Below are positions 1 through 64,000 of a stretch of DNA of 64,000 nucleotides, one piece after another. Made by a program: the position numbers and the translations under genes. How positions within the stretch are numbered: the stretch's first letter is position 1; each line of letters opens with the position of its first letter. This DNA comes from an uncultured Spirochaetota bacterium (lineage in GTDB: Bacteria > Spirochaetota > Brevinematia > Brevinematales > JAOACQ01). Where the stretch lies: assembly GCA_963768055.1 (NCBI GenBank), contig CAVYGN010000002.1, positions 1,824,112 through 1,888,111 on the forward strand. Reading direction: 5' to 3'. A model generated the notes under the pieces. It was not told the origin of the DNA. It did not search any database and saw only the letters and a program-made list of their open reading frames with translations.

Positions 1-62
1 ATTAAAATGATGATAAAAAAGCCGAGGCCCAGTTTATAAGGGATCTTTAAATTTTTAAACAT
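1..62 (-). CDS. 5' end of a membrane protein, possibly a methyl-accepting chemotaxis or sensor protein (runs off the window)
   Basis: ATG at 62 with GGAGG RBS; translates MFKNLKIPYKLGLGFFIIIL, resembling MCP N-termini; only 20 codons visible. Confidence 0.4.
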   Translation of the reverse strand, partial: MFKNLKIPYKLGLGFFIIIL

Positions 63-233
63 TCCTGACACCCTCCAAAATAATTCCATCAGTAAAAACA
101 TTTTTTACTGATTGTATTGTATTTAACAGGCGTTAATATTTCAAAGAATTATAATAAAACCATGACAGGCATTAAGCTCATATGTTAGAAAAATATTAGG
201 GTAGGGAGTATATTTGATAAATGGCTGTGGTGA

Positions 234-461
234 TCAGGGCTGTTTTTCATCCTGGGGGACTTCAACCCTGTAAGTGACCTTATCGTTTAAAAGATCGTTG
301 ATGGCGCTTATAGTAACCTTTTCTTTCTGGCTCCTGTTTATTGGTATCTCAAGGTCTTCGTCGTTTTTCTGTGAAAGATATCGGGCATATTTGGACATCG
401 CGCTGGTTTTTTCGTATTTATTCCCCTGGAAAGAGAGAATTTTATCTATCTGTAAAGACAT
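234..461 (-). CDS. rpoZ: DNA-directed RNA polymerase omega subunit (spirochaete type)
   Basis: GNKYE..AMSKYAR and KVTISAINDLLNDKVTY match the omega pattern; GGAGG RBS before ATG at 461. Confidence 0.7.
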   Translation of the reverse strand: MSLQIDKILSFQGNKYEKTSAMSKYARYLSQKNDEDLEIPINRSQKEKVTISAINDLLNDKVTYRVEVPQDEKQP

Positions 462-558
462 TTCTTCCTCCATGAAGATAATATAGATCATTAAGTATAA
501 ATTATGTAGATCTTTATGTCAATTTTATAATTGGAAATAAGTTACAAATAGGTGCGCG

Positions 559-2073
559 TCAGCTTTGCAGGCAGATCATACATATGTCGTCTTCGAAGTC
601 TTCATTTCCCTTGAAATTTATCAGGCTTCTCATCAGGTTTGCGACAAATTCATCAGGCGGTAATTTTGAAAAGCTCAGCAGGGACCTTTTAAGCTCATAT
701 TCCTCAAAATCTTCCATCATATTGTATGAGCTGATAGTATCGGTTAAGCCGTCGGTATAGATAAGAAGCTTCGAATTTTCTTCGAGGATAACTGTAAGAT
801 CTTTGTGCATAGCCGCCGCTTCGGTATTTTCAAGTATGCCGAGGGGAATTCCCTTGTTATCGGAGGGAAGGTTGCCGATTTTATTATTTCCGATTATATA
901 TGGAAGGTTATGGCCGGCGTTAGCGTATGTAAATGCCCTTTCTGAAAAATCATAAATACCGTAAAGGGCTGTAATAAAAAGTTCGGTGGAAAGGTCCATC
1001 AGGAAAAGGTTTAACCGGGATAAAAATAATGAAGGGCTGTGGGTCCATTCTCCCGCTTGAAGTATGAAACTCTTTACCATAGACGTCATCATTGCCGCCG
1101 GTGCGCCATGGCCCGATATATCGCTGATGAATATCCCTGCTTTCGCCTTTTCTTTGAAGGATATGAAATCATAAAAATCACCGCCCAATTTTTCCATCGG
1201 CCTGTAGCATACGCTTATCCGATCGAACGGCGGGACTTTCGGGATCATCTGAAGCTGGATCCTTTTCGCTATTTCAAGCTCGCTCTCTATCTGGCTGTTC
1301 TTCAAATTTATCTGCCGGCGTTCAAGTTCTAGCTCCAGATTTTTTGTCTTTAGTTCGGAGGTTAAAAGTTCAAGCGATTTAGATTTTGTTATTAATTCCC
1401 GGTTTTGATTTTCTATTAAAAGGGTTCCGGCGAAATCTTTTAATTTGTTTTTATAGAATGTAAAGCATATGAAAAGGCCTATGATTAACGCTAAAGTACT
1501 GTTTGTGATATTGGCGGCTAAAATACTGCTGTCCTTTTGCAGGGCTATGGCCCCCGTTAAAAAAACAAGATGGGGAAGTGCATATATGAGCAATGCCGAT
1601 TTCAAACTCATATTCATCAATATTCCCGTACCCAGAAGGCCGATCAGATAAACCAGGAATTGTCCGTTAGTCAACTGATCCGCTACGCTGTTCAGCGAGC
1701 TGAGCATTAAAATTGAAAAAGCGTAGAATTTATTAATGAAGACTTGGTATATTTTTATATTTCCAGGTCTATCATGAAAAAGGGCGAAGTTAATTACTGC
1801 AGTGAAGATTGTTACGAGCAAAAACCCCAGATCGGCAAGGGTGTTCAAAAAATCGTGATAATAATGCCGATTATTCGGGTTATACAGGTCGGACAGATCG
1901 GAAAAAATAATTACGGGGACTAAATATAAAATCAGCAGCAGGCTAAAATATTTAATCTTGCGGTAATTTTGAAAATCTATTTCATTTTTGAAAGTCTCTT
2001 TCTCAATACCGACCAGTTCTACAGCAGGCGGCTTGAAAATAGAAGAATATATCGATTTAATAAATTTCTTCAT
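559..2073 (-). CDS. Membrane-bound SpoIIE/RsbU-type PP2C phosphatase
   Basis: N-terminal TM helices, coiled coil, GGDFYD, DISGHG, NAGH, YTDGL and EDDI motifs. Confidence 0.9.
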   Translation of the reverse strand: MKKFIKSIYSSIFKPPAVELVGIEKETFKNEIDFQNYRKIKYFSLLLILYLVPVIIFSDLSDLYNPNNRHYYHDFLNTLADLGFLLVTIFTAVINFALFHDRPGNIKIYQVFINKFYAFSILMLSSLNSVADQLTNGQFLVYLIGLLGTGILMNMSLKSALLIYALPHLVFLTGAIALQKDSSILAANITNSTLALIIGLFICFTFYKNKLKDFAGTLLIENQNRELITKSKSLELLTSELKTKNLELELERRQINLKNSQIESELEIAKRIQLQMIPKVPPFDRISVCYRPMEKLGGDFYDFISFKEKAKAGIFISDISGHGAPAAMMTSMVKSFILQAGEWTHSPSLFLSRLNLFLMDLSTELFITALYGIYDFSERAFTYANAGHNLPYIIGNNKIGNLPSDNKGIPLGILENTEAAAMHKDLTVILEENSKLLIYTDGLTDTISSYNMMEDFEEYELKRSLLSFSKLPPDEFVANLMRSLINFKGNEDFEDDICMICLQS

Positions 2074-2219
2074 GACGGCAGCTCCTTCAACACCAAATTT
2101 ATTAGAAGCGCCCTTAAAAAATTATGCCATATAATTAAATTCAAAGCAAATTTAAAAAGGGCCATTCAATATTATACTGATCTTTATAAAATCAAATTTT
2201 ATCGTGCATTATGACGGGT

Positions 2220-2316
2220 TGTCATTTCGGAGCGTTTATCCTGCGGAAGAAATCTTCCCCGATGCAAGATTTCTCGTCCCCCTACGGGGATAAACGCTTT
2301 GCTCCTCGAAATGACA
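2220..2316. repeat. REP-like intergenic palindrome
   Basis: TGTCATTTCG...CGAAATGACA ends with inner AGCGTTTATCC/GGATAAACGCT and AGAAATCTT/AAGATTTCT stems. Confidence 0.65.
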
Positions 2317-2491
2317 TTGCCATCGAAAAATGACGGAAAGTGAATATTCTTAATTCGGGGGGAATAGGATTGAGCTTCAGGGTAGCATCTGCAATGTAAT
2401 TAATCTTGCCATATCAATACGATGATGTTATATTTATGTGTTTTTCATAAAGAGCGGGCCGGGGATGAAAAAAATATAGGAGGATTATTGT

Positions 2492-3031
2492 ATGGGCGAG
2501 TATTTAAATCAAATTCCTGAAAAGATCCGGGATCACATTAAAGGAATAACAAGGACATCAGGATTACCCGATACCGATGATTCGGTGGAAAAGATCGCCG
2601 AGGCATGGCTTGAAAAAGAAAAGAAGTTCGTCGGTGAGATCGAGGCTCAAAAAATGGAGGAAGTTGAAATCCTGAGAAAGGATGAGCCCAACGGCGCTGT
2701 CATTATGACTTATTCAGGATCCCTGCTCTCCATCGGACCGATAATTAACGACTCCAGGAAAGTAAGCTACGCCAGCATAGAACTAAGGCAGGACGTACCC
2801 CACATGCTTTCAAAAGACGACGCGAAGATGACTGAGGACCTTGCGACCGACCAGCGCGCCATGTTCGATGACGGCCCCGTTCAAAAAACTTCTCCTATTT
2901 TCAAGATAGCCGTTTCAGCTATCAAATTGCCTCCTGAAGAAGAAGCCGCGAAGCTGGATAATGTGACTCTGATATTGACAAAGGAATTTGTGAACGTAAA
3001 TAAAACTTTTGTGAGCGATGAAGAGAAGTAA
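2492..3031 (+). CDS. Hypothetical protein, first gene of the kinase/FHA/VWA cluster
   Basis: 179 aa ORF with AGGAGG RBS, co-oriented with downstream genes. Confidence 0.75.
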   Translation: MGEYLNQIPEKIRDHIKGITRTSGLPDTDDSVEKIAEAWLEKEKKFVGEIEAQKMEEVEILRKDEPNGAVIMTYSGSLLSIGPIINDSRKVSYASIELRQDVPHMLSKDDAKMTEDLATDQRAMFDDGPVQKTSPIFKIAVSAIKLPPEEEAAKLDNVTLILTKEFVNVNKTFVSDEEK

Positions 3032-3061
3032 AGCCAATTACGAAAGGGGACAAGGGAAAAA

Positions 3062-4687
3062 TTGGACAATTTAATGGAGCGGATCGGTAAATATCTGATC
3101 ATTGAGAAAATAGCTACGGGCGGGATGTCGAACGTTTACAAAGTCAAACACCCCACTCTGGACAGTTATATGATCTTGAAGCAGCTCAATATAAAAGGGG
3201 TAGAGGGGGTAGTTGAAAGGTTTAAAAGAGAAGCCCGAATCATGTTTAACTTTAGAAGTGAGAATATCGTACAGGTTTATGATCATTTCAAAGAGGGAAC
3301 CTCATATTATATAGTAATGGAATATATAGACGGCATGGGGCTGGACAAGGTAATACAGGCTAAAAGGCATCTGACGACCGAGGCCGCCGTTCTTATACTG
3401 TTCGAAATATGCAAGGGGTTAAAATATGCGCATGACAAGGGAGTAATCCATAGGGATATAAAACCGGCCAATATTATGGTTTCAAAAGAAGGCGAGATCA
3501 AGCTTACGGATTTCGGCATTGCCAAGTCCGAGGAAGACGCTCCCGACGGATTGACGCTGAAGGGCACCACCCTGGGTACTCCTTCATATATGGCTCCGGA
3601 ACAGATCGCCGACAGCAAAGATGTTGATAAAAGGGCCGATATTTTTTCGCTTGGGGTTCTTTTTTACCAGTCGCTTACCGGAAAATTACCCTTTGCTTCC
3701 GATATCCCGGCCAAGACAATTGCACTGATTGAAAAGGGAAGGTATAAGAAGCCGAGGAGGATAAATCCAAGGATCCCGCCTAAAATTCAGACGATAATAA
3801 CTAAAATGATACGCAAAAAGGCAAGGTCAAGGTTTAAGGACCTGGGCTTTGTATTGGAGAGATTAAGCCCGTATTTAAAACAATATAAAACTCAACAGCA
3901 AAAGAACGACGACATCAGGGATTATATTTTCGGCGATGAAAAATCATTTTCTTTTAAAAGGATCCAGAAAAGCGGGGCCTTTTATTTCCGCATTATAGCC
4001 CTGGTATTTTTGATATCGGGGATCCTCGGATATTATTTTTATCATAAGGGATTATATCATGACCTTTTAGTGAGGGGCAGTTATGGTAAGATCTCCCTTA
4101 AGATAACACTGGATAAAAGCATTAGGAAATATAATCCCGATATCATTAAAGCGACTCTTTTCAGCAAAGATAAAAATGGGAACTTCAGGGAAACCGGAAG
4201 CCTAAACTGCCGGTTAGCGACCAATAGAAATTATAAATCCGAGGAATTTATCCATTATTTATCCGATGATATATACCTTAAAGCCGACGATTATATCCTC
4301 AGTTCCGATATTATCGATGAGAAGTTTTACAGGGAATTTAAAGTCGAGCCTATGACGGGGGAGGAATCCTTTAAATTTCCGGCCAGGGCAAAAGAGATTG
4401 AATTGTTATACACAGAGCCGCCCGAATTGCCGCTGGATATCCGGTATTATTTTTATGATAAGACGGATGAAACCAGGATCGGCGATGTTGCAATTTATCT
4501 TTATGACCGGAATGACTGGGTCAAATGGGAAATTTACAGGGATAAACGTAAAGACGCGTTATTAACGGATAAAACTTATTATTTCAAATTTGAAAAGGAA
4601 GGGTATTTGACTAAGAGGCTGAATATTTCAGTCAACAGGTCTGAAACGGTACTGAAACTATTCGTTTATCTTGTTCCGATACAGTAA
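3062..4687 (+). CDS. Hanks-type Ser/Thr protein kinase with TM helix and C-terminal extracytoplasmic region
   Basis: HRDIKPAN, DFGIAK and GTPSYMAPEQ motifs. Confidence 0.95.
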   Translation: MDNLMERIGKYLIIEKIATGGMSNVYKVKHPTLDSYMILKQLNIKGVEGVVERFKREARIMFNFRSENIVQVYDHFKEGTSYYIVMEYIDGMGLDKVIQAKRHLTTEAAVLILFEICKGLKYAHDKGVIHRDIKPANIMVSKEGEIKLTDFGIAKSEEDAPDGLTLKGTTLGTPSYMAPEQIADSKDVDKRADIFSLGVLFYQSLTGKLPFASDIPAKTIALIEKGRYKKPRRINPRIPPKIQTIITKMIRKKARSRFKDLGFVLERLSPYLKQYKTQQQKNDDIRDYIFGDEKSFSFKRIQKSGAFYFRIIALVFLISGILGYYFYHKGLYHDLLVRGSYGKISLKITLDKSIRKYNPDIIKATLFSKDKNGNFRETGSLNCRLATNRNYKSEEFIHYLSDDIYLKADDYILSSDIIDEKFYREFKVEPMTGEESFKFPARAKEIELLYTEPPELPLDIRYYFYDKTDETRIGDVAIYLYDRNDWVKWEIYRDKRKDALLTDKTYYFKFEKEGYLTKRLNISVNRSETVLKLFVYLVPIQ

Positions 4688-4717
4688 GCCGGCTGGATTT
4701 TATGAAGGGGTTCTTAT

Positions 4718-5608
4718 ATGACGGTAATCGTTAAAAGATTATTTCTCTGTATCATAGGGTTACTGGGAGGGTTTTCTTCCTGGTCCGCGGTGGAATCTGT
4801 AATAATTTTCCAGTCATTTTTTCCTTCGTACCTGGTATTCGGTTCTGTTCTGGGAATGATTGTCGGCGCGTTTACAGGCGGATTCTTCGGTTCGAGCGAG
4901 GGCATTTTCCTCTCGGACTGGAAAAAAATATGGAAGGGGATCTTTACCGGGACTATTACCGGCATAATCGGAGGGGCGGCGGGATTTATAGCCGGACAGG
5001 CGGCATTATTCGCCGCCGGCAATAATATTATTCGATCGGCTTCGGATATCGATAATTGGGCCCTGCCTCTCGCCAGGGCCTGCGGCTGGGCCATTCTTGG
5101 CGTTTTTATAGGCCTGACTGAGGGGATTAGAGCCGGATCTTTTAATAAGTTAAGGGTGGGATTTTTAGGCGGGTTATGCGGAGGGATCGTAGGAGGCTTA
5201 GCCGTGGAATATCTGCCCAGGGTCATCAGCAATCTGCCGATGTCAAGACTTATCGGTTTTCTTATTTTCGGGCTTATGATCGGTTTTTTTTATTCTCTTC
5301 TCGAAAAATCTTTTTCTTTTGGAATATTGAGGCTTTTGAACGGTAAATTTAAAGGTAAGGAGTTTTTATTAAACCAGAGAAGGATAATGATAGGATCCTC
5401 AGGTAAATGCGAAATTTCATTGATCGATTATGACAATGTAGAGCCCCTGCACGCTGAAGTAATATCCAGGGGCATTAATATCAGTATCAGAAAGCATGCA
5501 AAAGAATCTATTATGAAGGTTAACGACGATATGGTCGAAAATCAGAAGCTCATGCTGGACGACGTGATCCAGATAGGAGGCGCCAAGTTCCTCTTCAAAT
5601 ATAGTTGA
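4718..5608 (+). CDS. Gly-rich multi-TM protein with C-terminal FHA-like domain
   Basis: Several Gly-rich TM helices; IMIGS...HAEV...VND...DDVIQIG FHA-like pattern. Confidence 0.8.
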   Translation: MTVIVKRLFLCIIGLLGGFSSWSAVESVIIFQSFFPSYLVFGSVLGMIVGAFTGGFFGSSEGIFLSDWKKIWKGIFTGTITGIIGGAAGFIAGQAALFAAGNNIIRSASDIDNWALPLARACGWAILGVFIGLTEGIRAGSFNKLRVGFLGGLCGGIVGGLAVEYLPRVISNLPMSRLIGFLIFGLMIGFFYSLLEKSFSFGILRLLNGKFKGKEFLLNQRRIMIGSSGKCEISLIDYDNVEPLHAEVISRGINISIRKHAKESIMKVNDDMVENQKLMLDDVIQIGGAKFLFKYS

Positions 5609-5623
5609 TTAAGGGGGTTCATT

Positions 5624-7060
5624 GTGTCTCAAAGATTGATAGTATTTTTTGCATTAATTTTTATATTCTGCAAGTCCTTCGGCGACTTTTTGAATATTAC
5701 GGAGATTGATAATTCCGATTTGCTGTTCAGCCAGAAAATCAAGGTTTATGTAAGCGTTCTTGATGATGAGGGGAAACCGGTAAATCGAATATCGTCAAAT
5801 GATTTCAGGGTTTACGAATCATCCCGGCCCGGTGTAAACGATCATAAACCGGCAATCATTACCGGGTTTATTCCCGAAGCTAATATTGAAAACGGGGTCA
5901 GTTTTTTGCTTCTACTCGATAACTCAGGCAGCATGTATAATGATATCAATGATAAAGAGACTGATGACCCGGGCAAAACCAGAATCGCCAATGCGAAAGA
6001 AGCGGTCTTGAATTTTTTAAACAGCATGGAAAATCCGAAAGACAAGGCCGGGATAGCGTCCTTTAACAGCTTCTATACCCTCTATTGCGGTCCCTTAAAA
6101 GACAAATCAAGGGTTGAAAATTATCTCGATGAAATAAAAAAACCGAAGGGCGACGAAGGGTGGACTGAAATTTATTCGAGCCTGTTTCTTGCCGCGGATG
6201 ATTTTAAACAGATTTCAGGAAGAAAAGTTATAATCATCCTGTCAGACGGTGAAAATATGCCGTATTATAAAAATACGGGTAAATTGCAGAAGGATTTCGG
6301 AAAAAGGTTGTTTACATACCAGGATGACATTGGAAAATACCTGCATGAATGTGTAACCGTATTTGTGATAAACTACGGTAAACCTGAAGAAATAAAGGAT
6401 AGCGGATTAAAAATAATAGCCCGGGAAACCGGGGGGTCGGTATTCGATGCTTCAAATGCCGATGAATTGAAAAGCGTTTATTCAGTCATCAGGAACAGAA
6501 TACTTAACGAATATTTAATCACCTACAAAGCGGGAATGGAACCTTCCGATAAAAAATATCTGCGGGTAGAACTGGAAACTACAAACGGCAATATAAATTC
6601 GGCCAGGTTTTATTACTCCAGCCTTATTTTTGGCGTTCCTGCCGGAAATTTTACGCCTATTTTATTGGCGCCTATAATATTGGCAATAATTTTACTATGG
6701 ATCCTGTCCATGATCAAGTTTAAAAACAGGAATAAAAAACCATTGCTCGAAGTCCTGGACGCCCCGATGAGGACTGTCATAAACAGGACCCTGGCCCTGA
6801 CAAAAAATGAGACGGTAATTGGAGCTTCCCCAAAGGCTGATATGACAATTCCCGGCAAGCATGAGGAGGACAGGGAATACGCGACGATAATTTATGACGA
6901 GAAAACTAAAATTTATGCCGTTAAGAGTAAAGATGAAATCATGGTAAACAATAAGCCGGTCAGGACCAAGGTGCTTGAATCGGGAGATGTTATCAACGCC
7001 GGAGGTGTTTCAATCGTCTTCGATTCCGGCGATTCTGGCGGGGAAAAGAAAGATCATTGA
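5624..7060 (+). CDS. VWA domain protein with TM helix and C-terminal FHA-like domain
   Basis: Signal peptide, MIDAS DNSGSM, LSDGE, ETGG; C-terminal VIG...VNN...GDVI. Confidence 0.85.
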   Translation: MSQRLIVFFALIFIFCKSFGDFLNITEIDNSDLLFSQKIKVYVSVLDDEGKPVNRISSNDFRVYESSRPGVNDHKPAIITGFIPEANIENGVSFLLLLDNSGSMYNDINDKETDDPGKTRIANAKEAVLNFLNSMENPKDKAGIASFNSFYTLYCGPLKDKSRVENYLDEIKKPKGDEGWTEIYSSLFLAADDFKQISGRKVIIILSDGENMPYYKNTGKLQKDFGKRLFTYQDDIGKYLHECVTVFVINYGKPEEIKDSGLKIIARETGGSVFDASNADELKSVYSVIRNRILNEYLITYKAGMEPSDKKYLRVELETTNGNINSARFYYSSLIFGVPAGNFTPILLAPIILAIILLWILSMIKFKNRNKKPLLEVLDAPMRTVINRTLALTKNETVIGASPKADMTIPGKHEEDREYATIIYDEKTKIYAVKSKDEIMVNNKPVRTKVLESGDVINAGGVSIVFDSGDSGGEKKDH

Positions 7061-7818
7061 TCCTCTTTAAATTTACGGCCTTCAAAGTAGCCTGTTTTTA
7101 AGGATTTAATATTTTCGATCATATTCTCTAAAATATCGAAACCTGAGCCTATCTCGGCTCTTGAATGAGCGTCAGAACCCGTCGTTATTATCTGTCCGCC
7201 TGCAAGGGAATATCCGGTGAGGATGTAAATTCCCGGCATCGGTTCTTCAATGCCTTTTCTCAGGGTGGAAGTATTCAATTCGAGAGCTATGCCGTTTTTT
7301 TTCATCTTTTCAAGCACTTCCCCCTCGATCTTACCATAAAAATTTTCTCCCAGGTATCTTTTCGGAAAATCGAAATGCGCGATAACGTCGAAACCGCCGA
7401 ATTCGACCGACTTTAATAGCTCAATAAAGTACATTTCAAATATTTGATCTTTGGTATATAGCCTTTCAAGATCATTTTCGCCGACAAAATGGTTGCCGAT
7501 CCAGTGAACCGCGCCCAAAATCATGTCAAAATCCAATTTAAGAACTTTCTCGAATTCTTTCGGATGAAGGTGCGGTTCTCCGACTTCAACGCCCTTCAGA
7601 ACCTTTAAACCGGGGCTATACTCCCGCCTGGCCCTGTCGATTAATTTTGAATAATTATCAAAGTCGAAACCTTCAATTCCATTGGCAAGGTCAAGGTGTT
7701 CTGTAAAACATATTATTTTTATATTTTTTTTAACGGCTTCACAGCACATATCCGGGATAGGATCGGCGCCGTCTTTTGAGATTGTCGAGTGGACATGAAG
7801 GTCCATCCTTACCGGCAT
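7054..7818 (-). CDS. PHP-family phosphatase (HisJ/HisK-like histidinol phosphatase)
   Basis: DLHVHS, TEH, AHFD and GSDAH motifs. Confidence 0.85.
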   Translation of the reverse strand: MPVRMDLHVHSTISKDGADPIPDMCCEAVKKNIKIICFTEHLDLANGIEGFDFDNYSKLIDRARREYSPGLKVLKGVEVGEPHLHPKEFEKVLKLDFDMILGAVHWIGNHFVGENDLERLYTKDQIFEMYFIELLKSVEFGGFDVIAHFDFPKRYLGENFYGKIEGEVLEKMKKNGIALELNTSTLRKGIEEPMPGIYILTGYSLAGGQIITTGSDAHSRAEIGSGFDILENMIENIKSLKTGYFEGRKFKEDQ

Positions 7819-7900
7819 AAAAAACCTCTGTTTTGCCAAGTGTGATTAATTATCAAGGAAATATTTTAAAGTAATGCATAACATTAAGCAAATGTAGGAC

Positions 7901-7996
7901 GGCAGTCGACAGTCAGCAGTCGAAAGTCAATATTTTAAGCAATACTTTATAGGTGATAATGTGACTGCAGACTGTAGACTAAAGACTGTTGACTGA
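7901..7996. repeat. Inverted arrays of 7-bp short tandem repeats
   Basis: (AGTCnnn)x4 at 7904-7928 facing (GACTnnn)x5 at 7963-7996. Confidence 0.7.
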
Positions 7997-8049
7997 AGTA
8001 ATTTGATATAACGTCTCAATTGAATTAAAATCATTCGATTGAGGGTAGT

Positions 8050-9288
8050 ATGGACGCTGATATCATAGTTATCGGAGCAGGCCCGGTTGGAATGCTCTCG
8101 GCCCTCCTTGCCGATAAAGCAGGACTTTCTGTCATCTTACTTGAAAAAAGCTGCGAAAGGCAGCCGAACTCCAGGGCCATCGGGATAACACCGCCTTCGC
8201 TTGAGATCCTGCGTAATGTTTCCCTTGACCTTAAATTTGTCGATCTCGGCGTACCGGTAAGCCGTTCGGAGGTAATTGGAGAAATGTTATCAATGGGAAG
8301 GGCGGATTTCTCATGCTTTAAAAGCGATTACAAATTCATACTGGCGATACCACAAAATATAACCGAATCAGTCCTTGAAGAAGCGCTTAAAAAAACCGCC
8401 AATATCAGATTTTTAAGGGGCCATGAAGCAAAGAGTTTTTCATATGATTCCTCCATTTTAAATGTAAAGGGAGAAACGGCAGCAGGGGATTATTTTCAAT
8501 TTTCATCCAGATTCGCCCTGGCATGCGACGGGGGTAAAAGCGCTTCGAGGGAATCTCTTAAGATCCGTTTTATCGGGTTCCCTTACAAGGAAACTTTTCT
8601 GATGGGGGATTTCGATGACAATTCGGGCTGGAAAGACGAGGCCAGGCTTTACCTTACCTCGAGGGGATCGGTGGAATCCTTTCCCCTCCCGGGAGAGAGA
8701 AGAAGGTATGTATTGAGGACGCCTTATTTCATCAAGGAAAACACATCCGATTTTTTAGAAAAAGAAATCCCTGAAAGGTGCGGGGTCGATATTGGGAAAG
8801 TTTGCAAATACTGGGAAAGCGCCTTCGGAGTGGGGCGATATCTTGCGGAATATTTCTACAAGGAGAAGGTTTTACTCTGCGGTGATGCGGCCCATATAAT
8901 GTCGCCAATAGGAGGGCAAAACATGAACACCGGATTCGCCGACGCGGAACTTGCGGTCTGGCTTATTAAAAAAACGCTTGACGGCGATATAACTACCGAA
9001 AGATCAGCCGCTCTTTACAACCGTTTCAGAAAAAAAGCCGCGGTAAGCGCAGCCTGGAGGGCCGGTTTTTTAATGAAGGTCGGTACTTCCGGCGGGATGA
9101 TTTTTTCTATTGTCCGTTCATTCGGCGGTTATATTATATTTCACAGCCTGTTAAAGAGGGTATTCATACCTATGGCCGGTATGCTTAATATACCTTTCAG
9201 AAACCTGAATTCGCCGGACTTTCAGCCGATCCTTAGAGGTAGTCTCCCACGAGTTTTTCGGAGAGGTCCCATAACTTTCTTCCGGTAA
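8050..9288 (+). CDS. FAD-dependent monooxygenase (FAD_binding_3)
   Basis: GAGPVG, ACDG and GDAAH...GGQNMNTG motifs. Confidence 0.9.
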   Translation: MDADIIVIGAGPVGMLSALLADKAGLSVILLEKSCERQPNSRAIGITPPSLEILRNVSLDLKFVDLGVPVSRSEVIGEMLSMGRADFSCFKSDYKFILAIPQNITESVLEEALKKTANIRFLRGHEAKSFSYDSSILNVKGETAAGDYFQFSSRFALACDGGKSASRESLKIRFIGFPYKETFLMGDFDDNSGWKDEARLYLTSRGSVESFPLPGERRRYVLRTPYFIKENTSDFLEKEIPERCGVDIGKVCKYWESAFGVGRYLAEYFYKEKVLLCGDAAHIMSPIGGQNMNTGFADAELAVWLIKKTLDGDITTERSAALYNRFRKKAAVSAAWRAGFLMKVGTSGGMIFSIVRSFGGYIIFHSLLKRVFIPMAGMLNIPFRNLNSPDFQPILRGSLPRVFRRGPITFFR

Positions 9289-10090
9289 TCCTATCATTGG
9301 AGTTTTCAGCTGTCTTAACCGGTTTTCTTTTATAAAAATATTTTCCGGTAATTTCCTTTACATCGCTTGAATAAGCCAGGTAAACGGAAGTATCGGCCCC
9401 CTGTTCCGGTGCGGTTATGAAAGCTCCAAAAATACGCATCATTGCCCTGAAAATCTGATTTTTTGAATTGAGCCCGAAACCTGTTCTTACTACCCCCGGA
9501 TGCAGGGAATTGGAGTTTATTCCTAAGCCTTTTACACGTTCGGCCAGTTCAACCGAAAAAAGATTGACGCAGATCTTTGAGGCGCTGTAAGCATAAAAAC
9601 CCTTATAAGCGCTGACTTCGACCACCTTGCTTAAATCTATTTTTTTAAGAAACCTGTGAGCGTTGGAAGAAACATGTATTATCCTGGAGGGCGAACTCTT
9701 TTTTAAAAGATCGAGAAGGAGGTTTGTCAATAGAAAATGAGACAGATAATTTACGGCGAAAGTTATTTCGATCCCGTCCTTTGAAGACCTTTCGTCCATA
9801 AAAACACCTCCTGCATTATTTATAAGAACGTCAAGCCTGTCAAACCTTTCCCTGAATTCGGCAGCTATGCCTTTAACTTCTTTGAGAGAAGTAAGATCAC
9901 CCCTTATCCCCTCGACCTTTTTACTGCCGGTCCTGCCTTTTATCTCATTTACTACTCTATTGATTTTATTCTGGTCTCTTCCATGGATTATGACAGTCGC
10001 ACCCAGCCCTGCGAGAGCTTCTCCTGTGGATTTCCCTATGCCGTTTGTGGCTCCGGTTATTAAAACCACACTTTGCCTGATATCTTCCAT
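9233..10090 (-). CDS. SDR oxidoreductase (retinol dehydrogenase-like)
   Basis: TGATNGIG, NNAG, YSASK and HPGVVRT motifs. Confidence 0.92.
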   Translation of the reverse strand: MEDIRQSVVLITGATNGIGKSTGEALAGLGATVIIHGRDQNKINRVVNEIKGRTGSKKVEGIRGDLTSLKEVKGIAAEFRERFDRLDVLINNAGGVFMDERSSKDGIEITFAVNYLSHFLLTNLLLDLLKKSSPSRIIHVSSNAHRFLKKIDLSKVVEVSAYKGFYAYSASKICVNLFSVELAERVKGLGINSNSLHPGVVRTGFGLNSKNQIFRAMMRIFGAFITAPEQGADTSVYLAYSSDVKEITGKYFYKRKPVKTAENSNDRITGRKLWDLSEKLVGDYL

Positions 10091-10211
10091 ATACTCTCCT
10101 TATCAGAAAATTTCCCTTAATAATATTAGAATCTATTAATTTTTATCAGCAGCGTCAACAAGTTGCTTTTATTTTCATATAGCTATATATTTTTATTAGA
10201 GAGAAAAGATT

Positions 10212-10952
10212 ATGTATTTCAGGCTTATTTTAACGGCATTCTTACTCCTTGCCTGCGAAACAATGACGGCGGAGAATTCTTCGCTTATATTTCTTAACAG
10301 GATACTATCCGGTAATGAACTTAATTTTGATAAAAATATAAAACGTATTTCGGGCGGAAGGTTTCTTCTCGTTGACGATCCTGCCAATTATGCCATATAT
10401 GAGATGCTCGAAAAACATATAAGGGCCTTTCAGAAGGATATAGAAAACCAATCCGATCTCATTTCATATTACAATTACCAGGAAGCGGTGATGGGGAATA
10501 TGGTAGATATTCTGCAAAGGATCCGAGAGCTTTTATTGAAAAGGGACGATCCTGTATTAAACGACAGCGACAGAGGCATAATTGACAACGAGATAAGTCA
10601 GGATTATGACCAGATAATATTCGATTTGAAACAGTCGGAATTCAACGGTAAACATATATTTGAAGAATTGTTCGACAGCGGGGCGGTTAAAAGCCTTTTT
10701 ACCGGAAAAGATTATTTCAGGCTTGATAATGTCGACAAACTGATCGACTACTTCATCTACCAGAGAACATTCGCCGGGGCCCGGGCTGGCAGTCTTTCTC
10801 ATGAGATATCGGGCGAGAGGACTGCAAAAGAAAATATGACAAAATCCCAGAGTGTTAACGACACTGATATAGCCCGGGAAACATCGGAACTTACCCTTGA
10901 TCATTTAAAAATAATAGTGAATCTTCTTATGCTCCATGAATCAAAAAACTGA
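10212..10952 (+). CDS. Divergent flagellin-like protein with predicted lipoprotein signal peptide
   Basis: DDPAN, ILQRIREL, DSDR, EFNGK (flagellin N region); ENMT..., DTDIARE (flagellin C region); N-terminus MYFRLILTAFLLLAC. Confidence 0.75.
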   Translation: MYFRLILTAFLLLACETMTAENSSLIFLNRILSGNELNFDKNIKRISGGRFLLVDDPANYAIYEMLEKHIRAFQKDIENQSDLISYYNYQEAVMGNMVDILQRIRELLLKRDDPVLNDSDRGIIDNEISQDYDQIIFDLKQSEFNGKHIFEELFDSGAVKSLFTGKDYFRLDNVDKLIDYFIYQRTFAGARAGSLSHEISGERTAKENMTKSQSVNDTDIARETSELTLDHLKIIVNLLMLHESKN

Positions 10953-10973
10953 TATTTGTCGGATTTAATGTTT

Positions 10974-12473
10974 TCATCCCAGAGCCGCTTTCTTTATCTG
11001 CTCCTCATAATAATTATTCAGGGTTTTTTCCATTGCGAACAGGTCCTGTTTTGTCTTAATTTTATATTTTTTTAAAATATCTTTTTCGATGAGAGAAAAA
11101 TAAATAGTCTGGTCCCTGACATGGGCCAGAATATTGGCTAAATAAACGATATGCACAAGGTCACTGGTCTCATCCGGAGATAAAAGGGGCTGATGATGGC
11201 AGTTAATAACATCCACGATATTGTCGGGGAAATTCCAATGCCTGGCTATATCGGCGCCGATCCTTGCGTGGGATAGTCCCATCGAAAGCCTCTCGATCAT
11301 ACTACAGTTGATGCCTTTATCGATGCAATGATTGCTTATTTTATCCATCAGGATAGGGTAGGCTGTTACAGCTATGATCTTTCCCATATCATGGAGAATC
11401 CCGCCGATATAAGCGTCATCCTGAAGATCGGTTCTTTTCATGTCATTGGCAAGGTGAAATGCATAAGAAGCCACGCGGTACGAATGCTGCCAGATTTCGT
11501 CCATTTTGCCGAATTTCTGGGATAATATATTCTGCGTCCCGTAAGAATAAAGCAGACTTTTAAGGCCCTTGACGCCGATAAGGGATATCGCGTTGGTTAT
11601 ATTGCTGACCTTCTGGGGGAGCATATACTGGGCTGAATTTACGATCCTGAGAAGCTCGGCTGTGAGCGTAAGATCGCTATGGATGACCGATGCAACCTTT
11701 GTGAACGCAACATCCCTGTCGGAGAGCATGCGTTCAAGCTCCTGAATTTTTTCCGGAAATATGGGGAGTTTGTTAATTTCAGCCAATATCAAATCTGAAA
11801 TATAATTGACCTGCATTTCTGTGACAGTATCAAGGTAAATATCGACGGAGACAACCGTTTCATTGTTTTTATCGTCTTTAACAACTTTATAAAAACTTTC
11901 ATCCAGCCCTATGCTTCTGAGCATGAGCATCGACGATATGAGGCCGAGGCCTGTTCCTTCCGTAACGTCGGTAAGCTTCTGATAAGCTTCGGCTATATCC
12001 CTGGTCTTTTTGGATTCATCGATCATATTCCTGATCCTTTCCATTTCCTGTTTTGTCGGTAAATTGCTGTTTTTAACAGTTATATTCAGGACATTGTTTT
12101 TCAATAAAAAAACCACTTTAGAATAAAGCGAATATTTTCCGAAATCGCGCTGGAGGACCTCAAGCTTGTCATGCAAATCCTTCGCAAAGGTTTCCATACC
12201 TTTCCGGTAATTTTCCGGATCGTCTATATTCAGGCTCAAAAACTTGAAATATACACGTTTTAAATTCGATTTATTTGCATTTGTAACGAATTCCCGGAGA
12301 AAATAAGAGGTCTCATCCATAAGGTTTTCTTTATTTATGCAATGTAAAATATATGCCAGGGCTTCCATGATAAATTCCGATTGTTCATGGGTAACAAAAT
12401 CGAACTTATACTCTATGGGATCGCCCCGGGTTATCGATTCGGATATTGAATCCAGATAATTAGCTATATCCAT
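10974..12473 (-). CDS. HDOD domain signalling protein with N-terminal HATPase-like region
   Basis: LLRIVNSA, HDMGK, HWNFP; N-terminal EFVTNA...GTGLGL. Confidence 0.85.
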   Translation of the reverse strand: MDIANYLDSISESITRGDPIEYKFDFVTHEQSEFIMEALAYILHCINKENLMDETSYFLREFVTNANKSNLKRVYFKFLSLNIDDPENYRKGMETFAKDLHDKLEVLQRDFGKYSLYSKVVFLLKNNVLNITVKNSNLPTKQEMERIRNMIDESKKTRDIAEAYQKLTDVTEGTGLGLISSMLMLRSIGLDESFYKVVKDDKNNETVVSVDIYLDTVTEMQVNYISDLILAEINKLPIFPEKIQELERMLSDRDVAFTKVASVIHSDLTLTAELLRIVNSAQYMLPQKVSNITNAISLIGVKGLKSLLYSYGTQNILSQKFGKMDEIWQHSYRVASYAFHLANDMKRTDLQDDAYIGGILHDMGKIIAVTAYPILMDKISNHCIDKGINCSMIERLSMGLSHARIGADIARHWNFPDNIVDVINCHHQPLLSPDETSDLVHIVYLANILAHVRDQTIYFSLIEKDILKKYKIKTKQDLFAMEKTLNNYYEEQIKKAALG

Positions 12474-12513
12474 ATGACCTCTTTATGCAGTTATTATTTT
12501 CGGCCGGGAAATT

Positions 12514-13080
12514 TTATAACATAACAGAGCTACCGCTCCTTCTATAAAGCTCATCTTTTAAAATACCGATATAGGGCAGATTACGGTAATTTTCAGCAAA
12601 ATCCAAGCCATACCCTACGACAAAAACATCCGGTATCTCAAACCCGTTATAATCGGGCTGAATGGAAATTTTCCGTTTCATCGGTTTATCAAGAAGGGTG
12701 CATATTTTTAACGATTTCGGACGTCTGGCCTTTAAATTTTCAAGAAGAAAATGAAGGGTAAGGCCTGTATCTACGATATCCTCGATGATAAGCACATGCT
12801 CCCCTTCGATATCGAGGTCGAGGTCCTTTTGTATTCTGACAGTTCCTATCGATTCCGTAGAGGGACCGTAACTTGATACGGCTATAAGGTCATATTTAAG
12901 CTTTAGGCGGACCGTTCTCATAAGGTCGGCCATAAATGTCAGGGCGCCCTTGAGGATCCCTACAAGTACAGGGTTCCTGCCTTTATAATCCTCCGTGATT
13001 TCGTTACCGATTTCAAATACCCTTTTCCGGATCAAATCTTCAGGCAGAATAATTTTTTCAAGATCGGATATCATTTCCAT
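12514..13080 (-). CDS. hpt: Hypoxanthine phosphoribosyltransferase
   Basis: ILKGA, IIEDIVDTGLT and FVVGYGLD..YRNLPYI motifs. Confidence 0.95.
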   Translation of the reverse strand: MEMISDLEKIILPEDLIRKRVFEIGNEITEDYKGRNPVLVGILKGALTFMADLMRTVRLKLKYDLIAVSSYGPSTESIGTVRIQKDLDLDIEGEHVLIIEDIVDTGLTLHFLLENLKARRPKSLKICTLLDKPMKRKISIQPDYNGFEIPDVFVVGYGLDFAENYRNLPYIGILKDELYRRSGSSVML

Positions 13081-13092
13081 CTCCTGAAAATC

Positions 13093-13794
13093 TTATTTTA
13101 AGGATTCATCGCCGTCAGTAAACTGACAGTAGATATGGTTCCCGTTGCAGAAGGGTTTATTGTCGGATTTACCGCACCTGCAAAGCGTAACACGGTTTCT
13201 TGCCTCGTATGGAATACCGCCACGGGATTCGATTTTCACATATCCCTTGACCCATATAGGACCGCTCACGTGATGCACCGGATCTTCAACAAGGCTTATC
13301 GAAGGGGTGAAATCCGGTTCATAAGGCGTCCCTTTTATTTTGTCCCAGGCAACCAGCCTGCCTGAAGGGCAATCGCAGGCTTCCTGAATGGCCATATCAC
13401 GGGATTTTTTATCCTCCGAACGCTCGGTAAGGTTCCATGTGTCTCCGTCCCTGTGACAGAACAGGGCGATTGCGCAAAGTTTTTCGTCGTCCGTTAATAC
13501 CAGTCCGGGTCCCGTGTATTTATCCGCGGTTTCCAAATACGGTTTTCTTAACGCTGTTTCATTCCCGTCAAAACCAGCTTTATTATGTTCGCCATCGCAG
13601 AAAGGCATTTTTTTTGAGGCACCGCAGCGGCAGAGGGAATAATTTTCCTTTAATGGAAATGATTCGCCTTTTTTCCAGCTAACAGGTATTCCTTCGGCAT
13701 CGGGCACTATGATTTCCTTTTCAAGCGGCAGTCCCCCTGAAATTATATATGGACCGTTTTTACTGATTAAAACCTTTGCCTCACTCTTTTCCAT
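13093..13794 (-). CDS. CDGSH iron-sulfur domain protein
   Basis: LCRCGASKKMPFCDGEH and LCRCGKSDNKPFCNGNH motifs, plus CPSGRL. Confidence 0.9.
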   Translation of the reverse strand: MEKSEAKVLISKNGPYIISGGLPLEKEIIVPDAEGIPVSWKKGESFPLKENYSLCRCGASKKMPFCDGEHNKAGFDGNETALRKPYLETADKYTGPGLVLTDDEKLCAIALFCHRDGDTWNLTERSEDKKSRDMAIQEACDCPSGRLVAWDKIKGTPYEPDFTPSISLVEDPVHHVSGPIWVKGYVKIESRGGIPYEARNRVTLCRCGKSDNKPFCNGNHIYCQFTDGDESLK

Positions 13795-13816
13795 ACAATT
13801 TCCTTACCATAGTCAA

Positions 13817-14284
13817 TTAGTCCTGTGTTTTATGACCCGAAATGGTGAAATTACCGCAGGAATTTTTTGCAGGGTCGTAAACCATGCTCCAGGAATAAAA
13901 ATCCGTGTCATCGGTCAATACCTGTTCCGTTTTCCATTGTTTAACATTCATCCGTCTGTCAAAAAAGTTGCAAAAGATCTTTCTGGCTCCGGCATTTATT
14001 ATTCCTGCGAATTGAACGCGGAAAAGTCCCCGGTTTACAAGTATGAAATTCATTTCGGGATGATTGTTTAAAGACTGGGCGACATATTTGAAAGCTGCAT
14101 TCAAGGCTAATGCAGCCTCATTGTAGCCGGGTATCCATATATCGTCGTATTTTTCGTAAATATGGTTTTTATCTTTCAGAATTGCCCAATCTTTCGGTTC
14201 AATGGGATATGACGAGGCGTAAACACTCCTGATTATACATAATATAAGAGCGGGCGCTAATAAAAGACCCGGCATAAACCTCAC
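13817..14284 (-). CDS. Hypothetical exported protein
   Basis: Signal-peptide-like N-terminus; overlaps the upstream stop codon. Confidence 0.65.
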   Translation of the reverse strand: MRFMPGLLLAPALILCIIRSVYASSYPIEPKDWAILKDKNHIYEKYDDIWIPGYNEAALALNAAFKYVAQSLNNHPEMNFILVNRGLFRVQFAGIINAGARKIFCNFFDRRMNVKQWKTEQVLTDDTDFYSWSMVYDPAKNSCGNFTISGHKTQD

Positions 14285-15576
14285 AAGGGCGCCTGCCAGT
14301 TTTTCATACCGCCGAACACATCAAGGAGTATATCAGCGCAGGCATCCAGTTGTTTTTTTGTATGATAGGAGGAGATTGATAATCTCAGCCGCGTCCGCTT
14401 ATTTGAAACGGCCGGATAGGTGACCATACCCGTGAACAGTCCTTTTTCCATAACTCTCTTACTTATCTCGCGCAGGCGTAAATCGCTGCCTGCTATGACC
14501 GGTATGACCTGGGATTTGGTATCGCCGATATCCAGGCCGCAGTCTTTAAGTTTTTTATGCATGTACCTGGTATTTTTCCAGAGCTTGTCTTTTTCGGATT
14601 TATCTTTGGTGAAAATTTCAAGGACCTTCAGTATGCCTGCGGCTGTATGGGGGGCCATCGCGCAGGAAAAAACATAAGAGCGGGCCAGCATCCGCATATA
14701 ATTGATCAGCTTGCGGTCGGCCGCGGCGAAACCACCGATAGCTCCGAACGACTTGCTGAAAGTACCGACCGTTATATCGATTTCATCCTCTACTCCGAAA
14801 TGCTCGGCTACTCCCCTGCCGTTTTCCCCGAAAATAAGAGTAGCATGGGCCTCGTCGAGCAGGATCTTCGCCCCATACTTTTTACAAACCTTGACGAGCT
14901 CAGGAAGGTCGGCCAGGTCACCGTCCATGCTGTAAACGCTTTCGAGGCAGACAATGACCCTCTTTTTCCCCAATCCTCTGAGTACCTTGTCGAGGTGTTT
15001 GGCGTTGTTATGGCTGAAAACCTTGATATCCGCTCCGGCGAGCTTCGCACCGTCATAGCTGGAAGCATGGGATAAAATATCCAGCACTGCCACGTCCCCG
15101 GTCTTTAAAAGGCATGAGAGGACCCCAAGGTTAGAGGCATAACCGGTCGGGAAAATCATGACATCTTCTTTCTTTTTAAACGCAGCGACGGCTTCCTCGA
15201 GCTTCCTGGTTATATCGTAATAACCGCTGAACAGGGGTGCTGAAACTGCTCCAGTACCGTATTTTGCCACAGCATTTTGAACTTCCTTGATCACTTCCGG
15301 ATGATAAGAATATCCCAGGTAATTATAGGCGCAAAAATTAAGAAATTTCCTCACCGAGTTTGTGTTTCTGTCAAAGACGTCGAATTCCGCTATCGGGGCG
15401 GACATAATAGGGCTTTGATACGGGAAGTATTTTTTATCCTTCGCGTCTTTAACCATTTCCCAGAAATAATCTTTAACGGCGAAAAGATCGTCGCTTTCAA
15501 ACTCTGCGAAATCAGCCAATGAATAATTATTTGAATCAAGGTTCCTGATATCCATGTCTTTAGTGCCTAAACCCAT
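14281..15576 (-). CDS. PLP-dependent alpha-oxoamine synthase (AONS/KBL/SPT family)
   Basis: YNYLG, SHAS, SMDGD, DEAH and GTFSKSFG motifs. Confidence 0.88.
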   Translation of the reverse strand: MGLGTKDMDIRNLDSNNYSLADFAEFESDDLFAVKDYFWEMVKDAKDKKYFPYQSPIMSAPIAEFDVFDRNTNSVRKFLNFCAYNYLGYSYHPEVIKEVQNAVAKYGTGAVSAPLFSGYYDITRKLEEAVAAFKKKEDVMIFPTGYASNLGVLSCLLKTGDVAVLDILSHASSYDGAKLAGADIKVFSHNNAKHLDKVLRGLGKKRVIVCLESVYSMDGDLADLPELVKVCKKYGAKILLDEAHATLIFGENGRGVAEHFGVEDEIDITVGTFSKSFGAIGGFAAADRKLINYMRMLARSYVFSCAMAPHTAAGILKVLEIFTKDKSEKDKLWKNTRYMHKKLKDCGLDIGDTKSQVIPVIAGSDLRLREISKRVMEKGLFTGMVTYPAVSNKRTRLRLSISSYHTKKQLDACADILLDVFGGMKNWQAPL

Positions 15577-15729
15577 GACTAACCCTCCAAAAAAAAGATA
15601 ATACGTTTGCTAATGACGCCGGATATTCCGGCATCCGCAAGGCGGTAGTCCTGAAAAACCCTTCTATTTTAACATATTTTGAGGGAAATTGAAAGCTTAT
15701 CTAAAATATTCAATCAGAACGGATTCTCA

Positions 15730-16992
15730 CTATGCATAAGATTGTTGGAGGCATTGGTTGCCATTTTCCTGGGCCCAGCAAATCCCGTCAAGGGATGCTG
15801 CGTTGTATTTATCCATGGATATATTCATCTCATTTAATATAGAGGCGACAGCGGAAAAATTATTCTCCTCGCTATTCTCAACAAGAAGAAGGAGCCTTCC
15901 GAGGATGTTTTTATGCTCGAGCAGGGCTTCGTTAATGTTCTGGCTTAAATTAAGTTCGGAAAGGATCTCTTTCAGGGGCATCTTGAACAGCGGTTCCATG
16001 AGAGAGAGCAAGCCTACCAGGTATGCTTCATCGACCATCGATTTGCCGATATCGGTCTTTGAATTTTTTAATAAGAGTTCCATCGTCTTCGCCCTTTCAA
16101 TGGCGGCGAATAACAGGGGATTGCCGTTCGATTTCTCTTTCATGTACGCGTATTCCATAAGGATAAGCCAGTTTAATAGTTGCCTGTGTCCGAGCAGAGC
16201 TATGGCCTGCCTTATAGACTCGATCTTGTGCCTGCTTCCTATGGCCGCCGAATTGATGAATTGCAGAAGATTAATCGTCATTTCAGGCCATTTTTTAAAT
16301 GATCTTTCCAGGTCTTCAATATCCGAGTCCTTATAGATAAGGCTGATCAATTCCATTATGGCAAGTTTCCGTGGATCGACGCCCCTGCCCTTTATTATCG
16401 TAGGCCTGGCGAAGAAATAACCCTGAAAGAGGGTAAAACCCAGGTCCTTATAATAGAAAAATTCCTCCATATCCTCGATCTTTTCGGCGAGGCATTCGAC
16501 AGGATAAGATTTAAACATCCTGAACTTTGAAGCGATCAATTCCTTCGAATTCTGCCTGACATCGACTTTTATATAAGCCACCTTTCCGAAAAGGGGTTCG
16601 AAGCGTTTTATAATATCCTCATTGAATACGAAATCGTCGAGAGCAAAAACGAACCCTTCCTGCTTCATGTTATCTATCATTTCAAGGAGTACCGGGTCTA
16701 TCCTGGTAGTTTCAAGTATCTCGAGGACAAAACGGTCTTTCTGCAGAGTTTTCAGAAGGTCTCTTTTTATTATTTCATCGTTTATATTAATAAATGCGAG
16801 CTTGTCTCCCATGAGCTTGGAGAAACTGATATTGTTCAAGGTATTTACAATAACCGTAGCTGTAGCCACAAGATCATCCGTGACCTTTGCAAAATTATTT
16901 TCATCCTTCCTGAAGAGTAACTCGAAACCGACGATATTCTGCGCACAGTCCAAAATTGGCTGTCTGCCCAATAATATATTGCCAGCGTTCAT
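15730..16992 (-). CDS. EAL + modified HD-GYP (HDOD) domain protein, YuxH-like
   Basis: RQPI..FELLFR, ALDDF, AEKIE and FQGYFF motifs, then HDOD region. Confidence 0.9.
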   Translation of the reverse strand: MNAGNILLGRQPILDCAQNIVGFELLFRKDENNFAKVTDDLVATATVIVNTLNNISFSKLMGDKLAFININDEIIKRDLLKTLQKDRFVLEILETTRIDPVLLEMIDNMKQEGFVFALDDFVFNEDIIKRFEPLFGKVAYIKVDVRQNSKELIASKFRMFKSYPVECLAEKIEDMEEFFYYKDLGFTLFQGYFFARPTIIKGRGVDPRKLAIMELISLIYKDSDIEDLERSFKKWPEMTINLLQFINSAAIGSRHKIESIRQAIALLGHRQLLNWLILMEYAYMKEKSNGNPLLFAAIERAKTMELLLKNSKTDIGKSMVDEAYLVGLLSLMEPLFKMPLKEILSELNLSQNINEALLEHKNILGRLLLLVENSEENNFSAVASILNEMNISMDKYNAASLDGICWAQENGNQCLQQSYA

Positions 16993-17238
16993 AAGAAAGT
17001 AACCCGCCTCTTTTCAAGACTATTCTTGAATAGCAACAGAAATACATCAAAATCAACTCAACTAAATATAATTTAAGATATTAAAAATGGCAATAAAAGA
17101 GGGGAATAGAGATATGTTTATTCTTCACTTTAACTGAACTTATGCTGATTTGCAGTATTTTCCCTGTAATTTGTTTTTTTAATTATTAGTTTTTATAATG
17201 AGAGTTGGTCATTAGGAGCCTTTTTATATTTATAAGAC

Positions 17239-17310
17239 GGGGATGTAGCTCAGCGGGAGAGCATTGCGTTCGCAACGCAGGGGCCGGGGGTTCAAATCCC
17301 CTCATCTCCA
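17239..17310 (+). tRNA. tRNA-Ala (anticodon CGC), CCA not encoded; island integration site
   Basis: Cloverleaf GGGGATG...CATCTCC-A with G3:U70, anticodon loop TT-CGC-AA, T arm GGTTCAAATCC. Confidence 0.95.
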
Positions 17311-17394
17311 GAGTTACTTTTCAGTAATTCCTTTCATTACAATCGGTTGTAAAATCGCAGGATTCGCTGTGTACATTTTGTGTACAATTTGTAA
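17296..17394 (+). other. attL-like site: core plus arm-type repeats
   Basis: Core ATCCCCTCATCTCCA, then TAATTCCTTTCATTACAA, then TGTGTAC x2 at 11-bp period and TTTGTAA. Confidence 0.7.
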
Positions 17395-17421
17395 CCACTC
17401 AATTCGTATTGGGAGGTTACC

Positions 17422-18483
17422 ATGGGGCTCATTAAAAGATCGAACGGAATATATTATGTTCGAATCAAGAGAAGCGGAATCCTGACAATGTTCAGCCTGA
17501 GAACCAGAAACAACCATCTGGCAAACGATCTGTATCAAGCATATCTGGTTCAACAATTGAGATCAAATATCGCTCCTTCGGCTTTTAAAAAAGTAAAAGC
17601 AGCTGGCTCACGACAGGAAAAAAAGAAAGATACTCCTTATACAAATCAGTTAAAACATACGTTTGAATCCATTTGGAACGAATATTTCCAGGCAAAGATG
17701 GCAAGTAAACTCTCCAAATCGCAGTTGGGTATAAAAAAACAAGTTTTTCGTCATTTGAAGGAATTTAAACTTTACAAGGTAGAAGGGATAAACCAAGCTT
17801 TTCTAAATCAACTTTTCATATCATATAGAAGCAAATATACTGAAGACACAATCCGAAAATTCGTCGCGGAATTAAAATGCTTCCTGAATTATTGCATCAA
17901 AAACGATGTATTTTCAGACAGGGAATATCACAAACTTACTTTTCCTAAAGTAATCACAAAGGTGAGAGACACATTGATTAAAAGGGATGACATAGAGAAG
18001 ATCCTTGAATACCTTAGACAAAATGATGAAGATTTCTATACTTATTTTTTAAATCTTTTAAACCTTTACGGCCGACCAAATGAAATTCCAGGTCTTCAGA
18101 AAAAGAATTTCAACTTCAATGAAAAGCTTTGTAAAGTGTATATGAATAAAACCCGGAAAGAGAAAACAGTTGTTTTGACGGACCAGAACTTTATAAACTA
18201 TATGAGGCAAATGACTGATTGTCTAAACGATGATGATTATATACTTAAAGGCCATAACCAGGGGCCAAGTTACTATCCAAATAAATTCAGGCGGCTTAAA
18301 GAAAAACTCAACTTGAATAGGAACTACTTCTTGTACAGTGTAAGGCACACTGTTTCAAGTTTATTATATGAAAAAACAAAGGATATAAAGTTTCTTACAA
18401 ACCAGTTGGGAAATGAAGAGAAAATTCTTATTAAACACTACATTAACACCAATCTTGAGGATTTTAAAAAATATTTAGTTTGA
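17422..18483 (+). CDS. Tyrosine recombinase/integrase Int1
   Basis: N-terminal beta arm-binding-like segment; GRPNE (R), NKT (K), YSVRH, LGN, KHY. Confidence 0.9.
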   Translation: MGLIKRSNGIYYVRIKRSGILTMFSLRTRNNHLANDLYQAYLVQQLRSNIAPSAFKKVKAAGSRQEKKKDTPYTNQLKHTFESIWNEYFQAKMASKLSKSQLGIKKQVFRHLKEFKLYKVEGINQAFLNQLFISYRSKYTEDTIRKFVAELKCFLNYCIKNDVFSDREYHKLTFPKVITKVRDTLIKRDDIEKILEYLRQNDEDFYTYFLNLLNLYGRPNEIPGLQKKNFNFNEKLCKVYMNKTRKEKTVVLTDQNFINYMRQMTDCLNDDDYILKGHNQGPSYYPNKFRRLKEKLNLNRNYFLYSVRHTVSSLLYEKTKDIKFLTNQLGNEEKILIKHYINTNLEDFKKYLV

Positions 18484-18720
18484 GGTAAGAAACTCTAAGG
18501 TCTTATATTTATCCGGCAAGATATTCTGGATCATCCCTTCCAAACATCTCTTCAAGTTCAATATGGCTATTTGTCTTCATTAAAAATAATTAAAATATTT
18601 AAAAAAATTTTTATTTGTATACAATTAAATGAAATATCACTATTTTTGCCCAAAAATATATACTTTTTTATAACTATCTCAATTTATATTTAGATATAAG
18701 AGGGAATGGTTTCTTAAAAA

Positions 18721-19800
18721 ATGGAAAAGAAAAGAAGATATTCTAGAAGGTCACATCATAGAAATTTATTTCTTAGAAATGGAATCTATCAATTTAAAAA
18801 AATGATTAATGGACAATTGATTCGGTTTTCATTATGGACTAATAATTTATCTTTGGCCGAAAACTTACGGGATATTATTCTTAAGGAACGATTTTCTGAG
18901 TTTAGGAAATTAAAAGATAATAAATCACTTAAAAAAGCTCAAGAATTAGATCTAATTAATAAAAGAACCGAAAATTTGGAACAGGTTTGGAATGAATATT
19001 TTAAATTTAAAGAATTGGAAAACTTATCAACTTCACAAATGAATATTAAAAGAAAAGTTTTCCAAGACTTTTTGAAAAATCAAATTACATCAATTGATGA
19101 TTTTACTCAGTCGAATATTAATAATCTTATGAGTATTTATAAGAAAAAATACCATGATGACAGTACAAAAAAATATGTTTCGGAAATCAAATGTTTTCTA
19201 AATTTTTGTGTCAGAAGTGGTTACTTTACTCGTGAAAACTATGACCGATTATCCTGGCCAAAATTACGAACAAAAGTAAATTCAACTGTAATCTCAAAAT
19301 CTGATCTCGAAAAGATTTTTAAATATACCAAACAAAATGATAAGGATTTCTTTTTTTATCTGCAAGCGCTTTATTTTTTGAGTTGTAGGCCTTCAGAGGT
19401 TTTGGCACTTAAAAATGAAAATTTTGATTTTTCAATGTGGACTTGTAAAATCTGGATGAATAAAACAAAAAAGTTCAAAAATGTTCTTATTGTTAATAAT
19501 GAGTTTTGCCAACTACTTATAGAATATTTTCAGAATAAAACTAATGATTATCTCTGTGAACGTCATGAATCAAAGGAATATTATAGTAAAAAGTTTAAAC
19601 AGTTGAAAATTCAATTGGGATTAAATTCAAGTTACACCCTTTACAGTTTTCGGAAAAGCTCAGCTTCGCATTTATTTGAAAATACAAAAGATATAAAGTT
19701 TGTATCAAATCAATTGGGAGATAACCAAGCTATGGCAATGAAACACTATATTCATTTTGATACAAATCAATATTTGCAAAAGTATCAAAATAGTCTTTGA
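18721..19800 (+). CDS. Tyrosine recombinase/integrase Int2, paralogue of Int1
   Basis: CRPSE, NKT, YSFRK, LGD, KHY; shared blocks with Int1 (KCFLN, TKDIKF, NQLG). Confidence 0.9.
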   Translation: MEKKRRYSRRSHHRNLFLRNGIYQFKKMINGQLIRFSLWTNNLSLAENLRDIILKERFSEFRKLKDNKSLKKAQELDLINKRTENLEQVWNEYFKFKELENLSTSQMNIKRKVFQDFLKNQITSIDDFTQSNINNLMSIYKKKYHDDSTKKYVSEIKCFLNFCVRSGYFTRENYDRLSWPKLRTKVNSTVISKSDLEKIFKYTKQNDKDFFFYLQALYFLSCRPSEVLALKNENFDFSMWTCKIWMNKTKKFKNVLIVNNEFCQLLIEYFQNKTNDYLCERHESKEYYSKKFKQLKIQLGLNSSYTLYSFRKSSASHLFENTKDIKFVSNQLGDNQAMAMKHYIHFDTNQYLQKYQNSL

Positions 19801-19870
19801 TTTTTAGAAATGTCAGTCATTTAAATTTTATGAGAAGTATAAATATTAACAATAAGGAGGGTAAAAAACA

Positions 19871-20915
19871 ATGGAGAAAAATCTTTATGAAACTTTATTA
19901 GGAATCGCTCAAAACTTTGAATTTACCGATATTGACAAAGTTAATGTGGGTGCTTTGAAAAGAAAATCAAAGTCTGAGCTTTATTATAACAGGTTTATAT
20001 TTACTTCTTTAGCTCATATTCCTGATCGAGTAAAAAAAAATCCTGAGAAGTATTTCAAACACTGTTTCTATTGTTTTAAAGATGATCTTAATATTATTTA
20101 TAATGAGAGAGGGGGGTTCGGACAATAAACATTCATGGTTTATGTGGCTAATCAACAATTATCAACTAATCTGGGAAGCTTATTATAGAAGGTGGAATGG
20201 TGATTTCGATCCTACTGAGTATAAACTGGCATTCAGCCATAAACAAGTTGTAGAAGCAAAATTCCAAGGTTTCAAATATTGCTATGAAAGTGGCTACTGG
20301 AACCATAGAGAATATAGACTCAGTAATAATTGTCTACTAATAGGAAAAAGTAACATGTTGTACCTTGATATACCGATTGAAGATCAAGACAATATAGAAG
20401 GGCAAGTGTATAAAAAGATTGATGATGTTTTGCGACTTGGTGTCTTCCAGACTACCAATGAGAAAGAACGAAAGATTATTCATGACCGATTCAAATTTAA
20501 AGAGATGGAATTTGATATTTATTACAATAGTAAACCTCTTTTTGAGACATTACTCCATGAAGATGAATATCACTATGAAACAACTGCCTACCTCAAGGTA
20601 AATAAATCATCTGAACTTTATTCCTACAATGTTACTGCTAAGAAAGAAAGAAGAGACTATAACCTACCAGATGATCTCTATAAAATAGAATTGCGGTTGA
20701 AGTTTCCGTACTTCAAGGAATTGTTTAAGGTTTATCCCGAAGTAAGAACTTTAAATCCAGTCGAGCTATTTGAATGGTTGAAAAGTAGGACATCAGCTTA
20801 TTCTATTATTAATAAGTCGTTGCGAGAGATAAGGGGAATAGTTGAAGAACCGTATATCCGTTGGAAGATTCTGGATGATTTAAATAGGGAGTGGAGAGAA
20901 CTGAAAGCCTCGTAG
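19871..20915 (+). CDS. Probable replication initiator (Rep_trans-like), split by a frameshift near the G6 run at 20111-20116
   Basis: Strong RBS before 19871; removing one G fuses the 85 and 277 aa ORFs; LYSYNVTAK...YKIELRLK resembles rolling-circle Rep motifs; hairpin cluster follows. Confidence 0.5.
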
Positions 20916-20919
20916 CTGG

Positions 20920-21129
20920 AACTTTGATGCCGAAGGCAGCAAAGTTAGTTCCCCGAAACGCGAAGCGTTTAAGTTGTTTACTGCGGGCCCGCAGGACCGC
21001 AGTAAACCCCCTTTAAGGGGTTATAGTTGGCGCTAACAGTTGACCCGCAGGTCAACTGCACAACTTTTGGGTCTCAGTTCCCCAAAAGTTGCCCGTTACA
21101 TTGGGGGTCTCAGTCCCCCCCAATGTAAC
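20920..21129. other. Cluster of about 8 back-to-back hairpins, putative single-/double-strand origin
   Basis: AAACGC-GAA-GCGTTT; GTTTACTGCGG/CCGCAGTAAAC; CAGTTGACC/GGTCAACTG; CAACTTTTGGG/CCCAAAAGTTG; GTTACATTGGGGG/CCCCCAATGTAAC. Confidence 0.7.
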
Positions 21130-21617
21130 CCAGAAAATTTATTGACCAATAGCAGAGTATTTCAAACCCCCATTTTGAATATTTGATAGCCTTTTGATTC
21201 AGGATAAATTGGGGGATTTGAATTTCTAAATCTTATACAACTGTGAAATTACTTTTTATCAAAGACGTGCATTTTCATTTTCTCTGCCTGCTTTAAAGTA
21301 TGGTTATTTCCTTGCAGGTACACTAACAGTCTCTTTTTTAGGGGTGTGGATAACAAGCTGAAGACTTGACATAATCTGGTATGGTTATAAATACTTAAGC
21401 TATCTGTTTAGGGAGGGTAGGTTGTTTAAAATTATGGCTAAGATCATTGAGGATTTTGCAGCGATTATAACTTTGGGATAATATTAGATAATGGATAGAA
21501 TGACCATAATATATTGACTTCATGAGATGAAAGAACTATACTTCCAATGGGGGTAGATCATTGCTTATGCCGGACACTTTAAGATATTTTTTCAAACAAG
21601 ATTAAGGGAGGTCTTCT

Positions 21618-22149
21618 ATGTCTAATTATTTCACCCTTGTATCCCATCATATACAAGATCAAGGTCAGAGAGATGAATTTTATCAAGAAGTCCAGTTCCC
21701 TAACAGAAATTTATCAATTGGCTGGGGTGAAGTAAACCATTTTGGGAAAGATTATGATAAGATAAAACATGATATAGATCTTCAATACCCAGTTTTTAAA
21801 GGAACAAATAATCCGGATAACGGAGGCAAGTCTTTATCTATGTTTTGTTCTTTACAGCCCGGTGATATCGTATTCGTTAGAGGGAATGCTAAAATAATCG
21901 ATGTCGTAGTTATAACAGGAGCCCCGTCTTATGATTATAATCAAGGGGATTATAAAACAAATAACTATTGTACAAAGATTCCTTTCGTGCCATTGTTCGA
22001 GGACACCAGAATGAGGATTTTGACAATTGATATTCCGGCTGATATTAGAGAACAGGTCCTTTTTGAAGGAGGTAAAGCTTGTAATGAGAAGAATTGAAGA
22101 AAATATAGCCTTACGCCTGCTTCAAATGATAATTGAACAACTTAATTAA
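21618..22149 (+). CDS. Hypothetical protein resembling N-terminal DNA-reading domains of restriction enzymes; probable frameshift near 22075
   Basis: LSIGWG...LQPGDIVFV pattern; alternative frame continues LVMRRIEENIALRLLQMIIEQLN to TAA 22149. Confidence 0.45.
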
Positions 22150-22166
22150 AAGGGAGGTTAAGAAAC

Positions 22167-22415
22167 ATGCCGAACAAGAAAGAAACCGGAAAGAGAGCTG
22201 CAAGTAATGCATCCAAGACTTTGACAAGTAAATCAACTAGCAAAACTTCAAAGGTAGCTGCTGGGAGCGCTTTGTCACAGAGAAAGGCCCCCAAGAAAGA
22301 GACCTCATCTCGAGCTGCTTCAGCTGCATCAAAAACCCTTCGTGATGGCAGGACAAGCAAAGCATCCAAGTCTGCAGCTGGAAGTGCTTTGGCTCAAAAA
22401 CCTAAAAGGAAGTAA
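22167..22415 (+). CDS. Small basic Ser/Ala/Lys-rich repeat protein, putative DNA-binding
   Basis: Two internal repeats KET..RAAS.ASKTL...AAGSAL.Q; GGAGG RBS. Confidence 0.75.
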   Translation: MPNKKETGKRAASNASKTLTSKSTSKTSKVAAGSALSQRKAPKKETSSRAASAASKTLRDGRTSKASKSAAGSALAQKPKRK

Positions 22416-23017
22416 TCAGACTTAAACCTTAGTAAAGCCACCCTCTGTTCTCACCAAGATCAATCAACAATAACTCTGGAAAACCTTAAAGGTAAAGTCT
22501 TTTCCACAAGGAAATAGCCAAAACAGATTCCTTTTATTCCATAACGGTAACATGGATAATAGACAGACAACTGATCTGAAACATATGGTTGTACCCAAAA
22601 GTACAGGTGTGGATTCAAAAGTACACCCTATGACCTTGAAGTTCAGAAACTACAAAAAAAGGTAAATAAATTGATTCAGATGGAACACCCTTGTTGAAAG
22701 CATTAGTGTTTTGTGTCACATCTCGGAACTCAGCCCGTAGGCTTCGTTAAGGTTATTTTTGGTTCAGTGGGGTTATTCTTGCACTTAGGGAAAACATAAC
22801 CGGAAGGAGACTATTAAATATCTACAAATGGATGAAGAATGATAATCCCAACATCACAGGTTAAAAAGCTAAAGCAAAAGGAAAGGAAAGAAGGGAATTG
22901 GCACAGCGTTAGCAGAAATCCTATTTGTGTTTTATTGTTAGAACAAAGATTAAATAGAAATAACTGGAAATCATATATAATTATTATTACTATGCCAGAA
23001 ATACTTTTGTCAATGCT

Positions 23018-23683
23018 TTGTTCTCTGAAGGAATAACTTTATATCACTCCGAGCATTCAGATGAACTAATCAATAAAATTCAACAGAATATTCCTGAAAT
23101 AGTGGTTTTGGATGTTATTAATGAAGATTTTACTGGCATATTTGAACTTGTAAAACAAATAAAGAATCATTCATCTGATGAAATGAAAAAGACAGCGATA
23201 ATTCTTCTTATAGGCTCTATCGACAAACAAACAATTACTTCCGCAATTCAGGCCGGAGTAATTGGATTTATTAAAAGCAATGCTGCAGTAGATTTTGTTT
23301 ACAAATATATTATGGATACTTATCAAAAGGTCCGGGGGGTTCCCCCTGAAAGAAAATATGTGAGGATTAAAATCGAATCTAATGACAGGATCGGCATCAA
23401 ATTCCGGTCTCCTGTGAATTCACGGCTTATTATCGGTCAAATTAAAGATATCAGCTTCGGCGATATCGCTGTAGAATTAGCCGGTACATTCCCCCCTGAA
23501 TCAATAGCCAACGGATCGGAGATAAAGAATATGCAGTTCATTTTAGAAGGAAAGGATGTGTTTATCGATGGAATTGTGGTTGTTTATCAAAATAAATTTT
23601 GCGCATTTAGATTTAAAGACATGACGACAGAAATAAAAGAAATCATTTCTCAGTATGTTTTTAAAAAAATATGCTGTATATAA
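23018..23683 (+). CDS. Receiver + PilZ domain protein, 5' end probably degraded
   Basis: VVLD receiver motif, RKYVR and DISFGD PilZ-like motifs; no clean start. Confidence 0.7.
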   Translation: MFSEGITLYHSEHSDELINKIQQNIPEIVVLDVINEDFTGIFELVKQIKNHSSDEMKKTAIILLIGSIDKQTITSAIQAGVIGFIKSNAAVDFVYKYIMDTYQKVRGVPPERKYVRIKIESNDRIGIKFRSPVNSRLIIGQIKDISFGDIAVELAGTFPPESIANGSEIKNMQFILEGKDVFIDGIVVVYQNKFCAFRFKDMTTEIKEIISQYVFKKICCI

Positions 23684-24122
23684 GAAAATTTGCCTATTAA
23701 GTTAAATCAGTAACTTGTTTAAATCTTGTTAGTTTATGCTTACGATATTTTGCATTTCCCCAAAAATTTCAGATTCGAGTAATATTTCCAAATCAAAATC
23801 TGAATGATTAAAATTAAAATTCTGATCTATAAAATAATAGAGAGGAGTAATAATCGTATACCATGGCTATGAAAGAGCCGTTCGTGGGGTATTTATTTAA
23901 AAAAGATATTTATCTGAAATTACTGAAAGAAGTCTACGAAGGCTGTGATGAATATGGTTGATGATTGGTTTTTAATATGATAGTACTCCGGAGGGGGATT
24001 CAAAATCTGAGAATAAATGAAAAAAGTCCACAAAGGAAGTGATACTTGGGTTCGTGGGGAGGTTAAAAAAAAGTATTTTTAAGAATCTGAAATTTTCATT
24101 CAAATTTATAAATAAATGTAAA

Positions 24123-24204
24123 ATAAGTAGCGAAAAACCTTTGATTTTCTGAATGACTTGTTTTATAATAATATAAGTAGCGAAAATAGAATATTTCGCT
24201 ATTT
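24123..24204 (+). promoter_or_regulatory. Recombinase promoter with flanking binding sites
   Basis: TTGATT-17-TATAAT (24141-24169); ATAAGTAGCGAAAA twice; AAGTAGCGAAA-8bp-TTTCGCTATTT inverted repeat at 24175-24204. Confidence 0.7.
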
Positions 24205-24214
24205 AGAGGTTTTT

Positions 24215-24859
24215 ATGGAATTAACAGTTTTTCTTGAAGATGAGGAAATTGAACGGCTATTAAGAGCGTTTAATCTTAGAATGAGAAACGGCATTATGAT
24301 GAATGCCATTATCCGGTTAATGGGCTATTGTGGGCTTCGAGCTTCAGAATGTATCGGGCATGAAAAGAGAGCAGGGGGAGGTTTACGGATTCAGGACGTA
24401 AACCTGAACACAGGTCAAATTACCATAAGAGATTCAAAAGATACAAGAGGTAAAGATCAACGACGTAGGAAGACGAAGAATGGCCGGATCGTATTTGCTG
24501 GTGGTGAGACCCTCGAGGCTCTAAGAAAATGGTGGACAGATATTCGGGCAATACAATCAATGCTGGAGCCTTATGATGATGATTATTTTTTTGTGAATAG
24601 AAATGGAATGAAGATTTCCAATGCTCAGCTTCGGAAAACCATCCGAATTTATGCCGAGAAAGCAGGGATCCCGCCTGAGAAACGGCACGCTCATGCCCTG
24701 AGACATAGTGCCGGCACCCGTTTTTACAGGGAAACGAAGGATCTGTTAACTGTCCAGAAAATTCTCGGTCATTCATCACCAACAGATACAGCACGTTATG
24801 CTCATGTCACCGGAGCTGATGTTGAAGAAATTATGCGGAGAGTCCAGAAAAAGAATTGA
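24215..24859 (+). CDS. Small tyrosine recombinase, catalytic domain only (FimB/ResD-like size)
   Basis: GLRASE, KTKNG, HALRH, LGH and RYAH catalytic motifs; GAGG RBS before ATG 24215. Confidence 0.92.
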   Translation: MELTVFLEDEEIERLLRAFNLRMRNGIMMNAIIRLMGYCGLRASECIGHEKRAGGGLRIQDVNLNTGQITIRDSKDTRGKDQRRRKTKNGRIVFAGGETLEALRKWWTDIRAIQSMLEPYDDDYFFVNRNGMKISNAQLRKTIRIYAEKAGIPPEKRHAHALRHSAGTRFYRETKDLLTVQKILGHSSPTDTARYAHVTGADVEEIMRRVQKKN

Positions 24860-25664
24860 CTTTTCATATCACCATAATATTTTCCTATGAAAATTACTAA
24901 ACTGGTTTCTTTTAGGTTAATTCTCAAAATGAAACGGTGCATGGGGGCAGTAAGACTATAACTATGACTTCACCACTGTGAAGTATGGACAGGAAAGCAG
25001 CTGCTGAAGTTCGTAAAAGTTCAGCCTCTATTCCCGCATTGGTGCCATGGAATTTTGCCAACATCCCAAATTGTATCTTACCATTGGATTTCCAGTCGTC
25101 GCCTCGTCGTCATTCATCCCAAGAATTCCCGATCTATGTAGACTGGAGCTTAAATCGCTCCTGATAACTTTAATGAGTGTCGTTTTTATGGCTCTGCCCG
25201 CAAACAGATTGTTTTGTATAAGTTCCTGGTCCTTACACGCAGGCACTCTATGTCCGGTAGTACTTTGTCGTCATACCGCTAACAGGACTGAAAAAGCTAA
25301 TCAACCTGTAGATTATTGATTATGTTAGGGGTCGATCCAATGATCAGATGTCCCTCGGTAATACGAATCTTGCTATGGAAGTGGATGAACCTACATTTAG
25401 GTGTCGACATACCCCCCGCCAGTAATTGATATTATTGCGGATTTCCTCCGCCTGGTCGATGGTATAATTCTGTCCCAGAATAAGTGCATCGTCTGCTGTT
25501 ATCCATGCAGACAGCTTTGCCTGGGCCTGTTCTGTTCTTGTGTTATTGCGGACATACGTGCAGGTTTGTTAGATAAGAAAATTAATTGAATTGATTAAAA
25601 ATATGATTTTTTAAATCTCCTGTAATTTTTAAGGACAAAGGGAGATAACAGGAGAAAAGAATTT

Positions 25665-26714
25665 TTAAGGATCAAGATATTTTTCAGCATCTTTATCAAA
25701 CCATTCCGCTTCATGTAAATATTCTTTTCCAATTTCTTTTAAAAATTTAGATGTTTCAGGCCAATTAACTTCCAATAATTTAGAGTTATTGAAGTAGGCA
25801 TCAGCTAATTCTTTTTCTTGACGGCCACCTTCCTGTAGGCTCCTTGTTGTGGCTCCACGTGAATTATATTTCCCAATTGATAAACCAGTTTTAATTCTTT
25901 CATAACCTTTCTCAATAAATTCTCTTGCAATTAAACATGGCCAAATTTTATCATTTGGAGGTGGAACTCGGGAAAGTATTTCACCAATTTTATCCTCGGA
26001 TATACTTTTTCTATTATTTATTTCAGCATAAGTTATTGCTTTATCACACCAAGCTCTAAGATAATCATCCCTTGTTTTCTCTTCCTTTATGTTGAATCCA
26101 GGATAAGTATGCCAATTTTTTAATACATTAAATGCAAATTGGGCATTTAAAACGGAACTTTCATTAACTTCAGTTTCTGCTTTATCCTCACCTTCAGGTT
26201 TATAAATATTACATATTAATTCTACAAAACTTTCCGGATTATCATTTATGTCCTGTGAAATGAACTTTGGTTGGACTATTGAATATTCAAGTAAAGGAAG
26301 ATAGGCTATTTCCATATGAATTACCCTTTCAGTTGGCAAATCAGTAAACTTATATAAAGCATTAAAAATATTCTCAATATAATGAGTACTTAACGAATCA
26401 CTGAGTATAATATTCCGTTTATCTTCTGGTATGGTTAATACTTTTTCTAATAAAGATAAATAATCATCAAAAGCTGCAAATTTTTCAATATCTATATTAC
26501 CACTGCCTAAAATTACAATTAACAAATCAAACCTTTCATATTTAATAAGATATTCTTTTACCTTGATAAATATTTCATTTGATTTAATCCATTGTGGGAA
26601 AAAATAATGTAATTTGTTCCAATATCTTTCTTGAACTAAGTGATACTTTTCAAGAAGAGCAAGAATTCTATTATCAAAATCCAGATGGAATATTATATCT
26701 GTTGCAGTTACATG
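25665..26714 (-). pseudogene. C-terminal fragment of a large island protein, truncated by IS3
   Basis: ORF runs into the IS end; C-terminal GKYNSRG...EGGRQE.ELA...WPETS motif recalls large proteins of defence-rich islands. Confidence 0.65.
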
Positions 26715-26777
26715 TGACCCGCTCCCCAAAATTTGGTCCAACTTATATGTTAGTATATAATATAAGGAGGACATTTT

Positions 26778-27074
26778 ATGGCGAAGAAAGGTTTCACACC
26801 GGAACAGATTATTCAGAAACTCAGGGAAGTCGAAGTTAACCAGTCAAAGGGCATGAGCATGGCCGAATGTATCAGGCAAATCGAAGTAACAGAACAAACC
26901 TATTACCGCTGGAGGAAAGAATACGGCGGTATGAGGACAGACCAGGCCAAAAGGCTCAATGAACTGGAAAAGGAAAATAGCAGGCTCAAAAGGATAGTAG
27001 CTGATAAAGAGCTTGACATACAGATACTCAAAGAATTCATGAGGGTTGAATCAAAAAACTCCTCAGCCCGGTAA
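26778..27074 (+). CDS. IS3 transposase OrfA
   Basis: HTH segment TEQTYYRWRKEYGGM and leucine zipper. Confidence 0.9.
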   Translation: MAKKGFTPEQIIQKLREVEVNQSKGMSMAECIRQIEVTEQTYYRWRKEYGGMRTDQAKRLNELEKENSRLKRIVADKELDIQILKEFMRVESKNSSAR

Positions 27075-27268
27075 AGAGAAATTTAACAGTCATTGAGGTT
27101 TGTAATAATCTCGAAATATCTCAACGCCGGGCTTGCCTGACAATCGATCTCTGGAGAAGTTCAGTAAGATACCAACCAAAGAAAACAGATGAAGAAGAAA
27201 GGCTGACGGAAGACATTATCAAACTGGCGACGTCTTACGGCCGCTATGGATATAAAAGGATCACATCG

Positions 27269-27904
27269 ATGCTCAGGGAAGAAGGATGGAGGGTCAATCA
27301 CAAGAGGGTTCTAAGGATATGGCGCAAAGAGGGGCTAAAAGTCCCCAAAAGGCATCCGAAGAGAAAAAGACTGTGGCTTAACGATGAATCCTGTGTAAGG
27401 TTAAGGGCCGAACATCGCAATCATGTATGGAGTTATGACTTTGTCCAGGACAGGACAAGCGACGGCAGGCCGATAAAAATATTGACCCTTGTTGATGAAT
27501 ATACCAGGGAAGCGCTGGCTGTGGATGTAGAAAGGCAAATAAAGTATCCCTATTTAATAGACAGATTATCGGAACTGTTTATTGAAAAGGGAACGCCTGA
27601 ATATATCCGGAGCGACAACGGGTCTGAATTCATCGCCAAACCGCTCCGGAAATGGCTTAAAAGTGTGAACGTAAAAACCCTCTACATAGAACCTGGAAGC
27701 CCCTGGGAAAACGGATATGTTGAATCGTTCAACGGAAGACTCAGGGATGAATTTCTTAACGGAGAACAATTCGATACGCTTTTTGAAGCTAAAGTATTGA
27801 CCGAGAGATGGAGGAGGGAGTATAATACAGTAAGACCTCACAGCTCACTGGGTTACCGTCCACCGGCCCCGGAGGCTATTTTTTTGGCTGCAAAAGCTTC
27901 TTAA
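27269..27904 (+). CDS. IS3 transposase OrfB (DDE), joined to OrfA by frameshift
   Basis: WSYDFV, SDNGSEF and NGYVESFNG motifs. Confidence 0.92.
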   Translation: MLREEGWRVNHKRVLRIWRKEGLKVPKRHPKRKRLWLNDESCVRLRAEHRNHVWSYDFVQDRTSDGRPIKILTLVDEYTREALAVDVERQIKYPYLIDRLSELFIEKGTPEYIRSDNGSEFIAKPLRKWLKSVNVKTLYIEPGSPWENGYVESFNGRLRDEFLNGEQFDTLFEAKVLTERWRREYNTVRPHSSLGYRPPAPEAIFLAAKAS

Positions 27905-27943
27905 ACTAACTTATAAACTGGACCAAAGAATGGGGAGAGGTCA

Positions 27944-29335
27944 CATATAGAAAGCGCTGGACAACTATTTAAACATAGTGAAATGAAATACTTACCTAAT
28001 TTATCTAATAATATAAAATGTGGCAATTCTCTTATAGCCAGCGATTTTTATGAAAGCAAGGACAGCCTTTTTGATAAAGAAACCTTAAGATTAATTAATG
28101 CATTTGATTGGGTTGGCTCCAACGGTTTTAAAAAAATCATGGATGAAGGTGGTTTTGATTGTGTGATAGGGAATCCTCCTTGGGGTAGTTTTATTTCAGA
28201 AGAAGAAAAAAAATATTTAATTAAAAAATTTAAGAATAAAAAAGGAGAAGCGGAATCACATTTATATTTTATTGAAAAAGGTATGATATTATTAAATCAA
28301 AGTGGTTTGTTAGGCTATATAACACCTAATACTTGGTTAACAGTTATAAATTCAGCGGAAATAAGAAATTATTTACTTCAAAATTATTCAATTAAACATA
28401 TTCGAGAGTTATCAAAATATATATTCAAAGATGCTCCTGATATAGTTCCTATTCTTGTTTTTATTTCAAAGGATAAGAGCAATAAAACATGTGATGCACA
28501 ATTATCAACAGAAATAAAAATTCAAGAATCTAATTTCAAACTATCCTTTATTTCTAATAAAATTAACCAAGAAACCTGGCTTAATAGTAATATGAGTATT
28601 ATTAACTTAAGATTATCTAAAAGTGTTAAGAGTATTTTAAATAAATGTAATGAAATAAAAAATCATTTAATTGATCTTACAGATATTTTATATGGAATAA
28701 AAACAGGAGATAATGAAAAATATTTATCATTTCAACCTTTTGAAAATAATTGTGTAAAAGCTTTGAAGACAGGTGAAATTAAGCGTTATTATTTAGAATG
28801 GAAAGGTTTATATCTTAAATGGAATCCCAATCTTGCAGGCTATAGACAAACCCCTGTTGATATTCCAAAGATTATTATTCAATATATAAGAAAAATAAGC
28901 ATGCCAAGAAGAATTATTGCTGCTTTAGATGAAGATGGGGTTTATTATCCGTTGAATAATTACTCTTATGTAATATTAAAACCGAATCAAGTCTTTTCAT
29001 TAAAGTACATACTCGGAATTCTTAATTCTAATCTCATAAATTATTATTTCTCAAATACATTTATTGATTACAATATTAAACCTACTTATCTTCAGTTATT
29101 GCCAATAGTAAATATTGATTTAAATGATAAAATACTCTTGAATACTTATTCAACAATAATTTCTCTTGTCGATCAAATGATTGCCACACAAAAAAGTCTT
29201 CAAATTGCTCAAATCGAACAGGATAAGGTATTATTAAACCAACAATTTGAAATTCTTAATAAAAAAATAGATAAATTGGTTTATGAACTTTATGGTCTAA
29301 CAGAAGAGGAAATTAAGGTGGTGGAGGGGGAATGA
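27944..29335 (+). pseudogene. 3' half of a type IIG (Eco57I/TaqI-C-like) restriction-modification gene, truncated by IS3
   Basis: NIKCGNSL, VIGNPPW (motif IV), C-terminal IDKLVYELYGLTEEEI; motif I absent; frame open from the IS end. Confidence 0.85.
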
Positions 29336-29426
29336 TTTTAAAAAGTTTGATTTTTACTTATAAGTTTTATTTATCAGATGTATAAGAATTTTATTGGTCT
29401 GACTGAGTGTGTCAAGGTAGTGGCAG

Positions 29427-30290
29427 ATGAATGAAAATGAATTTGAAATTTATTATGTGAAACATATTTATGTAAATACTTTTAAAAAAATAATAGAGGA
29501 ATATGAAAAGTTAAAACGAACAAATCATATTTGGCTTTTCAAGGGTCATAGTGATTCTACCTGGCATTTATCTACTATGTTTGAAAGATGTTTGAGAAAT
29601 TATCCAATTGATAATAAAAAAAAGATTGAGATTGAAAAAGAGATCATAAAAGAATTTGAAAGAAAAGCGGCACTTTATCTTGATGAAATTCCCGACCATA
29701 ATAATTATTTGGAATGGCTGTCCCTAATGCGGCATTATGGAGCTCCATGTAGAGCATTGGATTTTACATATTCATTTTATGTAGCTTTATATTTTGCAAT
29801 AGAAGAAATGAAATGGAATGAGAAAGATAATAAAATAAAGAGTTGTGCTGTTTATGCCATAAACAATAACTTATTTAAGTCATCTAAGCTAAAAAGTAGA
29901 TATTTATTTATGCCAAATATGGATGGATCAGAATTTGATACTGATAAAAAAAGAAAAAAATTTATTTGGGATAAAGATAATCCTGATAATTTTGTGTTCA
30001 ATTTAACTCCTTATTTTTTGAATAAACGGATTACAATTCAACAAGGTACATTCCTTTTACCCTGGAATATTGAAGAAAAATTTGAAGATAATCTAAAAGG
30101 AAATTGTGATTTAAATTGCCCCAAAAAATCCCAACATTATATAAAAAAAATGATTATTACATTAACAAAAAAAGAAAGAAAAGAAATCATTCAAGAACTC
30201 CATAAAATGAATATCAATAAAGCGACATTATTTCCTGGAATTACAGGTTTTGCCGAATCTCTCAGCATTAGGTTGGAACTTGATAAATGA
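29427..30290 (+). CDS. FRG domain protein
   Basis: WLFKGH, MRHYGAPCRALDFT, RITIQQGTF and TLFPG motifs. Confidence 0.88.
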   Translation: MNENEFEIYYVKHIYVNTFKKIIEEYEKLKRTNHIWLFKGHSDSTWHLSTMFERCLRNYPIDNKKKIEIEKEIIKEFERKAALYLDEIPDHNNYLEWLSLMRHYGAPCRALDFTYSFYVALYFAIEEMKWNEKDNKIKSCAVYAINNNLFKSSKLKSRYLFMPNMDGSEFDTDKKRKKFIWDKDNPDNFVFNLTPYFLNKRITIQQGTFLLPWNIEEKFEDNLKGNCDLNCPKKSQHYIKKMIITLTKKERKEIIQELHKMNINKATLFPGITGFAESLSIRLELDK

Positions 30291-30318
30291 TTGCTTTTAG
30301 ATAGGTTGTGAAATGTCA

Positions 30319-30379
30319 GACCCGAATGAATGAACCTGCAGGAGAGTTGTTGAAGCGGATTATTGAGGAGAAGGGATGA
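30319..30379 (+). pseudogene. Relic of a type I R-M specificity subunit (HsdS) C-terminus
   Basis: Reads DPN(D)EPAGELLKRIIEEKG* with a 1-nt insertion. Confidence 0.6.
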
Positions 30380-30652
30380 AATAATGAACAATTTTTCAAT
30401 ATATAAATACTTACCCAACGATTTTGCTGATAACTTTATTACAAAAGGTGAAGTCCTTTTTAGACCTCTAACTTATTTTATAAAAGAATTTAATGAAAAA
30501 ATTACTCTGATATCAGATATTTTTATATTTATACTTATGGCCATGTATTTTATTAGTTCAATATAAACAGGTATATAAATCGGAATTTCCCATTATAATA
30601 AATGTTTTGTCTTTTCCCTCTGCATTTCCATTCCAGCCTGCCACATTGAATT

Positions 30653-30681
30653 TTGATAAAAGCGCCAAGAGGGGATAGAAT
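30653..30681 (+). promoter_or_regulatory. Sigma70-like promoter in junction repeat (copies at 31780-31808, 32367-32395, 33568-33596)
   Basis: TTGATA-17bp-TAGAAT in all four copies. Confidence 0.8.
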
Positions 30682-30717
30682 AAAGGAATGTCAACAAATA
30701 AATTTTAAGGGGAAGAT

Positions 30718-31083
30718 ATGAAAATAAAAACACGAGAACAAATTCCATCTGAAGCTATTGTTGAGCGTTATGGTGTTAATAAAGAGCTTGTGATTGGTGA
30801 ATATGATGATTCTAACCAGATTGTATTAAGAATAATAAGTCTTGATGTAAACAAGTTTATTCCTGTCCATATACATGATTTTCCTCATATCTGGAAGATT
30901 GAAAAAGGTCTTGGCTTATTAACTGATAATGATGGTATTGAGCATAGAGTAGAGGCAGGGCAATTCCTTTTTATTAAAAATAATGAAAAACATGGTATTA
31001 GAAACATTGGGGATGATAAACTTGAATATTTATGCTTCGGGACAATTGAAAGCGAAAAAATAGCTCCTCAAAAAGCTGATTAA
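30718..31083 (+). CDS. Cupin domain protein
   Basis: PVHIH...GLG...GQFLFI..NEKHGIRN. Confidence 0.85.
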   Translation: MKIKTREQIPSEAIVERYGVNKELVIGEYDDSNQIVLRIISLDVNKFIPVHIHDFPHIWKIEKGLGLLTDNDGIEHRVEAGQFLFIKNNEKHGIRNIGDDKLEYLCFGTIESEKIAPQKAD

Positions 31084-31124
31084 AAAGATTTTTGGAGTAT
31101 TAATGGTTCGATTATACTGGAGGC

Positions 31125-31736
31125 ATGATGAGTAATGAAATACAATCTCTTGGATTTAATCCGACTGGTATAAAAGGAAAATTTACTGGTATTTTAATGA
31201 ATATTATTCATGGCAATCAATATAAAAAAATTATTAAAAAATACATACTGAATAGAGTTAATTCAAGAGATGAGCTTAAAATATTAGATATTGGTTGTGG
31301 AGGAGGAAAAGCAGTAAATATTTTTTCAATATTGTTAATGAACTCAAAAATTTATGGAATTGACCATTCCGCTGATATGGTAGCTCTTTCAGGCAAAGTC
31401 AATAAAAAAGGCATTAAAGAGGGTAATGTTGAAATAAATCAGGGAGATATAATAGCTCTTCCTTATTCAGATAGATATTTTGACATGATAACGGCTTTTG
31501 ATACTATAAATTTCTGGAATGATTTTAATAAAGCTATTTCTGAAATAATAAGAGTATTGAAAAAAGGCGGGGCTTTCATTATAGTAAACGCTTATCCAAA
31601 AGAAGGGACAAAATGGTGGGATTTTGTAAAATTTAAAAATGATAGTGAATATCGGGAAGCATTGGTAAAACATAATTTTTCAGATATAAATATTATTATT
31701 GATAAAAACAATATAATAATACAGGCTAAAAAATAG
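31125..31736 (+). CDS. Class I SAM-dependent methyltransferase
   Basis: ILDIGCGGG, GIDHS and RVLKKGG motifs. Confidence 0.92.
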   Translation: MMSNEIQSLGFNPTGIKGKFTGILMNIIHGNQYKKIIKKYILNRVNSRDELKILDIGCGGGKAVNIFSILLMNSKIYGIDHSADMVALSGKVNKKGIKEGNVEINQGDIIALPYSDRYFDMITAFDTINFWNDFNKAISEIIRVLKKGGAFIIVNAYPKEGTKWWDFVKFKNDSEYREALVKHNFSDINIIIDKNNIIIQAKK

Positions 31737-31832
31737 TCTATTGCTCTTCCCCCCTCTGCTTTGCCAGACTCTAATAATTTTGATAAAAGCGCCAGGAGGG
31801 GATAGAATAAAAGAAATAAATGAAGGAATATT

Positions 31833-32318
31833 ATGGATACAAATGAAATAAATGATATTGAAATGATAAAATTATTAATTGAAATAATTAAATGGGGCAA
31901 AGAAATAGTAATATCAAATAATAACGAGCTATTGTTATACCAACAATTGAGTAAAATAAACACCTTATATTTTGATTTGGATGAATCATCAGATGATAAA
32001 CAATATCCAGAACCTCCAAGTTTTGATTATGATAAAATCGCCAAAAATGTTCAATTTAACTTTAAAAAATTTGGTTATTATAATATTCCATTAGAGATTA
32101 CTGAGAATATAGGAGAAACAGGATTAAGTGTTGGAGATGCAGTTGATGACTTATCTGACATTATAAGAGATTTTCTTGGAATCAATTGGTATTATGAAAA
32201 TACTTCATTAGGAAATGCAATCTGGTACTTTAAATTTTTATTTAAAACTCATTTTGGACTTCATCTTATTAATTTAATGATGTATCTACATAATTATTTG
32301 TTTTATAAAAACCAATGA
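31833..32318 (+). CDS. DUF5063-like protein
   Basis: DAVDDLSDI..D and W.F...F..HFG.H pattern. Confidence 0.65.
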   Translation: MDTNEINDIEMIKLLIEIIKWGKEIVISNNNELLLYQQLSKINTLYFDLDESSDDKQYPEPPSFDYDKIAKNVQFNFKKFGYYNIPLEITENIGETGLSVGDAVDDLSDIIRDFLGINWYYENTSLGNAIWYFKFLFKTHFGLHLINLMMYLHNYLFYKNQ

Positions 32319-32428
32319 AATATCTCTTTTCCTTCCCCCTTCTATCCGTCATACTCTATTAAAATTTTGATAAATCTTTATGATGGGATTAGAATAATGG
32401 TGAATGTCATGGAATAGGAGATGGCAAG

Positions 32429-33115
32429 TTGTATAATGATTATATGACCAAAAAACTAATAGATAATGGCGCCACTCTTGTAGGTTTTGCTGATTTAACT
32501 GTTCTACCTGAAAATATCAGACATTCTTTTCAATATGGAATTGTAATTGCGATAGCATTAGATAAAAAAATTGTTTCCCGAAATCTCACTGGACCTCAAA
32601 TGGACTACTATAATGAAGAAATGAATGTAAATGATAAATTGGATGAATTATGTGAGTATTCAGCCGAACTAATTAAAAAGGAAGGATTTGATACCTTTCC
32701 TCAATCCAGAAGATTAATAAAAGTAGATGATAATTTTAGAACTTTGCTTCCACATAAGACTATAGCTACATTAGCGGGAATTGGCTGGATTGGTAAATCG
32801 GCGGTTATGGTCAATAAAGATTATGGATCTGCTATTAGATTAACATCGGTTTTAACGAATATACCTTTCAAGACGGGCATTCCAATTACCGAATCATTAT
32901 GCGGTAAATGCGATATTTGTGTTTTTCATTGTCCGGGAAAAGCTATAAAAGGCAATATGTGGAATCCTGGGGTTGATAGGAATAAATTAGTTGATGTTAA
33001 AATATGTAAAAAAACCGCTACTGAAAGTGGAAAGATATTTAATCAAACTGAAGTGATGTGTGAAATATGTTTTTCAATATGCCCATATACAAAAAAATAC
33101 ATTAATTCAGATTAA
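32429..33115 (+). CDS. QueG/reductive-dehalogenase-like 4Fe-4S ferredoxin-domain protein
   Basis: HKTIATLAGIGWIGK, CGKCDICVFHCP and CEICFSICP motifs. Confidence 0.88.
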   Translation: MYNDYMTKKLIDNGATLVGFADLTVLPENIRHSFQYGIVIAIALDKKIVSRNLTGPQMDYYNEEMNVNDKLDELCEYSAELIKKEGFDTFPQSRRLIKVDDNFRTLLPHKTIATLAGIGWIGKSAVMVNKDYGSAIRLTSVLTNIPFKTGIPITESLCGKCDICVFHCPGKAIKGNMWNPGVDRNKLVDVKICKKTATESGKIFNQTEVMCEICFSICPYTKKYINSD

Positions 33116-33169
33116 GTATATTCCGCTCCCTCTGCTTTGCCTGCTAAAGAAATTTTAAGGAGTAATAAA

Positions 33170-33505
33170 ATGAAAAACATCGTGGGTCTTATTCTAATAA
33201 TAAGTTTATTTACTTCCTGCACAACTCTAATCAATTCATCGAAATCAATTGGTGATTTTAATATTTCAGTCACTGCATCAGAAAATAATAATGGTGATTT
33301 TATCAGAATAAGAGGGAAAAACATATCCAGCGCTTTATATATAAAAGAATATGATATAATTTTCAAAAGTGATAAAGTATTTGTAAAAATATTTGAGACC
33401 CTTAAAGATACAGGATATTCAGATGGATACGATATTCAATTTTATATTCCGAAAAGCATTAAATTTATTATCCTCGGGGATAATGAAATTGTCTGGAAGA
33501 GATAA
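33170..33505 (+). CDS. Small putative lipoprotein
   Basis: AAGGAG RBS; MKNIVGLILIISLFTSC lipobox. Confidence 0.7.
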   Translation: MKNIVGLILIISLFTSCTTLINSSKSIGDFNISVTASENNNGDFIRIRGKNISSALYIKEYDIIFKSDKVFVKIFETLKDTGYSDGYDIQFYIPKSIKFIILGDNEIVWKR

Positions 33506-33645
33506 TTTATTCCACCCTTTCACTCCCTTTGCCTTCCCCTTTCCAGCTTGCCATACTCTCTTGAATTTTGATAAAAGCGCCCGGAGAGGATAGAATAAAG
33601 GAAAATTTCACAATGAGATTTTAAATAGATACTGAGGAGATTTTA

Positions 33646-34101
33646 ATGGATTACAAAAACATGACTGCTCCATGCGGGATTCCTTGTTTTGAATGTGTGT
33701 CATATAAAGCAAAATCAAATGAAGCTATAAAAAAGAGGGTTTCGGAAGGAACGGGATTGGCTTACGATAAATCAGATTGTGAGGGCTGCCGAAATAGGAA
33801 TGGTAAAGCCTTTTTAGCTGAAAAAAACAATATATTCCCCGAAGGTAAACCTTTGTTGTTAAATGAAAAAGGTCAATGTAAGATTTTTCTTTGTACTGAA
33901 AAAAGAAAAATTCACAATTGTAGCGAATGCGATAATTTCCCTTGTGATAATCTTCAACCATTAGCAGATAGAGCAGATAAAATTCCACATAACCTGAAAA
34001 TTTACAATTTGTGTTTGATAAAGAAATTAGGGCTTGAAAAATGGGCGGAAGAAAAAGCGGCAAAAACAATGAATGATTACAGGACAAAAAAATTTGATTG
34101 A
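33646..34101 (+). CDS. DUF3795-like Cys-rich protein
   Basis: APCGIPCFEC, CEGCR and CSECDNFPC motifs. Confidence 0.8.
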   Translation: MDYKNMTAPCGIPCFECVSYKAKSNEAIKKRVSEGTGLAYDKSDCEGCRNRNGKAFLAEKNNIFPEGKPLLLNEKGQCKIFLCTEKRKIHNCSECDNFPCDNLQPLADRADKIPHNLKIYNLCLIKKLGLEKWAEEKAAKTMNDYRTKKFD

Positions 34102-34208
34102 TTTTTGATAAAAACTATAGCTCATCCGCTCCCCCTGCTTTGCCTGCTATGAGGGATGGGGGGAAAGAAATATAAGAGGTTAATTAATTTAAAAGAATAG
34201 GAGAGTAA

Positions 34209-35207
34209 ATGGATACTGCAGTAATCGAAAACGAATTATTAGATATTGTATATAGCTATCGAAAAGCTCAGCTTCTTTATGTTGCCACCAAATTGAACAT
34301 TTCCGATATTTTAGCGGATGGGCCCAAGTCAAGCGATGAAATAGCCCTGATTACTGAAACAAATTCTGATTCTATATATAGAGTAATGAGAGCCTTATCA
34401 AGTTTTGGGATTTATAAGGAGAATCCTGATAAATACTTCAAGATAACTGAAAAAGGTGAATTATTAAAAAAAGATAGTCCAAGTTCAGTCAGAATAAATG
34501 TTGTAATGCGAATGGATGAATATAACTGGAAACCCTGGGGAGAATTACTAAATAGTGTTAAGACTGGTGAAAATGCATTTGAGAATATTTTTGGTATGAA
34601 TTTATTTGAATATCTGACTAAAAACCCAGAATCATCAAAAACATTTAGTAAAGCTATGGGAACTTTTACTCAAAAAATCATAAAACTTGTTTTAGATAAT
34701 TATGATTTTTCTTCCTATAATTTGATTGCTGATATCGGCGGAAGCAATGGTGATTTATTAAGGCAAATATTATTAAAATATTCACATATATCGGGTTTAT
34801 TGTTTGACTTGCCAATTGTTATTGAAAATGTAAATCCTGATATTTTTGAACCAAGTATATCAAACAGATTAAAATTAGTCAGTGGAAGTTTTTTTGACTC
34901 GATTCCAACAAGTTGTGATTTATATATTTTTAAGAAGATAATTCATGATTGGGATGATGAACATTCAATAAAAATCCTTACAAATTGTTATAATGCCGCA
35001 AAAAAAGGATCTAAAATTTTAATAATTGAAAATGTTATAGATCCGCAAAATAAAAATTCAGCAACGATAATTAATGATATTCATATGCTTGTTCAAACAA
35101 TTGGTGGCCGAGAAAGAACTCAGGATGAATATTATAAATTACTGCAGGAAGCAGGATTTGAACCACTAACAGGATGCTTGAATTATATCGAAGCGATAAA
35201 GAATTGA
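34209..35207 (+). CDS. O-methyltransferase (dimerisation + Methyltransf_2 domains)
   Basis: ADIGGSNG, GSFF, IIHDWDD and GGRERT motifs. Confidence 0.92.
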   Translation: MDTAVIENELLDIVYSYRKAQLLYVATKLNISDILADGPKSSDEIALITETNSDSIYRVMRALSSFGIYKENPDKYFKITEKGELLKKDSPSSVRINVVMRMDEYNWKPWGELLNSVKTGENAFENIFGMNLFEYLTKNPESSKTFSKAMGTFTQKIIKLVLDNYDFSSYNLIADIGGSNGDLLRQILLKYSHISGLLFDLPIVIENVNPDIFEPSISNRLKLVSGSFFDSIPTSCDLYIFKKIIHDWDDEHSIKILTNCYNAAKKGSKILIIENVIDPQNKNSATIINDIHMLVQTIGGRERTQDEYYKLLQEAGFEPLTGCLNYIEAIKN

Positions 35208-35285
35208 ATAATTAAAGTATTCTCTCCCCTCTGCTTTGCCTGCTGTGAGGGATGGATATAATGAATATGATAAAAGAATAAAATT

Positions 35286-36044
35286 ATGAGAACAATTATT
35301 ATTAGTTCATTCTTTTCTGGAGCAATAGGAACAATTATTGGGAGTATAATAGGTATTTTTCTTAAAGATTTTATTATTACTAATTATTTTATCAAGAAAA
35401 AAGAAAAAAATGAGTTAATAGCAGTATACAAAAAATATAGAATTCCAATCAGAAAAGCGGCAGTAGAATTACATACAAGATTTAATGAAGTTATTGAGAA
35501 ATATCCTCCAATTTATCTTAAAAGTAATGTTTTAAAAATAAAACAGGAGAGTATAAAAACAAATACTATTGCTGATGAGCATTTTCAAAAATATAAATTA
35601 GTTAGTTCCATTTATCGATTATATGCTTTTTTAGGTTGGATTGAACTTTATAGGCAAGAAATTATATTATTGGATTGTGGATCAGAAAAAAGAAATTGTG
35701 TTATTAATAAATCAATTGATAATATAATATCCTGGTTAGCAGATGGTCAATTAAATATAAATAATGATTGGGAAAATTGGGATGATTATTTGATATTTCG
35801 TGAAGAATGTAGAGCAATAGGTGAAATGATGATTATAAATAATAATGGAAGAAAAGAAATAATTGGATATATGAAATTTGTTGAATTTTTTGAAAATAGT
35901 ATTATTAATAATGATAATCAATGGATTGGTAAAGGTATCAATCTTTTAATAGATTTAAAAATAAAAAAAGATTTTAGAAAGAATAGAATAGAAAATATAA
36001 AGAATGAGTTGTCAATATTAATTGGTTCATTAGAAATAGTTTAA
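35286..36044 (+). CDS. Hypothetical protein with N-terminal TM helix
   Basis: 252 aa AT-rich ORF between junction repeats. Confidence 0.75.
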   Translation: MRTIIISSFFSGAIGTIIGSIIGIFLKDFIITNYFIKKKEKNELIAVYKKYRIPIRKAAVELHTRFNEVIEKYPPIYLKSNVLKIKQESIKTNTIADEHFQKYKLVSSIYRLYAFLGWIELYRQEIILLDCGSEKRNCVINKSIDNIISWLADGQLNINNDWENWDDYLIFREECRAIGEMMIINNNGRKEIIGYMKFVEFFENSIINNDNQWIGKGINLLIDLKIKKDFRKNRIENIKNELSILIGSLEIV

Positions 36045-36155
36045 CATAAAAATGAGTACATATAATCAAACAATTGTGTCTCTTCACCTTTCATTTCCCC
36101 CTCACCCATACCCGATAATTAATTCACAAAAATAAACATAAAGGAGATTGGGATT

Positions 36156-36527
36156 ATGCCAGGTAAAAGAAAAAGTGCAGAAGAAAGAGTAAAAGAACTT
36201 CAGCAGAAAATTAAAGACATTAAAGCAGCAGAACTATTAAAAGGAAAAAAGGAAGATAAGAAATGGATTAAGATTGACCCAAAAATCGGCGCATTTGTAA
36301 GAGAGGCATTTCAAAACAATTTCGACGGAATGACCCTTGATAATTTGAAAGCTGAAATAAAGAAGATAATTGAACCGAGGAAGCCAGGAGCAAAGCGAGG
36401 TCCTAAACCTAAAAGCGAGAAAGAACCTAAATCTAAGAGGGCTTATAATAAGAAACCGAAAGCTGTAGAAGCTGAAAATACTCCACAAGCGGAAGGGGAA
36501 GCTGAACAGACACAGAAGGTGGAATAA
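36156..36527 (+). CDS. Lys-rich putative nucleoid-associated protein
   Basis: Coiled-coil N-terminus, KRGPKPK and KRAYNKKPK basic motifs; AAGGAG RBS. Confidence 0.6.
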   Translation: MPGKRKSAEERVKELQQKIKDIKAAELLKGKKEDKKWIKIDPKIGAFVREAFQNNFDGMTLDNLKAEIKKIIEPRKPGAKRGPKPKSEKEPKSKRAYNKKPKAVEAENTPQAEGEAEQTQKVE

Positions 36528-36541
36528 GGGAATTTAATATG

Positions 36542-36570
36542 CAGGCTGACTGATATGGTTGGCCTGTTTT
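36542..36570 (+). terminator. Rho-independent terminator
   Basis: CAGGCTGAC/GTTGGCCTG hairpin followed by TTTT. Confidence 0.7.
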
Positions 36571-36653
36571 CTCATCCTTTCAATAATTAACTTTGTTCGG
36601 CATTGGAACAAGGTTCATATCAGGAAAATTCCAATAATATTTGTTATAAGCTA

Positions 36654-36682
36654 TTGAGAGAATTTAGAAACGGGGGTATAAT
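36654..36682 (+). promoter_or_regulatory. Family-2 repeated promoter (second copy at 38137-38165)
   Basis: TTGAGA-17bp-TATAAT; CTATTGAGAGA.TTT.GAA.CGGGGGTATAAT in both copies. Confidence 0.8.
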
Positions 36683-36707
36683 TAAAAAAATTCATAAGGG
36701 AGCAATT

Positions 36708-38051
36708 ATGGATTTAAATAATTCTTTAAAAGAAATGTCTGAAAATTGGGTTCAGGGTTCTTATAGCATGTTCTCCTTGAAAATAAGTTTAAAAGATGAT
36801 AGTGAAGAAGAAAACAGACCATCTATAATGCATGAATATACACATTATTTACAAAATATAACCACTTTTCATGGTTTTACAAAAATTGATGATTACATTA
36901 GATTATTCTTATTTATTTTCACTAAATTAGGATCAAATCAGGTTGATCCAACTATTCCTCTCAATAAAGATAAAAATTTAATGGAGGAATTGGAAAATCA
37001 TAATTTAGAAAATTTGAATAAATCAAGAAAATTAGGAATGGAACGTATTAATAATGAATATATCTTTGATGATTATATTTGTGATGATTATTCAATTATT
37101 ATACAAGAGATTATAAATCCTTACCATAATAAAAAAATACAAATGCCATTTCTTATTATAAATAATAAAAAAATTCCATTAAATGAAATAGTAATTCGAG
37201 AAAATATGGCAATGATAAATACTGTATTATCAGAAAGTTCGGATATGGAATCAAAATATAAAAAAATAAGTGCGTTTAAATATAAAGAATATACTTCAAT
37301 ATTTCTGTTTATTATACATTATTTCCCTGATAAAGATACATTACAATTAACTTATCAAATATGTGAGTTAGCATTAAATGTTTTGCCCATCGAAAAAAGT
37401 ATTTATAATATTATTCAATTTATAAAAGATAATTACAAAAACCTTAATGATAAAAATGAAATTAATATTATTGAAGAAATAAAAATCAATTTAAATTATA
37501 TTGATGTTTTTAATAGGCTATATTCAACAGTTCAGAAAATGGCAAATGAAAGAATTGAAATGTTTGATAAAATCATAAAAACAAATGGGAATGATTTTGT
37601 AATATTTTTAAAAAACTTTTATTTTTACATATTAAAAGGATTAGGTCTGAGATTCAATAAGCAAAGTCTATATTTAAACCCAATTACAAATGATTATTTG
37701 AATAGTTTAATTTCAATAATTGGTTCTCCATTTATTTATTATGAAAATAAAAAAGTGGTAAGACAATTAAATAATATTGACACATATTTTCTGGATGATT
37801 TTATATTTCTCCATTCTTCCTTGGAAGTGTTCTTTACTGCATACTATGAAAAATTACAGTGTTGCCCCTTTTATAATTCGGGTATTTGTAAAGAAGATAA
37901 GAATAATAATTGTAAAGATAATTGTTTGCAAAATTTTATGCAAGATAATTATGAATTGTGTTTATTGAATAATTCTTTACTTTGTTCTGGAATACGGAGT
38001 ATTGAAAGATGGGAAAATGAAAAAATTGGAAAAAATATTATTTTACTTTAG
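36708..38051 (+). CDS. Hypothetical protein with HExxH motif and Cys-rich C-terminus
   Basis: MHEYTHYLQ; C-terminal CCPF...C...C...C. Confidence 0.7.
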   Translation: MDLNNSLKEMSENWVQGSYSMFSLKISLKDDSEEENRPSIMHEYTHYLQNITTFHGFTKIDDYIRLFLFIFTKLGSNQVDPTIPLNKDKNLMEELENHNLENLNKSRKLGMERINNEYIFDDYICDDYSIIIQEIINPYHNKKIQMPFLIINNKKIPLNEIVIRENMAMINTVLSESSDMESKYKKISAFKYKEYTSIFLFIIHYFPDKDTLQLTYQICELALNVLPIEKSIYNIIQFIKDNYKNLNDKNEINIIEEIKINLNYIDVFNRLYSTVQKMANERIEMFDKIIKTNGNDFVIFLKNFYFYILKGLGLRFNKQSLYLNPITNDYLNSLISIIGSPFIYYENKKVVRQLNNIDTYFLDDFIFLHSSLEVFFTAYYEKLQCCPFYNSGICKEDKNNNCKDNCLQNFMQDNYELCLLNNSLLCSGIRSIERWENEKIGKNIILL

Positions 38052-38777
38052 ATTTTGAAAAATATATCTTTCTTTACCCCCTTCCCCCTTTATTTTAACA
38101 TTGGGTTCTTATCCATAAATATATTGTTAAAATCTATTGAGAGATTTTTGAAGCGGGGGTATAATGAGGAGAAACATTTGTATTTTATCTGGGGGTACAA
38201 ATGGGAATTTATGAAAAAGGTTCAGAATGGAGAAGGTGGGATTTACATATTCATACTAAAAATACAGCTAAAAATGATAGGTTTAAATCTAAAGATTTTG
38301 AATCTTTTTGTGAGATATGTTTTAAAAAAGCATTAGAAAAGAACATAGCGGTAATTGGAATAACTGATTATTATTGTATTGAAAATTATAAACAAGTTAA
38401 ACAATATGTTTTTGATATAAATAAAAAAACATGTTTTTCTGATGAAGAAAAATCGAAAATTAAAAAAATCTTCATTCTCCCAAATGTAGAACTACGAATT
38501 TTACCTGTAGCCGATAGTGGAAGATTAGTTAATATCCACTGTTTGTTTAATCCATTATTTGAAGATAAATTAGAAAACAATTTCTTTGATATTATACACC
38601 ATTATGGAGGATCAGGCAAAAAGTTCCCTATGAATAGACAAGGTTTAATAGATTTAGGAAAATCAATGGATTCAACTTTAAAAAAATCGAAAGATCAATA
38701 CAAAAAGGGATTAGAAACATTTACTGTTTCCCCCGTGTGTTAGGATAGTTGTCGCCTAAAATATTAGGAGACAAAAA

Positions 38778-39260
38778 ATGAATAGTCAAATTCGTTCAGA
38801 GGAATTCAGGAAATCTATCGTTCAAAAGATGTGTATGCCAGGAGGAAAAACAGTATCTGAACTGAGCCAGGAAATAGGAGTATGTGAACAAACCCTTTAC
38901 AACTGGAGGAAAATGATCCAGAATAATGTATCCAGAGGATTCCAGGATAGAAGCCCGAGAGGCTGGAAATTATCTGATAAATATCAGGCGGTAGTAGACG
39001 CAGCAAGCCAATCGGGAGAAGAGTTAGGACAGTGGTTGAGAAAAAATGGTCTCCAGTCGACTCATATCGAACTCTGGAAACAGGAGTGTTTATCAGTGAT
39101 ATCTAATAACTCATACAGAGAAGAAAACAAGGGTTTGAAAGCAAAAATCATAGAGTTAGAAAAAGAAATTAACCGTAAGGATAAAACTATAGCCGAGGTT
39201 ACTTCTCTGCTGGTGCTTAAAAAAAAACTGAACAAGCTGTTCGGGATCGAGGAAGATTAA
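38778..39260 (+). CDS. IS3 transposase OrfA
   Basis: HTH GVCEQTLYNW; ends LLVLKKK at the frameshift site. Confidence 0.88.
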   Translation: MNSQIRSEEFRKSIVQKMCMPGGKTVSELSQEIGVCEQTLYNWRKMIQNNVSRGFQDRSPRGWKLSDKYQAVVDAASQSGEELGQWLRKNGLQSTHIELWKQECLSVISNNSYREENKGLKAKIIELEKEINRKDKTIAEVTSLLVLKKKLNKLFGIEED

Positions 39261-39265
39261 CTCCA

Positions 39266-40294
39266 TTGGATATACGCATAGATATCTGTGCCTTGATTAA
39301 TGAGGCTGTTACGACAGGGGCCAGCAGGGATAAGGCTTGTGAAGAATCTGGCTATGATATAAGGACCATACAGCGCTGGAATAAAAATCTTGAGGGAGAC
39401 AGAAGAAAATTGAGAAATGTAATGCCTTCAAATGCCCTGTCGGCCGAAGAAAGGGAGGAGATCATCTCCTGCTGTTGCAGCGAGAGATTTAGAGATATGA
39501 CGCCGAATGAAATAGTGCCCATGCTGGCAGAGGAAGGTCGGTATATAGCATCAGAATCATCTTTTTACCGCGTTTTAAAGGACAATGATTTGCTGCACCA
39601 TAGATACGAAACGAAGCCGAAAACGGCAAGGAAAACGCCAAGAGAACTGGAAGCGACGGGTCCTAATCAGGTATGGAGTTGGGATATTACATATATATCC
39701 AGTCATATAAAAGGTAAGTATTTCTACCTCTATATGATCGAAGATGTCTGGAGCCGTAAGATAGTCGGCTGGAAAATGCACGAGGAGGAAAGCTCTGATC
39801 ATGCCGCAAGAATGGTGGCAGAGATCGGAGAAACCATTGATTTGAAAGGCTTGTATTTACATTCTGATAATGGTTCTCCTATGAAAGGGGCTACGATGTT
39901 AGCGACCTTGCAGAGGTTACAGGTTATGCCGTCGTTTTCAAGGCCGAGTGTAAGTAACGATAACCCTTACTCAGAATCATTGTTTAAAACATTGAAATAT
40001 AATGTGAAATACCCAGGCAATTTCGAGACAATGGAATCGGTAGAAATATGGATGCAAAATTTTGTAGACTGGTATAATAATAAACATCTTCATTCAGGGA
40101 TCGGATATGTCACACCAGCACAGAGACATGAAGGTAAAGATAAGGCGATACTCCTGAAGAGAGCGGAAACTTATGCGGCTGCAAAAAGCAGACATCCTGA
40201 AAGATGGTCAGGAGAATCTAAAAAATGGGAACGGATAGAATCGGTATTTTTAAACCCGAGTAAGACTAACAAGGAATCGTTGGTTGCGGCGTAA
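39266..40294 (+). CDS. IS3 transposase OrfB (DDE)
   Basis: WSWDITY, HSDNGSPMK and DNPYSESLF motifs. Confidence 0.92.
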   Translation: MDIRIDICALINEAVTTGASRDKACEESGYDIRTIQRWNKNLEGDRRKLRNVMPSNALSAEEREEIISCCCSERFRDMTPNEIVPMLAEEGRYIASESSFYRVLKDNDLLHHRYETKPKTARKTPRELEATGPNQVWSWDITYISSHIKGKYFYLYMIEDVWSRKIVGWKMHEEESSDHAARMVAEIGETIDLKGLYLHSDNGSPMKGATMLATLQRLQVMPSFSRPSVSNDNPYSESLFKTLKYNVKYPGNFETMESVEIWMQNFVDWYNNKHLHSGIGYVTPAQRHEGKDKAILLKRAETYAAAKSRHPERWSGESKKWERIESVFLNPSKTNKESLVAA

Positions 40295-42698
40295 AATAAA
40301 AGCGACAACTCCCTTGACAAAAACCGTTTCTCATGAAAGTTTACAAGATTTATTAGATGAAAATATGGATTACAGAGAAAATACCATCATTGTAGTTAGT
40401 AATTCTAATAAAGATGGGGCTTCTGCTTTTCAAAAACATTATGATCTTTTTGAAGATTGTGATTCAAGCAGTCTTGAAGGAGTTAGAAAATCAATTTATT
40501 GTATTTCTCAAGCAATATTTTCAAGCAATGAAGAAGACAGAAAATATTTTTTGGGGAAAAAGAAAGATGACGAAGAAACAGTAAAATCAAAATGCGGTTC
40601 ATTAAAGCCTTGTATTCATGGAAGTGATGCTCACACTGAAGATGAATTATTTTCTCCTGATAAAAATAGATATTGCTGGATAAAAGCAGATCCAACTTTT
40701 GAGGGTTTAAAACAGATTATTTATGAACCAGAAGGTCGAGTAAAAATTCAGGAAGAAAAACCAATTTCTCCTGTAAGAAAAATATCTAATATAACTTTAA
40801 ATTTTGAAAAAAATACTGATATTCGACTTAAGGAAAAAAATGAACAAGATATATTTTGTTTTTCTGGAGTTAAAGAAATTATACCTTTGAATGATTATTT
40901 TAATTGTTTTATTGGAGGTAGAGGTACTGGGAAAAGTACTTTATTAAATTTAATTTACAAATCATTTTATCCGGGAAAAGATACTGATTATTTTAATAAA
41001 AATAAAATAATTCTTGATGACAAGGAAATAAATATTTCAGAAACAGTTATATTAGATAGCACTGCTGAAAAAATTGAGTTTCTTCAACAAAATCAAATTG
41101 AAGACTTTGCTATTGATCCAATTGAATTTACAAAAGCAATTTATGATAGATTAAAAAATAAAGAAATAGAAAAATTTGAAAATATTATTTCTGAATCCAT
41201 TAGGCAAATAAATAAACAAATTGAAAATATTCAAAATCAGTTGATCATTGGAAAAGAAATTGAGGAATTAAACATTGAATATAAATCAAATAAGAAAATC
41301 ACAGATACTCTTGATAAGAATGAATACAAAATAATTATAGAAGAGATACAAAACCTAAATAATAAATATTTAATTTTAAAAAATGATAGGGATACAATAG
41401 AATCATTAATAAATGATGTTGATAACTTTTTATCTAATCATATTAAGTATAGAATTGTTGATAGTTCATCTGAATATAATATAAGTTTTAATAAATTTAT
41501 TGATTATTTAGAAAAAATTAAAACAGAAATATTAGATAATAAAAATTTTATTAAACTTAAAGATGAAGAAAATACTTTGCTTAAAAAAATTAGTGAACAA
41601 AAAGAAAAACTTGAAATATATTTAACTGAACAAGGATTAAGTGAAGAAAATCTTGAGGATGTTAAAACTGCAAGTACTAAAACCGAAGAATTGAAAATTC
41701 AGATAGAAAAGAAAAAATTAGAATTAAAAAATATATTGAAAAAGAATGGTAATATTTCAATTGATAATATTAATAAAAATAAAAATGAGTTTGGAGAAAT
41801 ATTACAAAAAAGAATTAATGAATTCATAAATATATTAGATGAAGTAAATAAGCAAAATCCAAAAGATGTTGATAAAATTGAATTATCATTTTCATATAAT
41901 GAAGAATTGGCAAAATCTGAATTATGTGAAGAATTCCATAATATATTTAAATCTTATAAAAAAAAATACAATACAAAATCAACAGATATTAATGATTGTT
42001 TGTTTCAAAATAACCCTTATGACTTAATAGATGGTAAAATAACATATGAAGAATTTATGAATAAAATTAAAGGTGATAATCAATATAATCAGTGTTTAAA
42101 TGATATATTTAAAAAAAAATTTAATTATGAAATCTATTTGCTTCTACTTAATAAATATTATCAGAATCTATTCAAATATTTGAAAATTGATGTAATGTAT
42201 AAGAATAAGCCAATGCTTCAGGCTTCTTTTGGTCAGAAATGTACAGCTGTAATTATTATAATGCTATTATTTGGGCATAATCCAATTATTATCGATGAAC
42301 CTGAAGCACACCTTGACAGTTCATTAATAGCAAATTATCTTGTTAATTTGATAATGAAAGAAAAAATTAAGAGGCAAATTATATTTGCAACACACAATGC
42401 GAATTTTGTAATTAATGCTGATGCCGAACAAATTTATATTTTAGAAATGCCTGAAAAAAGAACTAACTTTATTCAGACTACTATTGAAAATCAAATATAT
42501 AGAGATAAATTACTGAAACTTGAAGGAGGATCGGAAGCTTTTAAAAAAAGAGAAAATAAATATGGCTTAAAAAAATAATAATAGAGTGAATATTCAAAAA
42601 TTAATAAAATTATTTATTTTTGTACATTTTTAAATTCCATTTTCTTTACCCCCTTACCCCTTTATTATATAATACCCTATTACAAAGCGAGGTTTATT

Positions 42699-43019
42699 AT
42701 GTCAAAAAGCGCTTTTAAAAAACTTGACCTTATAGAACTTGTCCTCGAAGATCCCGAAATCAAAGAACTTGGTATTCAAAGGAAAGAAGTCTCAACCATC
42801 ATTTCCAAATTCATAGACAAGCTTAAGGGCTCTATAGAGAAGCTCGATGCAAGTGACAGAATTGAGCTGCGCGGTTTAGGCACATTCGGTGTGAAGCAAA
42901 GGAAAGCCAGGATAGGCAGGAACCCAAGGACTGGGGCAGAGGTAATGGTCCCTGTAAGGAAATCAGCATACTTTAAGCCTGGAAGGGAGATGAAAGAGGG
43001 TGTTAGAGGGAAGGAATAA
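42699..43019 (+). CDS. HU/IHF-family DNA-binding protein
   Basis: IELRGLGTF...RKARIGRNPRTG...FKPG. Confidence 0.93.
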   Translation: MSKSAFKKLDLIELVLEDPEIKELGIQRKEVSTIISKFIDKLKGSIEKLDASDRIELRGLGTFGVKQRKARIGRNPRTGAEVMVPVRKSAYFKPGREMKEGVRGKE

Positions 43020-43327
43020 TGCCTGATTATTTTATAGATGATCCTATTGAAGCTATGAAAAAGTGTTCCTGATGCGGAGGAAAAACAAAAAGCAAAGGAT
43101 TTTACTCTGTTCCATTTAAATCCCGCATAAAAGATGCATTTAAAGGATATGAGGGAATGGCATTTGAAATGACATTAAAACCTTTAAATAAGAAATTTGT
43201 TGTGTTTCTTGCAGGAAAAAATTCGGCAGCTTTGAAAGATGGTAAAGATGGTTCCATAATAGCTTGCAGCCTTGAATGTAGCCATAAAATAGGTGAAGCA
43301 ATATCAAAGGAAGAAAATTTTAAATAG
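43019..43327 (+). pseudogene. Unannotated 102-codon CxxC protein with in-frame TGA at 43070
   Basis: TAATG overlap with the HU stop; MPDY...KKCS*CGGK...IIACSLECSHK...*. Confidence 0.6.
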
Positions 43328-43339
43328 GAATAAAATTCC

Positions 43340-43693
43340 TTGGAGGATATTTTGGCGGAAAGACTTACCCGTATTCAGGTTTATATAAAGGGTTGTTATG
43401 AATTGAAAGGAAATCAGGGTGAATGCAATATCGTTGATATATCGGAAGGTGGAATTGGCTTATCGGTCAGGCAAACACTTGTCCTTGGTGATTTGGTTCA
43501 TGTTAATTTCAGAATCCCTATTGGTAAAGAAGAAGAAATAGATTTTTGGGGCATAGTTAGAAATGTAAACAATAATATCATCGGGTTGAAATATGAAGAA
43601 ATTACTCACGATAATATTGATAGAATAGACAATTATGTGTCATTACTACTTGCGCAAAGCGGTAAAAGGGCAAAAGAAAATTTTGAAAAATAG
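43340..43693 (+). CDS. PilZ domain protein
   Basis: ERLTR and DISEGG motifs. Confidence 0.85.
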   Translation: MEDILAERLTRIQVYIKGCYELKGNQGECNIVDISEGGIGLSVRQTLVLGDLVHVNFRIPIGKEEEIDFWGIVRNVNNNIIGLKYEEITHDNIDRIDNYVSLLLAQSGKRAKENFEK

Positions 43694-44162
43694 AAAATCC
43701 TTCCAATAGCCCTTATCTTTCATAAATATTACCTAATTATCATAAACTGGGTTAATTTGCCGCCACAGTGAATAAAATGACATTATTTAGAGCTCTTGCA
43801 AATATCGAAATAATAATTTTAATTTTGAATATAACCGATGATTTATGTATTATTATAAATAATAATGCATACTTCCTCCTATAAAAAAGCCCTGTCTTGT
43901 CTTGTAGGCAGGGCTTAATAATTATAAATTTCATATAAGTGGTGATGTTTAAAAGGTAATCACAAATAGGATTCTCACCCTCATGATAAACAAATTTCCC
44001 ATAGACTCCACAAATAGAATTCTCCCTTTATCACAAAATTTCACGGGATTTAATCTACCTTTAAATATTTTAATAGAGCCCTTGACTAATACTAACTATT
44101 TGTTACATAATTATATTGAAGAATTGAGTTAAAATTTACTTTGTAAAATAATTTATATTAAA

Positions 44163-45074
44163 GTGAGAATATTTAGTATGGATCCAATAATGGCAATAAT
44201 TGCGGATTATCAGGTCCTGACCGACAGGGACACATTTGAATCCATATCAGATAATGTCAAACAGCTCACTCTTGATTATCTTGCTGCTGGGATCGACCCC
44301 GATAATGGAAAAACCTTCATTTTTCCCCATAGCCACGTACCTGAGTTGAACCAGCTGTTATTGCCTTTTCTTACGCTGGTATCGATTGCAGAATTGGATA
44401 GGAACCCTACTGTTAAAGAGGAAATACAGGCGTCGGGGCAGAAAAGAATCAATGCAGGTATGTATACCTATCCGGTTCATCAAGCTGCCGACATACTTTT
44501 CTGCAAGGCTAACGTTGTGCCGGTAGGCAAAGATCAGCTTCCGCATCTGGAACTGACCCGTATAATCGCGCGAAGGTTCAATAACCGTTTTGCTAAGGAA
44601 AAACCTGTATTTCCCGAACCCCAACCTCTGTTAAGCAAGGCTCCGGTCATACTTGGGCTTGACGGTTCTCAGAAAATGAGTAAAAGCAGGAATAACGCTA
44701 TTATGCTTAGCGCATCGGAAGATGAAACGGCTGACCTGATCAAGAAAGCAAAGACGGATACTGATCGATTAATAACATACGACCCGGTGAAAAGACCAGA
44801 GGTTTCGAATCTAATCCTTCTCGTCTCCCTTTCAACAGGGCGGGCTCCTGATTCCATCGCACAGGAAATCGGTGATAATGGATCTGGGCAATTGAAAAAG
44901 ATCTTGACCGAATCCCTGAATGAATATTTAAGGTCCCTGCGGAAAAGACGTGTCGAGCTTGCTTCCAATTTGGATTATATAAGTCAAGTACTTAAAAAAG
45001 GTGTTGAAGAAGCCAGGAAAATAGCGTCTGCAACACTTGAGGAAGTAAGGGAAGTCATGAATATGAAGCTTTAA
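44163..45074 (+). pseudogene. trpS: Tryptophanyl-tRNA synthetase, 5'-truncated (HIGH region missing)
   Basis: IADYQ, YPVHQAADIL, VPVGKDQ and KMSKS present; no TGxxPT/HIGH N-terminus upstream. Confidence 0.85.
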
Positions 45075-45166
45075 TGGACAAACTTTCATTAGGGGAAACC
45101 TGAATTATGACTCTTTGGAAGTGTTGTTGAAGTAGATTCTGTTGGAGATGGTGAAAGGAGATTGAA

Positions 45167-46176
45167 TTGTTTACAAAAGAAATTACATCTTATGATCAAT
45201 CTATATATGAAAAAATAAAATACAGAAAAGTAATAATCTTTGACACAAATATATGGATTGATCTATCTGAAAATAATAAAACATTAATTCAAGAAGTAAA
45301 ACAACTTCTAATAAATTTAGTGAAAAAGGAAGTAATATTCTGTCCTATATCTTTACCTATTATTTGGAACTTCATAAGCAAAATTATGAATCAGCTCTTA
45401 GAACAGGGAACTTAATGGAACAATTAAGTTTAAACATTTGCTTCAGTAATAGGCATGAAATTGTTAACTATGAATTATTAAACTATATACAAACTATTTT
45501 CAATAAAAAGAATAATCTCTCAATTGACCCGAAACTTTACAGGTATGTTTATGTTATGAACTATTTAAGTAGTAGACGTAAAATCAATTTTCCAGACACA
45601 TTTCCGAAAGAATATATTGATGAATTTATCAAAATATTTAATCAAGAAATACCAAATATAACTATTACGGATTATATTGCTATGTCAAAAGATTTATTTT
45701 CTTTAGATATGTTTACAATCAAATCGGATTTCCAAGAAGTTTGTAATGAAAAAAAAGTTATATCAAAAGGATCAAGAGAAATAAACAGAAAAATCGAAGT
45801 AGATTATATACTAAATGATTTTGTTATACCTGCATTAATGTTGTTACCTAAAGAAACTAAGGATGCTTTACTGGAATACTATAAATTGCAACCAAAAGAA
45901 AGTATTCCAAATATTATTATTCATAATATACCAACTCTTAATTGTTTTGTTGAGATTATGCATATTACATCGTTGGATGATAATAGAAAAGATAGAATTA
46001 ATGACTTCTATGATAGAGAAATTATGATAGAAGCTTTGGCTTATGTCGATGTTTTTGTATCACAAGATAAATGGATTCACAATTTATTGAATAATGAAAT
46101 AGATTTAAAGACGATTAGCAATGTCGATTATTTCAACAGTTTTGAATGTTTTAAAGATTATTTATTGAGACTTTAA
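45167..46176 (+). pseudogene. PIN-like domain protein split by a frameshift near 45364
   Basis: IIFDTNIWIDL in the first ORF; NDFYD...VFVSQD in the second. Confidence 0.55.
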
Positions 46177-46265
46177 AATCAATTTATTAGGAGAATCTTT
46201 AACTAAAATTATCCCTATTATTTCAAATATTTATTGTAATCTGTTACCATATAATATATAATAGT

Positions 46266-46473
46266 GTGGGTATAAATTGGTACCAATTTGGGTACACATA
46301 ATTTGCAACTTTTTGAAAATGAGACAATCTTAATTGCTTCTAATTTAAAGAAATAGGAAAATTAGGTTCTTCTCGCTTTATCCCTCCTCCTCCGAATGAT
46401 TTTCTCTCATAACTCCTTTCATATCAACAATTAAATATTAAAAAGCATCAACTGATTACGATTTGTAAATATA
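46266..46473 (+). repeat. About 200-bp att-like junction R1
   Basis: Near-identical to 49787-50005; TTGGTACCAATTTGGGTAC arm, core ATCCCTCCTCCTCCG, TGATTAC arm. Confidence 0.85.
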
Positions 46474-46803
46474 ATGGCACCCGAACCCCAAAATGCAGGG
46501 CGAATTGGTTCAGTATGGTCCCCCAGTAAATTAGGGCCATCCCATTCCCCACTTTTTTACCTTCCTCAGGCAGGTGATTCCCCGTCTATGAAAAATACTT
46601 AATTGAACTTATAGTGTAAAAGATATACAAGGTTTCTTTTTAAATAAAATAATCCCATTTGTCCTTATAATTATTTGATAATTTTTTTAATCTACTATAT
46701 TCGACTGCGTATTCCGGCGAAACATGCCACTGATTCCGAGCAAAATGTTACCACTTTTCAAAACACTAGAATTCCCAAAATATTTTAAGGCAGGTGGCAT
46801 GTT

Positions 46804-47547
46804 TCATCCAGAATCTTTAGCATAAATTTTACGCATAGAATCAACCCCCTTCAATTCGATTTTAATAGCACTATGATTTATCCTGTCACAGATCGCATCT
46901 GCTATAGTAGGATCGCCAATTTTTTCAAACCAATCTTTTACCGGCAGCTGAGAAGTTATCAGAGTAGAGTTTCTGCCATGCCGGTCCTCGAGCATCTCTA
47001 AAAGAGACAATCTTGAAGGAGTATCAAGAATTTCAAGCCCGAAATCATCAAGGATCAATAAATCCTGTTTCTGGATCAGATTCATTTCTCTGGCGTAACT
47101 GCCTTCCGCTTTCGCAAATTTTAGCCGTGTAAAAATCTTTAGACAGCTGAAATAAAGGGTCTTGTAACCCTGCCGGCAAGCCTGATTACCAAAAGCTGTT
47201 GCAAGATAGCTTTTCCCGCTCCCGGTAGAGCCTGTAATAGCCATATCTTTTTTCGTTCGTATCCAATCACAATTTGAAAGCCTCAATATTAGATTTTTAT
47301 CCAGTTCTCTATCCGGCCGGTAAGAAAGATTCTCCAAACCGGCCTGATACCGGAAACGTCCCTTTTTGATTAAAGTAGATAGTTTGCGGTTATACCTTTC
47401 ATCCCATTCCGAATCAACAAGATACGCAACCGTTTCATCAGCGGTCAGGCCGTCAGGTGTTTTTCCAGCGATGATATCTTCAAACGCCCGGGACATCCCA
47501 TGTAGTTTCATCTTCTGCATTTTTTCAATCGTTGCTTCATTGGTCAT
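46804..47547 (-). CDS. istB: IS21 helper ATPase IstB
   Basis: GSTGSGKS, LILDDFG, TSQLP and DAICDR motifs. Confidence 0.95.
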   Translation of the reverse strand: MTNEATIEKMQKMKLHGMSRAFEDIIAGKTPDGLTADETVAYLVDSEWDERYNRKLSTLIKKGRFRYQAGLENLSYRPDRELDKNLILRLSNCDWIRTKKDMAITGSTGSGKSYLATAFGNQACRQGYKTLYFSCLKIFTRLKFAKAEGSYAREMNLIQKQDLLILDDFGLEILDTPSRLSLLEMLEDRHGRNSTLITSQLPVKDWFEKIGDPTIADAICDRINHSAIKIELKGVDSMRKIYAKDSG

Positions 47548-47559
47548 ATTCACTTCCTC

Positions 47560-49116
47560 TTATTCAAAATATTCTCTGCCGCGGATATTTTCATGCATGT
47601 TAGCAGCCGAAAACAACACCGCCTCTTCCTCAAAATTATCAAGCCCCTTCTCCAGAATCCGTTTTATTCCCTGATACGAATAATATTGGAAATCAAGCGC
47701 CCGTTTGCAGGCTTTATCCAGCCTTTCTTTCCCAAATTTCTTAGCCAGGCTTAAGATGCCCAGGCAGACCTTATATGCCTGTTCAGGATAATCCTTGCTT
47801 TCCAGAACTCTCTTAATTATTTCTTCAATATTCGGACCAAGCGACTTACCCCAATGTGTTAACTTCTCCGGATTCCAGTCTCCGACCCACTTGTGATGGG
47901 GCGGCATATGTTCATGTGTGGTTGTGTAGGTTTGTTTCCTTCGGTCCCGTGGATAGGCTGCAATACGAATATTATCAACAAATATTTCCACTGTCCGATC
48001 GGAAGTAACAATATCTGCCATCTTGCCTCTATACCGATATGGAACGCTGTAGTAATGAGAATCTTCTTTGAGGCAGACATGATAGTTGAATTGGATCTTA
48101 GCTTTTGAGAAGCTTTTAAAGCTGTATTTTTCCTTCGGAAGAGATTTCAGTTCTTTCTGTTCTGTTTGTTCAAAAAATTCCCGTCTGCTGATTTTTAGTT
48201 TCTGCATCTTCTTCGCATTATAGATTTCCAATTGTTCCCGGATAGCTGTGTTCAATTCTCCCAGAGAAAAGAAAACCCTATCCCTGAGAACGGCAAATAT
48301 CCAGCTGTAGGTGATTTTCACGGCGTTTTCAACATGTGCTTTATCACGCGGTTTATACGGCCTGGCAGGAAGGGGACAAATTGAATAATGCCTGCAAAAA
48401 TTCTGAAATTCAGCGTTGATGGCAGGTTCGTATTTATTTCCCATCGTTACAGCGCTTTTCAAACAATCGGGAATTATTGCTCTTGGTGATCCGCCGAAGT
48501 AATACAACGCATTCTCTATGGCCCGGATTAAATCTTCTTTCTTCTGGCTATCCGTCGCTTCCACGTATGTATACTGGCTTGCGCCAAGGATGGCTACAAA
48601 TACCTCTTTCTCGATAACTTCTCCTGTGTCGCGGTCTACAATCGGGAATTTCGTGCCGGTAAAATCAACAAAAAGCTTGTCCCCTGCCTTGTATTCCTGG
48701 TGCATGGATATCTCAAGAGACCCCTTCCAGAGCCCGTAGTGATAGCAAAACTGAGAATATTTATAGCCTTCGGGGTATTTTCCCCTGTATTCTTCCCAAA
48801 GCAATCTCAAATTGACCCCTGTACGCAGAAGTTCCATGCTGTATTGAGGAAATTCTTTGTATAGATTTTCCTTTGCGGTTTCTTCAATGTTGTCTCCTTC
48901 TGCCATCGACTCGAAAATTTCAATTAAAGCAGAATCGCTCATTTCATAAATTTCCGCGATGGTTAAACCGCTTTTTTCAAACCTGGATATATATCTTTGT
49001 ACTGTTGGCCTGGAAATATCCAGGGCCTTTGATGTAACACGGCAGCTCAGGCCGTTTTCTTTGATCATCCGGATCACTTCCCGGATTTTCTTCATAGGCT
49101 TCCTCCTGTTCGGCAT
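47560..49116 (-). CDS. istA: IS21 transposase IstA
   Basis: FVDFTG, PDCLKSAV and KPRDKAHVE motifs. Confidence 0.95.
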   Translation of the reverse strand: MPNRRKPMKKIREVIRMIKENGLSCRVTSKALDISRPTVQRYISRFEKSGLTIAEIYEMSDSALIEIFESMAEGDNIEETAKENLYKEFPQYSMELLRTGVNLRLLWEEYRGKYPEGYKYSQFCYHYGLWKGSLEISMHQEYKAGDKLFVDFTGTKFPIVDRDTGEVIEKEVFVAILGASQYTYVEATDSQKKEDLIRAIENALYYFGGSPRAIIPDCLKSAVTMGNKYEPAINAEFQNFCRHYSICPLPARPYKPRDKAHVENAVKITYSWIFAVLRDRVFFSLGELNTAIREQLEIYNAKKMQKLKISRREFFEQTEQKELKSLPKEKYSFKSFSKAKIQFNYHVCLKEDSHYYSVPYRYRGKMADIVTSDRTVEIFVDNIRIAAYPRDRRKQTYTTTHEHMPPHHKWVGDWNPEKLTHWGKSLGPNIEEIIKRVLESKDYPEQAYKVCLGILSLAKKFGKERLDKACKRALDFQYYSYQGIKRILEKGLDNFEEEAVLFSAANMHENIRGREYFE

Positions 49117-49437
49117 ACCAACTCCTTCTTAATTTTTCAAGAAGGATTAGTTTATCCTGATTATTGGAATTAATCAGGGCTTAACATTCTCGGAGGAATT
49201 CTTCGTGTTTGATTTGTTTTTCTTATGGCAGGTGGTAACATTTCAGCCGGATTACCCGGCATGTTTCACGCGGATTGGGTGGCATGTTTCACCCGGAAAC
49301 CCGGCATGTTTCGTCCGGATTTTCCATGAAATTAGGAGAAGTCAAATTCGGAGTTTGTTAGCCAGACAAATCCATTGTGATTTTGCTTCTTTCTTAAGCA
49401 GGGTTATAATTGAATTGTTAGTTTTTAAGAGGGTAAT

Positions 49438-49660
49438 ATGGCTTTAATCATTTGGGATAAAGCATTGAGTGTGGGTGTAAACGAAATGGATGATCAACAT
49501 AAGAAACTCATTGAGATCATAAATAATCTTTTTGAGGCTATGAAAATTGGGATGGGAAGAGAGACCCTGAATTATGTTTTCAGCGGGCTTATTGATTATG
49601 CAAAAAAGCATTTCTTTGATGAGAAAGAATTGATGAAAAAGTACAGCTTTCCCGGACCGT
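49438..49660 (+). pseudogene. Bacteriohemerythrin, 3'-truncated
   Basis: WDKALSVG..MDDQHKKL...HFFDEKELM; second half of the fold absent. Confidence 0.8.
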
Positions 49661-49786
49661 GCAACATTCAGAACTGGGAGAAATGTTCGGAAGCTATGAA
49701 AACGCTTCAGCAACTTATTTTGATTTTATTACCCCTAAATTTTCCATATTTTAATTGCAAAGTATTGCTACATAAGATATAATAAA

Positions 49787-50005
49787 GTGGGTATAAATTG
49801 GTACCAATTTGGGTATACATAATTTGAAACTATTTGAAAATGAGTCAATCTTAATTGCTTTTAATTTAAAGAAATAGGGAAATTGGGTTCTTCTCGCTTT
49901 ATCCCTCCTCCTCCGAATTATTTCCTCTCATAACTCCTTTTATATCAATCAATTAAGTATTAAAAGTATCAACTGATTACGATTTGATTACGGTTTGTAA
50001 ATATA
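49787..50005 (+). repeat. About 200-bp att-like junction R2
   Basis: Copy of R1; IHF-like TATCAATCAATTA; TGATTAC x2 at 11-bp period then TTTGTAA. Confidence 0.85.
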
Positions 50006-50130
50006 TTGGTTTATTTCTCCCTTCGCGCAATACCCAAAAAACTATCAAACTTTTTATCTATAGAAAAAAATTTATTTTTAAATCCTTGACATTCATTTCA
50101 AATATATGTTATGATTGCTTGCTTTTAAAT

Positions 50131-50160
50131 TATAGGGTAGTGGGGTATGCTACCCAAGGG
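50131..50160 (+). promoter_or_regulatory. Possible CsoR operator
   Basis: GGGTAG...GGGGTAT..CTACCC G/C-tract palindrome directly upstream of csoR. Confidence 0.4.
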
Positions 50161-50169
50161 GTTTTATTT

Positions 50170-50484
50170 ATGGAAAGAAAATGTGAACACTGTGATACTG
50201 ACGGAGTCAGAACAGCTCATCATTCGGAGAAGCTCAAGAATAACATGGTTTCCCGGCTCAACAGGATCGAAGGCCAGGTCAGGGGAATAACCAAGATGAT
50301 CCTGGATGACATTTACTGCGACGATGTCCTGAACCAGTTTCATTCCGTCGAAGCGGCCCTCGCCGGCGTAAAAAGGGTACTCCTTGAAGCACATTTCAGG
50401 AGCTGTGTCATCGGACAGATCAAGGAAGAAAAAGAAGGAGCCATTGAAGAATTTCTTGAAACGGTAGAGAAAATGATTTGTTAA
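50170..50484 (+). CDS. csoR: Copper-sensing repressor, CsoR family
   Basis: RLNRIEGQVRGI, YCDDVL and HFRSCV motifs. Confidence 0.9.
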   Translation: MERKCEHCDTDGVRTAHHSEKLKNNMVSRLNRIEGQVRGITKMILDDIYCDDVLNQFHSVEAALAGVKRVLLEAHFRSCVIGQIKEEKEGAIEEFLETVEKMIC

Positions 50485-50559
50485 AATAAGCCCCGCATAC
50501 GGGACTTGCAAGGAATTGATTAATTGTGTGCTATCGCGCACAACAAGGAGAATATAGAT

Positions 50560-52977
50560 ATGGAAAAAGCGATTACTTTAGGCATTACCGGAATGTCATG
50601 CGCGTCATGCTCTCAAAGGATTGAGAAAGGGCTTATCAAGCTTACCGGAATATTATCCGCGAATATTAATCTCGCCCTGGAAAAGGCTCAGGTATCCTAC
50701 GACGATTCACAGGTTAAAATCGAGGATATAAAGAGGAAAATCGAAGATATCGGCTATGGGGCTATCCTCCCTGAAAAGGAAACAATAAAGAAAAGCGGTT
50801 CTGCCGAACTTTCCATAAGCGGAATGACCTGCGCTTCATGCAGCGGAAGGATTGAAAAGAGACTTGCTGGACTCGCCGGGGTGACTATTGCCTCCGTAAA
50901 TCTTGCAACAGAAATTGCCCATGTCTATTATGATTCCTCACTGATAGATCTTTCAGAGATGATCAAAGCTGTACAGGATCTGGGATACGGGGCCTGTGAA
51001 CGCAAGGAAGAATCCGTGGATAAAGCCGCCGAGGCGCACAAGAGAGAAATGAATAAACTGGGCCTGCTTTTTGTTTTTTCAGCCATCCTAAGCTTCCCTT
51101 TGGTACTCGGAATGATATTCATGCTGCTGAAAATCGAGTTTTCATTATTTGATAACCCGTATTTCCAGCTTGCCCTCGCCACACCTGTTCAGTTTGTAAT
51201 AGGTTTCAGGTTTTATAAAAACTCCTGGCACAATTTAAAGTCGCTGTCGCCCGGCATGGATGTGCTTGTAGCTCTCGGTACATCCGCCGCATACTTCTTC
51301 AGCATCTATAATGCCTTCCTCGGAGGCAATCCTGAACAGCTATATTTTGAAGGCGGAACTATTATCATCACGCTCGTGCTTCTCGGCAAATACCTGGAAG
51401 CGGTGGCAAAGGGGAAGACGTCCGATGCCATAAAAAAGCTCCTGTCGCTCCAGGCCAAAACCGCCCGGGTTATCAGAAACGGAGTTGAAATCGACTTGCC
51501 GGTCGAGGAAGTTATAGTCGGTGAAAGGATCGTTGTCAAACCCGGCGAAAAAGTCCCTGTTGACGGGGTCATAGTGGAAGGGTATTCCTCAATCGACGAG
51601 AGCATGGTTACGGGTGAAAGCATCCCTGTCGAGAAAAAGACTGGTTCCAGTGTAATAGGAGCAACGCTCAACCAGAACGGCAGCTTTATTTTTGAGGCTC
51701 AAAAGATCGGGAAGGACACAATGCTGGCCCAGATTATCAGGTTCGTGGAAGAGGCCCAGGGTTCCAAAGCGCCTGTTCAGCGTCTGGCGGACCAGGTTGC
51801 CGGTATTTTCGTTCCATCCGTTCTGGTCATAGCACTTGTTACTTTCGGAATATGGATGTTTCTGGGACATGACCTGGCCAGAGCTCTTGTATCGGCTATT
51901 TCCGTGCTTGTGATAGCCTGCCCATGTGCCCTGGGACTTGCGACTCCTACAGCTATAATGGTAGGCACTGGAAAGGGCGCGGAAAAGGGCATCCTTATCA
52001 AGAGCGGGGAAGCTCTGGAGAAGGCTTACCGGATAAGCATGGTGGTTTTCGATAAAACGGGAACAATAACGAATGGCAAACCGGCATTGACCGATATATT
52101 CCCTTTCGAAGGGTTTTCAGCAGATGATGTACTGCGCTATGCCGCTATTGCGGAAAATAACTCAAACCACCCCCTCGCCAAACCTATAGTCGATGCGGCA
52201 AAAGAAAAAGGCATACTGGCTGCGTCGGAAAGATTTGATAACATTCCCGGGAAGGGGGTTGTTGCCAGTTTCAATAATAAGGAAATATTATTCGGAAATA
52301 AGAAGCTTTTATCCGAGCACGGGATAGATATCCGCGATGCGGACCTGGTTATGGAAAAACTTGAAAAAGAAGGAAAAACGGCTATGCTGGCGTCTTACGA
52401 CGGGAATATCGCCGGAATTATAGCAGTCGCGGATACGATAAAGGAGAACTCGCATCGAGCCGTGCAAGCCCTGCAGAAAATGGGGATCAGAACAATGATG
52501 ATAACGGGAGACAACGCGAGGACTGCCCAGGCGATTGCAAAACAGGCGGGAATAGATAAAGTCATAGCGGATGTTCTTCCAGGGGATAAGGCAAAGGAAA
52601 TAGAGATCCTGAAGAAATCAGGAGAGACCGTTGCGATGGTCGGGGACGGCATCAACGACGCGCCCGCCCTGGCCGCTTCCGACATCGGGATAGCTATCGG
52701 AGCGGGAACGGATATCGCCATCGAGGCTTCGGATATTACGCTTGTAAGGAACGATCTGATGTCTATTGTGGACGCGATCGGGCTTTCCAGGAAAACCATG
52801 GGGAAAATAAAGCAGAACCTTTTCTGGGCCTTTGTTTATAACAGCATCGGAATACCGTTTGCCGCGCTGGGCCTCCTGAACCCTGTTATAGCGGGGGGCG
52901 CGATGGCATTCAGTTCCGTGTCCGTAGTGACAAATTCACTTTCACTTAAAAGGATTAAATTAGGAGTAAATTCATGA
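50560..52977 (+). CDS. copA: Cu(I)-translocating P1B-type ATPase
   Basis: Two GMxCASC HMA domains, TGES, CPC, DKTGT, HP, GDGIND, YN and MAFSS motifs. Confidence 0.96.
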
Positions 52978-53195
52978 ATGCGAGAAAGATCTTTAAAATT
53001 GAAGGGATGTCCTGCCAGCATTGTGAAAAAGCCATCGAACAGGCTTTGAAGATTAATGGCGTCGGCAAGGCGAAAGCTGATCATGCGAAAAAACTTGCGC
53101 GGGTAGAATACGACCCGGATGTTATATTAGAAAATGAGATCATTCAGATCATCACGGACGCCGGATATAATGTGAAAGAAGTAACGATCGGGTAA
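52974..53195 (+). CDS. copZ: Copper chaperone (HMA)
   Basis: GMSCQHC, 73 aa, adjacent to copA. Confidence 0.85.
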
Positions 53196-53221
53196 TTTAT
53201 AATAATGAAAGGAGTTGAATT

Positions 53222-55012
53222 ATGAACGTTCGCAAAATATTCAAAATCGAAGGGATGACCTGCCATCACTGCGAAAACACTATCGAGGAAGCTTTGAAGA
53301 AAAAAGAGGGCATCATTAAGGTCGAAGCTCACCATGCCAAAAAAATGGCGAGGATCGAGTACGATCCGGCAGTGATATCCGAGGCTGAGATAAAATTAAT
53401 TATACGCGAAGCCGGATATGAAGTAAAGGATGTATCGGAAGATACCGGTTCGAGCAAAAAAGCCGTTGAAATCGCGCAGGTTGTGGGAATAAGTCTGGCC
53501 CTTCTGGGTATATATTTCCTGATTTCAAAAACGATAGGGTTCAATTTTATCCCCCAGGTAAATTCTTCCATGGGGCTCGGAATGATCTTCGTGGTTGGAA
53601 TCATTACATCTCTTCACTGTGTGGCAATGTGCGGGGGGATAAGCATATCCCAATGCGTGGACAAGAAGGGGAATAAATATGCAAACAGCCTGCTCTATAA
53701 CGCAGGGAGGGTCATTTCATATACGATCCTCGGCGGAATAATCGGAGCTCTGGGTTCTGTATTCAATTTTTCCCCGGCCATCAAGGGCGGAATAGCCGTC
53801 GTTGCGGGAATCTTTATGGTATTCGTGGGCCTGAGGATGGCGGGAGTTTTCACCTTTCTCAAGAAGGTTAAAATCCCTTTTGCAGGGATATTTTCAAAAT
53901 TCGCTCCTAAAAAAACCGGATTGAAAAAACAAAGTTACGGCCCTTTCATTGTAGGCCTTTTAAACGGGCTTATGCCCTGCGCGCCTCTCCAGGCGATGCA
54001 GCTATACGCGCTGGGTTCGGGAAGTGCATTAGCGGGAGCGCTATCGATGTTCTTCTTTTCAATAGGCACGATGCCCCTGATGTTCGGCCTGGGCACGGCT
54101 GCCTCACTCCTTTCGAGAAAATTCTCGGGAAGCCTGATCAGGATAAGCGCTGTGCTTGTGGTTTTTCTGGGACTTGTCATGGTGAACCGGGGTATGTCGT
54201 TGACCGGAAACGGGGTTGTAATAACCCCGGCTCAGGCAAATGTAGCTGCAATAAAAGGTGATCACCAGGAAGTCACCATGGTCGTCAGTCCGAACGGGTA
54301 CGAACCTATCGTTGTACAGAGGGGTATACCTGTTAGGTGGATCATTAAAGCAAATAGCGATTCATTAAACGGCTGTAATAACGGGATCCTTGTTCCGCAG
54401 TTCAATATAACGAAAAAACTGGCTCCCGGTGATAATATCGTGGAATTCACTCCGGATACATCCGGGAAATTCGGTTATTCATGCTGGATGGGTATGATCC
54501 GGAGCACTGTAACGGTTGTTGACGATATAGCAAAGGTAGATCCTGATTCCATAAAAACAAACGACCAGTCGGTGCCTCAGAATTATGCCGGAGGATGTTG
54601 CAAGGGCGGTACCGGAAAGCCCCTGTCTGAAAGCGATATATATGTACCTCCGGTTGTTAATAACCGGCAGGAAGTAACTATTAACGTGGACCAGGACGGT
54701 TACAGCCCGGCGATAATCGTAATTCAGAAGGGTGCAGCTTTTAAAGTAAAATTTGTCGCCAAACAGCTGACATCCTGCAACAGCGGCGTGTTTTTCCCGG
54801 AATACGGCGGAGGCCTTGACTTTACAAAGGGACAGCTGGAAACACCGCTTCTCAAAGCCTCACGGGATTTTCATTTTACCTGCTGGATGGGCATGATCAA
54901 GGGCTTCGGGGCGGTAGTCGACGACGTCAATAATTTTAATAAAGCGGATTTAATAGCCAGGGCTAGTCTGCCCGGACCCGGCGGCGGCAGGGGCGGATGC
55001 TGCGGAAGATAA
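53222..55012 (+). CDS. HMA + DsbD_2/TauE-like membrane domain + cupredoxin-like domains
   Basis: GMTCHHC, SLHCVAMCGG, GLMPC and two CWMGM motifs. Confidence 0.88.
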   Translation: MNVRKIFKIEGMTCHHCENTIEEALKKKEGIIKVEAHHAKKMARIEYDPAVISEAEIKLIIREAGYEVKDVSEDTGSSKKAVEIAQVVGISLALLGIYFLISKTIGFNFIPQVNSSMGLGMIFVVGIITSLHCVAMCGGISISQCVDKKGNKYANSLLYNAGRVISYTILGGIIGALGSVFNFSPAIKGGIAVVAGIFMVFVGLRMAGVFTFLKKVKIPFAGIFSKFAPKKTGLKKQSYGPFIVGLLNGLMPCAPLQAMQLYALGSGSALAGALSMFFFSIGTMPLMFGLGTAASLLSRKFSGSLIRISAVLVVFLGLVMVNRGMSLTGNGVVITPAQANVAAIKGDHQEVTMVVSPNGYEPIVVQRGIPVRWIIKANSDSLNGCNNGILVPQFNITKKLAPGDNIVEFTPDTSGKFGYSCWMGMIRSTVTVVDDIAKVDPDSIKTNDQSVPQNYAGGCCKGGTGKPLSESDIYVPPVVNNRQEVTINVDQDGYSPAIIVIQKGAAFKVKFVAKQLTSCNSGVFFPEYGGGLDFTKGQLETPLLKASRDFHFTCWMGMIKGFGAVVDDVNNFNKADLIARASLPGPGGGRGGCCGR

Positions 55013-55038
55013 TGGTAAACAAATTAAAGAGGTTATAT

Positions 55039-55299
55039 ATGAATCATAAAGGACATTCATCCCATATGATATGGATGGTCCTTTGCTGCGTGATACCATT
55101 GGTATTGATCTTTGCTCTGCCGCTTTTGAAAATTCAAAACTTGGCTTTTAATAACGGCTTAAGAGTCGTCACATCGTTGATCTGTCCCCTTATGATGGTA
55201 TTTATGATGATTCCGATGTTTAGGTCTCATAAAAACGATGAAGAACATCATTTTCATGAAATGAGACAGGTGGAAAGCGTCATAGTGGAAAAGAAATAA
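55039..55299 (+). CDS. Small His/Met/Cys-rich membrane protein (DUF2933-like)
   Basis: HMIWMVLCC...LICPLMMVFMM. Confidence 0.65.
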   Translation: MNHKGHSSHMIWMVLCCVIPLVLIFALPLLKIQNLAFNNGLRVVTSLICPLMMVFMMIPMFRSHKNDEEHHFHEMRQVESVIVEKK

Positions 55300-55311
55300 A
55301 AGGGAGGAAGT

Positions 55312-55497
55312 ATGAGGATGCAAAGGGATATTGTTTGTGGTATGATGGTCGATACGGCCATCGGATTATATGCAGATTACCTTGGTAAGAAGTATTATTT
55401 CTGTATAGAAAGCTGTATGGAGGAATTCCTAGTAGATCCAGAAAAGTATATCAATGAAGTTAAGAATGAACAGGGAGAATATCACAAAGTATCCTGA
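55312..55497 (+). CDS. YHS domain protein
   Basis: DIVCGM...YYFC..SC...F..DPEKY. Confidence 0.88.
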   Translation: MRMQRDIVCGMMVDTAIGLYADYLGKKYYFCIESCMEEFLVDPEKYINEVKNEQGEYHKVS

Positions 55498-55587
55498 TTA
55501 TTGATATCTTTTAGTCAAAAAAATGCCTGGGTGTTCCCCAGGCTGTCTTATTCACTTTTTATATATGTTGGTTTTAAGAGGGAATTT

Positions 55588-56193
55588 ATGAAGGATACTG
55601 CCCAAAAATATGACCGTGGATCTAAAAATTATGATTTATTTGAATTGCCGGCTGAAAAGCTGCTGTTTTCCAGACTTCGTAAAAAGGCATTCCTGGAGAT
55701 TTCTGGTAAAATTCTGGATATAGGGGTAGGAACAGGAAAGAATCTGCCTTATTATCCTGAAGAAGCTGAAGTAACAGCAATCGACTTCAGCAGCGGCATG
55801 CTTGAAAAAGCGGTAAAACTTAAAAGCCGGCTCGGGCTTTCAAATGTCAAGCTGATAAAAATGGATGTTCAGGATTTGAAGTTCGATAATGACAGTTTCG
55901 ATTTTGTTATTTCTTCTTTTGTTTTCTGCACGGTACCGGATCCTGTTAGAGGTTTGGTGGAGGCGTACCGCGTATTAAAACCCGGCGGATCTGCCATATT
56001 CATAGAACACATGAAAAGTGATTCATCTTTGATCAATATTATTTTAAGCACAATGAATCTGATGACTGTTCCGATGATGGGTACTTACATGAACCGTGAA
56101 ACCCAGAAAAATATTGAAAATGCAGGGTTTAGAATTGAAAAGGTCGAAAAACATCTGTTCGATATAATACGTGTGATCATGGCCGGTAAATAA
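55588..56193 (+). CDS. Class I SAM-dependent methyltransferase
   Basis: LDIGVGTG, FCTVPDP and RVLKPGG motifs. Confidence 0.9.
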   Translation: MKDTAQKYDRGSKNYDLFELPAEKLLFSRLRKKAFLEISGKILDIGVGTGKNLPYYPEEAEVTAIDFSSGMLEKAVKLKSRLGLSNVKLIKMDVQDLKFDNDSFDFVISSFVFCTVPDPVRGLVEAYRVLKPGGSAIFIEHMKSDSSLINIILSTMNLMTVPMMGTYMNRETQKNIENAGFRIEKVEKHLFDIIRVIMAGK

Positions 56194-56278
56194 AAGAGGT
56201 ACCCCCCTTACGATACCCTCCCAACCCAAAAAAGCCCGAGGAACCCCTCCCCAGGCCTATTTAAAAAAAGAATTAAGA

Positions 56279-57153
56279 TTATTTATCAGCCCTGTTTTGA
56301 TAATCCATCATCCCCCTGTAATCCATTTTCTTCCTTTGTTCGGGAGCAAGTATTTCAAGCACGCTGACCTGGTATTCAGTTTCCTTTTCAGAGATTGCGG
56401 ACAAAATCGTGAATATGTCCTTATTTGCGTTCTTGATAGCGTCTTTATCCGGCTTGGCCGCAGACCAGAGATCGAACAGACTGCGCCTTTTCTCAAGCAT
56501 CTGCGACCTCAAAGGATCGGTCTCTTTTTCATAATTTGATTTTAACTCGGTTATCTTTTTTACCTGGTCTTTCGTCAGGCCCAGGTATTCCGCAAAACGA
56601 TAATCAAGCATCCAGTTTATATCCATAAGCGTGCCGGTCCCCATAAAAGAACCGAATGACATCATAGGCATATATGGATTATTACCGTAAAAGCTCCCGT
56701 AATATCCCATCATACGTCCATACCCAGAGCCATAGCCCCTGCCCATCATTCCTATCGGCAGACCATGCAGATATCGGTATCCTATCTGCTCATGCATGTT
56801 TTCAAGCGACGCCGAACCTTCCCCCCCCATCATATTGTCCATCCATTCGTGCGTCTCCTTATTACCAATCATAACGCCCATAAAGCATCGCCTAATTCTT
56901 CCTGAAGCTTTGGGCTGACCTTATCAGGATCAATGGACTCTTCTTCCTTCAAACCCTGTTCTTTTCGGATTTTGATAAGTATGGATTTGACTGCCTCAGA
57001 TTTTTCCAGAGCTTCACCGCGATTATTGTAATACCCGCTCATCATTCCACCATAGCTGTTACCGTTCCCCATCATCCCCTGGGAAAACAGTGTCGACGGT
57101 ATAAAAATAGCTGAAAAAACTACAATAGAACAAAATTTCAATATTACCGACAT
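56279..57153 (-). pseudogene. Met/Gly-rich Spy/CpxP-like periplasmic metal-binding protein with 1-nt frameshift near 56882
   Basis: Two ORFs fuse by comparison with the paralogue at 57180 (LGDA.M.VMIGN...MMGGEGSASL); LTKDQ...LAPEQR Spy-like motifs. Confidence 0.7.
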
Positions 57154-57179
57154 AAATCCTCCGTTTATCATTATGTTAA

Positions 57180-57809
57180 TTACAGATCCTTCTTGATCTT
57201 TTCGAATTCTTCCCCGGTTATTTCGCCCTTTGCATAACGCTTTTTCAGTATTTCCAGCGGAGTTTCCGAAGTCGAATGGCCTATAAGATTACCGCCCTTC
57301 GCGGCCCTTACCGCAAAAAAGATAACCAATATGACGATTATCAGAAACAATAGTCCCATAAACATTCCTCCCCAGCCCCATCCGGCCCAGCCCATCATTC
57401 CCGGGCCGTAACCATAACCATTCATCATACCATAACCTCCATAATTCAAATTGTTTTCTATGAACGGATAACCCATCATCCCCATCATACCGAGAGGATA
57501 ACCTGCCAGATAGTTGTAACCGATCCTCTGGTGAAAAGCTGTAAGCGATGCGGAACCTTCTCCTCCCATCATTTTGTCCATCAGTTCATGTCTTTCAGAA
57601 TTGCCTATCATGACTTCCATTACGGCATCGCCTAATTCTTCAAGTTTTTGAGGACTTACTTTATCGGCATTAATTTTCTGGCCGTTTGTCAATCCCTGCT
57701 CCTGCCGGATTTCAGACAATACCGTATCAATGCTTTTCGATTTATCCTGACTGTAAACAAGACCGGTCATCATTATAATCAGGAATAATACAAACAAAAC
57801 TTTTCTCAT
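57180..57809 (-). CDS. Met/Gly-rich protein with C-terminal SHOCT domain
   Basis: PLEILKKRYAKGEITGEEFEKIKKDL. Confidence 0.85.
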   Translation of the reverse strand: MRKVLFVLFLIIMMTGLVYSQDKSKSIDTVLSEIRQEQGLTNGQKINADKVSPQKLEELGDAVMEVMIGNSERHELMDKMMGGEGSASLTAFHQRIGYNYLAGYPLGMMGMMGYPFIENNLNYGGYGMMNGYGYGPGMMGWAGWGWGGMFMGLLFLIIVILVIFFAVRAAKGGNLIGHSTSETPLEILKKRYAKGEITGEEFEKIKKDL

Positions 57810-57824
57810 ACATCCCTCCTTTTT

Positions 57825-58313
57825 TTACATCTTCATAGCATCTTTACCATGATCAGAGATTTGCGCTTCAAACCAATTGTGTATAGACTTTATAAGATTT
57901 ATATCAGAAGTCCGATATGTGATCTGCCCGCCATCGGAAAGATCCGAATAAGTAATATTGATGTTTGAAGCCCCTTTTTCCAAGTCAGAAAGCCCCGGCA
58001 TGTTTCTCCCATGAAGCGATGACGGGTCTGAAAAATCCCCGCTGCTGAATTTCCGAACTTCCATTTGAAGATGTTCACGGATTAAATTAATTTGTTCATT
58101 GTCTTTTGGGTTTTTTACAACAACCTGTTGTATTCCGCCAGTAGCTGTTTGTTTAAAAATATGAGTTGTGGCATCCAGCTTGAAAGACATGACTTGAGAA
58201 CCTCTGTCATGAATCATGGATTGACGGCCATAATGAATTATTACATAGCTTAACACCCCCACTAATATGACAGCTATCACTAAATAAATAGTTGTTTTAA
58301 AAGTCGATCTCAT
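57825..58313 (-). CDS. Hypothetical exported protein associated with the metal cluster
   Basis: N-terminal TM; QVMSF.LDATTHIF...HG..MPGL...SDHG. Confidence 0.7.
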   Translation of the reverse strand: MRSTFKTTIYLVIAVILVGVLSYVIIHYGRQSMIHDRGSQVMSFKLDATTHIFKQTATGGIQQVVVKNPKDNEQINLIREHLQMEVRKFSSGDFSDPSSLHGRNMPGLSDLEKGASNINITYSDLSDGGQITYRTSDINLIKSIHNWFEAQISDHGKDAMKM

Positions 58314-58389
58314 ATTACAATTCTCCCTAATATGAACTTCCTGTTACTGCCCCATAATTTTTCGTCGGTCATTCAAAATTCTCTGTATG

Positions 58390-58722
58390 TCATGGTTTGT
58401 TCCTATTGAAAATATTCAGTTTTTTATTTAACTGTTGAATCATTAAATCCCTCAGAATGATGCATGCCTCAAGAATTTTAGGATCTGATAATTTATAATA
58501 CATATTTGTCCCTTCCCTTCTGGATTCTACAACACCCCGGTCTTTCATAATGGATAAATTTTGTGAAACATTCGGTACATTGATTTTCATAAGCCGAGCC
58601 AGTTCGTCAACGCATTTTTCACCATCACCTAATAGGAATAAAATTTCAATCCTTTTCGGGCTGCCCATAAATTTACAAAAATCAGCATGCATCTTATAAA
58701 TTTCTTTGCTATCCATTTGCAT
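58390..58722 (-). CDS. ArsR/SmtB family transcriptional regulator
   Basis: PKRIEIL...EKCVDEL...VSQNL...RREG..MYY. Confidence 0.9.
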   Translation of the reverse strand: MQMDSKEIYKMHADFCKFMGSPKRIEILFLLGDGEKCVDELARLMKINVPNVSQNLSIMKDRGVVESRREGTNMYYKLSDPKILEACIILRDLMIQQLNKKLNIFNRNKP

Positions 58723-59006
58723 TGCAGACCATCCTTATTTGCAATATTATGCAAGTATAGAATAAATATAAAAATAAATGTCCTTATAGTCAAAAAAATA
58801 TGTTTAAATATCTGCAAAAAAGAGCAACACTGCCTAATTGATGCCATTTTGAGACAAGCGTAATCGATACTTATTTAAAAAAATAGGAAAATCGAAGCTT
58901 GATTCTTTTATCAGTCTTTCTAATATTTACTTTAATCGCATTAAGTAAATTAAATAAAAGAGGAATTAAAAAATAGAGTTTTTAAAATGAATCGAATAAA
59001 ATACAG

Positions 59007-59123
59007 TTGGTACCGATTTGGTACGGTCATTTAAGGCTTATTAAAGGGATAGGTTGATTTAATTTGTTTGTTTGCAGTAACATGTAAAAAAAGATCTGCT
59101 CGAAAATAATCCCATCATCTCCG
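59007..59123 (+). other. attR-like site
   Basis: TTGGTACCGATTTGGTAC 102 bp before core ATCCCATCATCTCCG (13/15 match to the tRNA-Ala 3' end). Confidence 0.7.
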
Positions 59124-59246
59124 GAGTAATTACACGAATATTTAATTCGTAATAAACCAATCTTAACAAGAAATATAAACAATCAATTGTGTGGGATTAA
59201 TATTTGCCGGACAAATTACATTTTAACCCGGATTTTACTCTGCGTA

Positions 59247-60590
59247 TTAAAAATCGTTCGTCTCGATCCCCATGCCTTCGTCCGCGTCATAAGAATTATA
59301 GATATATGCCGTTCCATTGGTTTGACCGGACAGTATCGAGAGGCAGGTGAGAGAAAGAGGTTTGAATTCATAAGTGATTACGGCATTTTGGAGAAGGCCT
59401 CCGGTAAATTTAAATCTGACGGAGTAATAGGAGTTTGTGTCCCAGTTTACGCAGAAAAGGCTTACATCACCGGAAATGTCATCGTAAGCGTATATCCGGA
59501 GGTCCGGCGCCGTTTTATTACATAATATCATATCCGAGAGTATATGGTCTGAAAACAATTTGTAAACATAGTAAACGGGCCTGGGAGTATGCTTGTCATC
59601 GAGGAAACTGATAGGCCATGATTCACAGATGCTCCAAGGCATGACCGAAATCAAATTCGGCTGGGCGCTGGAGATGCCCAGAAAGTCCGCAAGCCATAGT
59701 CCCGCTTCGAAGGTGCCAAGCGAAGCCTCAGAGACAGCATGGGAAGGATCGACATCTGCTGAAATCTGGCACTCGCTGATTATAAGGGGCTTATCATTGC
59801 CATAGGTTTTAAGCGTAGAAAATACCGTCGAATACATATTCTTCATAATATCGAATTGTTTTACAGCGGCATCATATGTCGCATTCGTATCGGGCCAAAA
59901 CGGATAAAAGTGCAGGGAAACGGCATCAATATAACTTCTGCATTTCTTTAAAAAAGAGGTCAGTTTGTCGTTACCCGGATTCCAGTAAGACTGAGAGAGT
60001 TCAGGGCCGACAATTTGTAAATCGGGATATTTTTCCCTTACCGCCTTGGCAACTTTGATAAAACTATCGATGTAATTGTCCCAGTCTAGCATGTCGTTAT
60101 TATCCGGAAAAATCCAATTATAAATATCCGGCTCGTTGCCGATACTGACCCAGGAAAGCGTGTAATTCTTTTCATCGATATAGTAGTGTAGAAGTTCCAT
60201 TGCCCTTGCAACCCTGTCGTCAGCATTTATGTTTACATTGGTATTGATTACAAGGGGCAGTTGGAACAGTGGAGTCGCTCCCACGCTGGAGCAGTATGCG
60301 GCGTAATCGTCCATGAATTTCGTGGATAGCTTTTCGGGTGTTTCCCCGTCGTTGTTCTGCCCTCCGGCGCGTAAAAATTTAACTCCAAGCGGGCTGATGC
60401 CAGTTTCCGTTCCGGCTATATTACAACTCCAGGTCACAACCGGCCAAAGCCAGTAGTTATGCCCGAAAAAGAGGGGATTGATGCTATTGATAACACTTGG
60501 GTGTATTTCAACAGAAACAGGAATAGACTTTGATGAAGCTAATACTGTAATAAGTGAAATAACTGCAAGCAGTAATAAAAATCTTTTCAT
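59247..60590 (-). CDS. Exported clan GH-A glycoside hydrolase (GH44/GH51/GH79-like)
   Basis: Signal peptide; IGNEPD acid/base motif, SLHFY, ISE nucleophile region. Confidence 0.75.
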   Translation of the reverse strand: MKRFLLLLAVISLITVLASSKSIPVSVEIHPSVINSINPLFFGHNYWLWPVVTWSCNIAGTETGISPLGVKFLRAGGQNNDGETPEKLSTKFMDDYAAYCSSVGATPLFQLPLVINTNVNINADDRVARAMELLHYYIDEKNYTLSWVSIGNEPDIYNWIFPDNNDMLDWDNYIDSFIKVAKAVREKYPDLQIVGPELSQSYWNPGNDKLTSFLKKCRSYIDAVSLHFYPFWPDTNATYDAAVKQFDIMKNMYSTVFSTLKTYGNDKPLIISECQISADVDPSHAVSEASLGTFEAGLWLADFLGISSAQPNLISVMPWSICESWPISFLDDKHTPRPVYYVYKLFSDHILSDMILCNKTAPDLRIYAYDDISGDVSLFCVNWDTNSYYSVRFKFTGGLLQNAVITYEFKPLSLTCLSILSGQTNGTAYIYNSYDADEGMGIETNDF

Positions 60591-61844
60591 CGCATTATAC
60601 CTCCATTATATAAATTCGATTCATTTTTTTTATTACTTTAGCTTGTACATTATCAGTAAAGACTTTTTCCCTGCTTCGCCGGTCTGTACGATCCCATATC
60701 CGGTTTTATAAAAATCCTTTTATGGAAGGGTACTAACCTTTATTTCTTTAAATAACTTAAAATAATATTTATACTTCTCCTTATAAAAAAAGAGTTCAGA
60801 AGGAAATGAGTTTGATGAAAGCATTAGATAATATTGGCCGGAAATACAGTAGGGAAATGTTACATGCCGCTAACGGGCGCTCTCATCAATAGACTATTGT
60901 AGAAATTATCTCTTTCGGAAGTATGCAACTTCATGGGATGAATTATTGATAATATAAATCGAGATTTCCCAAATGGCATTTTTGCCATTCTCGAAAGCTC
61001 CTTCATTCCCGTAACAATTATAACAGGACTAAAACATCGTGTCAAACCAGATTTTGAATATCGACTCATCAAAAATCTTCTTCGATCTCTATTTCTACGC
61101 TGTCATAGCGTTATTCCTACCGAATTGCCTCATGCTCGACAGTTTGAATCTGATAGTTTTGATTGAGGAATCGTTATTTCTTCACCCTTTCTTCCCCATC
61201 TCCTCAACATAATCCAGGCCAGCATTAATCAAGAGATCATTGAACATAACTTTTCTCATTTATTCTGGCTGCATTTGGGAATGCTTTTCCATCTATGATT
61301 TTGTCCCTGGCTTCCTGCAACTTATCATTGATGAAATCAATGAAACCATAATTTAAGGTGGATCTTGTTTTTTATTGGTTTTCCTGCCACCTTCCCCTTT
61401 AATTTGAGCAGGCTATCACACCCATTCTTGATTATAAATTCGTTGAAATAACGAGATTTTCCTGCGAAATATTCATCTGTATATTTATCTTTAATCTTAT
61501 AATGCCTATCATAAACAGCCTTTGAAACAGTAAAAGTGCTGAAATTAAAGTTTGCTGCTGCTAAAACAGGTTTACCCATTTTTGAAGTATTTTCCTTTTT
61601 GTACCTTACTTTTATTATAAGATCGTCTGAAAGTATGCTTCCCGATTCGCTGGCGGTAATGTTATGCCGGCCAGCATTTCAGGAAAGGCTGAGAGAGCCC
61701 GATCCGGACAACCTGCTTTCCAGATAACTGCCGGAAAGCAGGGGGGCGGATCAGTGCATTCGGGCGACTCAATAAACACATAATTTGCCTTTAGAAAAAA
61801 AGGTAATTAGATTTAATTTCATTGTTAAAAGGAGGGACGTCTTT

Positions 61845-62486
61845 ATGAACGGAATAAGAAGGGTTGCCAGGATCATGAAAAGTAAACCAACGATAGAGGG
61901 AGCAGGAGTCTATCTAAACAGAGTTTTCGGTTATTATGAGACTGCTAATCTTCCGGCGGGGAAGAAAATGGCCGATCCGAAATACCGTGATGTAAAGGCC
62001 GGGATGATCCCGGCCGTGAAAACAGGCCAGGGCGCCCTTATAAGGGTGATATGCGGATCTGTTGACAACGTAAGCGGTCCGGTAACTGACATATCGATAG
62101 AACCGGAATATCTCGATGTCACCATCCCTGCGGATACGGTTTTCAAACATGGCACGAGGGATAATCATACCGTTATTGCTTATGTCATCGAAGGAAATGC
62201 CTGTTTCGATGACAGGTACCAGGAAGAACATAAGATCGACAGTCCGAGATACTTCGATTTCGAGAAAAAGAACAGGGTGGACAACGGGCACCTGGTAGTA
62301 TTCGACAAGGGCGATGAGATAAATATCAAAACATATGATAACCCTGTAAGGTTCCTGCTCATTTCGGGAAAGCCTCTCAAAGAGCCGATTGCCTGGTATG
62401 GCCCGATCGTGATGAACACTGAGGAGGAACTTAATATAGCTTTTGATGAATACAGGAAAGGCACATTCATAAAAAAACGGAGTTGA
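61845..62486 (+). pseudogene. Pirin-family gene with an in-frame internal deletion
   Basis: EGAGV..RVFG joined directly to ANLPA..KM..PKY; HPH metal-binding segment absent; C-terminal EPIAWYGPIVMN intact. Confidence 0.8.
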
Positions 62487-62641
62487 AAATTCTTAAGGCA
62501 TTTTAAAAAATATTTGTGAAATGCTAAGGAATCTCTGAACCGGTCCGAAACAATATTTGCAAGGATGAAAACAAAGACGAAAATAAAAGACTAAAAAACT
62601 AAATAGGGATTCGGTATAAAAATTCAGTTTGTATAATTTCA

Positions 62642-62768
62642 GTTCAGCCTGAGAACCAGAAACAACCATCTGGCAAATGATCTGTATCAAGCATATCTGG
62701 TTCAACAATTGAAATCAAATATTGCTCCTTAGGCGTTTAAAAAAGTTAAAGCAGCCGGATCTCGACAT
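62642..62768 (+). pseudogene. Relic copy of the int1 5' region
   Basis: Direct repeat of about 17490-17616 with scattered mismatches and an in-frame TAG. Confidence 0.85.
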
Positions 62769-62791
62769 GGGCAGAAGATGATATTCCATAT

Positions 62792-63658
62792 TCAAATCGC
62801 TGCTGATCCCATTAATTTAGATAATATTGAAAAATTTTGCAGGACAATATTTTCACCGTTGGGAGTTTGCGCCTGTATCAATAGAGCCCTGGGCGAACGT
62901 TCCACCCAGAAATATGTGCTTTTCGAGAACGGCTCCATTAATTTTCCTATGAACGGATCCGAGGAAGTAAAACCCAGTTTATCAGTATTAAAATTTCCTG
63001 CCGGAGTTTTAACCGCCTCATTCCGGATAAATCGAAAATAGACCGGTATAGCGTCTTTTAAAACCGAAGGTTCGACAATATACAGCATTCCCGGAATATG
63101 GTAATTGATAAAACGCGCTCCGGTCAAAAGCACCGCGACCGATTCCCAGACAGGATATTTTGATTTGACGGCAACCCGGTTCTTTTGTTCTTTAAAGGAA
63201 ATGCCGTCCCAGGTTTTAATATCGTATTCGACAGTGCTTCCCGACGGGTTATATTGAAAATCAACCTGTGCAATACCTTTTCTATGTTGCTTTATAAGTT
63301 CGGGATAGTAATTCTTTTTGGCCTGTATCAGGTAGCCTGAATCTACCGAAATAGAAAAAAATTGAGAAAAATTGTTCTTAAAAAAGGCGTCCCATTTTTC
63401 CATGCTTTCCGGAAGTTCCAATCCCCAACGAGGCGAGTAGATATAAATTCGGACAATTTTCCCCCAGTAGGGATCGGACCCGCTCCGGGAATACATATAA
63501 AAATCGTAAATCTTTTCACCCCGGCTGTATGTGGTATATTTCAATACCTCTCCGTCAGGAATTTCGGGCTTTTCTGAAACAGCAGGAGGAATTAATTTCG
63601 TGCATGAAAAAAGAGCCGCAAGGGCAAATACGATAATAATCGATATTATTTTGAGCAT
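62792..63658 (-). CDS. Putative lipoprotein (DUF3108-like)
   Basis: MLKIISIIIVFALAALFSC lipobox; E.VKTPAGNF.T motif. Confidence 0.65.
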   Translation of the reverse strand: MLKIISIIIVFALAALFSCTKLIPPAVSEKPEIPDGEVLKYTTYSRGEKIYDFYMYSRSGSDPYWGKIVRIYIYSPRWGLELPESMEKWDAFFKNNFSQFFSISVDSGYLIQAKKNYYPELIKQHRKGIAQVDFQYNPSGSTVEYDIKTWDGISFKEQKNRVAVKSKYPVWESVAVLLTGARFINYHIPGMLYIVEPSVLKDAIPVYFRFIRNEAVKTPAGNFNTDKLGFTSSDPFIGKLMEPFSKSTYFWVERSPRALLIQAQTPNGENIVLQNFSILSKLMGSAAI

Positions 63659-63799
63659 CAAAAAATCCTTTTTCATTCGTTTTAGTGCATATAAAACTGC
63701 TTGCCTAACATTTCTTGAAATATCATCAACATAAGGTATAATTTTGTCTAAATATTTCGAATCCCCAAGATTGCCTATTGCTTGAATTGTTTCTGCAAC

Positions 63800-63957
63800 T
63801 GGCCTCTCCCCATTCTTTGGGCCAAATGTTAAGTTAGTCTTATCCCTCTTTAAGCCAAGAGCAGCTTGAGGAGCAGGCGGCCGGTAACCCAGCGAACTAT
63901 GCAGCCGTACATGATTATACTCCCTTCTCCATCTCTCGGTCAATACTTTTGCTTCAA
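63800..63957 (-). mobile_element. IS3 right-end fragment related to the element at 26715-27943
   Basis: IR TGGCCTCTCCCCATTCTTTGG and EAKVLTERWRREYN..R.HSSLGYRPPA tail. Confidence 0.85.
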
Positions 63958-64000
63958 CATACCTCACCTCAATATTTCCTCTTGTAGCATATACGCCATA

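What the first reader, a model, noticed from the sequence alone, without database searches (positions are those of the whole stretch)
17296..59123. Tandem att-delimited modules at tRNA-Ala, including integrase-free cargo modules
Seen: four sites share the core ATCCC-N5-CTCC(A/G) at 17296 (tRNA end), 46380, 49901 and 59109. A left motif TTGGTACC.ATTT(G)GGTA lies 103, 103 and 102 bp before the last three cores. A right motif, TAA(T/C)TCCTTT followed by TGnnTAC repeats and TTTGTAA, has its first TGnnTAC 72, 73 and 73 bp after the start of the first three cores. So the tRNA site has only the right arm, 59109 has only the left arm, and the two internal sites have both. Established: this is the attL / attP-like / attR pattern produced by serial integration with arm-binding tyrosine integrases. 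Inference: module B (46.4-49.9 kb) and module C (49.9-59.1 kb) encode no integrase and would be mobilised in trans by Int1/Int2.
Basis: partly seen in the sequence, partly recalled or inferred. Interest (0 to 1): 0.82.

Follow-up and report, generated by a model that had tools for sequence, protein, structure and literature searches.

The report
Composite genomic island at tRNA-Ala
A roughly 42-kb stretch after a tRNA-Ala gene is a patchwork of mobile-DNA modules joined at repeated integrase attachment sites, a known way for genomic islands to grow, seen here in a little-studied spirochete-like lineage.

Summary
Four same-strand cores (17296, 46380, 49901, 59109) carry left and right arm motifs at fixed offsets (-103/-102, +72/+73), far beyond chance.

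- **Left boundary confirmed.** A Brevinematales MAG (L001) is syntenic up to the last base of the identical tRNA-Ala(CGC) and has no island.
- **Integrases.** Int1 and Int2 are intact, belong to a small distinct family, and model as lambda-Int-like three-domain proteins with an N-terminal arm-binding-type fold.

The best reading is site-specific accretion plus decay, with integrase-less, CIME-like modules. This is a known kind (PMC5704250, PMC3146451).

- Module B is an IS21 copy plus about 0.9 kb of debris, not cargo.
- The two inner sites are near-identical to each other, but their core differs from the tRNA core at 5 of 15 positions. Whether C can move separately in trans is therefore open.
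- A vestigial inner-type arm lies at 58849-58891.
- An Int1-like pseudogene fragment lies at 62641-62797, beyond the proposed end.
- The right boundary is not confirmed.

No mobility was shown. Interest is modest.

The parts
17239..17310 (+). tRNA-Ala(CGC). Its last 15 nt (17296-17310) are the attL core, site S1.
   Evidence: ARAGORN. Rfam RF00005, 67.1 bits. By eye it is identical to the L001 tRNA over its whole length. Synteny with L001 ends at 17310.
17311..17400 (+). Right (P') arm of S1. TAATTCCTTTCAT at 17325; TGTGTAC at 17368 and 17379 (11-nt phasing); TTTGTAA at 17388.
17422..18483 (+). Int1, a tyrosine integrase of 353 aa, full length. N-terminal arm-binding-type domain (residues 2-49), linker, core-binding domain and catalytic domain.
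   Evidence: PF00589 and PF13102. Family profile search. AF2 model, pLDDT 91.3. Foldseek aligns full-length lambda Int over 351-366 columns. R218, K243, R308 and Y340 are invariant in the 35-row alignment.
18721..19800 (+). Int2, a tyrosine integrase of 359 aa, 38% identical to Int1. It is a separate lineage of the same family.
   Evidence: In the tree, Int1+P0002 (support 100/100) is sister to Int2+P0004 (93/77).
17311..46379 (.). Module A (29.1 kb, GC 0.315), a decayed mosaic. It holds Int1, Int2, a truncated third recombinase (24158-24859), two IS3-type elements (26778-27904, 38778-40294), a type IIG restriction-modification fragment (27983-29335), an FRG/PDC-S15 protein, methyltransferases, a TrlF-type ATPase split by IS3 (38201-38743 and 40284-42578), an HU-like protein (42699-43019), PilZ, and an N-terminally truncated TrpRS (44163-45074).
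46221..46468 (+). Inner attP-like site S2. Left arm: TGGGTAT 46267, TTGGTAC 46277, TGGGTAC 46289. Core 46380-46394. Right arm: TAACTCCTTTCAT 46410, TGATTAC 46453, TTTGTAA.
46395..49900 (.). Module B (3.5 kb). It holds an IS21-family element at about 46706-49326 (IstB 46804-47553, IstA 47560-49116, both on the - strand) plus 885 nt of residue, including a truncated bacteriohemerythrin ORF (49438-49782).
   Evidence: IS ends were read (inverted repeat I9). NCBIfam bacteriohemerythrin matches only model positions 1-72 of 129.
49742..50000 (+). Inner attP-like site S3. Left arm TTGGTAC 49798. Core 49901-49915. Right arm TGATTAC at 49974 and 49985, then TTTGTAA.
   Evidence: The 245-nt repeat shared with S2 is 87% identical. 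The longest exact shared run is 33 nt and spans the core.
49916..59108 (.). Module C (9.2 kb, GC 0.43), a copper/metal-handling gene set with no integrase. It holds CsoR-like (49984-50484), CopA-type P-type ATPase (50524-52977), an HMA chaperone (52974-53195), an HMA-DsbD_2-cupredoxin protein (53222-55012), a methyltransferase (55501-56193), a Metal_resist/LTXXQ protein (56279-56881, -), a SHOCT protein (57180-57809, -) and an ArsR-type regulator (58390-58722, -).
58849..58891 (+). Vestigial fragment of an inner-type left arm. It matches 46320-46362 (84%; 35 of 43 in the alignment) and has no core beside it.
   Evidence: family D3; 0 of 1000 dinucleotide shuffles reach the observed score.
59007..59123 (+). 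Site S4. Left arm TTGGTAC at 59007 and 59018. Core 59109-59123 matches the tRNA core at 13 of 15 positions, and GAGT follows both cores. There is no significant right arm.
62641..62797 (+). Int1-like integrase pseudogene fragment. It is 88% identical in nucleotides to window 17490-17647 (Int1 codons about 24-75), has an in-frame stop, and is cut at both ends. It lies outside the reported interval.
   Evidence: tblastn, E = 8.8e-20. blastn, 139 of 158 identical. Sequence read.

Best explanation
The interval is a composite genomic island at the 3' end of tRNA-Ala(CGC). It was built by repeated site-specific integration (accretion) of related integrative elements, followed by deletion and IS insertion.

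**How it works (shown and inferred)**
- The elements use lambda-type tyrosine integrases. Each att site has a short core that copies the tRNA 3' end from the T-loop onward.
- Each site also has arm-type heptamers (TKNKTAC) in direct repeat at 11-12-nt phasing: about 100 nt to the left (P arm) and about 73 nt to the right (P' arm, next to int). This layout is shown.
- After serial integration, the tRNA keeps only a P' arm, the far end keeps only a P arm, and junctions between modules carry both. This matches what is seen.
- Int1 and Int2 are the only intact recombinases of this family in the window. Int1 sits directly beside attL.
- Modules B and C have att-like ends but no integrase. They are CIME-like remnants, and B is almost entirely an IS21 copy.

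**Which units could move (inferred)**
- The whole array could excise by S1 x S4, which share an 8-nt exact run.
- B could excise by S2 x S3, which share a 33-nt exact run.
- A alone or C alone could excise only if strand exchange lies within the shared ATCCC block, or if the integrase tolerates heterology.

Present-day activity is not shown. Much of the array is decayed.
For: - **Site layout.** The four cores and their arm motifs sit at fixed offsets.
- **Left boundary.** Synteny with the related MAG L001 ends at the last base of the tRNA. Identity is about 70% in nucleotides over 9.4 kb, and the neighbouring EAL-HDOD protein is 79% identical. L001 has no integrase or arms after its tRNA.
- **Integrases.** Int1 is full length, and the family keeps R, K, R and Y invariant in 35 of 35 rows. 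The AF2 model (pLDDT 91.3) has an N-terminal three-strand sheet plus helix, a disordered linker, and core-binding and catalytic domains. Full-length lambda Int structures align over 351-366 columns.
- **Separate arrivals.** Int1 and Int2 each have a closer relative elsewhere, so they are not a recent tandem duplication.
- **Separate origins.** GC is 0.315 for A, 0.43 for C and 0.415 for the left flank.
- **No integrase in B or C.** There is no integrase or integrase remnant there.
- **Deletion within the array.** A vestigial inner-type arm lies at 58849-58891.
- **Precedent.** Accretion, decay to CIMEs, and integrase-less tandem islands at a tRNA-like gene are described in passages of PMC5704250 and PMC3146451.
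Against: - **Core mismatch.** The inner cores (ATCCCTCCTCCTCCG) differ from the tRNA core at 5 of 15 positions. In register they share only ATCCC as an exact run. If exchange occurred left of these differences, integration of such an element into this tRNA would have replaced the tRNA's acceptor end with a mismatched one. Most tyrosine recombinases need identity in the overlap region (abstract of PMC2817482, as shown in the listing).
- **Inner vs outer sites.** The two inner sites are alike (left arms 115/125) but are related to the outer sites only at motif level.
- **No att site between Int1 and Int2.** No significant att site lies there (101-416 of 1000 shuffles reach the observed scores). 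The Int1 module therefore has no P arm of its own.
- **Right boundary unconfirmed.** None of the L001 ORFs wholly downstream of its tRNA has a homologue in the window at E <= 1e-4; the one hit listed is a frame spanning the tRNA itself. None of 13 homologues of the first of these ORFs lies on the window's 1.88-Mb contig.
- **Integrase debris beyond the end.** An Int1-like pseudogene fragment lies at 62641-62797, beyond the supposed attR.
- **Missing functions.** No excisionase, relaxase or transfer gene was recognised.
- **Catalytic residues.** Int1 has Tyr and Asn at the two histidine positions. This mapping onto lambda Int is recalled, not from a call. Tyr305 is nearly invariant in the family. 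Position 331 is H, D or N in the 12-row alignment.
Confidence: 0.6

Rival explanations
1. Nested, two-tier element. S1 and S4 (tRNA-type cores) are the ends of one Int1-type element that spans the whole interval. The inner-type sites belong to a second, sister att system, presumably that of Int2. The inner modules (Int2-A, B, C) were inserted into, or assembled at, a secondary site inside the Int1 element. They were not inserted into the tRNA.
For: - The cores fall into two classes. S1 and S4 match at 13/15, and both are followed by GAGT. S2 and S3 match at 15/15. Cross-class matches are 10-11/15.
- There are two integrase lineages side by side.
- An inner-type left-arm fragment (58849-58891) lies just inside the outer left arm at 59007. 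This is where the right end of an inner array should be.
- Int1 has no P arm of its own next to it.
Against: - The expected inner-type attL upstream of Int2 is not significant (160 and 416 of 1000 shuffles).
- No data link Int2 to the inner arms.
- The outer element would reduce to an integrase plus attP of about 1.4 kb.
- The arm motifs of both classes are very similar, so one integrase may serve both.
Confidence: 0.17
2. Fossil array. The sites are relics of old integrations and nothing in the array is mobile now. B and C are fixed chromosomal DNA, and Int1 and Int2 are inactive or act elsewhere.
For: - Decay is heavy: three IS elements, a split TrlF ATPase, truncated TrpRS, type IIG enzyme, hemerythrin and third recombinase.
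- The cores have diverged.
- One right arm keeps a single heptamer (46453).
- One junction has lost its core.
- No excisionase was recognised.
- GC of C (0.43) is host-like.
Against: - Int1 and Int2 are full-length, with R, K, R and Y kept.
- The tRNA end is perfectly restored.
- S2 and S3 share a 33-nt exact run over the core. With arms 87% identical, a run of that length is not by itself unusual (my estimate, not from a call).
Confidence: 0.18
3. The S2/S3 pair arose by ordinary duplication or IS21-associated rearrangement of a single junction, not by integration of a separate element B.
For: - B is mostly IS21.
- I found no target-site duplication at the IS ends I inferred (read by eye). 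This would fit an IS-associated rearrangement.
Against: - The copies are only 87% identical, so the event is not recent.
- The repeat boundaries (46221-46465 and 49742-49986) coincide with the arm-core-arm unit, not with the IS ends (about 46706 and 49326).
- The residue of B holds a gene fragment (hemerythrin) that is absent next to S2's left arm.
Confidence: 0.05

Closest known systems
Tandem accretion of integrative elements with cis-mobilizable elements (CIMEs), as described for ICESt1/ICESt3-type elements of Streptococcus and reviewed in PMC5704250 (passages read). The primary papers (Pavlovic 2004, Bellanger 2011) were seen only as entries in that paper's reference list.
   Same: - Serial site-specific integration at the 3' end of a tRNA gene.
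- Internal chimeric att sites.
- Modules that keep att ends but have lost their integrase.
- Decay by deletion.
   Different: - No conjugation or mobilisation genes were recognised here, so the partner is not an ICE or IME by these searches.
- The host is a Brevinematales-like lineage.
- The integrase belongs to a small separate family.
- The cores of the inner and outer sites differ.
- No excision data exist.
Tandem ssrA genomic islands of Dehalococcoides (PMC3146451, passages read)
   Same: - Several islands in tandem downstream of a tRNA-like gene, each bounded by a repeat of its 3' end.
- 15 of those islands lack an integration module and were proposed to be cis-mobilizable.
- The insertion point maps to the T-loop region.
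   Different: - Those islands use a large serine recombinase and a 20-bp repeat without arm-type sites.
- Here the recombinases are tyrosine integrases with P and P' arms.
Lambda integrase and its attP (structures 1z1g, 1z1b, 5j0n)
   Same: - Three-domain protein with an N-terminal arm-binding-type fold.
- The att site has a core plus phased arm-type repeats on both sides.
- An HU-family protein is encoded in the island (42699-43019). It could serve as the bending factor; this is inference.
   Different: - Only 14-15% sequence identity.
- The target is a tRNA 3' end.
- No Xis-like gene was found.
- Two active-site histidine positions are Tyr and Asn in Int1. The mapping to lambda residues is recalled, not from a call.
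- No phage genes are present.

Membership tests
Tyrosine recombinase, lambda-Int-like (arm-binding) integrases | Catalytic domain of the phage-integrase family with the Arg, Lys, Arg and Tyr active-site residues | tested here: met
   PF00589 gives 47.0 and 48.1 bits against a cut-off of 27.1. R218, K243, R308 and Y340 are invariant in 35 of 35 aligned family members.
Tyrosine recombinase, lambda-Int-like (arm-binding) integrases | The two active-site histidines (His-II and His-III) | tested here: inconclusive
   At the recalled positions, Int1 has Y305 (nearly invariant in the family) and N331 (H, D or N across 12 rows). Variants at these positions exist in other active recombinases (recalled). 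Activity was not tested.
Tyrosine recombinase, lambda-Int-like (arm-binding) integrases | Separate N-terminal arm-binding domain (three-stranded sheet plus helix) joined by a flexible linker | tested here: met
   The AF2 model has strands 2-5, 11-17 and 20-25, helix 31-49, and a linker at 53-75 with pLDDT below 50. Full-length lambda Int chains align over 351-366 columns with TM about 0.6. No Pfam arm-binding model matched at E <= 0.001. This is a model, not a binding test.
Tyrosine recombinase, lambda-Int-like (arm-binding) integrases | Arm-type repeats in attP, distinct from the core, that the N-terminal domain binds | tested here: inconclusive
   Phased TKNKTAC heptamers are present at fixed offsets on both sides. 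Binding is not testable with these tools.
tRNA-integrated genomic island | One boundary at the 3' end of a tRNA gene, with an adjacent integrase | tested here: met
   The tRNA ends at 17310 and Int1 starts at 17422. Synteny with L001 ends at 17310.
tRNA-integrated genomic island | Direct repeat of the tRNA 3' end at the other boundary | tested here: met
   59109-59123 matches the tRNA core at 13 of 15 positions, and both are followed by GAGT.
tRNA-integrated genomic island | An empty site in relatives that joins the two flanks | tested here: not met
   The one relative found (L001) has an unoccupied tRNA. None of the ORFs wholly downstream of that tRNA has a homologue in the window. It is a different species (79% protein identity), so this does not refute the boundary. 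Same-species strains could not be searched.
Cis-mobilizable element (CIME) | Flanked by att sites of a resident integrative element | tested here: met
   B lies between S2 and S3. C lies between S3 and S4, with an extra vestigial arm at 58849. This is evidence at sequence level only.
Cis-mobilizable element (CIME) | Lacks its own integration and transfer genes | tested here: met
   No recombinase of this family and no remnant of one lies in 46395-59108. B does hold an IS21 transposase pair, which is a different kind of mobility.
Cis-mobilizable element (CIME) | Excises or transfers together with, or through, the neighbouring element's integrase | not testable with these tools
   This needs junction PCR or long reads. 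Core mismatch between S3 and S4 (11/15) makes separate excision of C uncertain.
Integrative conjugative or mobilizable element (ICE/IME) | Relaxase, coupling protein or type IV secretion genes | tested here: not met
   None appeared among the 55 ORFs scanned with Pfam, nor in the NCBIfam, PHROGs or PADLOC scans of the unassigned ones. Nine or more ORFs remain without any family.
Integron | IntI-type integrase and attC-bounded cassettes | tested here: not met
   Integron-integrase models score 37-51 bits against a cut-off of 265. The sites have arms and a tRNA-derived core. The modules are 3.5-29 kb long.
Prophage or phage satellite | Phage structural, packaging or replication genes | tested here: not met
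   PHROGs matched only the integrases and three families of unknown function among 14 ORFs. Int1 has no tblastn match in 50,697 phage records.

The most novel reading that the evidence does not exclude
The island is a two-tier system. An Int1-type element, bounded by tRNA-type cores, carries inside it an array of attP-like sites of a sister integrase (Int2). That array acts as a docking platform where kilobase-scale, integrase-less cargo circles, such as the copper module, are inserted and exchanged by attP x attP-type recombination. This would work rather like an integron, but built from lambda-type arm-bearing sites.
Probability: 0.1. Interest if true: 0.65.

Novelty: new member of a known kind. 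Interest (0 to 1): 0.3.

Why it matters
The locus is a clean, sequence-level example of island growth by accretion and decay in a lineage (Brevinematales-like) where mobile elements are essentially undescribed. A search for 'Brevinematales' plus 'integrase' found 0 papers.

It also defines a small, distinct lambda-like integrase family together with its probable core and arm sites. That gives a ready substrate set for in vitro work. It shows how a complete copper-handling gene set can sit in an integrase-less, att-bounded module.

It does not change the general picture of how such islands form.

Tried and rejected
- **Integrase-based locus search.** I then spent the single genome-contig scan on the tRNA 3' 42 nt. 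It returned one locus, so integrase relatives could not be seen in their genomic context.
- **Cluster look-up.** The check for strain-level presence or absence could not be made.
- **Decayed right arm at 59109.** This looked plausible in the MAFFT alignment but is not significant. Rejected.
- **Decayed att site between Int1 and Int2.** There is an ATCCCTTCC at about 18531 and a TGTATAC near 18614. It is not significant against shuffles. Kept only as a possibility.
- **P'-like sequence right of the 58849-58891 fragment.** Not significant (287 and 668 of 1000 shuffles).
- **Right-boundary tests.** The GH39-like right-flank gene has homologues at 50-57% identity on large contigs. The first gene downstream in L001 has 13 homologues, none on the window's contig. 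Neither result settles the boundary.
- **Plasmid and phage collections.** Module C matches only about 100 nt of P-type ATPase genes (24 records, none covering 80% or more). The 260-nt inner site has no match in plasmids or phages. Int1 has no match in phages.
- **Rfam.** Only the tRNA was found.
- **IS21 target-site duplication.** None was seen at the ends I inferred (by eye).
- **Core hit at 38228 on the minus strand.** No arms are near it, so I treat it as chance.
- **Not checked.** No paper supplements were consulted.

Full report
**1. Observation**

ARAGORN and Rfam find one tRNA in the window: tRNA-Ala(CGC) at 17239-17310 on the + strand.

The core pattern ATCCC-N5-CTCCR occurs 5 times against 0.22 expected, and 0 of 100 shuffles reach 5. 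Four hits are on the + strand at the reported coordinates. The fifth (38228, - strand) lies in an ORF and has no arm motif nearby.

The arm motifs sit as reported:
- The left motif TTGGTACCNATTTGG has exactly three perfect matches, 103, 103 and 102 nt before the last three cores.
- TGNNTACNNTTTG occurs 5 times against 0.40 expected, and all five lie in the three right arms.
- The first heptamer starts 72, 73 and 73 nt after the first three cores.

Read as T[GT]N[GT]TAC, the heptamers form direct repeats phased 11-12 nt apart in both arms. There are 10 in the arm windows against 0.25 expected at random positions, and 0 of 20,000 draws reach 10. The motif was defined after the fact, so the fixed offsets are the real argument.

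The right flank of 59109 is not significantly like the other right arms. The "right arm only / both / both / left arm only" pattern is therefore confirmed.

**2. Gene content**

*Integrases.* Int1 (17422-18483) and Int2 (18721-19800) are full-length tyrosine recombinases and are 38% identical.

*Module A* (17311-46379, GC 0.315) is a decayed mosaic. It holds:
- a truncated third recombinase;
- two IS3-type elements;
- the C-terminal half of a type IIG restriction-modification enzyme;
- an FRG/PDC-S15 protein and several methyltransferases;
- a TrlF-type ATPase split by one of the IS copies;
- an HU-family protein and PilZ proteins;
- an N-terminally truncated TrpRS.

*Module B* (46395-49900) is largely an IS21-family element with IstA and IstB. 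I place its ends near 46706 and 49326 from inverted repeat I9. The remaining 885 nt hold a bacteriohemerythrin ORF that matches only the first 72 of 129 model positions.

*Module C* (49916-59108, GC 0.43) is a coherent copper/metal set: a CsoR-like repressor, a CopA-type ATPase, an HMA chaperone, an HMA-DsbD_2-cupredoxin protein, a methyltransferase, a Metal_resist protein and an ArsR-type regulator.

Neither B nor C holds an integrase or a remnant of one. A tblastn with 40 of the 152 family proteins then held gave a best E-value of 1.1 or worse in that interval.

**3. The integrases**

A word-based search found one relative of Int1, at 54% identity.

A profile search of 1.84 billion representatives found 2603 hits at E <= 0.001 but only 47 at E <= 1e-30. 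Most of the best-scoring ones cover the whole length, including the N terminus.

In a 35-row alignment, R218, K243, R308 and Y340 are invariant.

The AlphaFold model (pLDDT 91.3) has four parts:
- an N-terminal three-stranded sheet and helix (residues 2-49);
- a disordered linker (53-75);
- a helical core-binding domain;
- the catalytic domain.

Foldseek aligns full-length lambda integrase chains over 351-366 columns with TM about 0.6. XerA and Tn1549 Int also score well.

This supports the class "arm-binding integrase" at the level of fold. Binding itself is inferred.

In a maximum-likelihood tree, Int1 pairs with P0002 (support 100/100) and Int2 pairs with P0004 (93/77), inside one clade (94/97). 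The two genes are therefore separate lineages and not a recent duplication.

**4. Comparison with a relative**

My one genome-contig scan, with the tRNA's last 42 nt, found a single locus. L001 comes from a MAG titled "uncultured Brevinematales bacterium".

- It is about 70% identical in nucleotides to window 8053-17310. The alignment stops at the last base of the tRNA (L001 10042 = window 17310).
- The neighbouring EAL-HDOD proteins are 79% identical.
- After the tRNA, L001 has a hydrolase, a DUF6320 protein, two unassigned ORFs and two further genes, one with a metallo-beta-lactamase fold. It has no integrase and no arm-bearing site.

The left boundary of the island is thus confirmed.

The right boundary is not:
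- None of the L001 ORFs wholly downstream of its tRNA has a homologue in the window at E <= 1e-4. The only hit in that search is a frame spanning the tRNA itself.
- None of 13 database homologues of the first of these ORFs sits on the window's 1.88-Mb contig.
- The GH39-like gene right of 59123 has its best homologue at 57% identity.

However, L001 is a different species, so the test is inconclusive.

**5. Details that change the picture**

(a) *The sites fall into two classes*.
- S2 and S3 are one 245-nt repeat at 87% identity. Their cores are identical and they share a 33-nt exact run.
- S1 and S4 share 13 of 15 core positions, an 8-nt exact run (TCATCTCC), and GAGT after the core.
- Between the classes, cores match at 10-11 of 15. 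The only exact run in register is ATCCC.

All four sites begin their tRNA likeness at the same point, the end of the T-loop. In tRNA-targeting elements, strand exchange usually lies near that point (recalled, not from a call).
- If the overlap region lies in or next to ATCCC, all four sites may be compatible and simple serial integration holds.
- If it lies further right, only S1 x S4 and S2 x S3 are matched pairs.

Most tyrosine recombinases need identity in the overlap (abstract of PMC2817482, seen in the listing).

(b) *A vestigial inner-type arm.* A 43-nt fragment of the inner-type left arm lies at 58849-58891 with no core beside it (84% to 46320-46362; 0 of 1000 shuffles reach the score). 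It sits just before the S4 left arm. This marks a junction that was partly deleted.

(c) *Integrase debris beyond the proposed end.* A 158-nt fragment 88% identical to the 5' part of Int1, with an in-frame stop, lies at 62641-62797 next to transposase debris. Integrase-related debris therefore continues beyond the proposed end.

(d) *No att site between Int1 and Int2.* No significant att site separates them.

**6. Mechanism**

The most likely history is accretion of related integrative elements at this tRNA, followed by deletion and IS insertion. That leaves integrase-less, att-bounded modules.

Both parts of this are described in the literature:
- The review PMC5704250 describes the CIME concept and the three-step accretion scheme (passages read).
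- PMC3146451 describes Dehalococcoides ssrA islands, 15 of which lack an integration module (passages read).

What is shown here is the site architecture, the left boundary, the integrase class and the gene content.

What is inferred is which integrase acts on which site, where strand exchange occurs, and whether anything still moves.

The units most likely to excise are the whole array (S1 x S4) and B (S2 x S3).

A two-tier reading is not excluded. In it, an outer Int1 element carries an inner array of Int2-type sites. It fits points (a), (b) and (d).

**7. Verdict**

However:
- the "cargo module" label fits only C;
- mobilisation in trans is unproven, and for C alone it depends on tolerance of unlike cores;
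- the right end is unconfirmed.

This is a new member of a known kind of structure, in a poorly studied lineage. A search for 'Brevinematales' plus 'integrase' found 0 papers.

Noticed in passing
window 62641-62797 (and possibly 62491-62515): There is an Int1-like integrase pseudogene fragment here. It is 88% identical in nucleotides to Int1 codons about 24-75, has an in-frame stop, and sits next to a transposase C-terminal remnant in the ORF 62792-64000 (-). A 25-nt stretch like the Int1 3' end lies just after the pirin gene (23 of 25 identical, E = 5e-4 in a small search)..
   Followed up: partly
window 30646-30688, 31773-31815, 33561-33603; L001 13507-13559, 14367-14443: A conserved 43-nt motif lies upstream of several small genes in module A (cupin, DUF5063-like, DUF3795). 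It contains TTGATA-N17-TAGAAT with a conserved GC-rich spacer. The same motif lies upstream of two genes downstream of the tRNA in the related MAG. It looks like a lineage-specific promoter plus operator. It also hints that part of module A comes from the same lineage..
   Followed up: partly
window 38201-38743, 38778-40294, 40284-42578: A TrlF-family (Ppl-like) AAA ATPase gene is split by an IS3-type insertion. The N-terminal 180 aa match model positions 1-142, and the C-terminal 764 aa match positions 172-944..
   Followed up: partly
window 24158-24859: A third tyrosine recombinase of the Xer/integron-like type is present. It has only the catalytic domain (model positions 92-261 of 263), so it is probably truncated at the N terminus..
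   Followed up: no
window 27983-29335 and 29427-30290: The C-terminal methylase/specificity half of a type IIG restriction-modification enzyme lies here (it matches positions 486-732 of a 1011-position model), directly after an IS3-type element. It is followed by an FRG-domain protein that matches the candidate defence family PDC-S15. Module A looks like a decayed defence island..
   Followed up: partly
window 42699-43019: An HU/IHF-family DNA-binding protein is encoded inside the island. It could be the DNA-bending accessory factor that arm-binding integrases need. This is inference only..
   Followed up: no
window 44163-45074: A tryptophan--tRNA ligase homologue lacks about the first 35 model positions. 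It lies in the AT-rich part of module A and is probably a pseudogene or an accessory copy..
   Followed up: no
window 46706-49326: The IS21-family element has repeated GGCATGTTTC motifs near both ends. I could see no target-site duplication at the ends I inferred. This may mean an adjacent deletion removed most of module B..
   Followed up: partly
window 25665-26774 (-): A 369-aa ORF matches only the C-terminal 310 positions of a 1258-position PHROG family of unknown function (E = 6.8e-44). It is probably another truncated gene..
   Followed up: no

Follow-up and report, generated by a model that had tools for sequence, protein, structure and literature searches.

The product of the gene described here is an intact tyrosine recombinase, Xer-like in its catalytic domain, from a rare subfamily that lacks a core-binding domain. 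The recombinase has no detectable link to the intergenic repeats termed family-1 junctions, and an integron-like reading, in which it would act upon these repeats, is refuted. Three related half-sites, two inverted (the dyad) and one direct, lie at the promoter of the gene. From their joint change among orthologs, this set is predicted to be a real protein-binding site. We give about even odds to an interpretation in which it is an autoregulated core-plus-accessory site of the type known from TnpI/IRS systems, now partnerless, with putative roles in binding, repression and recombination. Enzyme class and kind of site are thus both well known, and the recombinase is a rare variant that is devoid of the core-binding domain. 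The module, which comprises the regulatory region and the gene, most likely once served a mobile element in resolution or excision and has been left stranded. All positions refer to the window, which is the whole stretch of 64,000 nucleotides that was analyzed. The features of the module are listed in Table 1.

Table 1. Features of the recombinase module in the window
Feature	Position	Strand	Basis or remark
Whole conserved module (regulatory region and gene)	24114..24859	+	blastn against G004, and via G004 to L001
Accessory direct-repeat half-site TAAAATAAGTAGCGAAAA, with core AAGTAGCGAAA at 24125-24135	24119..24136	+	repeat search; position and co-variation in L001 and G004
Sigma-70-type promoter TTGATT-17-TATAAT	24141..24169	+	10 of 12; best in 23600-25700
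Dyad core site AAGTAGCGAAA-ATAGAATA-TTTCGCTATTT	24175..24204	+	arm search; shuffles
Shine-Dalgarno GAGG, 5 nt before ATG	24206..24209	+	GAGG kept in L001 and G004
Tyrosine recombinase ORF	24215..24859	+	214 aa, catalytic domain only

A recombinase reduced to its catalytic domain

The ORF starts with an ATG at 24215 and ends with a stop codon at 24857-24859, and its translation has the 214 residues given in the earlier note. The Pfam domain Phage_integrase (PF00589) matches residues 6-199, corresponding to profile positions 2-169 of 172 (E 5.5e-28), with a score of 98.3 bits (gathering cut-off 27.1). Because the match has this extent, the N-terminus of the protein is the start of the catalytic domain. 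The N-terminal binding domain, which the earlier note considered missing, is indeed absent: no SAM-like or core-binding family was detected in the Pfam scan (PF02899 and PF13495 do not match). The same scan finds a core-binding match in two integrases from the same genomic island (353 and 359 aa, encoded at 17422-18483 and 18721-19800). None of the PADLOC families matches the recombinase.

The catalytic set R-K-H-R-H-Y is complete, as had been claimed, and consists of R42, K75, H160, R163, H186 and Y195, which align with the motifs of XerA and XerD. All six positions are invariant or nearly so in an alignment of 27 short relatives. Two short insertions had already been noticed, GHEKRAGGG after the Arg-I helix and DTRGKDQRRRKTKNG after Lys75. 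Both are real: they correspond to gaps in XerA, XerH and XerD in the alignments with these proteins, and both are common to the close subfamily. The second, basic insertion is placed in the beta2-beta3 hairpin (residues about 76-90).

The closest solved relatives by sequence are the catalytic domains of XerA and XerH. In the alignment with XerA (5hxy), query residues 3-206 correspond to chain residues 135-309 (E 9.4e-14). An AlphaFold2 model computed from the 27-sequence alignment has a pLDDT of 89.0 and a pTM of 0.85. Its low-confidence part (residues about 71-90) is the extended beta2-beta3 hairpin. A Foldseek search with this model returns XerA first (E 5.9e-12, TM 0.72), followed by XerH (E 3.6e-11). 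According to the model and the search, the protein has the catalytic-domain fold of the tyrosine recombinase superfamily.

Close homologs are rare (P0002, with 66% identity, from a MAG named Brevinematales by its source; P0003; P0004). A HMMER search of 1.84 billion representatives, open to proteins of all lengths, yielded three proteins at E up to 1e-30 and eight at E up to 1e-20. Since all eight have at most 228 residues, absence of the core-binding domain is a property of the subfamily rather than the result of a truncation. Among genomes (E up to 1e-20), a close homolog occurs in two of five from the genus and in two of 401 from a sample of the phylum; the latter are the genome containing the window (G000) and another one from the same genus (G004). 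From a metagenome scan, 79 loci were kept, among which contig L001 is the sole close relative; most others code for ordinary Xer-like proteins of about 300 residues. Scans of genome contigs with the protein and with a four-sequence alignment gave 130 and 56 pattern matches, respectively, none of which was confirmed. The DNA of orthologs was available for two loci, L001 and the full copy in G004.

The half-sites, their conservation and their distribution

The sequence AAGTAGCGAAA is found at 24125 and at 24175, and its near-complement is found on the minus strand at 24194. The direct copies are part of an 18-nt repeat (24119-24136 and 24169-24186) with 94% identity. The accessory half-site lies 5 nt before the -35 box, and its start is 50 bp from that of the left core arm. 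The dyad extends from 5 nt past the -10 box to 1 nt before the GAGG and spans the 5' UTR together with the likely start of transcription. The placement described in the earlier note, with a dyad between the -10 box and the ribosome-binding site and an extra half-site upstream of the -35 box, is therefore borne out. The dyad can be read equally well as 11-8-11 or as 12-6-12 (AAGTAGCGAAAA-TAGAAT-ATTTCGCTATTT). The half-site triple exceeds chance expectation: among 100 shuffles each, one of at least 12 nt came up twice for the window and never for L001 or G004.

The plan of half-site, -35 box, -10 box, dyad, GAGG and ATG is retained at similar offsets in all three subfamily loci. A script that looked for a direct repeat combined with an inverted copy placed the half-sites, relative to the ATG, at -91/-41/-21 in the window, -92/-42/-22 in L001 and -92/-42/-26 in the full copy of G004. 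In each of them, the left arm starts 50 bp after the start of the direct repeat. L001 and G004 have the order TGTAAAATAAGTxxCGAAAA, TTTACA-17-TATACT, the dyad GTACCGAA(A)...TTTCGGTAC, GAGG and ATG. The half-site cores co-vary: all three are AGCG in the window and all three are ACCG in G004; in L001, one is GCCG and two are ACCG. The spacer is conserved neither in sequence nor in length (ATAGAATA in the window versus ATACATTAT and ATACACTCT in the orthologs), and the arm-to-arm span differs by 1 bp (28 nt in the window versus 29 nt in both orthologs).

The dyad may also be looked at as RNA. The hairpin is stable, with a computed energy of -12.7 kcal/mol in the window and a range from -10.8 to -14.6 kcal/mol overall (z-scores -2.1 to -4.3). 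The dyad is followed by a T-run and is flagged as terminator-like by a consensus scan. Part of the conservation of the dyad could thus serve a 5'-UTR RNA hairpin. Recognition by a protein is favored over an RNA hairpin alone because the upstream copy, which is not transcribed, co-varies too.

The similarity has sharp limits. According to blastn, positions 24114-24830 of the window correspond to G004 local positions 16286-16999, and G004 16283-17018 corresponds to L001 2672-3407 (92% over 736 bp). Between L001 and G004, the homology sets in 14 nt ahead of the accessory half-site and breaks off 4 nt short of the stop codon; for the module in general, the left limit is about 10-14 nt ahead of that half-site, and the right limit is the stop codon or its vicinity. 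The flanks of the three loci are unrelated. Neighbors of the orthologs code for methylase-Mrr fusions, HEPN proteins and ankyrin proteins. The G004 region also contains an IS1380-type element (PF13701).

A second site was not found in the 3.69-Mb genome: when up to 5 changes in 30 nt are allowed, the sole match is the site itself. A genome search for dyads (one change per 8-nt arm, spacer of 6-12 nt) returned this site and two GC-rich non-sites. A close paralog of the recombinase gene was not found in the genome either. With this single site, the enzyme has no intramolecular partner here.

More distant relatives show the plan in one case. A second subfamily devoid of the core-binding domain comprises proteins of 188-216 residues with 33-34% identity. 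One of its loci, L004, has ATATAATACG, ATATACTACG and an inverted CGTAGTATAA at -84/-44/-18 (0 of 100 shuffles). In the other six of the seven more distant loci, the strict half-site triple is missing or not above shuffles: it was not found at L002, L003b, L099, L100 and L101, and at L003a it is reached by 12 of 100 shuffles. Additional short relatives (about 189-221 aa), with 29-32% identity over nearly the whole length, are encoded on plasmids and a phage-like plasmid. The plasmid relatives are annotated as "tyrosine-type recombinase/integrase" and are from Salinibacter pSR35, a Clostridium perfringens plasmid and an Acinetobacter baylyi plasmid. None of these three plasmid records yielded the three-half-site pattern by the strict test. 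The gene from A. baylyi adjoins tet(X3), and the records from C. perfringens and Salinibacter have repeated motifs upstream of the gene. Most of the distant relatives differ from the present subfamily in having no room for the GHEKRxGGG and basic hairpin insertions, as judged from the 27-sequence alignment, from which the three plasmid proteins were left out.

Genomic setting and interpretation of the module

The recombinase gene is located in a low-GC stretch (about 18-46 kb), which begins after tRNA-Ala (17239-17310) and the two integrases, which are arranged in tandem. A repeat of the tRNA-Ala 3' end was considered as island boundary and was discarded, as there is no repeat of at least 13 nt within the window. 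The island contains IS3 and IS21 copies and fragments of defense genes, including a methylase fragment of the type IIG kind, and codes for a PDC-S15/FRG protein and a Ppl-like ATPase. An ORF of 369 residues matches just the C-terminal quarter of a phage family with 1258 positions. The recombinase gene has an IS3 element, a response-regulator/PilZ gene and a large gene that is truncated as its neighbors. No Tn3-type transposase was found among the 34 island proteins scanned, and the module is accompanied by neither a transposase nor a replication gene. The locus is mobile or defense-island DNA in decay, and the module is present as a single copy with a single site in a low-GC defense island that is broken by insertion sequences.

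The earlier note had proposed that the site might be an attI-like partner of the family-1 junctions; in this reading, the recombinase would exchange DNA between its own site and the junctions and build the cassette-like gene rows. We consider the probability of this to be close to nil. The proposal was based on the spacer ATAGAATA, which does occur in three junctions (30675, 31802 and 33590), and the genes bounded by junctions are small and co-oriented. The note had itself allowed that the 8-bp match might be due to chance, and this is what the counts suggest: the window has nine occurrences where 6.4 are expected, and nine or more turned up in 22 of 100 shuffles. The family-1 repeat is a conserved unit of at least 37 nt with the core TTGATA-17-TAGAAT, which has a promoter-like score (10 of 12) at 30653, 31780, 32367 and 33568. 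Given this core, the shared 8-mer is its -10 region. Arms of the TAGCGAAA type were not found in the family-1 junctions, and the spacers of the orthologs differ from the 8-mer. The integron-integrase model TIGR02249 scores 50.5 bits, with a cut-off of 265.

The distribution of the repeat also argues against the proposal. The family-1 unit occurs 23 times in the genome and lies upstream of the start codons of diverse genes: 19 copies are on another contig (C1, 581,789-744,889), far from the recombinase gene, three are in the window and one is elsewhere on C2. The co-occurrence of homologs and junction arrays, suggested as a check, was followed up in the five genomes of the genus, and the two are distributed independently. 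G000 has the recombinase and junctions, while G002 has neither. In G004, the recombinase gene is present in one full copy and three truncated ones, with zero junction motifs even at up to three mismatches, whereas G001 and G003 have four and five junction motifs, respectively, and lack the recombinase. Homologs thus occur in the absence of arrays, which the earlier note had named as grounds for refuting its proposal. The cassette-like gene rows in the genome are not tied to the recombinase, so that the idea of a new integron-like system should not rest on this enzyme. The junction repeat was also compared with the ends of an IS4-like element (three copies in G000), and there is no match; by eye, it shows no evident resemblance to the ends of the IS1380-type element from G004 either.

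What remains is to interpret the site in its own right. In the TnpI/IRS-like interpretation, the recombinase would recognize three half-sites of 11-12 bp at its own promoter: an inverted pair, downstream of the -10 box and ahead of the ribosome-binding site, would be the core, and a direct copy, 50 bp further upstream, would immediately precede the -35 box. Repression of the gene (autoregulation) would result from protomers that bind to either side of the promoter and across the start of transcription. The inverted core, with its asymmetric spacer of 6-8 bp, would be the site of strand exchange, and the accessory direct repeat would make deletion or resolution between copies in direct repeat the preferred outcome, as for TnpI/IRS of Tn4430 and Tn5401. 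The site would thereby combine an operator with a resolution-type crossover site. We favor this interpretation because the arrangement matches TnpI/IRS in the sequence shared by core and accessory motifs and in the promoters inside the site. In PMC2847244, the IR1-IR2 core and the DR1/DR2 accessory motifs of IRS are described to have a common 9-bp sequence, and the accessory motifs to impose resolution selectivity. For Tn5401, PMC7157771 describes promoters inside the res site that are modulated by TnpI binding. The alternative offered in the earlier note, that this is simply a res site, is supported by the architecture alone (an inverted core plus a direct accessory half-site over the gene's own promoter); neither a second site nor a recombination product was seen. 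In public sequencing data, which comprise three DNA runs from one study with small shares each and no RNA run, the contigs are short and identical, with a depth of 2-4 and no joints, and neither a recombination product nor a circle or inversion was seen at this low depth. A res-like reading of the site is plausible, with recombination as a candidate function suggested by the architecture.

It is also conceivable, and in our view unlikely, that the site is an operator only, where the half-sites and/or the RNA hairpin solely autoregulate the gene and the real crossover site is elsewhere or has been lost from the genome. The site surrounds and overlaps the promoter in each of the three orthologs, the dyad forms a 5'-terminal hairpin with the z-scores given above, and the spacing varies by 1 bp among orthologs, all of which would suit an operator. 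Tyrosine-recombinase folds can repress, as illustrated by the SroF repressor of phage phi3T, which is among the fold matches (9rgl, E 3.1e-4). In addition, the truncated copies in G004 share a breakpoint at codon 28, inside the gene and not at the dyad. A pure repressor would, however, have no need for the catalytic residues, all of which are kept across the family, and inverted arms around an asymmetric spacer of 6-8 bp are a canonical tyrosine-recombinase core. Moreover, TnpI/IRS sets a precedent for one site doing both jobs (PMC7157771, PMC2847244). A bolder possibility is that the 0.74-kb unit itself is a minimal mobile or accreting element, each copy bringing or capturing adjacent cargo, so that the known copies would be footprints and every cassette would have its own recombinase, distinct from integrons. 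Insertion, when repeated, would then produce rows of cargo genes in one orientation, with full recombinase copies or copies truncated identically at the 5' end between them. We consider this improbable; it is retained because of truncations at the same nucleotide in G004, fragments starting at the same codon in L003, and the sharp homology limits. L001 and G004 share the unit at the identity stated above within unrelated flanks, and the window copy has the same limits. G004 contains its four copies within 15 kb and in a single orientation, interleaved with small cargo genes (coding for ankyrin-repeat and FGE-sulfatase proteins), and the three truncated ones start at the identical nucleotide, at codon 28, in two different upstream contexts. 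In L003, from the second subfamily, two full copies and two 3'-fragments, which begin at the identical codon, are all in one orientation, each before cargo genes. Still, flanking direct repeats or hybrid sites were not seen around the module copies, and just one of the four G004 copies retains the site. The same mosaic can result from IS and MITE activity there, the limits coincide with a functionally constrained unit and may reflect selection, and the sample consists of three loci. Two candidates from G004 were dropped: a partial inverted repeat at the codon-28 breakpoint, which is not conserved in the window gene, and a core-like dyad (AGTACCAAAAA-N7-TTTTTGGTACT, C2:355323-355351), which is located between convergent genes and has a T-run, and was therefore attributed to a terminator.

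A perfect 14-bp inverted repeat, AAAATTTCAGATTC, is located directly upstream of the module (23763-23776 and 24083-24096, with 306 bp between the arms), and the recombinase might be a Fim-type invertase that flips the segment between them. This is very improbable. The recombinase is small and devoid of a core-binding domain, like the invertase model NF007370 of about 200 residues, whose alignment covers residues 6-203; with 39.6 bits, though, it stays below the cut-off of 221. A perfect 14-nt repeat is seen in 8 of 1000 intergenic shuffles and in 5 of 300 shuffles of 2.3 kb, and its right arm is 27 nt from the accessory half-site, yet the arms lack a half-site of the TAGCGAAA type. Neither the segment nor its repeat is present in front of the copies in L001 and G004, and the two metagenome contigs that cross the left arm have, at low depth, the reference orientation only. 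The segment bounded by the repeat (334 bp) was also considered as a member of a MITE family, which was rejected as it is unique in the genome.

If the TnpI/IRS-like interpretation is true, the module would be a very compact self-regulating unit of recombinase and site (about 100 bp for the site and 645 bp for the gene), and DNA would be recognized without a core-binding domain. To our knowledge, nearly all studied tyrosine recombinases use such a domain. The extended basic hairpin beside the catalytic lysine may replace it. This would be of interest for studies on the mechanism of DNA clamping and for small orthogonal recombination tools.

Comparison with known systems

The module resembles integron integrases (IntI) in that a tyrosine recombinase adjoins a site and a promoter of its own and that small genes in one orientation are close by. 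Besides the TIGR02249 score given above, NF011946 scores 31.6 bits (cut-off 435), and the alignment to IntI4 covers the C-terminal third only. The intergenic repeats differ from those of integrons: they resemble promoters rather than attC sites, and their distribution is independent of that of the recombinase. FimB and FimE are similar in having about 200 residues (NF007370 has 200 positions), with the catalytic domain being nearly the whole protein. NF007371 scores 36.3 bits (cut-off 222), so that both Fim models remain below their cut-offs, and there is no invertible element bounded by half-sites of the recombinase itself.

Among the Xer systems (XerA/dif, XerH/difH, XerS/difSL), XerA and XerH have the nearest catalytic domains by sequence and fold, and the sites are palindromic with arms of about 11 bp. 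The site of XerS adjoins its gene. The present protein differs by the missing core-binding domain, as it starts at XerA residue 135. All scores are below the NCBIfam cut-offs (XerA_Arch 101.9 versus 220; XerC 94.5 versus 335.15; XerD 84.1 versus 329.6; XerS 57 versus 267). Unlike Xer recombinases, it is not a conserved housekeeping gene, being found in the two of five genus genomes and the two of 401 phylum genomes. Because it is located in the low-GC island, the recombinase is not considered a housekeeping system for dimer resolution.

TnpI is larger and is said to have a core-binding domain, which the present recombinase lacks; the likeness to TnpI/IRS rests on the architecture of the site and not on the TnpI sequence. 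The module has one accessory repeat, versus two (DR1 and DR2) in IRS. There is neither a TnpA transposase nor a terminal repeat near the module, which sets it apart from Tn3-family transposons. As for TnpI/IRS, the site is directly upstream of the recombinase gene, and it combines an inverted core with a directly repeated accessory motif based on one recognition sequence, an arrangement that is kept in all three subfamily loci. Promoters are inside the site in both cases; their modulation by the recombinase is known for TnpI, according to PMC7157771, and is predicted here.

Recombinase copies in related genomes

In G004, a genome of the same genus as the window, the recombinase gene occurs four times within 15 kb (contig C3, ~262,300-277,200). 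One copy is full-length and the other three are 5'-truncated, all three at the same first nucleotide (codon 28). A MITE-like element of ~190 bp, identical in both cases and with GGGGTTACCTTGGAATT at its ends, precedes two of the truncated copies; the third follows unrelated DNA. One of the truncated copies is an intact ORF of 183 aa.

The metagenome contig L003 codes for a second subfamily that lacks the core-binding domain. It carries two small recombinase genes, which are 92.6% identical to each other, and two 3'-terminal gene fragments with a common first codon. The genes and fragments share one orientation, and each is followed by cargo genes (methylase-Mrr, MBL-fold, NUDIX, HNH and Ltp lipoprotein).

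In the all-length HMMER search, many proteins of 530-870 aa (P0078, P0079, P0082-P0087 and others) match the recombinase query in two separate stretches. These may be fusions with two recombinase catalytic domains.

Repeats and dyads near the recombinase genes

In the window, the DNA that separates the recombinase module from the response-regulator/PilZ gene contains a 306-bp segment flanked by a perfect 14-bp inverted repeat. This repeat is unique in the genome. When the intergenic region was shuffled 1000 times, a repeat of this kind came up in 8 of the shuffled sequences. The segment also contains two short repeats with GTTCGTGGGG, at 23880 and 24050.

A dyad on G004 contig C2 resembles the core site of that genome. 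It is probably a terminator, because it lies between convergent genes and is followed by a T-run. Just upstream is a 15-bp perfect inverted repeat, CAGACTGTGTGAAAA, around ~70 nt.

The low-GC island and the family-1 junctions

The tRNA-Ala(CGC) gene, with the two integrase genes that follow it in tandem (diverged, full-length, 353 and 359 aa), marks where a ~28-kb low-GC island starts. A search of the window for repeats of at least 13 nt from the tRNA-Ala 3' end found none. Further into the window, an IS3 copy has a gene fragment on each side, and both of these genes look truncated: the 369-aa ORF matches a 1258-position phage family at positions 941-1251 only, and the methylase matches the middle of type IIG enzymes.

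The family-1 junction, once proposed as a partner site of the recombinase, is a conserved TTGATA-17-TAGAAT unit with 23 copies in this genome and a few copies in two of the four other genomes of the genus. A C/T-rich CCCTCTGCTTTGCCTGCC-like motif (the family-2 repeat) lies ~50 nt upstream of the unit, and a different gene always starts directly after it.

Coordinates of the features (window unless stated)
Feature	Position	Strand
tRNA-Ala(CGC), two tandem integrase genes	17239-19800	
Inverted repeat AAAATTTCAGATTC	23763-23776; 24083-24096	
369-aa ORF	25665-26774	-
IS3 copy	26778-27904	
Methylase fragment	27983-29335	+
Family-1 junction units	30653-30681; 31780-31808; 32367-32395; 33568-33596; contig C1 of the same genome 581,789-744,889	
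G004 C3 recombinase copies	locus L088 12338-12889, 16390-17022, 19625-20184; locus L089 about 6664-7216	
Dyad AGTACCAAAAA-N7-TTTTTGGTACT	G004:C2:355323-355351 (locus L102 3324-3352)	
L003 recombinase genes and fragments	5991-6554; 9989-10555; about 13000; about 15100

Follow-up and report, generated by a model that had tools for sequence, protein, structure and literature searches.

Promoter-bearing junctions between accessory genes of a Brevinematales-like chromosome resemble gene-shuffling motifs of T4-like phages more closely than an integron

The window analyzed here, i.e., the whole 64 kb stretch (64,000 nt) of contig CAVYGN010000002.1 from an uncultured Spirochaetota bacterium, contains a series of unrelated genes with similar spacers in between, which raises the question of whether these spacers belong to an integron, to a separate gene-capture system or to something else. 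The array described in the first-pass annotation is real: nine co-oriented AT-rich ORFs occupy 30718-36044 on the + strand, with related junctions in between (ORF list and sequence reading). The junctions measure 54-151 nt, not the 40-100 bp first given. The features are as follows:

30363..30566, + strand: ORF of 67 aa, no Pfam family, immediately upstream of J0
30604..30690, + strand: J0, degenerate C-rich half with a second partial copy inserted; promoter half TTGATA-17-TAGAAT at 30653-30681; nhmmer match 30614-30688, E 2.1e-19
30718..31736, + strand: two-gene module (Pfam) of a cupin gene (Cupin_2, 30718-31083, + strand) and a class I SAM methyltransferase gene (31125-31736, + strand), with no junction element between the two on sequence reading
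31737..31817, + strand: J1, canonical C-rich half 31752-31767, promoter half 31780-31808; nhmmer E 7.5e-24
31833..32318, + strand: DUF5063-like gene (Pfam E 1.5e-4; 22.6 bits, under the cut-off of 27)
32323..32403, + strand: J2, diverged copy, promoter 32367-32395; nhmmer E 2.9e-15
32429..33115, + strand: 4Fe-4S protein gene (Pfam Fer4_16)
33116..33169, + strand: J3, C-rich half alone (33128-33143), lacking a promoter half and leading directly into a ribosome-binding site
33170..33505, + strand: small putative lipoprotein gene, no Pfam family; signal peptide and Cys at the N-terminus judged by eye
33506..33605, + strand: J4, extended C-rich half and promoter half 33568-33596; nhmmer E 5.6e-23
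33646..34101, + strand: DUF3795 gene (Pfam)
34102..34208, + strand: J5, C-rich half 34131-34146, then an alternative right half TGCTATGAGGGATGG (repeat family D6); no good promoter seen on reading
34209..35207, + strand: O-methyltransferase gene (Pfam Methyltransf_2 and Dimerisation)
35208..35285, + strand: J6, C-rich half 35227-35242 and the alternative right half as in J5; by reading, TTGCCT-16-TATAAT with its -35 within the C-rich half
35286..36044, + strand: gene for a 252-aa protein of an uncharacterised family, no Pfam family
36045..36155, + strand: J7, end of array, C-rich tract alone (36080-36120), without conserved motif or promoter half
36528..42698, + strand: continuation with a second junction family (repeat families D9 and D16)

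The 67-aa ORF may be a remnant of an earlier module. In the continuation, TTGAGA-17-TATAAT promoters of the second junction family lie at 36654-36682 and 38137-38165 (88% alike across 42 nt), and two stop codons are followed by C-rich tracts (38065-38091 and 42637-42660). The 252-aa protein is matched by 354 cluster representatives at E<=1e-3; top identity among the matches listed is 53% for a short fragment and 45% among near-full-length matches. Contigs of 1737 bp occur in both the O-methyltransferase and the DUF3795 match lists (P0023, P0281), either by chance or as a conserved gene pair. No phage match was obtained for the array.

The junctions are built of two recurring halves. The C-rich left half CCCYCTGCTTTGCCWG, reported to follow stop codons, is indeed exact at four junctions (31752, 33128, 34131 and 35227) and recurs at 30616 with 3 mismatches; if up to 3 mismatches are allowed, there are 7 matches against 0.84 expected, a number reached in 0/100 shuffles. 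C makes up a fraction of 0.24-0.42 of the first 45 nt past the stop codon in J1-J6 and of 0.40 in the junction of a related genome (see below), compared with 0.11 in the ORFs. On the right, a 34-nt promoter-like block has exact copies at 30651, 31778 and 33566 (expected, 0) and one diverged copy, and the four spacers said to carry a TTGATA-17-TAGAAT right half do so, at 30653, 31780, 32367 and 33568. Left and right halves assort independently among junctions, and J2 shares only 65-70% identity with the remaining long junctions. Neither CCCYCTGCTTTGCCWG nor the 34-nt block occurs elsewhere within the 64 kb window. A profile search (nhmmer --max) of the window and the relative's contig (L001) returned 6 matches at E<1e-9, every one inside the two arrays; the next best, at E 0.35 and 0.73, fell on the C-rich halves of J3 and J6, 10 further matches had E>=0.79, and no copy lay upstream of a gene outside the arrays in these 64 kb + 12 kb. 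The junctions are thus not scattered: repeats in the window are confined to the array, and the relative's genome has only two exact copies of the promoter block. These data support a conserved junction family limited to the array, with a putative near-consensus promoter, although promoter-like sites overall are not enriched in this AT-rich DNA (130 vs 112 +/- 12 in shuffles), which weakens the case for a promoter role.

Each junction had been proposed to be an imperfect palindrome. We compared local inverted-repeat alignments with 300 shuffles preserving the composition of each half, and only 1/5 long junctions stood above them: the score was matched by 101/300 shuffles for J0, 74/300 for J1, 80/300 for J2 and 138/300 for the relative's junction, compared with 1/300 for J4. 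On reading the sequence, TATTCTCTCCCCTC (35218) does match the reverse complement of GAGGGGATAGAATA at 13/14 positions, but this pairs two different junctions. The palindromy is mostly a pyrimidine tract opposite a purine tract. Single-stranded DNA folds were no better than those of shuffles on the + strand (10 sequences, z -0.64 to +2.14, best case still matched by 53/200) or on the - strand (9 sequences, z -0.60 to +2.17, best case matched by 51/200). The stem described for J2 is present (13 pairs, with bulges), but reaches only -4.4 kcal/mol (z -0.08), and on reading the alignment it pairs columns that are unpaired in other copies. The RNAalifold consensus (-5.08 kcal/mol) has an unfavourable covariation term (+1.32), with 1/12 pairs compensatory; J1 as RNA has z -2.56, equalled by 2/200 shuffles. 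The tracts are without stable or conserved hairpins. As first observed, attC boxes are absent, with GTTRRRY or RYYYAAC found in 0/8 junctions. The view of each junction as a hairpin of attC type, formed in ssDNA and with extrahelical bases, therefore fails, given folds no better than those of shuffles, no covariation and no R boxes, and the junctions are not attC-like.

The promoter block was searched for in 32.2 million contigs from 185,579 species genomes. It was found in one other contig only, from a Brevinematales MAG, in 2 copies 879 bp apart. The two genomes share a backbone (72.6% identity over 6372 nt) that stops exactly at the 3' end of tRNA-Ala, with 56-85% identity for six orthologous proteins, and the relative's array also lies downstream of this backbone. 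Its junctions flank MBL-fold, MTHFR-like and formyltransferase genes; tblastn of these three ORFs and four neighbours against the window gave no match. The first-pass annotation proposed looking for arrays of other gene content in related genomes, and in the one relative found the same junctions flank wholly different genes; identical gene order, which it named as evidence against its reading, is not what this relative has. The relative's first junction is a promoter half alone, and J1 is 86.7% identical to its long junction across 75 nt. Junction right halves are 84-89% identical, within and between genomes alike, compared with 62-67% for three orthologous intergenic regions. Junction conservation between the two genomes exceeds that of orthologous intergenic DNA, in a comparison of two genomes in which the relative's contig stops 1.1 kb past the second junction. 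In both genomes, the array ORFs have 22-34% GC, compared with 43-46% for the backbone and 43% for the relative's junction.

Three tyrosine recombinases are encoded 6-13 kb upstream of the array. None is linked to the junctions, and the statement that IntI is absent agrees with TIGR02249, on which two of them score 37-51 bits, under its cut-off of 265 (the third is unlisted). The short recombinase (24216-24859) has its own inverted-repeat site adjoining its gene, which is not repeated in the array. The surrounding island is in visible flux, with two IS3 copies, one IS21 and truncated or split defence genes.

Based on these observations, our leading reading, held tentatively and with somewhat less than even confidence, is that accessory-gene modules, each promoted separately, follow one another in a variable region downstream of tRNA-Ala(CGC) of a Brevinematales-like chromosome. 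Each module would be laid out as [promoter half - gene(s) - C-rich half], and therefore neighbours would meet in a composite junction of ~75-85 bp. In this junction, a C-rich, G-poor unstructured tract (core CCCCTCTGCTTTGCC) begins 0-25 nt past the stop codon, followed by ~10 variable bases and, at the right end, by a near-consensus sigma-70-type promoter with the conserved spacer AATTTTGATAAAAGCGCCnGGAGnGGATAGAATAA. The polarity of the modules is visible at the ends, where a promoter half alone opens the relative's array and a C-rich tract alone (J7) closes that of the window. Judging from the consensus match, the right half would drive transcription of the downstream gene, and the composition of the C-rich tract suggests that it may insulate modules, most likely as a Rho-utilisation-like site or else as a protein-binding site. 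A Rut-like role leaves unexplained the full identity of 14-15 nt of the C-rich core among copies and between genomes. In favour of separate modules, three neighbouring array genes have close homologues on separate contigs, and by eye no contig of at least 10 kb is common to their three match lists among the matches listed. Several points tell against this reading. The lipoprotein gene would need read-through of the C-rich tract, because J3 lacks a promoter. Relatives with 78-84% identity to the O-methyltransferase and DUF3795 genes exist elsewhere, and therefore some array genes may be ordinary lineage genes. Identity within a genome equals that between genomes; the copies thus do not look homogenised, as they might if they recombined often, and the longest unbroken identity between copies (~16-23 bp, by reading) is short for RecA-type exchange.

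Two other explanations appear unlikely, although each accounts for part of the data. One is a new site-specific capture system, in which a putative recombinase would act on the junction and cross over within its variable centre, modules would be excised and inserted in circular form and the recombination site would also serve as promoter. The same junction family around different genes in two genomes would fit such a system, as would conserved arms (CCCCTC...GAGGGG and GCTTT...AAAGC) opposed across the variable centre, the RNA fold of J1, the independent assortment of halves with single halves at array ends, and a C-rich core conserved beyond the need of a composition-based signal. The upstream recombinases point the same way, as does the backbone-like GC of the junction beside AT-rich genes, which recalls the lineage-specific sites of chromosomal integrons. 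Against it, inverted repeats lie within composition-matched chance in 4/5 long junctions, neither strand folds stably, the consensus structure lacks covariation, the relative has no recombinase gene between tRNA and array, and the array lacks the short recombinase's own site. Of the proposal of a separate capture system with a promoter-supplying site, the conserved promoter junctions and the different genes in the relative are supported, but the hairpin and a recombinase link are not; site-specific capture is therefore a possibility and not an inference carried by the data. The other explanation, which we regard as equally doubtful, is a shared regulatory region only, i.e., a regulated promoter/operator with its upstream element, duplicated before accessory genes and without a role in turnover; the arrays would then differ through flux of the whole island, to which its IS copies and broken defence genes point. 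A binding site under selection would agree with the conserved -35/-10 spacer and with conservation above orthologous intergenic DNA, and equal identity within and between genomes fits constraint, not copying. This explanation does not account for the same two-part junction around wholly different AT-rich genes in two genomes, since some process must bring junctions to genes or genes between junctions, and it sits poorly with the absence of copies upstream of any gene outside the arrays and with only two exact copies in the relative's genome.

It is very unlikely that the junctions are copies of a small mobile element of non-autonomous type (MITE, Correia-like or REP-like), with TTCTnTCCCCTC / GAGGGGATAGAA as its terminal inverted repeats, that inserted repeatedly between genes and carries an outward promoter. 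Promoter-bearing MITEs such as Correia elements are known, the location is intergenic, and an element of 75-85 bp would have inverted ends matching 10/12 to 13/16 in J0, J2 and J4; but these repeats are mostly within chance, every copy is oriented as the genes and confined to the two arrays, half elements stand alone at J3, J5, J6, J7 and the relative's first junction, and no target-site duplications were seen in the flanks on reading both arrays. Most improbable is an ordinary integron remnant, i.e., a CALIN (an attC cluster lacking integrase) with very divergent attC sites. Co-oriented, mostly single-gene units between related repeats of 54-151 nt would suit it, and CALINs without nearby intI are common according to part of PMC4889954; however, attC boxes are found in 0/8 junctions, a hairpin and any match at IntI level are lacking, and at least four junctions hold a promoter, whereas the same part of that paper states that "cassettes rarely contain promoters".

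Among known systems, the junctions of the modular array would, on our best reading, be functionally closest to the promoter-early stem-loops (PeSLs) of T4-type phages, mobile regulatory cassettes which parts of PMC2839356 and PMC4122927 describe as composite sigma-70 promoter/terminator motifs between accessory genes, with recombination between PeSLs shuffling modules. Both are repeated composite motifs that lie between a stop codon and the Shine-Dalgarno sequence of the following gene, combining a near-consensus sigma-70 promoter with an element thought to halt upstream transcription; both contain G and C tracts, are grouped where small accessory genes form a plastic region and have other genes between the motifs in relatives. 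Unlike the PeSLs of T4-type phages, the array is part of a bacterial chromosome without a phage match, its upstream element is an unstructured C-rich tract instead of a stable stem-loop, its C tract precedes its G tract (35-50 nt apart) and the sequences are unrelated; no mini-circles or recombinant joints were seen for the array. Integron arrays, sedentary chromosomal integrons and CALINs (in part of PMC4889954) share with it the co-oriented, mostly single-gene units, the lineage-specific repeat family in between, a gene content that differs in a relative, and small, poorly characterised genes. The array differs from integrons in having no integron integrase, R boxes or hairpin with extrahelical bases, and in junctions with a built-in promoter whose halves also occur apart. 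Phage morons are promoter-gene-terminator units, likewise autonomous, foreign in composition and placed between other genes, but they are single insertions with unrelated control sequences, whereas the units of the array share one junction family. Promoter-bearing MITEs and REP/BIME elements are also short intergenic repeats of inverted-repeat character that affect transcription (putatively so in the array); Correia and REP families are dispersed genome-wide in both orientations, unlike the array-confined copies in one orientation with separable halves. In another spirochaete, the Borrelia upstream homology box is a conserved promoter-bearing upstream block common to several variable genes and linked to recombination; it fronts paralogous lipoprotein genes on many plasmids, whereas the genes preceded by the junctions are unrelated and stand in one tandem array, and the junctions have a paired C-rich element. 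The gene family of this box is named in works cited by PMC10016077, as far as part of that paper indicates.

Taken as promoted modules, the array is closer in appearance to the gene-shuffling motifs of T4-like phages than to an integron. Its junctions may be portable regulatory cassettes where modules would be swapped, added or deleted by recombination, most likely homologous and between copies in different arrays, as proposed for the PeSLs of T4-type phages.

The nine co-oriented ORFs within 30718-36044 constitute an array of accessory genes separated by spacers (junctions J0 to J7), which the first-pass annotation had read as an integron-like capture system with palindromic, promoter-bearing junctions. 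Pfam confirmed the cupin, the class I SAM methyltransferase, Fer4_16, DUF3795 and the O-methyltransferase that it had named, while its DUF5063 was matched only below threshold; two array ORFs had no Pfam family. The array ORFs of this genome and of a relative, an uncultured Brevinematales MAG, have 22-34% GC, compared with 43-46% for the backbone and 43% for the relative's junction.

Junctions of the two arrays, with window positions, left half (C-rich post-stop motif) and right half (promoter block TTGATA-17-TAGAAT)
30567-30717, J0: extended C-rich left half, promoter right half
31737-31832, J1: canonical C-rich left half, promoter right half
32319-32428, J2: diverged left half, diverged promoter right half
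33116-33169, J3: canonical C-rich left half, no right half
33506-33645, J4: extended C-rich left half, promoter right half
34102-34208, J5: canonical C-rich left half, alternative right block TGCTRTGAGGGATGG
35208-35285, J6: canonical C-rich left half, alternative right block TGCTRTGAGGGATGG
36045-36155, J7, last in the window: C-rich tract only, no right half
Relative's first junction: no left half, promoter right half
Relative's second junction: canonical C-rich left half, promoter right half

Four junctions (J1, J3, J5 and J6) contain exact copies of the left motif CCCYCTGCTTTGCCWG, and J0 has one with 3 mismatches; its 7 matches compare with 0.84 expected, and 0/100 shuffles reached 7. Exact copies of the right block TTTTGATAAAAGCGCCNRGAGRGGATAGAATAAA occur in J0, J1 and J4 (0 expected), and J2 contains a diverged copy. 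All four right blocks hold TTGATA-17-TAGAAT (at 30653, 31780, 32367 and 33568), which matches 10/12 sigma-70 consensus positions with a conserved spacer, so that the promoter proposed for four junctions stands as a consensus match. When aligned, the junctions run from the stop codon through 0-25 variable nt to the C-rich block YTCYYCCCCTCTGCTTTGCC, followed by about 10 variable nt, AATTTTGATAAAAGCGCCnGGAGnGGATAGAATAAnGGAAA and a variable leader of 20-45 nt that includes the ribosome-binding site. The C-rich core of 14-15 nt is identical across copies and genomes, and the C fraction in the 45 nt after the stop codon is 0.24-0.42 at J1-J6 versus 0.11 in ORFs. When the window and the relative's locus were searched by nhmmer --max with a profile of five long junctions, six strong matches resulted (E 7.5e-24 to 2.4e-10); J3 and J6 came next through their C-rich halves (E 0.35 and 0.73, respectively), and the ten other matches are noise (E of at least 0.79). 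Because every strong match lies in one of the two arrays, the related junction family that had been described, and its confinement to the array, are real.

Left and right halves assort independently among the junctions, which fits modules composed of a promoter half, one or more genes and a C-rich half; the composition, with AT-rich genes and C-rich post-stop tracts, supports the same picture. The right half is the predicted promoter of the next gene, judging from its consensus match and conserved spacer, and the C-rich tract is a putative Rut-like site whose properties match those ascribed to Rut sites. Rho termination is described as mapped in a spirochaete (PMC10319736). The best-supported reading is one in which portable regulatory junctions would bound separately promoted accessory modules. 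A pure regulon promoter, with the junction as a shared control region only, is a less likely account. A second junction family was observed just downstream, past 36112 (36641-36682, 38124-38165, 38060-38097 and 42632-42669); its repeated promoter, TTGAGA-17-TATAAT at 36654 and 38137, has CGGGGG ahead of the -10, and its C-rich post-stop tract CTTTCTTTACCCCCTTMCCCC is also repeated, with tracts at 38065 and 42637. The architecture therefore reaches about 42.7 kb.

A second array for comparison came from a scan of 185,579 species genomes with the pattern TTTTGATAAA-N8-GAGNGGATAGAAT, a strict pattern covering the promoter half only, which matched a single other contig (L001), that of the relative, with two copies 879 bp apart. 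This contig is 72.6% identical to window positions 10996-17310 over 6372 nt, and six orthologous proteins are 56-85% identical. Backbone homology extends to the very 3' end of tRNA-Ala(CGC) and no further. This tRNA is located at 17239-17310 in this piece of bacterial chromosome and at 6451-6522 in L001; in the window, two integrases come next. In the relative, four backbone-like genes on the opposite strand (GC 0.43) precede an AT-rich array that consists of a promoter half alone, an MBL-fold gene, a full junction with C-rich and promoter halves, an MTHFR-like gene and the first part of a formyltransferase gene, cut off by the contig end inside the array. The window has no counterpart of any of these genes, and the prediction that other arrays would differ in gene content is borne out by this MAG, with the same junctions and different genes. 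Homology between the two arrays is limited to the junctions (85-97% over 33-75 nt), with no shared flanking module. Global alignments put right halves at 84-89% identity, whether the pair comes from one genome or from both, and whole long junctions at 77-86%, as against 62-67% for three orthologous backbone intergenic regions. Since the junctions are more alike than orthologous intergenic DNA while the genes differ, the comparison of these two genomes indicates that the genes between junctions are replaced while the junction is either constrained or exchanged.

The claim that each junction is an imperfect palindrome did not hold. The best local inverted-repeat alignment of each long junction was set against 300 shuffles in which both halves retained their own composition, and the score was reached by 101/300 shuffles for J0, 74/300 for J1, 80/300 for J2, 1/300 for J4 and 138/300 for the relative's junction, so that only J4 exceeds its shuffles. 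As the shuffles mostly match the scores, the symmetry is largely a pyrimidine tract opposite a purine tract, and the palindrome as a statistical feature was mostly rejected. The 13/14 complementarity quoted earlier is correct, but its two partners come from different junctions, the left half from J6 and the right half from others. The paired stem of J2 exists, but has z -0.08 as DNA and pairs columns that, by eye in the alignment, are unpaired in other copies. As single-stranded DNA, no junction folded better than dinucleotide shuffles on the plus strand (z -0.64 to +2.14, 10 sequences) or the minus strand (z -0.60 to +2.17, 9 sequences), and most folded worse in these 19 folds. Among RNA folds J1 alone stands out (z -2.56, 2/200 shuffles), with the other seven sequences between -1.55 and +1.05, the latter value belonging to the relative's junction, the closest relative of J1. 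RNAalifold on the five long junctions gave a consensus of -5.08 kcal/mol with an unfavourable covariation term (+1.32) and 1/12 pairs compensatory. No terminator-like site was found at any of J0-J7. Rfam returned only tRNA at the gathering threshold and three chance-level matches at E<=5 across 30300-43100, and a known RNA family at the junctions was rejected for want of a relevant match.

Among bacterial platforms on which unrelated single genes are stacked one behind another, only integrons are, to our knowledge, well understood. The absence of attC core boxes and of IntI, both noted at first pass, was upheld. RYYYAAC (R'') and GTTRRRY (R') occur 0 times in 8/8 junctions, and both strands are covered because the two are mutual reverse complements. 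Against the IntI model NCBIfam TIGR02249, two recombinases of the window scored 37.3 and 51.3 bits (cut-off 265) and the third was unlisted; the score for PRK15417 was 31 bits versus 435. Integrons and CALINs are marked by a nearby IntI, a tyrosine recombinase with an extra domain of about 35 residues, whereas the array has no IntI-level match, and by attC sites with a conserved imperfect ssDNA hairpin and extrahelical bases, which the junctions lack. An attC-like hairpin was rejected on the ssDNA folds of both strands, RNAalifold and the missing core boxes. The attC analogy fails on each feature tested, as there is no hairpin, no core box and no IntI-level match, and a degenerate integron is the less likely reading.

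Past the tRNA-Ala, GC falls from 0.39-0.45 to 0.26-0.39 up to about 46 kb.

Features of the low-GC stretch (window positions)
17422-18483, tyrosine integrase, first of a tandem pair
18721-19800, tyrosine integrase, second of the pair
24216-24859, short Xer-like recombinase
26778-27904, IS3 copy, adjoining the restriction-modification gene part
27983-29335, C-terminal part of a type IIG restriction-modification gene, matching only from about model position 486 of 1011
29427-30290, FRG / PDC-S15 gene, candidate defence
38201-38743 and 40284-42578, Ppl-type defence gene split by a second IS3
38778-40294, IS3-family element splitting the Ppl gene
46804-49116, minus strand, IS21 (istB-like 46804-47553, istA-like 47560-49116)

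The tRNA-Ala(CGC) looks like a tRNA-linked integration hot spot whose contents differ between the window and the relative. The C-terminal part of the Ppl gene matches PADLOC Ppl (E 1.2e-24), and HU, PilZ and TrpRS-like genes lie between the split Ppl gene and IS21. Neither 31833-32318 nor 35286-36044 in the array has a PADLOC match, whereas neighbours do, and an anti-phage role for these two array genes was rejected. Apart from the IS3 ends, no long inverted repeats bounding the array were found; the IS3 copy near 26778 has 39-nt terminal inverted repeats at 26719-26757 and 27902-27940. Direct repeats of 245 nt (87%) surround the IS21 genes at 46221-46465 and 49742-49986, and a metal-resistance cluster follows, with a CsoR-like repressor, a P-type ATPase with HMA domains and a DsbD_2/cupredoxin protein. 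At 62642-62778, a 137-nt copy (90% identical) of 17490-17626, which belongs to the 5' portion of the first integrase gene, has an in-frame stop and adjoins an rve_3-matching ORF on the minus strand (62792-63967); it may be a second-integrase remnant or the far island boundary. Other observations within the island include a lysine-rich protein of 123 aa (36156-36527) that matches no family and whose C-terminal half contains KRGPKPK, a stretch that by eye resembles AT-hook-like DNA binders; an HU-family gene at 42699-43019, 41 nt of which recur in inverted orientation at 21281-21321; and a 303-aa class I (Trp/Tyr-type) aminoacyl-tRNA synthetase-like ORF (44163-45074, backbone-like GC of 0.44), whose match begins at profile position 39 and which may be a truncated or accessory paralogue. 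Distant-mode blastn of 30560-36160 against 72,556 plasmid and 50,697 phage records gave no match, and a plasmid or phage origin of the array was rejected on this basis.

The array genes were also compared by their relatives. The O-methyltransferase has relatives of 83, 80, 79 and 78% identity (best 120 of 1085 at E<=1e-3) and DUF3795 of 84, 84 and 78% (best 120 of 268); the closest near-full-length relative of the 252-aa protein (35286-36044) is 45% identical among the matches listed (best 120 of 183), and this protein has 354 cluster representatives across all proteins scanned. Contigs in the three lists were compared by size alone, and by eye no size of at least 10 kb recurs from one list to another among the matches listed, except the window's own contig of 1,888,111 bp. 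One short size, 1737 bp, occurs in both the O-methyltransferase list (P0023, 50% identity) and the DUF3795 list (P0281, 68%), with room for both genes. This could be chance or a conserved gene pair; if the contig is the same, the two genes may be a conserved pair and not independent modules.

A site-specific recombination system would be compatible with arms that are conserved on either side of a variable centre and with halves that assort independently, and we consider it unlikely. Another reading, a chromosomal gene-capture platform in Brevinematales unrelated to integrons, with a two-part dsDNA site (C-rich arm, variable centre, promoter arm), a non-IntI recombinase and a promoter and insulator that each captured module would bring along or acquire, seems rather improbable. 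The short tyrosine recombinase (24125-24859 with its upstream sequence) consists of the catalytic domain only and is XerA/XerC-like (94-102 bits). An inverted repeat TAGCGAAA-N8-TTTCGCTA precedes it, with a direct half-site copy 50 nt upstream, and is probably its own site. Neither this site nor the half-site has further copies in the array: allowing 2 mismatches gave 8 matches where chance would give 9.6, and a link between the junctions and this recombinase was rejected. In the relative, the tRNA-to-array interval contains no recombinase gene. Spread as a MITE or REP family is also less likely: in the window and L001 no copies lie outside the arrays, and exact matches in the relative's genome fall in one contig only, under a strict pattern that diverged copies could escape, so the dispersal named at first pass as a refuting outcome was not seen. 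A terminal inverted repeat rises above composition-matched shuffles in J4 only, and no target-site duplications were seen by eye in the flanks.

For the preferred reading, portable junctions around separately promoted modules, the closest working analogue is the PeSL, the promoter/stem-loop cassettes of T4-type phages. Each PeSL combines a sigma-70 promoter and a terminator in one motif with G and C tracts, which sits between the stop codon and the Shine-Dalgarno in plastic regions, where recombination among PeSLs shuffles genes (PMC2839356, PMC4122927). As in PeSLs, a repeated intergenic motif holds a sigma-70 consensus promoter, here as a consensus match. Unlike PeSLs, which occupy hyperplastic regions of T4-type phages, the array lies in a bacterial backbone with tRNA and metabolic genes, its junctions have no stable stem-loop terminator or attenuator, and its sequence is unrelated; membership of the PeSL family was rejected on these differences. 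The literature searched had no paper that combines Brevinematales with integrons, and for integron-like arrays with promoters and intergenic repeats the entries listed (12 of 40) were, by their titles and opening lines, integron papers; the array was not found described in either search.

Integron cassette expression declines with distance from a single promoter. In contrast to the one promoter of integrons, the array supplies every module with its own conserved, predicted promoter and a conserved post-stop element. Should the junctions serve in exchange, a bacterial chromosome would join the T4-like phages as a setting for the PeSL idea; should a dedicated recombinase take part, the array would represent a second type of gene-capture system. 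In both cases, the junction offers a small, testable, putative promoter-plus-insulator unit from a phylum for which genetic tools are few.

Follow-up and report, generated by a model that had tools for sequence, protein, structure and literature searches.

Genes of the locus

The locus described here lies in a 64,000-nt stretch of DNA from an uncultured Spirochaetota bacterium (GCA_963768055.1 CAVYGN010000002.1:1824112-1888111, + strand), referred to as the window, and coordinates without a contig name are those of the window. As listed in Table 1, two cargo genes with their putative promoters are located between a gene for a lysine-rich protein and a gene for an IHF/HU-like protein, all in the same orientation. 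The GC content was 22-26% in the cargo genes, 37.6% and 43.6% in the two genes flanking them and 41.5% genome-wide. The searched genome consists of 2 contigs (C1 and C2) and is 94.75% complete. Since the relatives searched do not have these genes or repeats, all comparisons were made inside this one genome, between its paralogues.

Table 1. Features of the cargo slot and its flanks (window coordinates)
Feature	Position	Strand	Description
P4 block	36078..36135	+	C-rich 5' block, conserved, ahead of the 36156 gene (CTTTCATTTCCCCCTCACCC...CGATAATTAATTCA)
Left backbone gene (36156)	36156..36527	+	123-aa lysine-rich protein, ...AKRGPKPK... tail; GC 37.6%
Intrinsic terminator of the 36156 gene	36541..36574	+	12-pair stem, then TTTTCTC
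P2a, putative promoter block	36624..36682	+	-35 at 36654-36659, -10 at 36677-36682; pattern search, sigma-70 scan, nhmmer
Cargo 1, HExxH protein	36708..38051	+	447 aa; H42, E43 and H46 invariant, C-terminal Cys cluster; GC 22.2%
C-rich 26-mer, copy 1	38069..38094	+	Corresponds to the 5' part of P3: -35 TTTACC and C-rich spacer
P2b, putative promoter block	38107..38165	+	-35 at 38137-38142, -10 at 38160-38165; pattern search, sigma-70 scan, nhmmer
Cargo 2, 5' piece	38201..38730	+	PHP-domain part of a TrlF-family (Ppl-like) AAA-like ATPase; GC 26.0%
IS3-family element	38731..40326	+	orfA 38778-39260, orfB 39266-40294; GC 41.5%
Cargo 2, 3' piece	40331..42578	+	ATPase part of the TrlF-family protein
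P3, putative promoter	42641..42673	+	26-mer copy 2 (42641-42666) provides -35 TTTACC and most of the 17-nt spacer; TATAAT at 42668-42673
Right backbone gene	42699..43019	+	106-aa IHF/HU-like protein; Pfam Bac_DNA_binding, 77.6 bits; GC 43.6%

The first cargo gene encodes a rare HExxH protein with 13 homologues among 5.8 billion clusters, none of which has a Pfam domain. Its AlphaFold model (pLDDT 82.1, pTM 0.85) gave no Foldseek match in the PDB at E <= 0.001. In the second cargo gene, the 5' piece matched the NF045780 profile over positions 1-142 (121.8 bits) and the 3' piece over positions 173-944 (364.8 bits, cut-off 350); the 3' piece also matched the PADLOC Ppl model (E = 6.3e-25), across the C-terminal ~115 residues only. 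The earlier note on this DNA had treated the PHP-ATPase as one gene, which proved not to be intact. Its coding sequence is split by an IS3-family element with HTH_Tnp_1, rve and rve_3 domains (Pfam), flanked by a TTTC target duplication (38727-38730 and 40327-40330). Elsewhere in the genome this element has 7 copies at 100% identity and 6 more at 99.1% or above, and its in silico deletion together with one TTTC copy joined both TrlF pieces in a single open frame of 925 codons.

The protein of the left backbone gene matched no Pfam, NCBIfam or PADLOC family, and its best Atlas score was 0.86, to unnamed clusters; its composition suggests that it may bind DNA. The gene has 4 copies in its own genome and none in the 40 relatives. 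Its terminator is the only + strand intrinsic terminator site detected between 35900 and 43400 (36541-36567), none being detected after the cargo genes or at 38069 or 42641; the C2:1151 paralogue retains it, whereas shortened forms remain at C1:717 and C1:614. The IHF/HU-like protein scored 76.4 bits against the IHF-beta model, under the cut-off of 115, and has paralogues at C2:1148497, C2:1161370 and C1:718490.

Recurrent promoter-like repeats

A 32-nt pattern, CTATTGAGAGA.TTT.GAA.CGGGGGTATAAT, was found at 36651-36682 and 38134-38165, ahead of the HExxH and the PHP-ATPase gene, respectively. Allowing up to 3 mismatches, this P2 pattern had 2 matches in the window and 0 in 100 shuffles, and the C-rich 26-mer likewise had 2 and 0. 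Both repeats are exact and non-random, and the observation of the earlier note was borne out, including the same promoter ahead of both genes, a C-rich 26-bp repeat after each of them, and, as read from the sequence, TACCCCC as the reverse complement of GGGGGTA.

P2a and P2b were the best sigma-70-like sites of the region, each matching 11/12 hexamer positions (TTGAGA-17-TATAAT), and they end 25 nt and 35 nt before the ATG codons at 36708 and 38201. Genome-wide, P2 has four copies. Every one precedes an AT-rich cargo gene, with the same orientation as the ORF behind it and a distance of 25 to 230 nt to the ORF start; apart from one TTGAAA, neither the hexamers nor the 17-nt spacing vary among them. 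The homology spans about -65 to -10 and then ends, so P2 resembles a promoter block. Its GGGGG run sits just before the -10, and the C-tract upstream is perfectly complementary to it in one copy, complementary with one mismatch in another, and absent altogether in the remaining two.

The two copies of the C-rich 26-mer differ by one base and begin 17 nt after the stop of the HExxH gene and 62 nt after that of the PHP-ATPase gene. This repeat makes up the -35 and spacer of P3, the predicted native promoter of the islands' IHF/HU-like gene. P3 (TTTACC-17-TATAAT) scored 10/12 in the sigma-70-like scan and has 4 complete copies in the genome, all located 25-39 nt before an ATG. A fifth, diverged copy ahead of the third HU paralogue keeps TTGTCC-17-TATAAT and has changed C-tracts, and the right homology border was sharp at TTTCTTTACC in 5/5 copies. 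Copy 1 of the 26-mer has TAACAT at the -10 position instead of TATAAT, and matched the P3 profile only partially (nhmmer, E = 0.0098). Sigma-70-type hexamers, a spacing of 17 nt and a co-oriented upstream position were found for both P2 and P3, and their consensus, position and conservation suggest that both are active promoters.

According to the earlier note, both arrays end with a lone C-rich half directly before a DNA-binding protein gene. C-rich tracts are indeed present at both places, but the "lone" half before the HU-like gene and the copy behind the PHP-ATPase gene are one and the same, and the tract before the 36156 gene belongs to a P4 family, which is neither of the two junction families (1 and 2, the latter described here) distinguished in that note. 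P4 has 7 genome copies (E <= 4.5e-6, nhmmer with a profile of 5 copies), located upstream of 36156-like or lysine-rich genes, and is not among the sigma-70-like sites scoring at least 9/12.

A variable slot in tRNA-linked islands

A 36156-like gene followed by an HU-like gene, in the same order and orientation, was found at three loci: in the window, at C2:1152052-1148163 and at C1:717365-718800, in each case with the same C-rich sequence ahead of the HU-like gene. In the second, the slot holds Shedu SduA (Pfam 3.8e-26, PADLOC 1.1e-29), a 263-aa and a 196-aa protein without assignment, and a tautomerase, and a TTGCAT-17-TATAAT promoter takes the position of P2a. The third contains an 8xMP membrane protein, for which PADLOC gave no match. 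The cargo therefore differs in 3/3 slots, with recognised defence families (TrlF/Ppl-like and Shedu) in two of them, and the breakpoints downstream of the 36156-like gene are unlike in all 5 copies. The same flanks with different cargo at three paralogous loci support a variable defence hotspot between the 36156-like and HU-like genes. The insertion hotspot proposed in the earlier note is upheld in this respect, without the recombinase specificities or structure-based recognition attached to it. The alternative cargo it called for was present in paralogues of the same genome, not in other genomes, and neither the empty site it also named nor a circular form was found in four DNA runs with shallow contigs, where only this genome's own paralogues were visible, or, for the empty site, in the relatives searched, which do not carry the genes or repeats.

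Related integrases adjoin tRNA genes in the island of the window, and the same holds for three further low-GC regions with the repeats. These islands share backbone segments with 85-93% identity and probably form a single element family. In the window, two integrase genes lie behind tRNA-Ala (17239-17310), and a search of the window for a second copy of the tRNA-Ala 3' end, which could mark the right end of the island, gave none. A cupin-methyltransferase unit occurs in 3 contexts, with homology beginning at the promoter -35 and ending inside the C-rich element in 2/3 copies.

Interpretation of the repeats

The repeats look like shared promoters of a genomic-island family, marking a slot whose anti-phage cargo differs in each copy. 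The repeats, how many copies they have and where these lie with respect to genes, the differing cargo of the paralogous loci and the IS insertion were observed directly. On this basis we consider it somewhat probable that family 2 represents a pair of promoter modules recurring in mosaic, tRNA-linked islands of a Brevinematales spirochaete, taken jointly with the cargo slot and the following recombination route. P2, a block of about -65 to -7, would drive AT-rich cargo genes, and the slot between the 36156-like and HU-like genes would be filled differently in each island copy, mostly with anti-phage genes. In the window it would hold P2a-HExxH and P2b-TrlF, each a transcription unit complete in itself. 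The two 26-mer copies lie on either side of the TrlF unit, which may have been added by recombination through the 26-mer, either by a Campbell-type insertion or by unequal crossover between island copies, an event that would have left the -10-less copy at 38069. The IS3 element would have broken the TrlF gene later.

Several observations stand against this island-promoter reading. P2 as such is used in only 1/3 slots, no slot has the same repeat pair on both sides, and 26 bp is little homology for recombination of the RecA type. No HU gene lies near the diverged C-rich-plus-P2 junction at C1:618400-618526, which could be explained just as well if the C-rich piece were a 3' element belonging to the preceding gene. 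Nor does this reading account for the 7-nt complementarity seen in both junction families.

A purely regulatory role, which we regard as rather unlikely, would make the C- and G-tracts operators of a regulator common to the islands, the case that the earlier note named as refuting its own model, or insulators of transcription, for example C-rich, G-poor Rho-loading sites behind each gene, with no part in cargo movement. Selection and gene conversion would then have spread the repeats and preserved their similarity, and at 38069 the 26-mer would be a working terminator, an operator or a weak promoter, not a recombination scar. In line with this, a G or C run lies between the -35 and -10 positions in all four promoter or 5'-block families that recur in the islands (GAGGGGA in P1, GGGGG in P2, CCCCC twice in P3 and CCCCC in P4), while G-runs before a -10 outside the islands are scattered and mostly intragenic. 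Of 233 island ORFs, 35 (15.0%) are followed by a 25-nt C-rich, G-poor tract, versus 60 of 2911 elsewhere (2.1%), and one C-rich element of family 1 moves with its upstream gene in a same-genus genome. With 12-13 C and 0 G in 26 nt, the composition of the 26-mer would fit a Rho-dependent terminator, but Rho-loading sites are usually longer than 26 nt. A perfect 7-bp inverted repeat (AAAATCT-6-AGATTTT) overlies the -35 of P2b, but it is imperfect in the other 3 P2 copies, and no regulator was identified. Nor would this reading explain the identical 5' and 3' parts found on foreign genes that are unrelated to each other. If the repeats were only regulatory, they would mean coordinated control of foreign AT-rich defence genes by island promoters with G/C runs.

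It is also conceivable, though improbable in our estimation, that the islands (~165 kb on C1 and two smaller tracts) are a non-integron cassette system, in which unrelated foreign genes are formatted with a few standard parts particular to the species, a leading promoter block (P1, P2) and a trailing C-rich element, and shuffled between arrays by a recombination activity at the junctions, the 26-mer pair around TrlF recording one such event. Gene capture would then, if this is true, have a second solution in which promoters are carried along, and defence genes a concrete route between hotspots.

An integron-like capture, with a recombinase that was not found and with junctions of C-tracts and complementary G-tracts acting as folded or paired sites of two specificities (families 1 and 2), seems to us distinctly improbable. 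The arrays do resemble integron arrays, including integrase-less CALINs (Cury et al. 2016, PMC4889954): single-gene units on one strand with species-specific junction repeats extend over ~165 kb of C1, the window and C2:1153-1155 kb, and one cupin-methyltransferase unit is shared between three different contexts. The 6-7-nt complementary pair in both junction families and the 26-bp direct repeats flanking the TrlF unit point in the same direction. However, no integron integrase was found genome-wide with TIGR02249 (best 87.8 bits, cut-off 265, 0/16 matches above), and the same search gave no tyrosine recombinase match in C1 581-745 kb, where integrase homologues only adjoin tRNA genes. As a CALIN needs no IntI, a missing IntI alone does not exclude one. 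The junctions at 38052-38200 and 42579-42698, read by eye, contain no RYYYAAC / GTTRRRY core pair, the nearest strings, TTTTAAC and GTTAAAA, both failing the consensus. Folding of 38062-38170 as DNA was no better than shuffles on either strand (z = 0.09 and 0.05), with z = -0.64 and -0.10 for family-1 junctions, so that no hairpin was supported. Nor did the family-1 G-tract match its own upstream C-tract better than those of others (26 copies, permutation p = 0.11). The missing C-tract in half of the P2 copies and the heterogeneous left breakpoints add to this, and every unit has its own promoter, unlike integron cassettes, which are generally promoterless according to the available part of PMC1382264. 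The structure-based recognition or two recombinase specificities suggested in the earlier note are not supported by these results, nor by the C-rich repeat being part of the putative HU promoter, whose diverged paralogue keeps hexamers and 17-nt spacing while the C-tracts change.

That the repeats are worn ends of an insertion sequence or miniature transposon with an outward-facing promoter is very implausible even in a genome rich in IS elements: three intact IS1380 copies end in AACCCACATTTCCCAGATGAAA / TCATTTGGGAAATATCGGTT with an outward promoter TTGACA...CATAAT, unlike P2, P3 and the 26-mer when aligned, no transposase end adjoins any P2 or 26-mer copy, the IS3 element of this locus entered the coding sequence later, and no full-length element with a terminal P2 block or 26-mer was found among the 4 + 5 copies.

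Relation to known systems

Phage morons, known from lambdoid phages, are autonomous promoter-gene-terminator units between backbone genes. The cargo described here is similar in forming self-contained transcription units of deviant base composition between backbone genes, but its promoters and 3' elements are standardised over unrelated genes and no intrinsic terminator follows it. Islands of CIME-type accretion and tycheposon-like islands also adjoin tRNA genes, with P4-type integrases and stacked modules lacking their own recombinase; the junction repeats here are promoter-like instead of att cores, and the window has no repeat of the tRNA-Ala 3' end.

The traffic of defence genes through mobile-element hotspots is an unanswered question, for which this locus offers a small testable case. 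In the available text of a 2026 survey of P2/P4 hotspots (PMC13586616), neither transposons nor sufficient flanking homology explain cargo turnover; its Discussion describes transposons as nearly absent from hotspots and notes that homologous recombination would need flanking homology. If short promoter or junction sequences served as recombination linkers, module swapping would be explained without a dedicated enzyme. As far as the available parts of PMC9122126, PMC13586616 and PMC12629846 describe them, known defence hotspots and Pseudomonas genomic islands share with the present locus recurring conserved flanks around a variable, mostly anti-phage slot, a position in tRNA-linked islands with integrases, and an unknown route of cargo exchange. 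Unlike in those systems, the copies of the present locus are paralogues in one uncultured-spirochaete genome, genes of phages or satellites were not identified, the cargo units carry recurrent, near-identical promoters, and one unit is bracketed by a 26-bp repeat from the promoter of the neighbouring backbone gene.

Slot between the 36156-like and HU-like genes

Genes resembling the lysine-rich gene at 36156 and the IHF/HU-like gene of the window were found in the same order at three paralogous loci of the host genome (G000), with different cargo in the interval between them, here called the slot. The earlier note had proposed an insertion hotspot and pointed to the cargo between homologues of these genes in other genomes; the relatives searched lack both genes, and the variation was seen among the three G000 loci. 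The slot is variable, with recognised defence genes in two of its three copies, including the Shedu nuclease of contig C2 (Pfam 3.8e-26, PADLOC 1.1e-29), and no empty slot was seen among the three loci. The 36156 protein had no homologue in 40 related genomes, four of the same genus included, and all slot and repeat comparisons are between paralogues within a single genome.

Features of the slot region, its paralogues and associated elements (plain numbers, window positions; C1 and C2, contigs of G000)
Feature	Position	Strand	Remark
Lysine-rich 123-aa gene	36156-36527	+	lysine-rich family
Its intrinsic terminator	36541-36574	+	
P2a promoter-like block	-35 at 36654, -10 ending 36682	+	
447-aa HExxH gene	36708-38051	+	
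C-rich 26-mer, copy 1	38069-38094	+	-35 and spacer present; TAACAT at -10 position
P2b promoter-like block	-10 ending 38165	+	
PHP-ATPase gene	38201-42578	+	interrupted
IS3-family element	38731-40326	+	inside PHP-ATPase gene
C-rich 26-mer, copy 2	42641-42666	+	then directly ATATAAT
IHF/HU-like gene	42699-43019	+	
istB of IS21-type element	46804-47553	-	
istA of IS21-type element	47560-49116	-	
P3, complete copy	42641		directly before HU gene
P3, complete copy	C1:718432		directly before HU paralogue
P3, complete copy	C2:1148725	-	before tautomerase gene, then HU paralogue
P3, complete copy	C1:670682		before unrelated gene
Slot	window		HExxH and TrlF
Slot	C2:1152052-1148163	-	Shedu nuclease, 263-aa and 196-aa unknowns, tautomerase
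Slot	C1:717365-718800		one 8xMP membrane protein
Lysine-rich family member	C1:717365		
Lysine-rich family member	C1:614668		
Lysine-rich family member	C2:1151985	-	
Lysine-rich family member	C1:678400-678560		
Island-linked tRNA-Ala	window		
Island-linked tRNA-Ser	C2:1129585		
Island-linked tRNA-Ser	C1:638768		
Island-linked tRNA-Tyr	C1:689795		

The 36156-like gene at C1:614668, a fourth copy, is followed by other cargo, and about 3.5 kb beyond it a diverged C-rich-plus-P2 junction precedes a 442-aa gene. Downstream of the 36156-like gene, the five copies compared lose homology at five different points, which argues against one left crossover site. An 8-bp repeat, TTTCTTTA, flanking the C1:717 cargo was too short and too AT-rich to be given weight. 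In the C2 island only, a 61-aa tautomerase gene (C2:1148690-1148505, minus strand) lies between P3 and the HU paralogue with neither border marked by a repeat, and cargo entry therefore does not always involve the junction repeats.

Members of the lysine-rich family end in tails of the type ...AKRGPKPK... or ...KVKKAEGEAEQTQ, and each gene stands behind a C-rich block, P4. In two copies the reading frame is shorter and stops interrupt the tblastn match. The neighbours of these genes are AT-rich foreign genes and one of IHF/HU type, a setting reminiscent of plasmid-borne nucleoid-protein "stealth" genes.

P2 and the C-rich 26-mer as putative promoters

The repeats described in the earlier note, P2 (TTGAGA-17-TATAAT) and the 26-mer, are real: both are exact repeats, and 100 shuffles contained neither. 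P2 has four genomic copies, two in the window and the others at C1:618495 and C2:343470 (minus strand); their homology spans about -65 to TATAAT and ends there, and all four point at a downstream AT-rich ORF. The copy at C2:343470, followed by a HARE-HTH gene, marks the exact boundary between core genes of 51-53% GC and an AT-rich island. The place of P2a is taken by a TTGCAT-17-TATAAT promoter in the paralogous locus C2:1151, and so the island backbone appears to include a promoter directed into the slot. By these features, P2 is a putative promoter block.

The 26-mer has five copies genome-wide. Four of them run into ATATAAT and thereby form TTTACC-17-TATAAT (P3), with an ATG 25-39 nt beyond, and the right border of homology is sharp, beginning at TTTCTTTACC in all five. 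The third HU paralogue (C2:1161370) carries a diverged P3 version, TTGTCC-17-TATAAT (nhmmer E = 0.43), in which hexamers and spacing are kept and the C-tracts are changed, the pattern expected of a promoter. The C-rich 26-mer is thus read as part of the putative promoter P3.

Most likely, P2 and P3 are island promoters and the slot collects autonomous cargo units. In the simplest reading, the TrlF unit, which has the 26-mer on both sides, would have entered through recombination in the 26-mer, and such recombination could have left the promoter stump at 38069.

Alternative readings of the junctions

A regulatory reading, with the G/C runs as operators and the C-rich tracts as insulators, is a live alternative to the promoter-and-cargo account. 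It is favoured by the recurrent 5' blocks P1 (for example at 30646-30688), P2 (36651-36682), P3 (42641-42673) and P4 (36078-36135). In all four, amid AT-rich sequence, 4-5 G or C stand in a row between -35 and -10; such a run might serve as a common operator or form a structural feature of the spacer. Elsewhere in the genome, a G-run plus a -10 string is scattered and mostly within genes.

A true capture system with an as yet unfound recombinase is less likely and has the junction layout as its one positive indication; no integron integrase was found in the whole genome, and no attC core sequences in the junctions. Structure-based recognition, suggested in the earlier note, was not borne out: TACCCCC does pair with GGGGGTA in folds of either strand, at an energy no different from shuffled sequence (z = 0.09 and 0.05), and folding of the family-1 junctions (a P1 promoter plus another C-rich element) was likewise no better than shuffles. 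In 26 family-1 copies, the G-tract matched its own upstream region (mean of 5.04 nt) barely better than those of other copies (4.74 nt; permutation p = 0.11), and the upstream C-tract is absent in two of the four P2 copies. As a terminal inverted repeat, GGGGGTA / TACCCCC was rejected, with only a 7-9 nt match lying away from the homology-block ends; IS1380 ends were rejected as the source of these motifs, their end motif being different.

Among 12 relatives, the 26-mer was not found at up to three mismatches, and the family-1 28-mer gave one 3-mismatch match, in the same-genus genome G003. In collections that may omit records of G000, the 36156 protein had no relative among metagenome contigs, the exact 26-mer core matched one metagenome record of unrelated GC-rich context, and the P2 pattern had no match among genome contigs. 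Four DNA runs from one study contained 21-40% of sampled words, and no RNA run was listed with them, a result that carries no information on expression. The contigs of the DNA runs were shallow (mostly 1-5x outside IS), with loose ends matching G000's own paralogous loci, and no joint across the cargo, empty site or circle junction was seen in them.

Island context and family-1 arrays

The loci lie in low-GC regions beside tRNA genes with related integrases, and these regions have common backbone segments of 85-93% identity. GC content is 22-26% in both window cargo genes, compared with 37.6% and 43.6% in the flanking genes and 41.5% in the genome. Family-1 junctions are abundant in the islands, with 26 P1 promoters (pattern search) and 28 C-rich elements (nhmmer), 21 of the latter on the plus strand of C1 at 583-731 kb. 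A C-rich, G-poor tract lies 3' of 35 of 233 island ORFs versus 60 of 2911 elsewhere. A cupin-methyltransferase unit is present in three contexts; the start of its homology is the P1 -35, and in two copies the end falls within the C-rich element. From this the general layout of a unit looks to be a promoter, then one or more genes, then a C-rich 3' piece. One family-1 C-rich element of G003 (C1:1528698) sits on the 3' end of a homologue of the G000 C1:677900 gene, and homology reaches through the GAGGG half and no further; the C-rich element thus travels with the upstream gene.

A very large region of G000, C1:580000-745000, has low GC (26-38%) and most of its genes on one strand, with family-1 junctions separating unrelated single genes; smaller tracts of this kind are C2:1130000-1162000 and window 28000-46000. 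Just upstream of the window's family-1 array, a truncated type IIG restriction-methylase fragment without its N-terminal half (27983-29335) and an FRG-domain gene (29427-30290; candidate defence family PDC-S15, E = 2.8e-42) are more defence content of the same island.

Codon 18 of a Cys-rich 102-codon ORF (43019-43327) reads TGA in frame and Trp in its paralogue (C2:1147449-1147140, 94.5% identity); the ORF has probably become a pseudogene only recently. Direct repeats of 245 nt with 87% identity (46221-46465 and 49742-49986) flank the IS21-type element, with related copies at C2:1695833 and C2:22835. At 62642-62778, near the window's end, 137 nt (17490-17626) from the 5' region of the integrase gene linked to tRNA-Ala recur with 90% identity, possibly as the trace of an older border of the island or of a second integrase that has decayed. 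Rfam at gathering thresholds gave nothing beyond tRNA-Ala in the whole window.

Cargo genes of the window

The description of the cargo as defence-like was supported for the ATPase; the HExxH gene matched no family of Pfam, NCBIfam or PADLOC, and its Atlas matches are unnamed clusters. In profile searches, the split PHP-ATPase gene matched the TrlF family of AAA-like ATPases, with 121.8 bits for the 5' piece (profile positions 1-142) and 364.8 bits for the 3' piece (173-944; cut-off 350), and the protein's C-terminus matched anti-phage Ppl over about 115 residues only (PADLOC E = 6.3e-25). The IS3 element, missed in the earlier note, has a TTTC target duplication, and its removal in silico with one TTTC gave a single 925-codon frame. 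Elsewhere in the genome, seven IS3 copies are 100% identical and six are at 99.1% or above; the TrlF gene was therefore broken recently. Literature on "TrlF" gave only unrelated spectroscopy among the matches listed.

The HExxH protein family is rare, with 13 homologues in 5.8 billion clusters, none with a Pfam domain; within the family, residues H42, E43 and H46 and a cluster of cysteines at the C-terminus do not vary. AlphaFold modelled the protein with confidence (pLDDT 82.1, pTM 0.85), and the model matched no solved structure at E <= 0.001 (Foldseek, PDB). In Treponema socranskii, a distant relative at 24% identity lacks a neighbour of about 900 aa, and therefore no conserved HExxH-TrlF pairing was seen. 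The gene for that relative is one of at least 16 small genes in a row on one strand (scaffold KE332515.1, region 192803-205918), possibly a further spirochaete array of cassette-like type.
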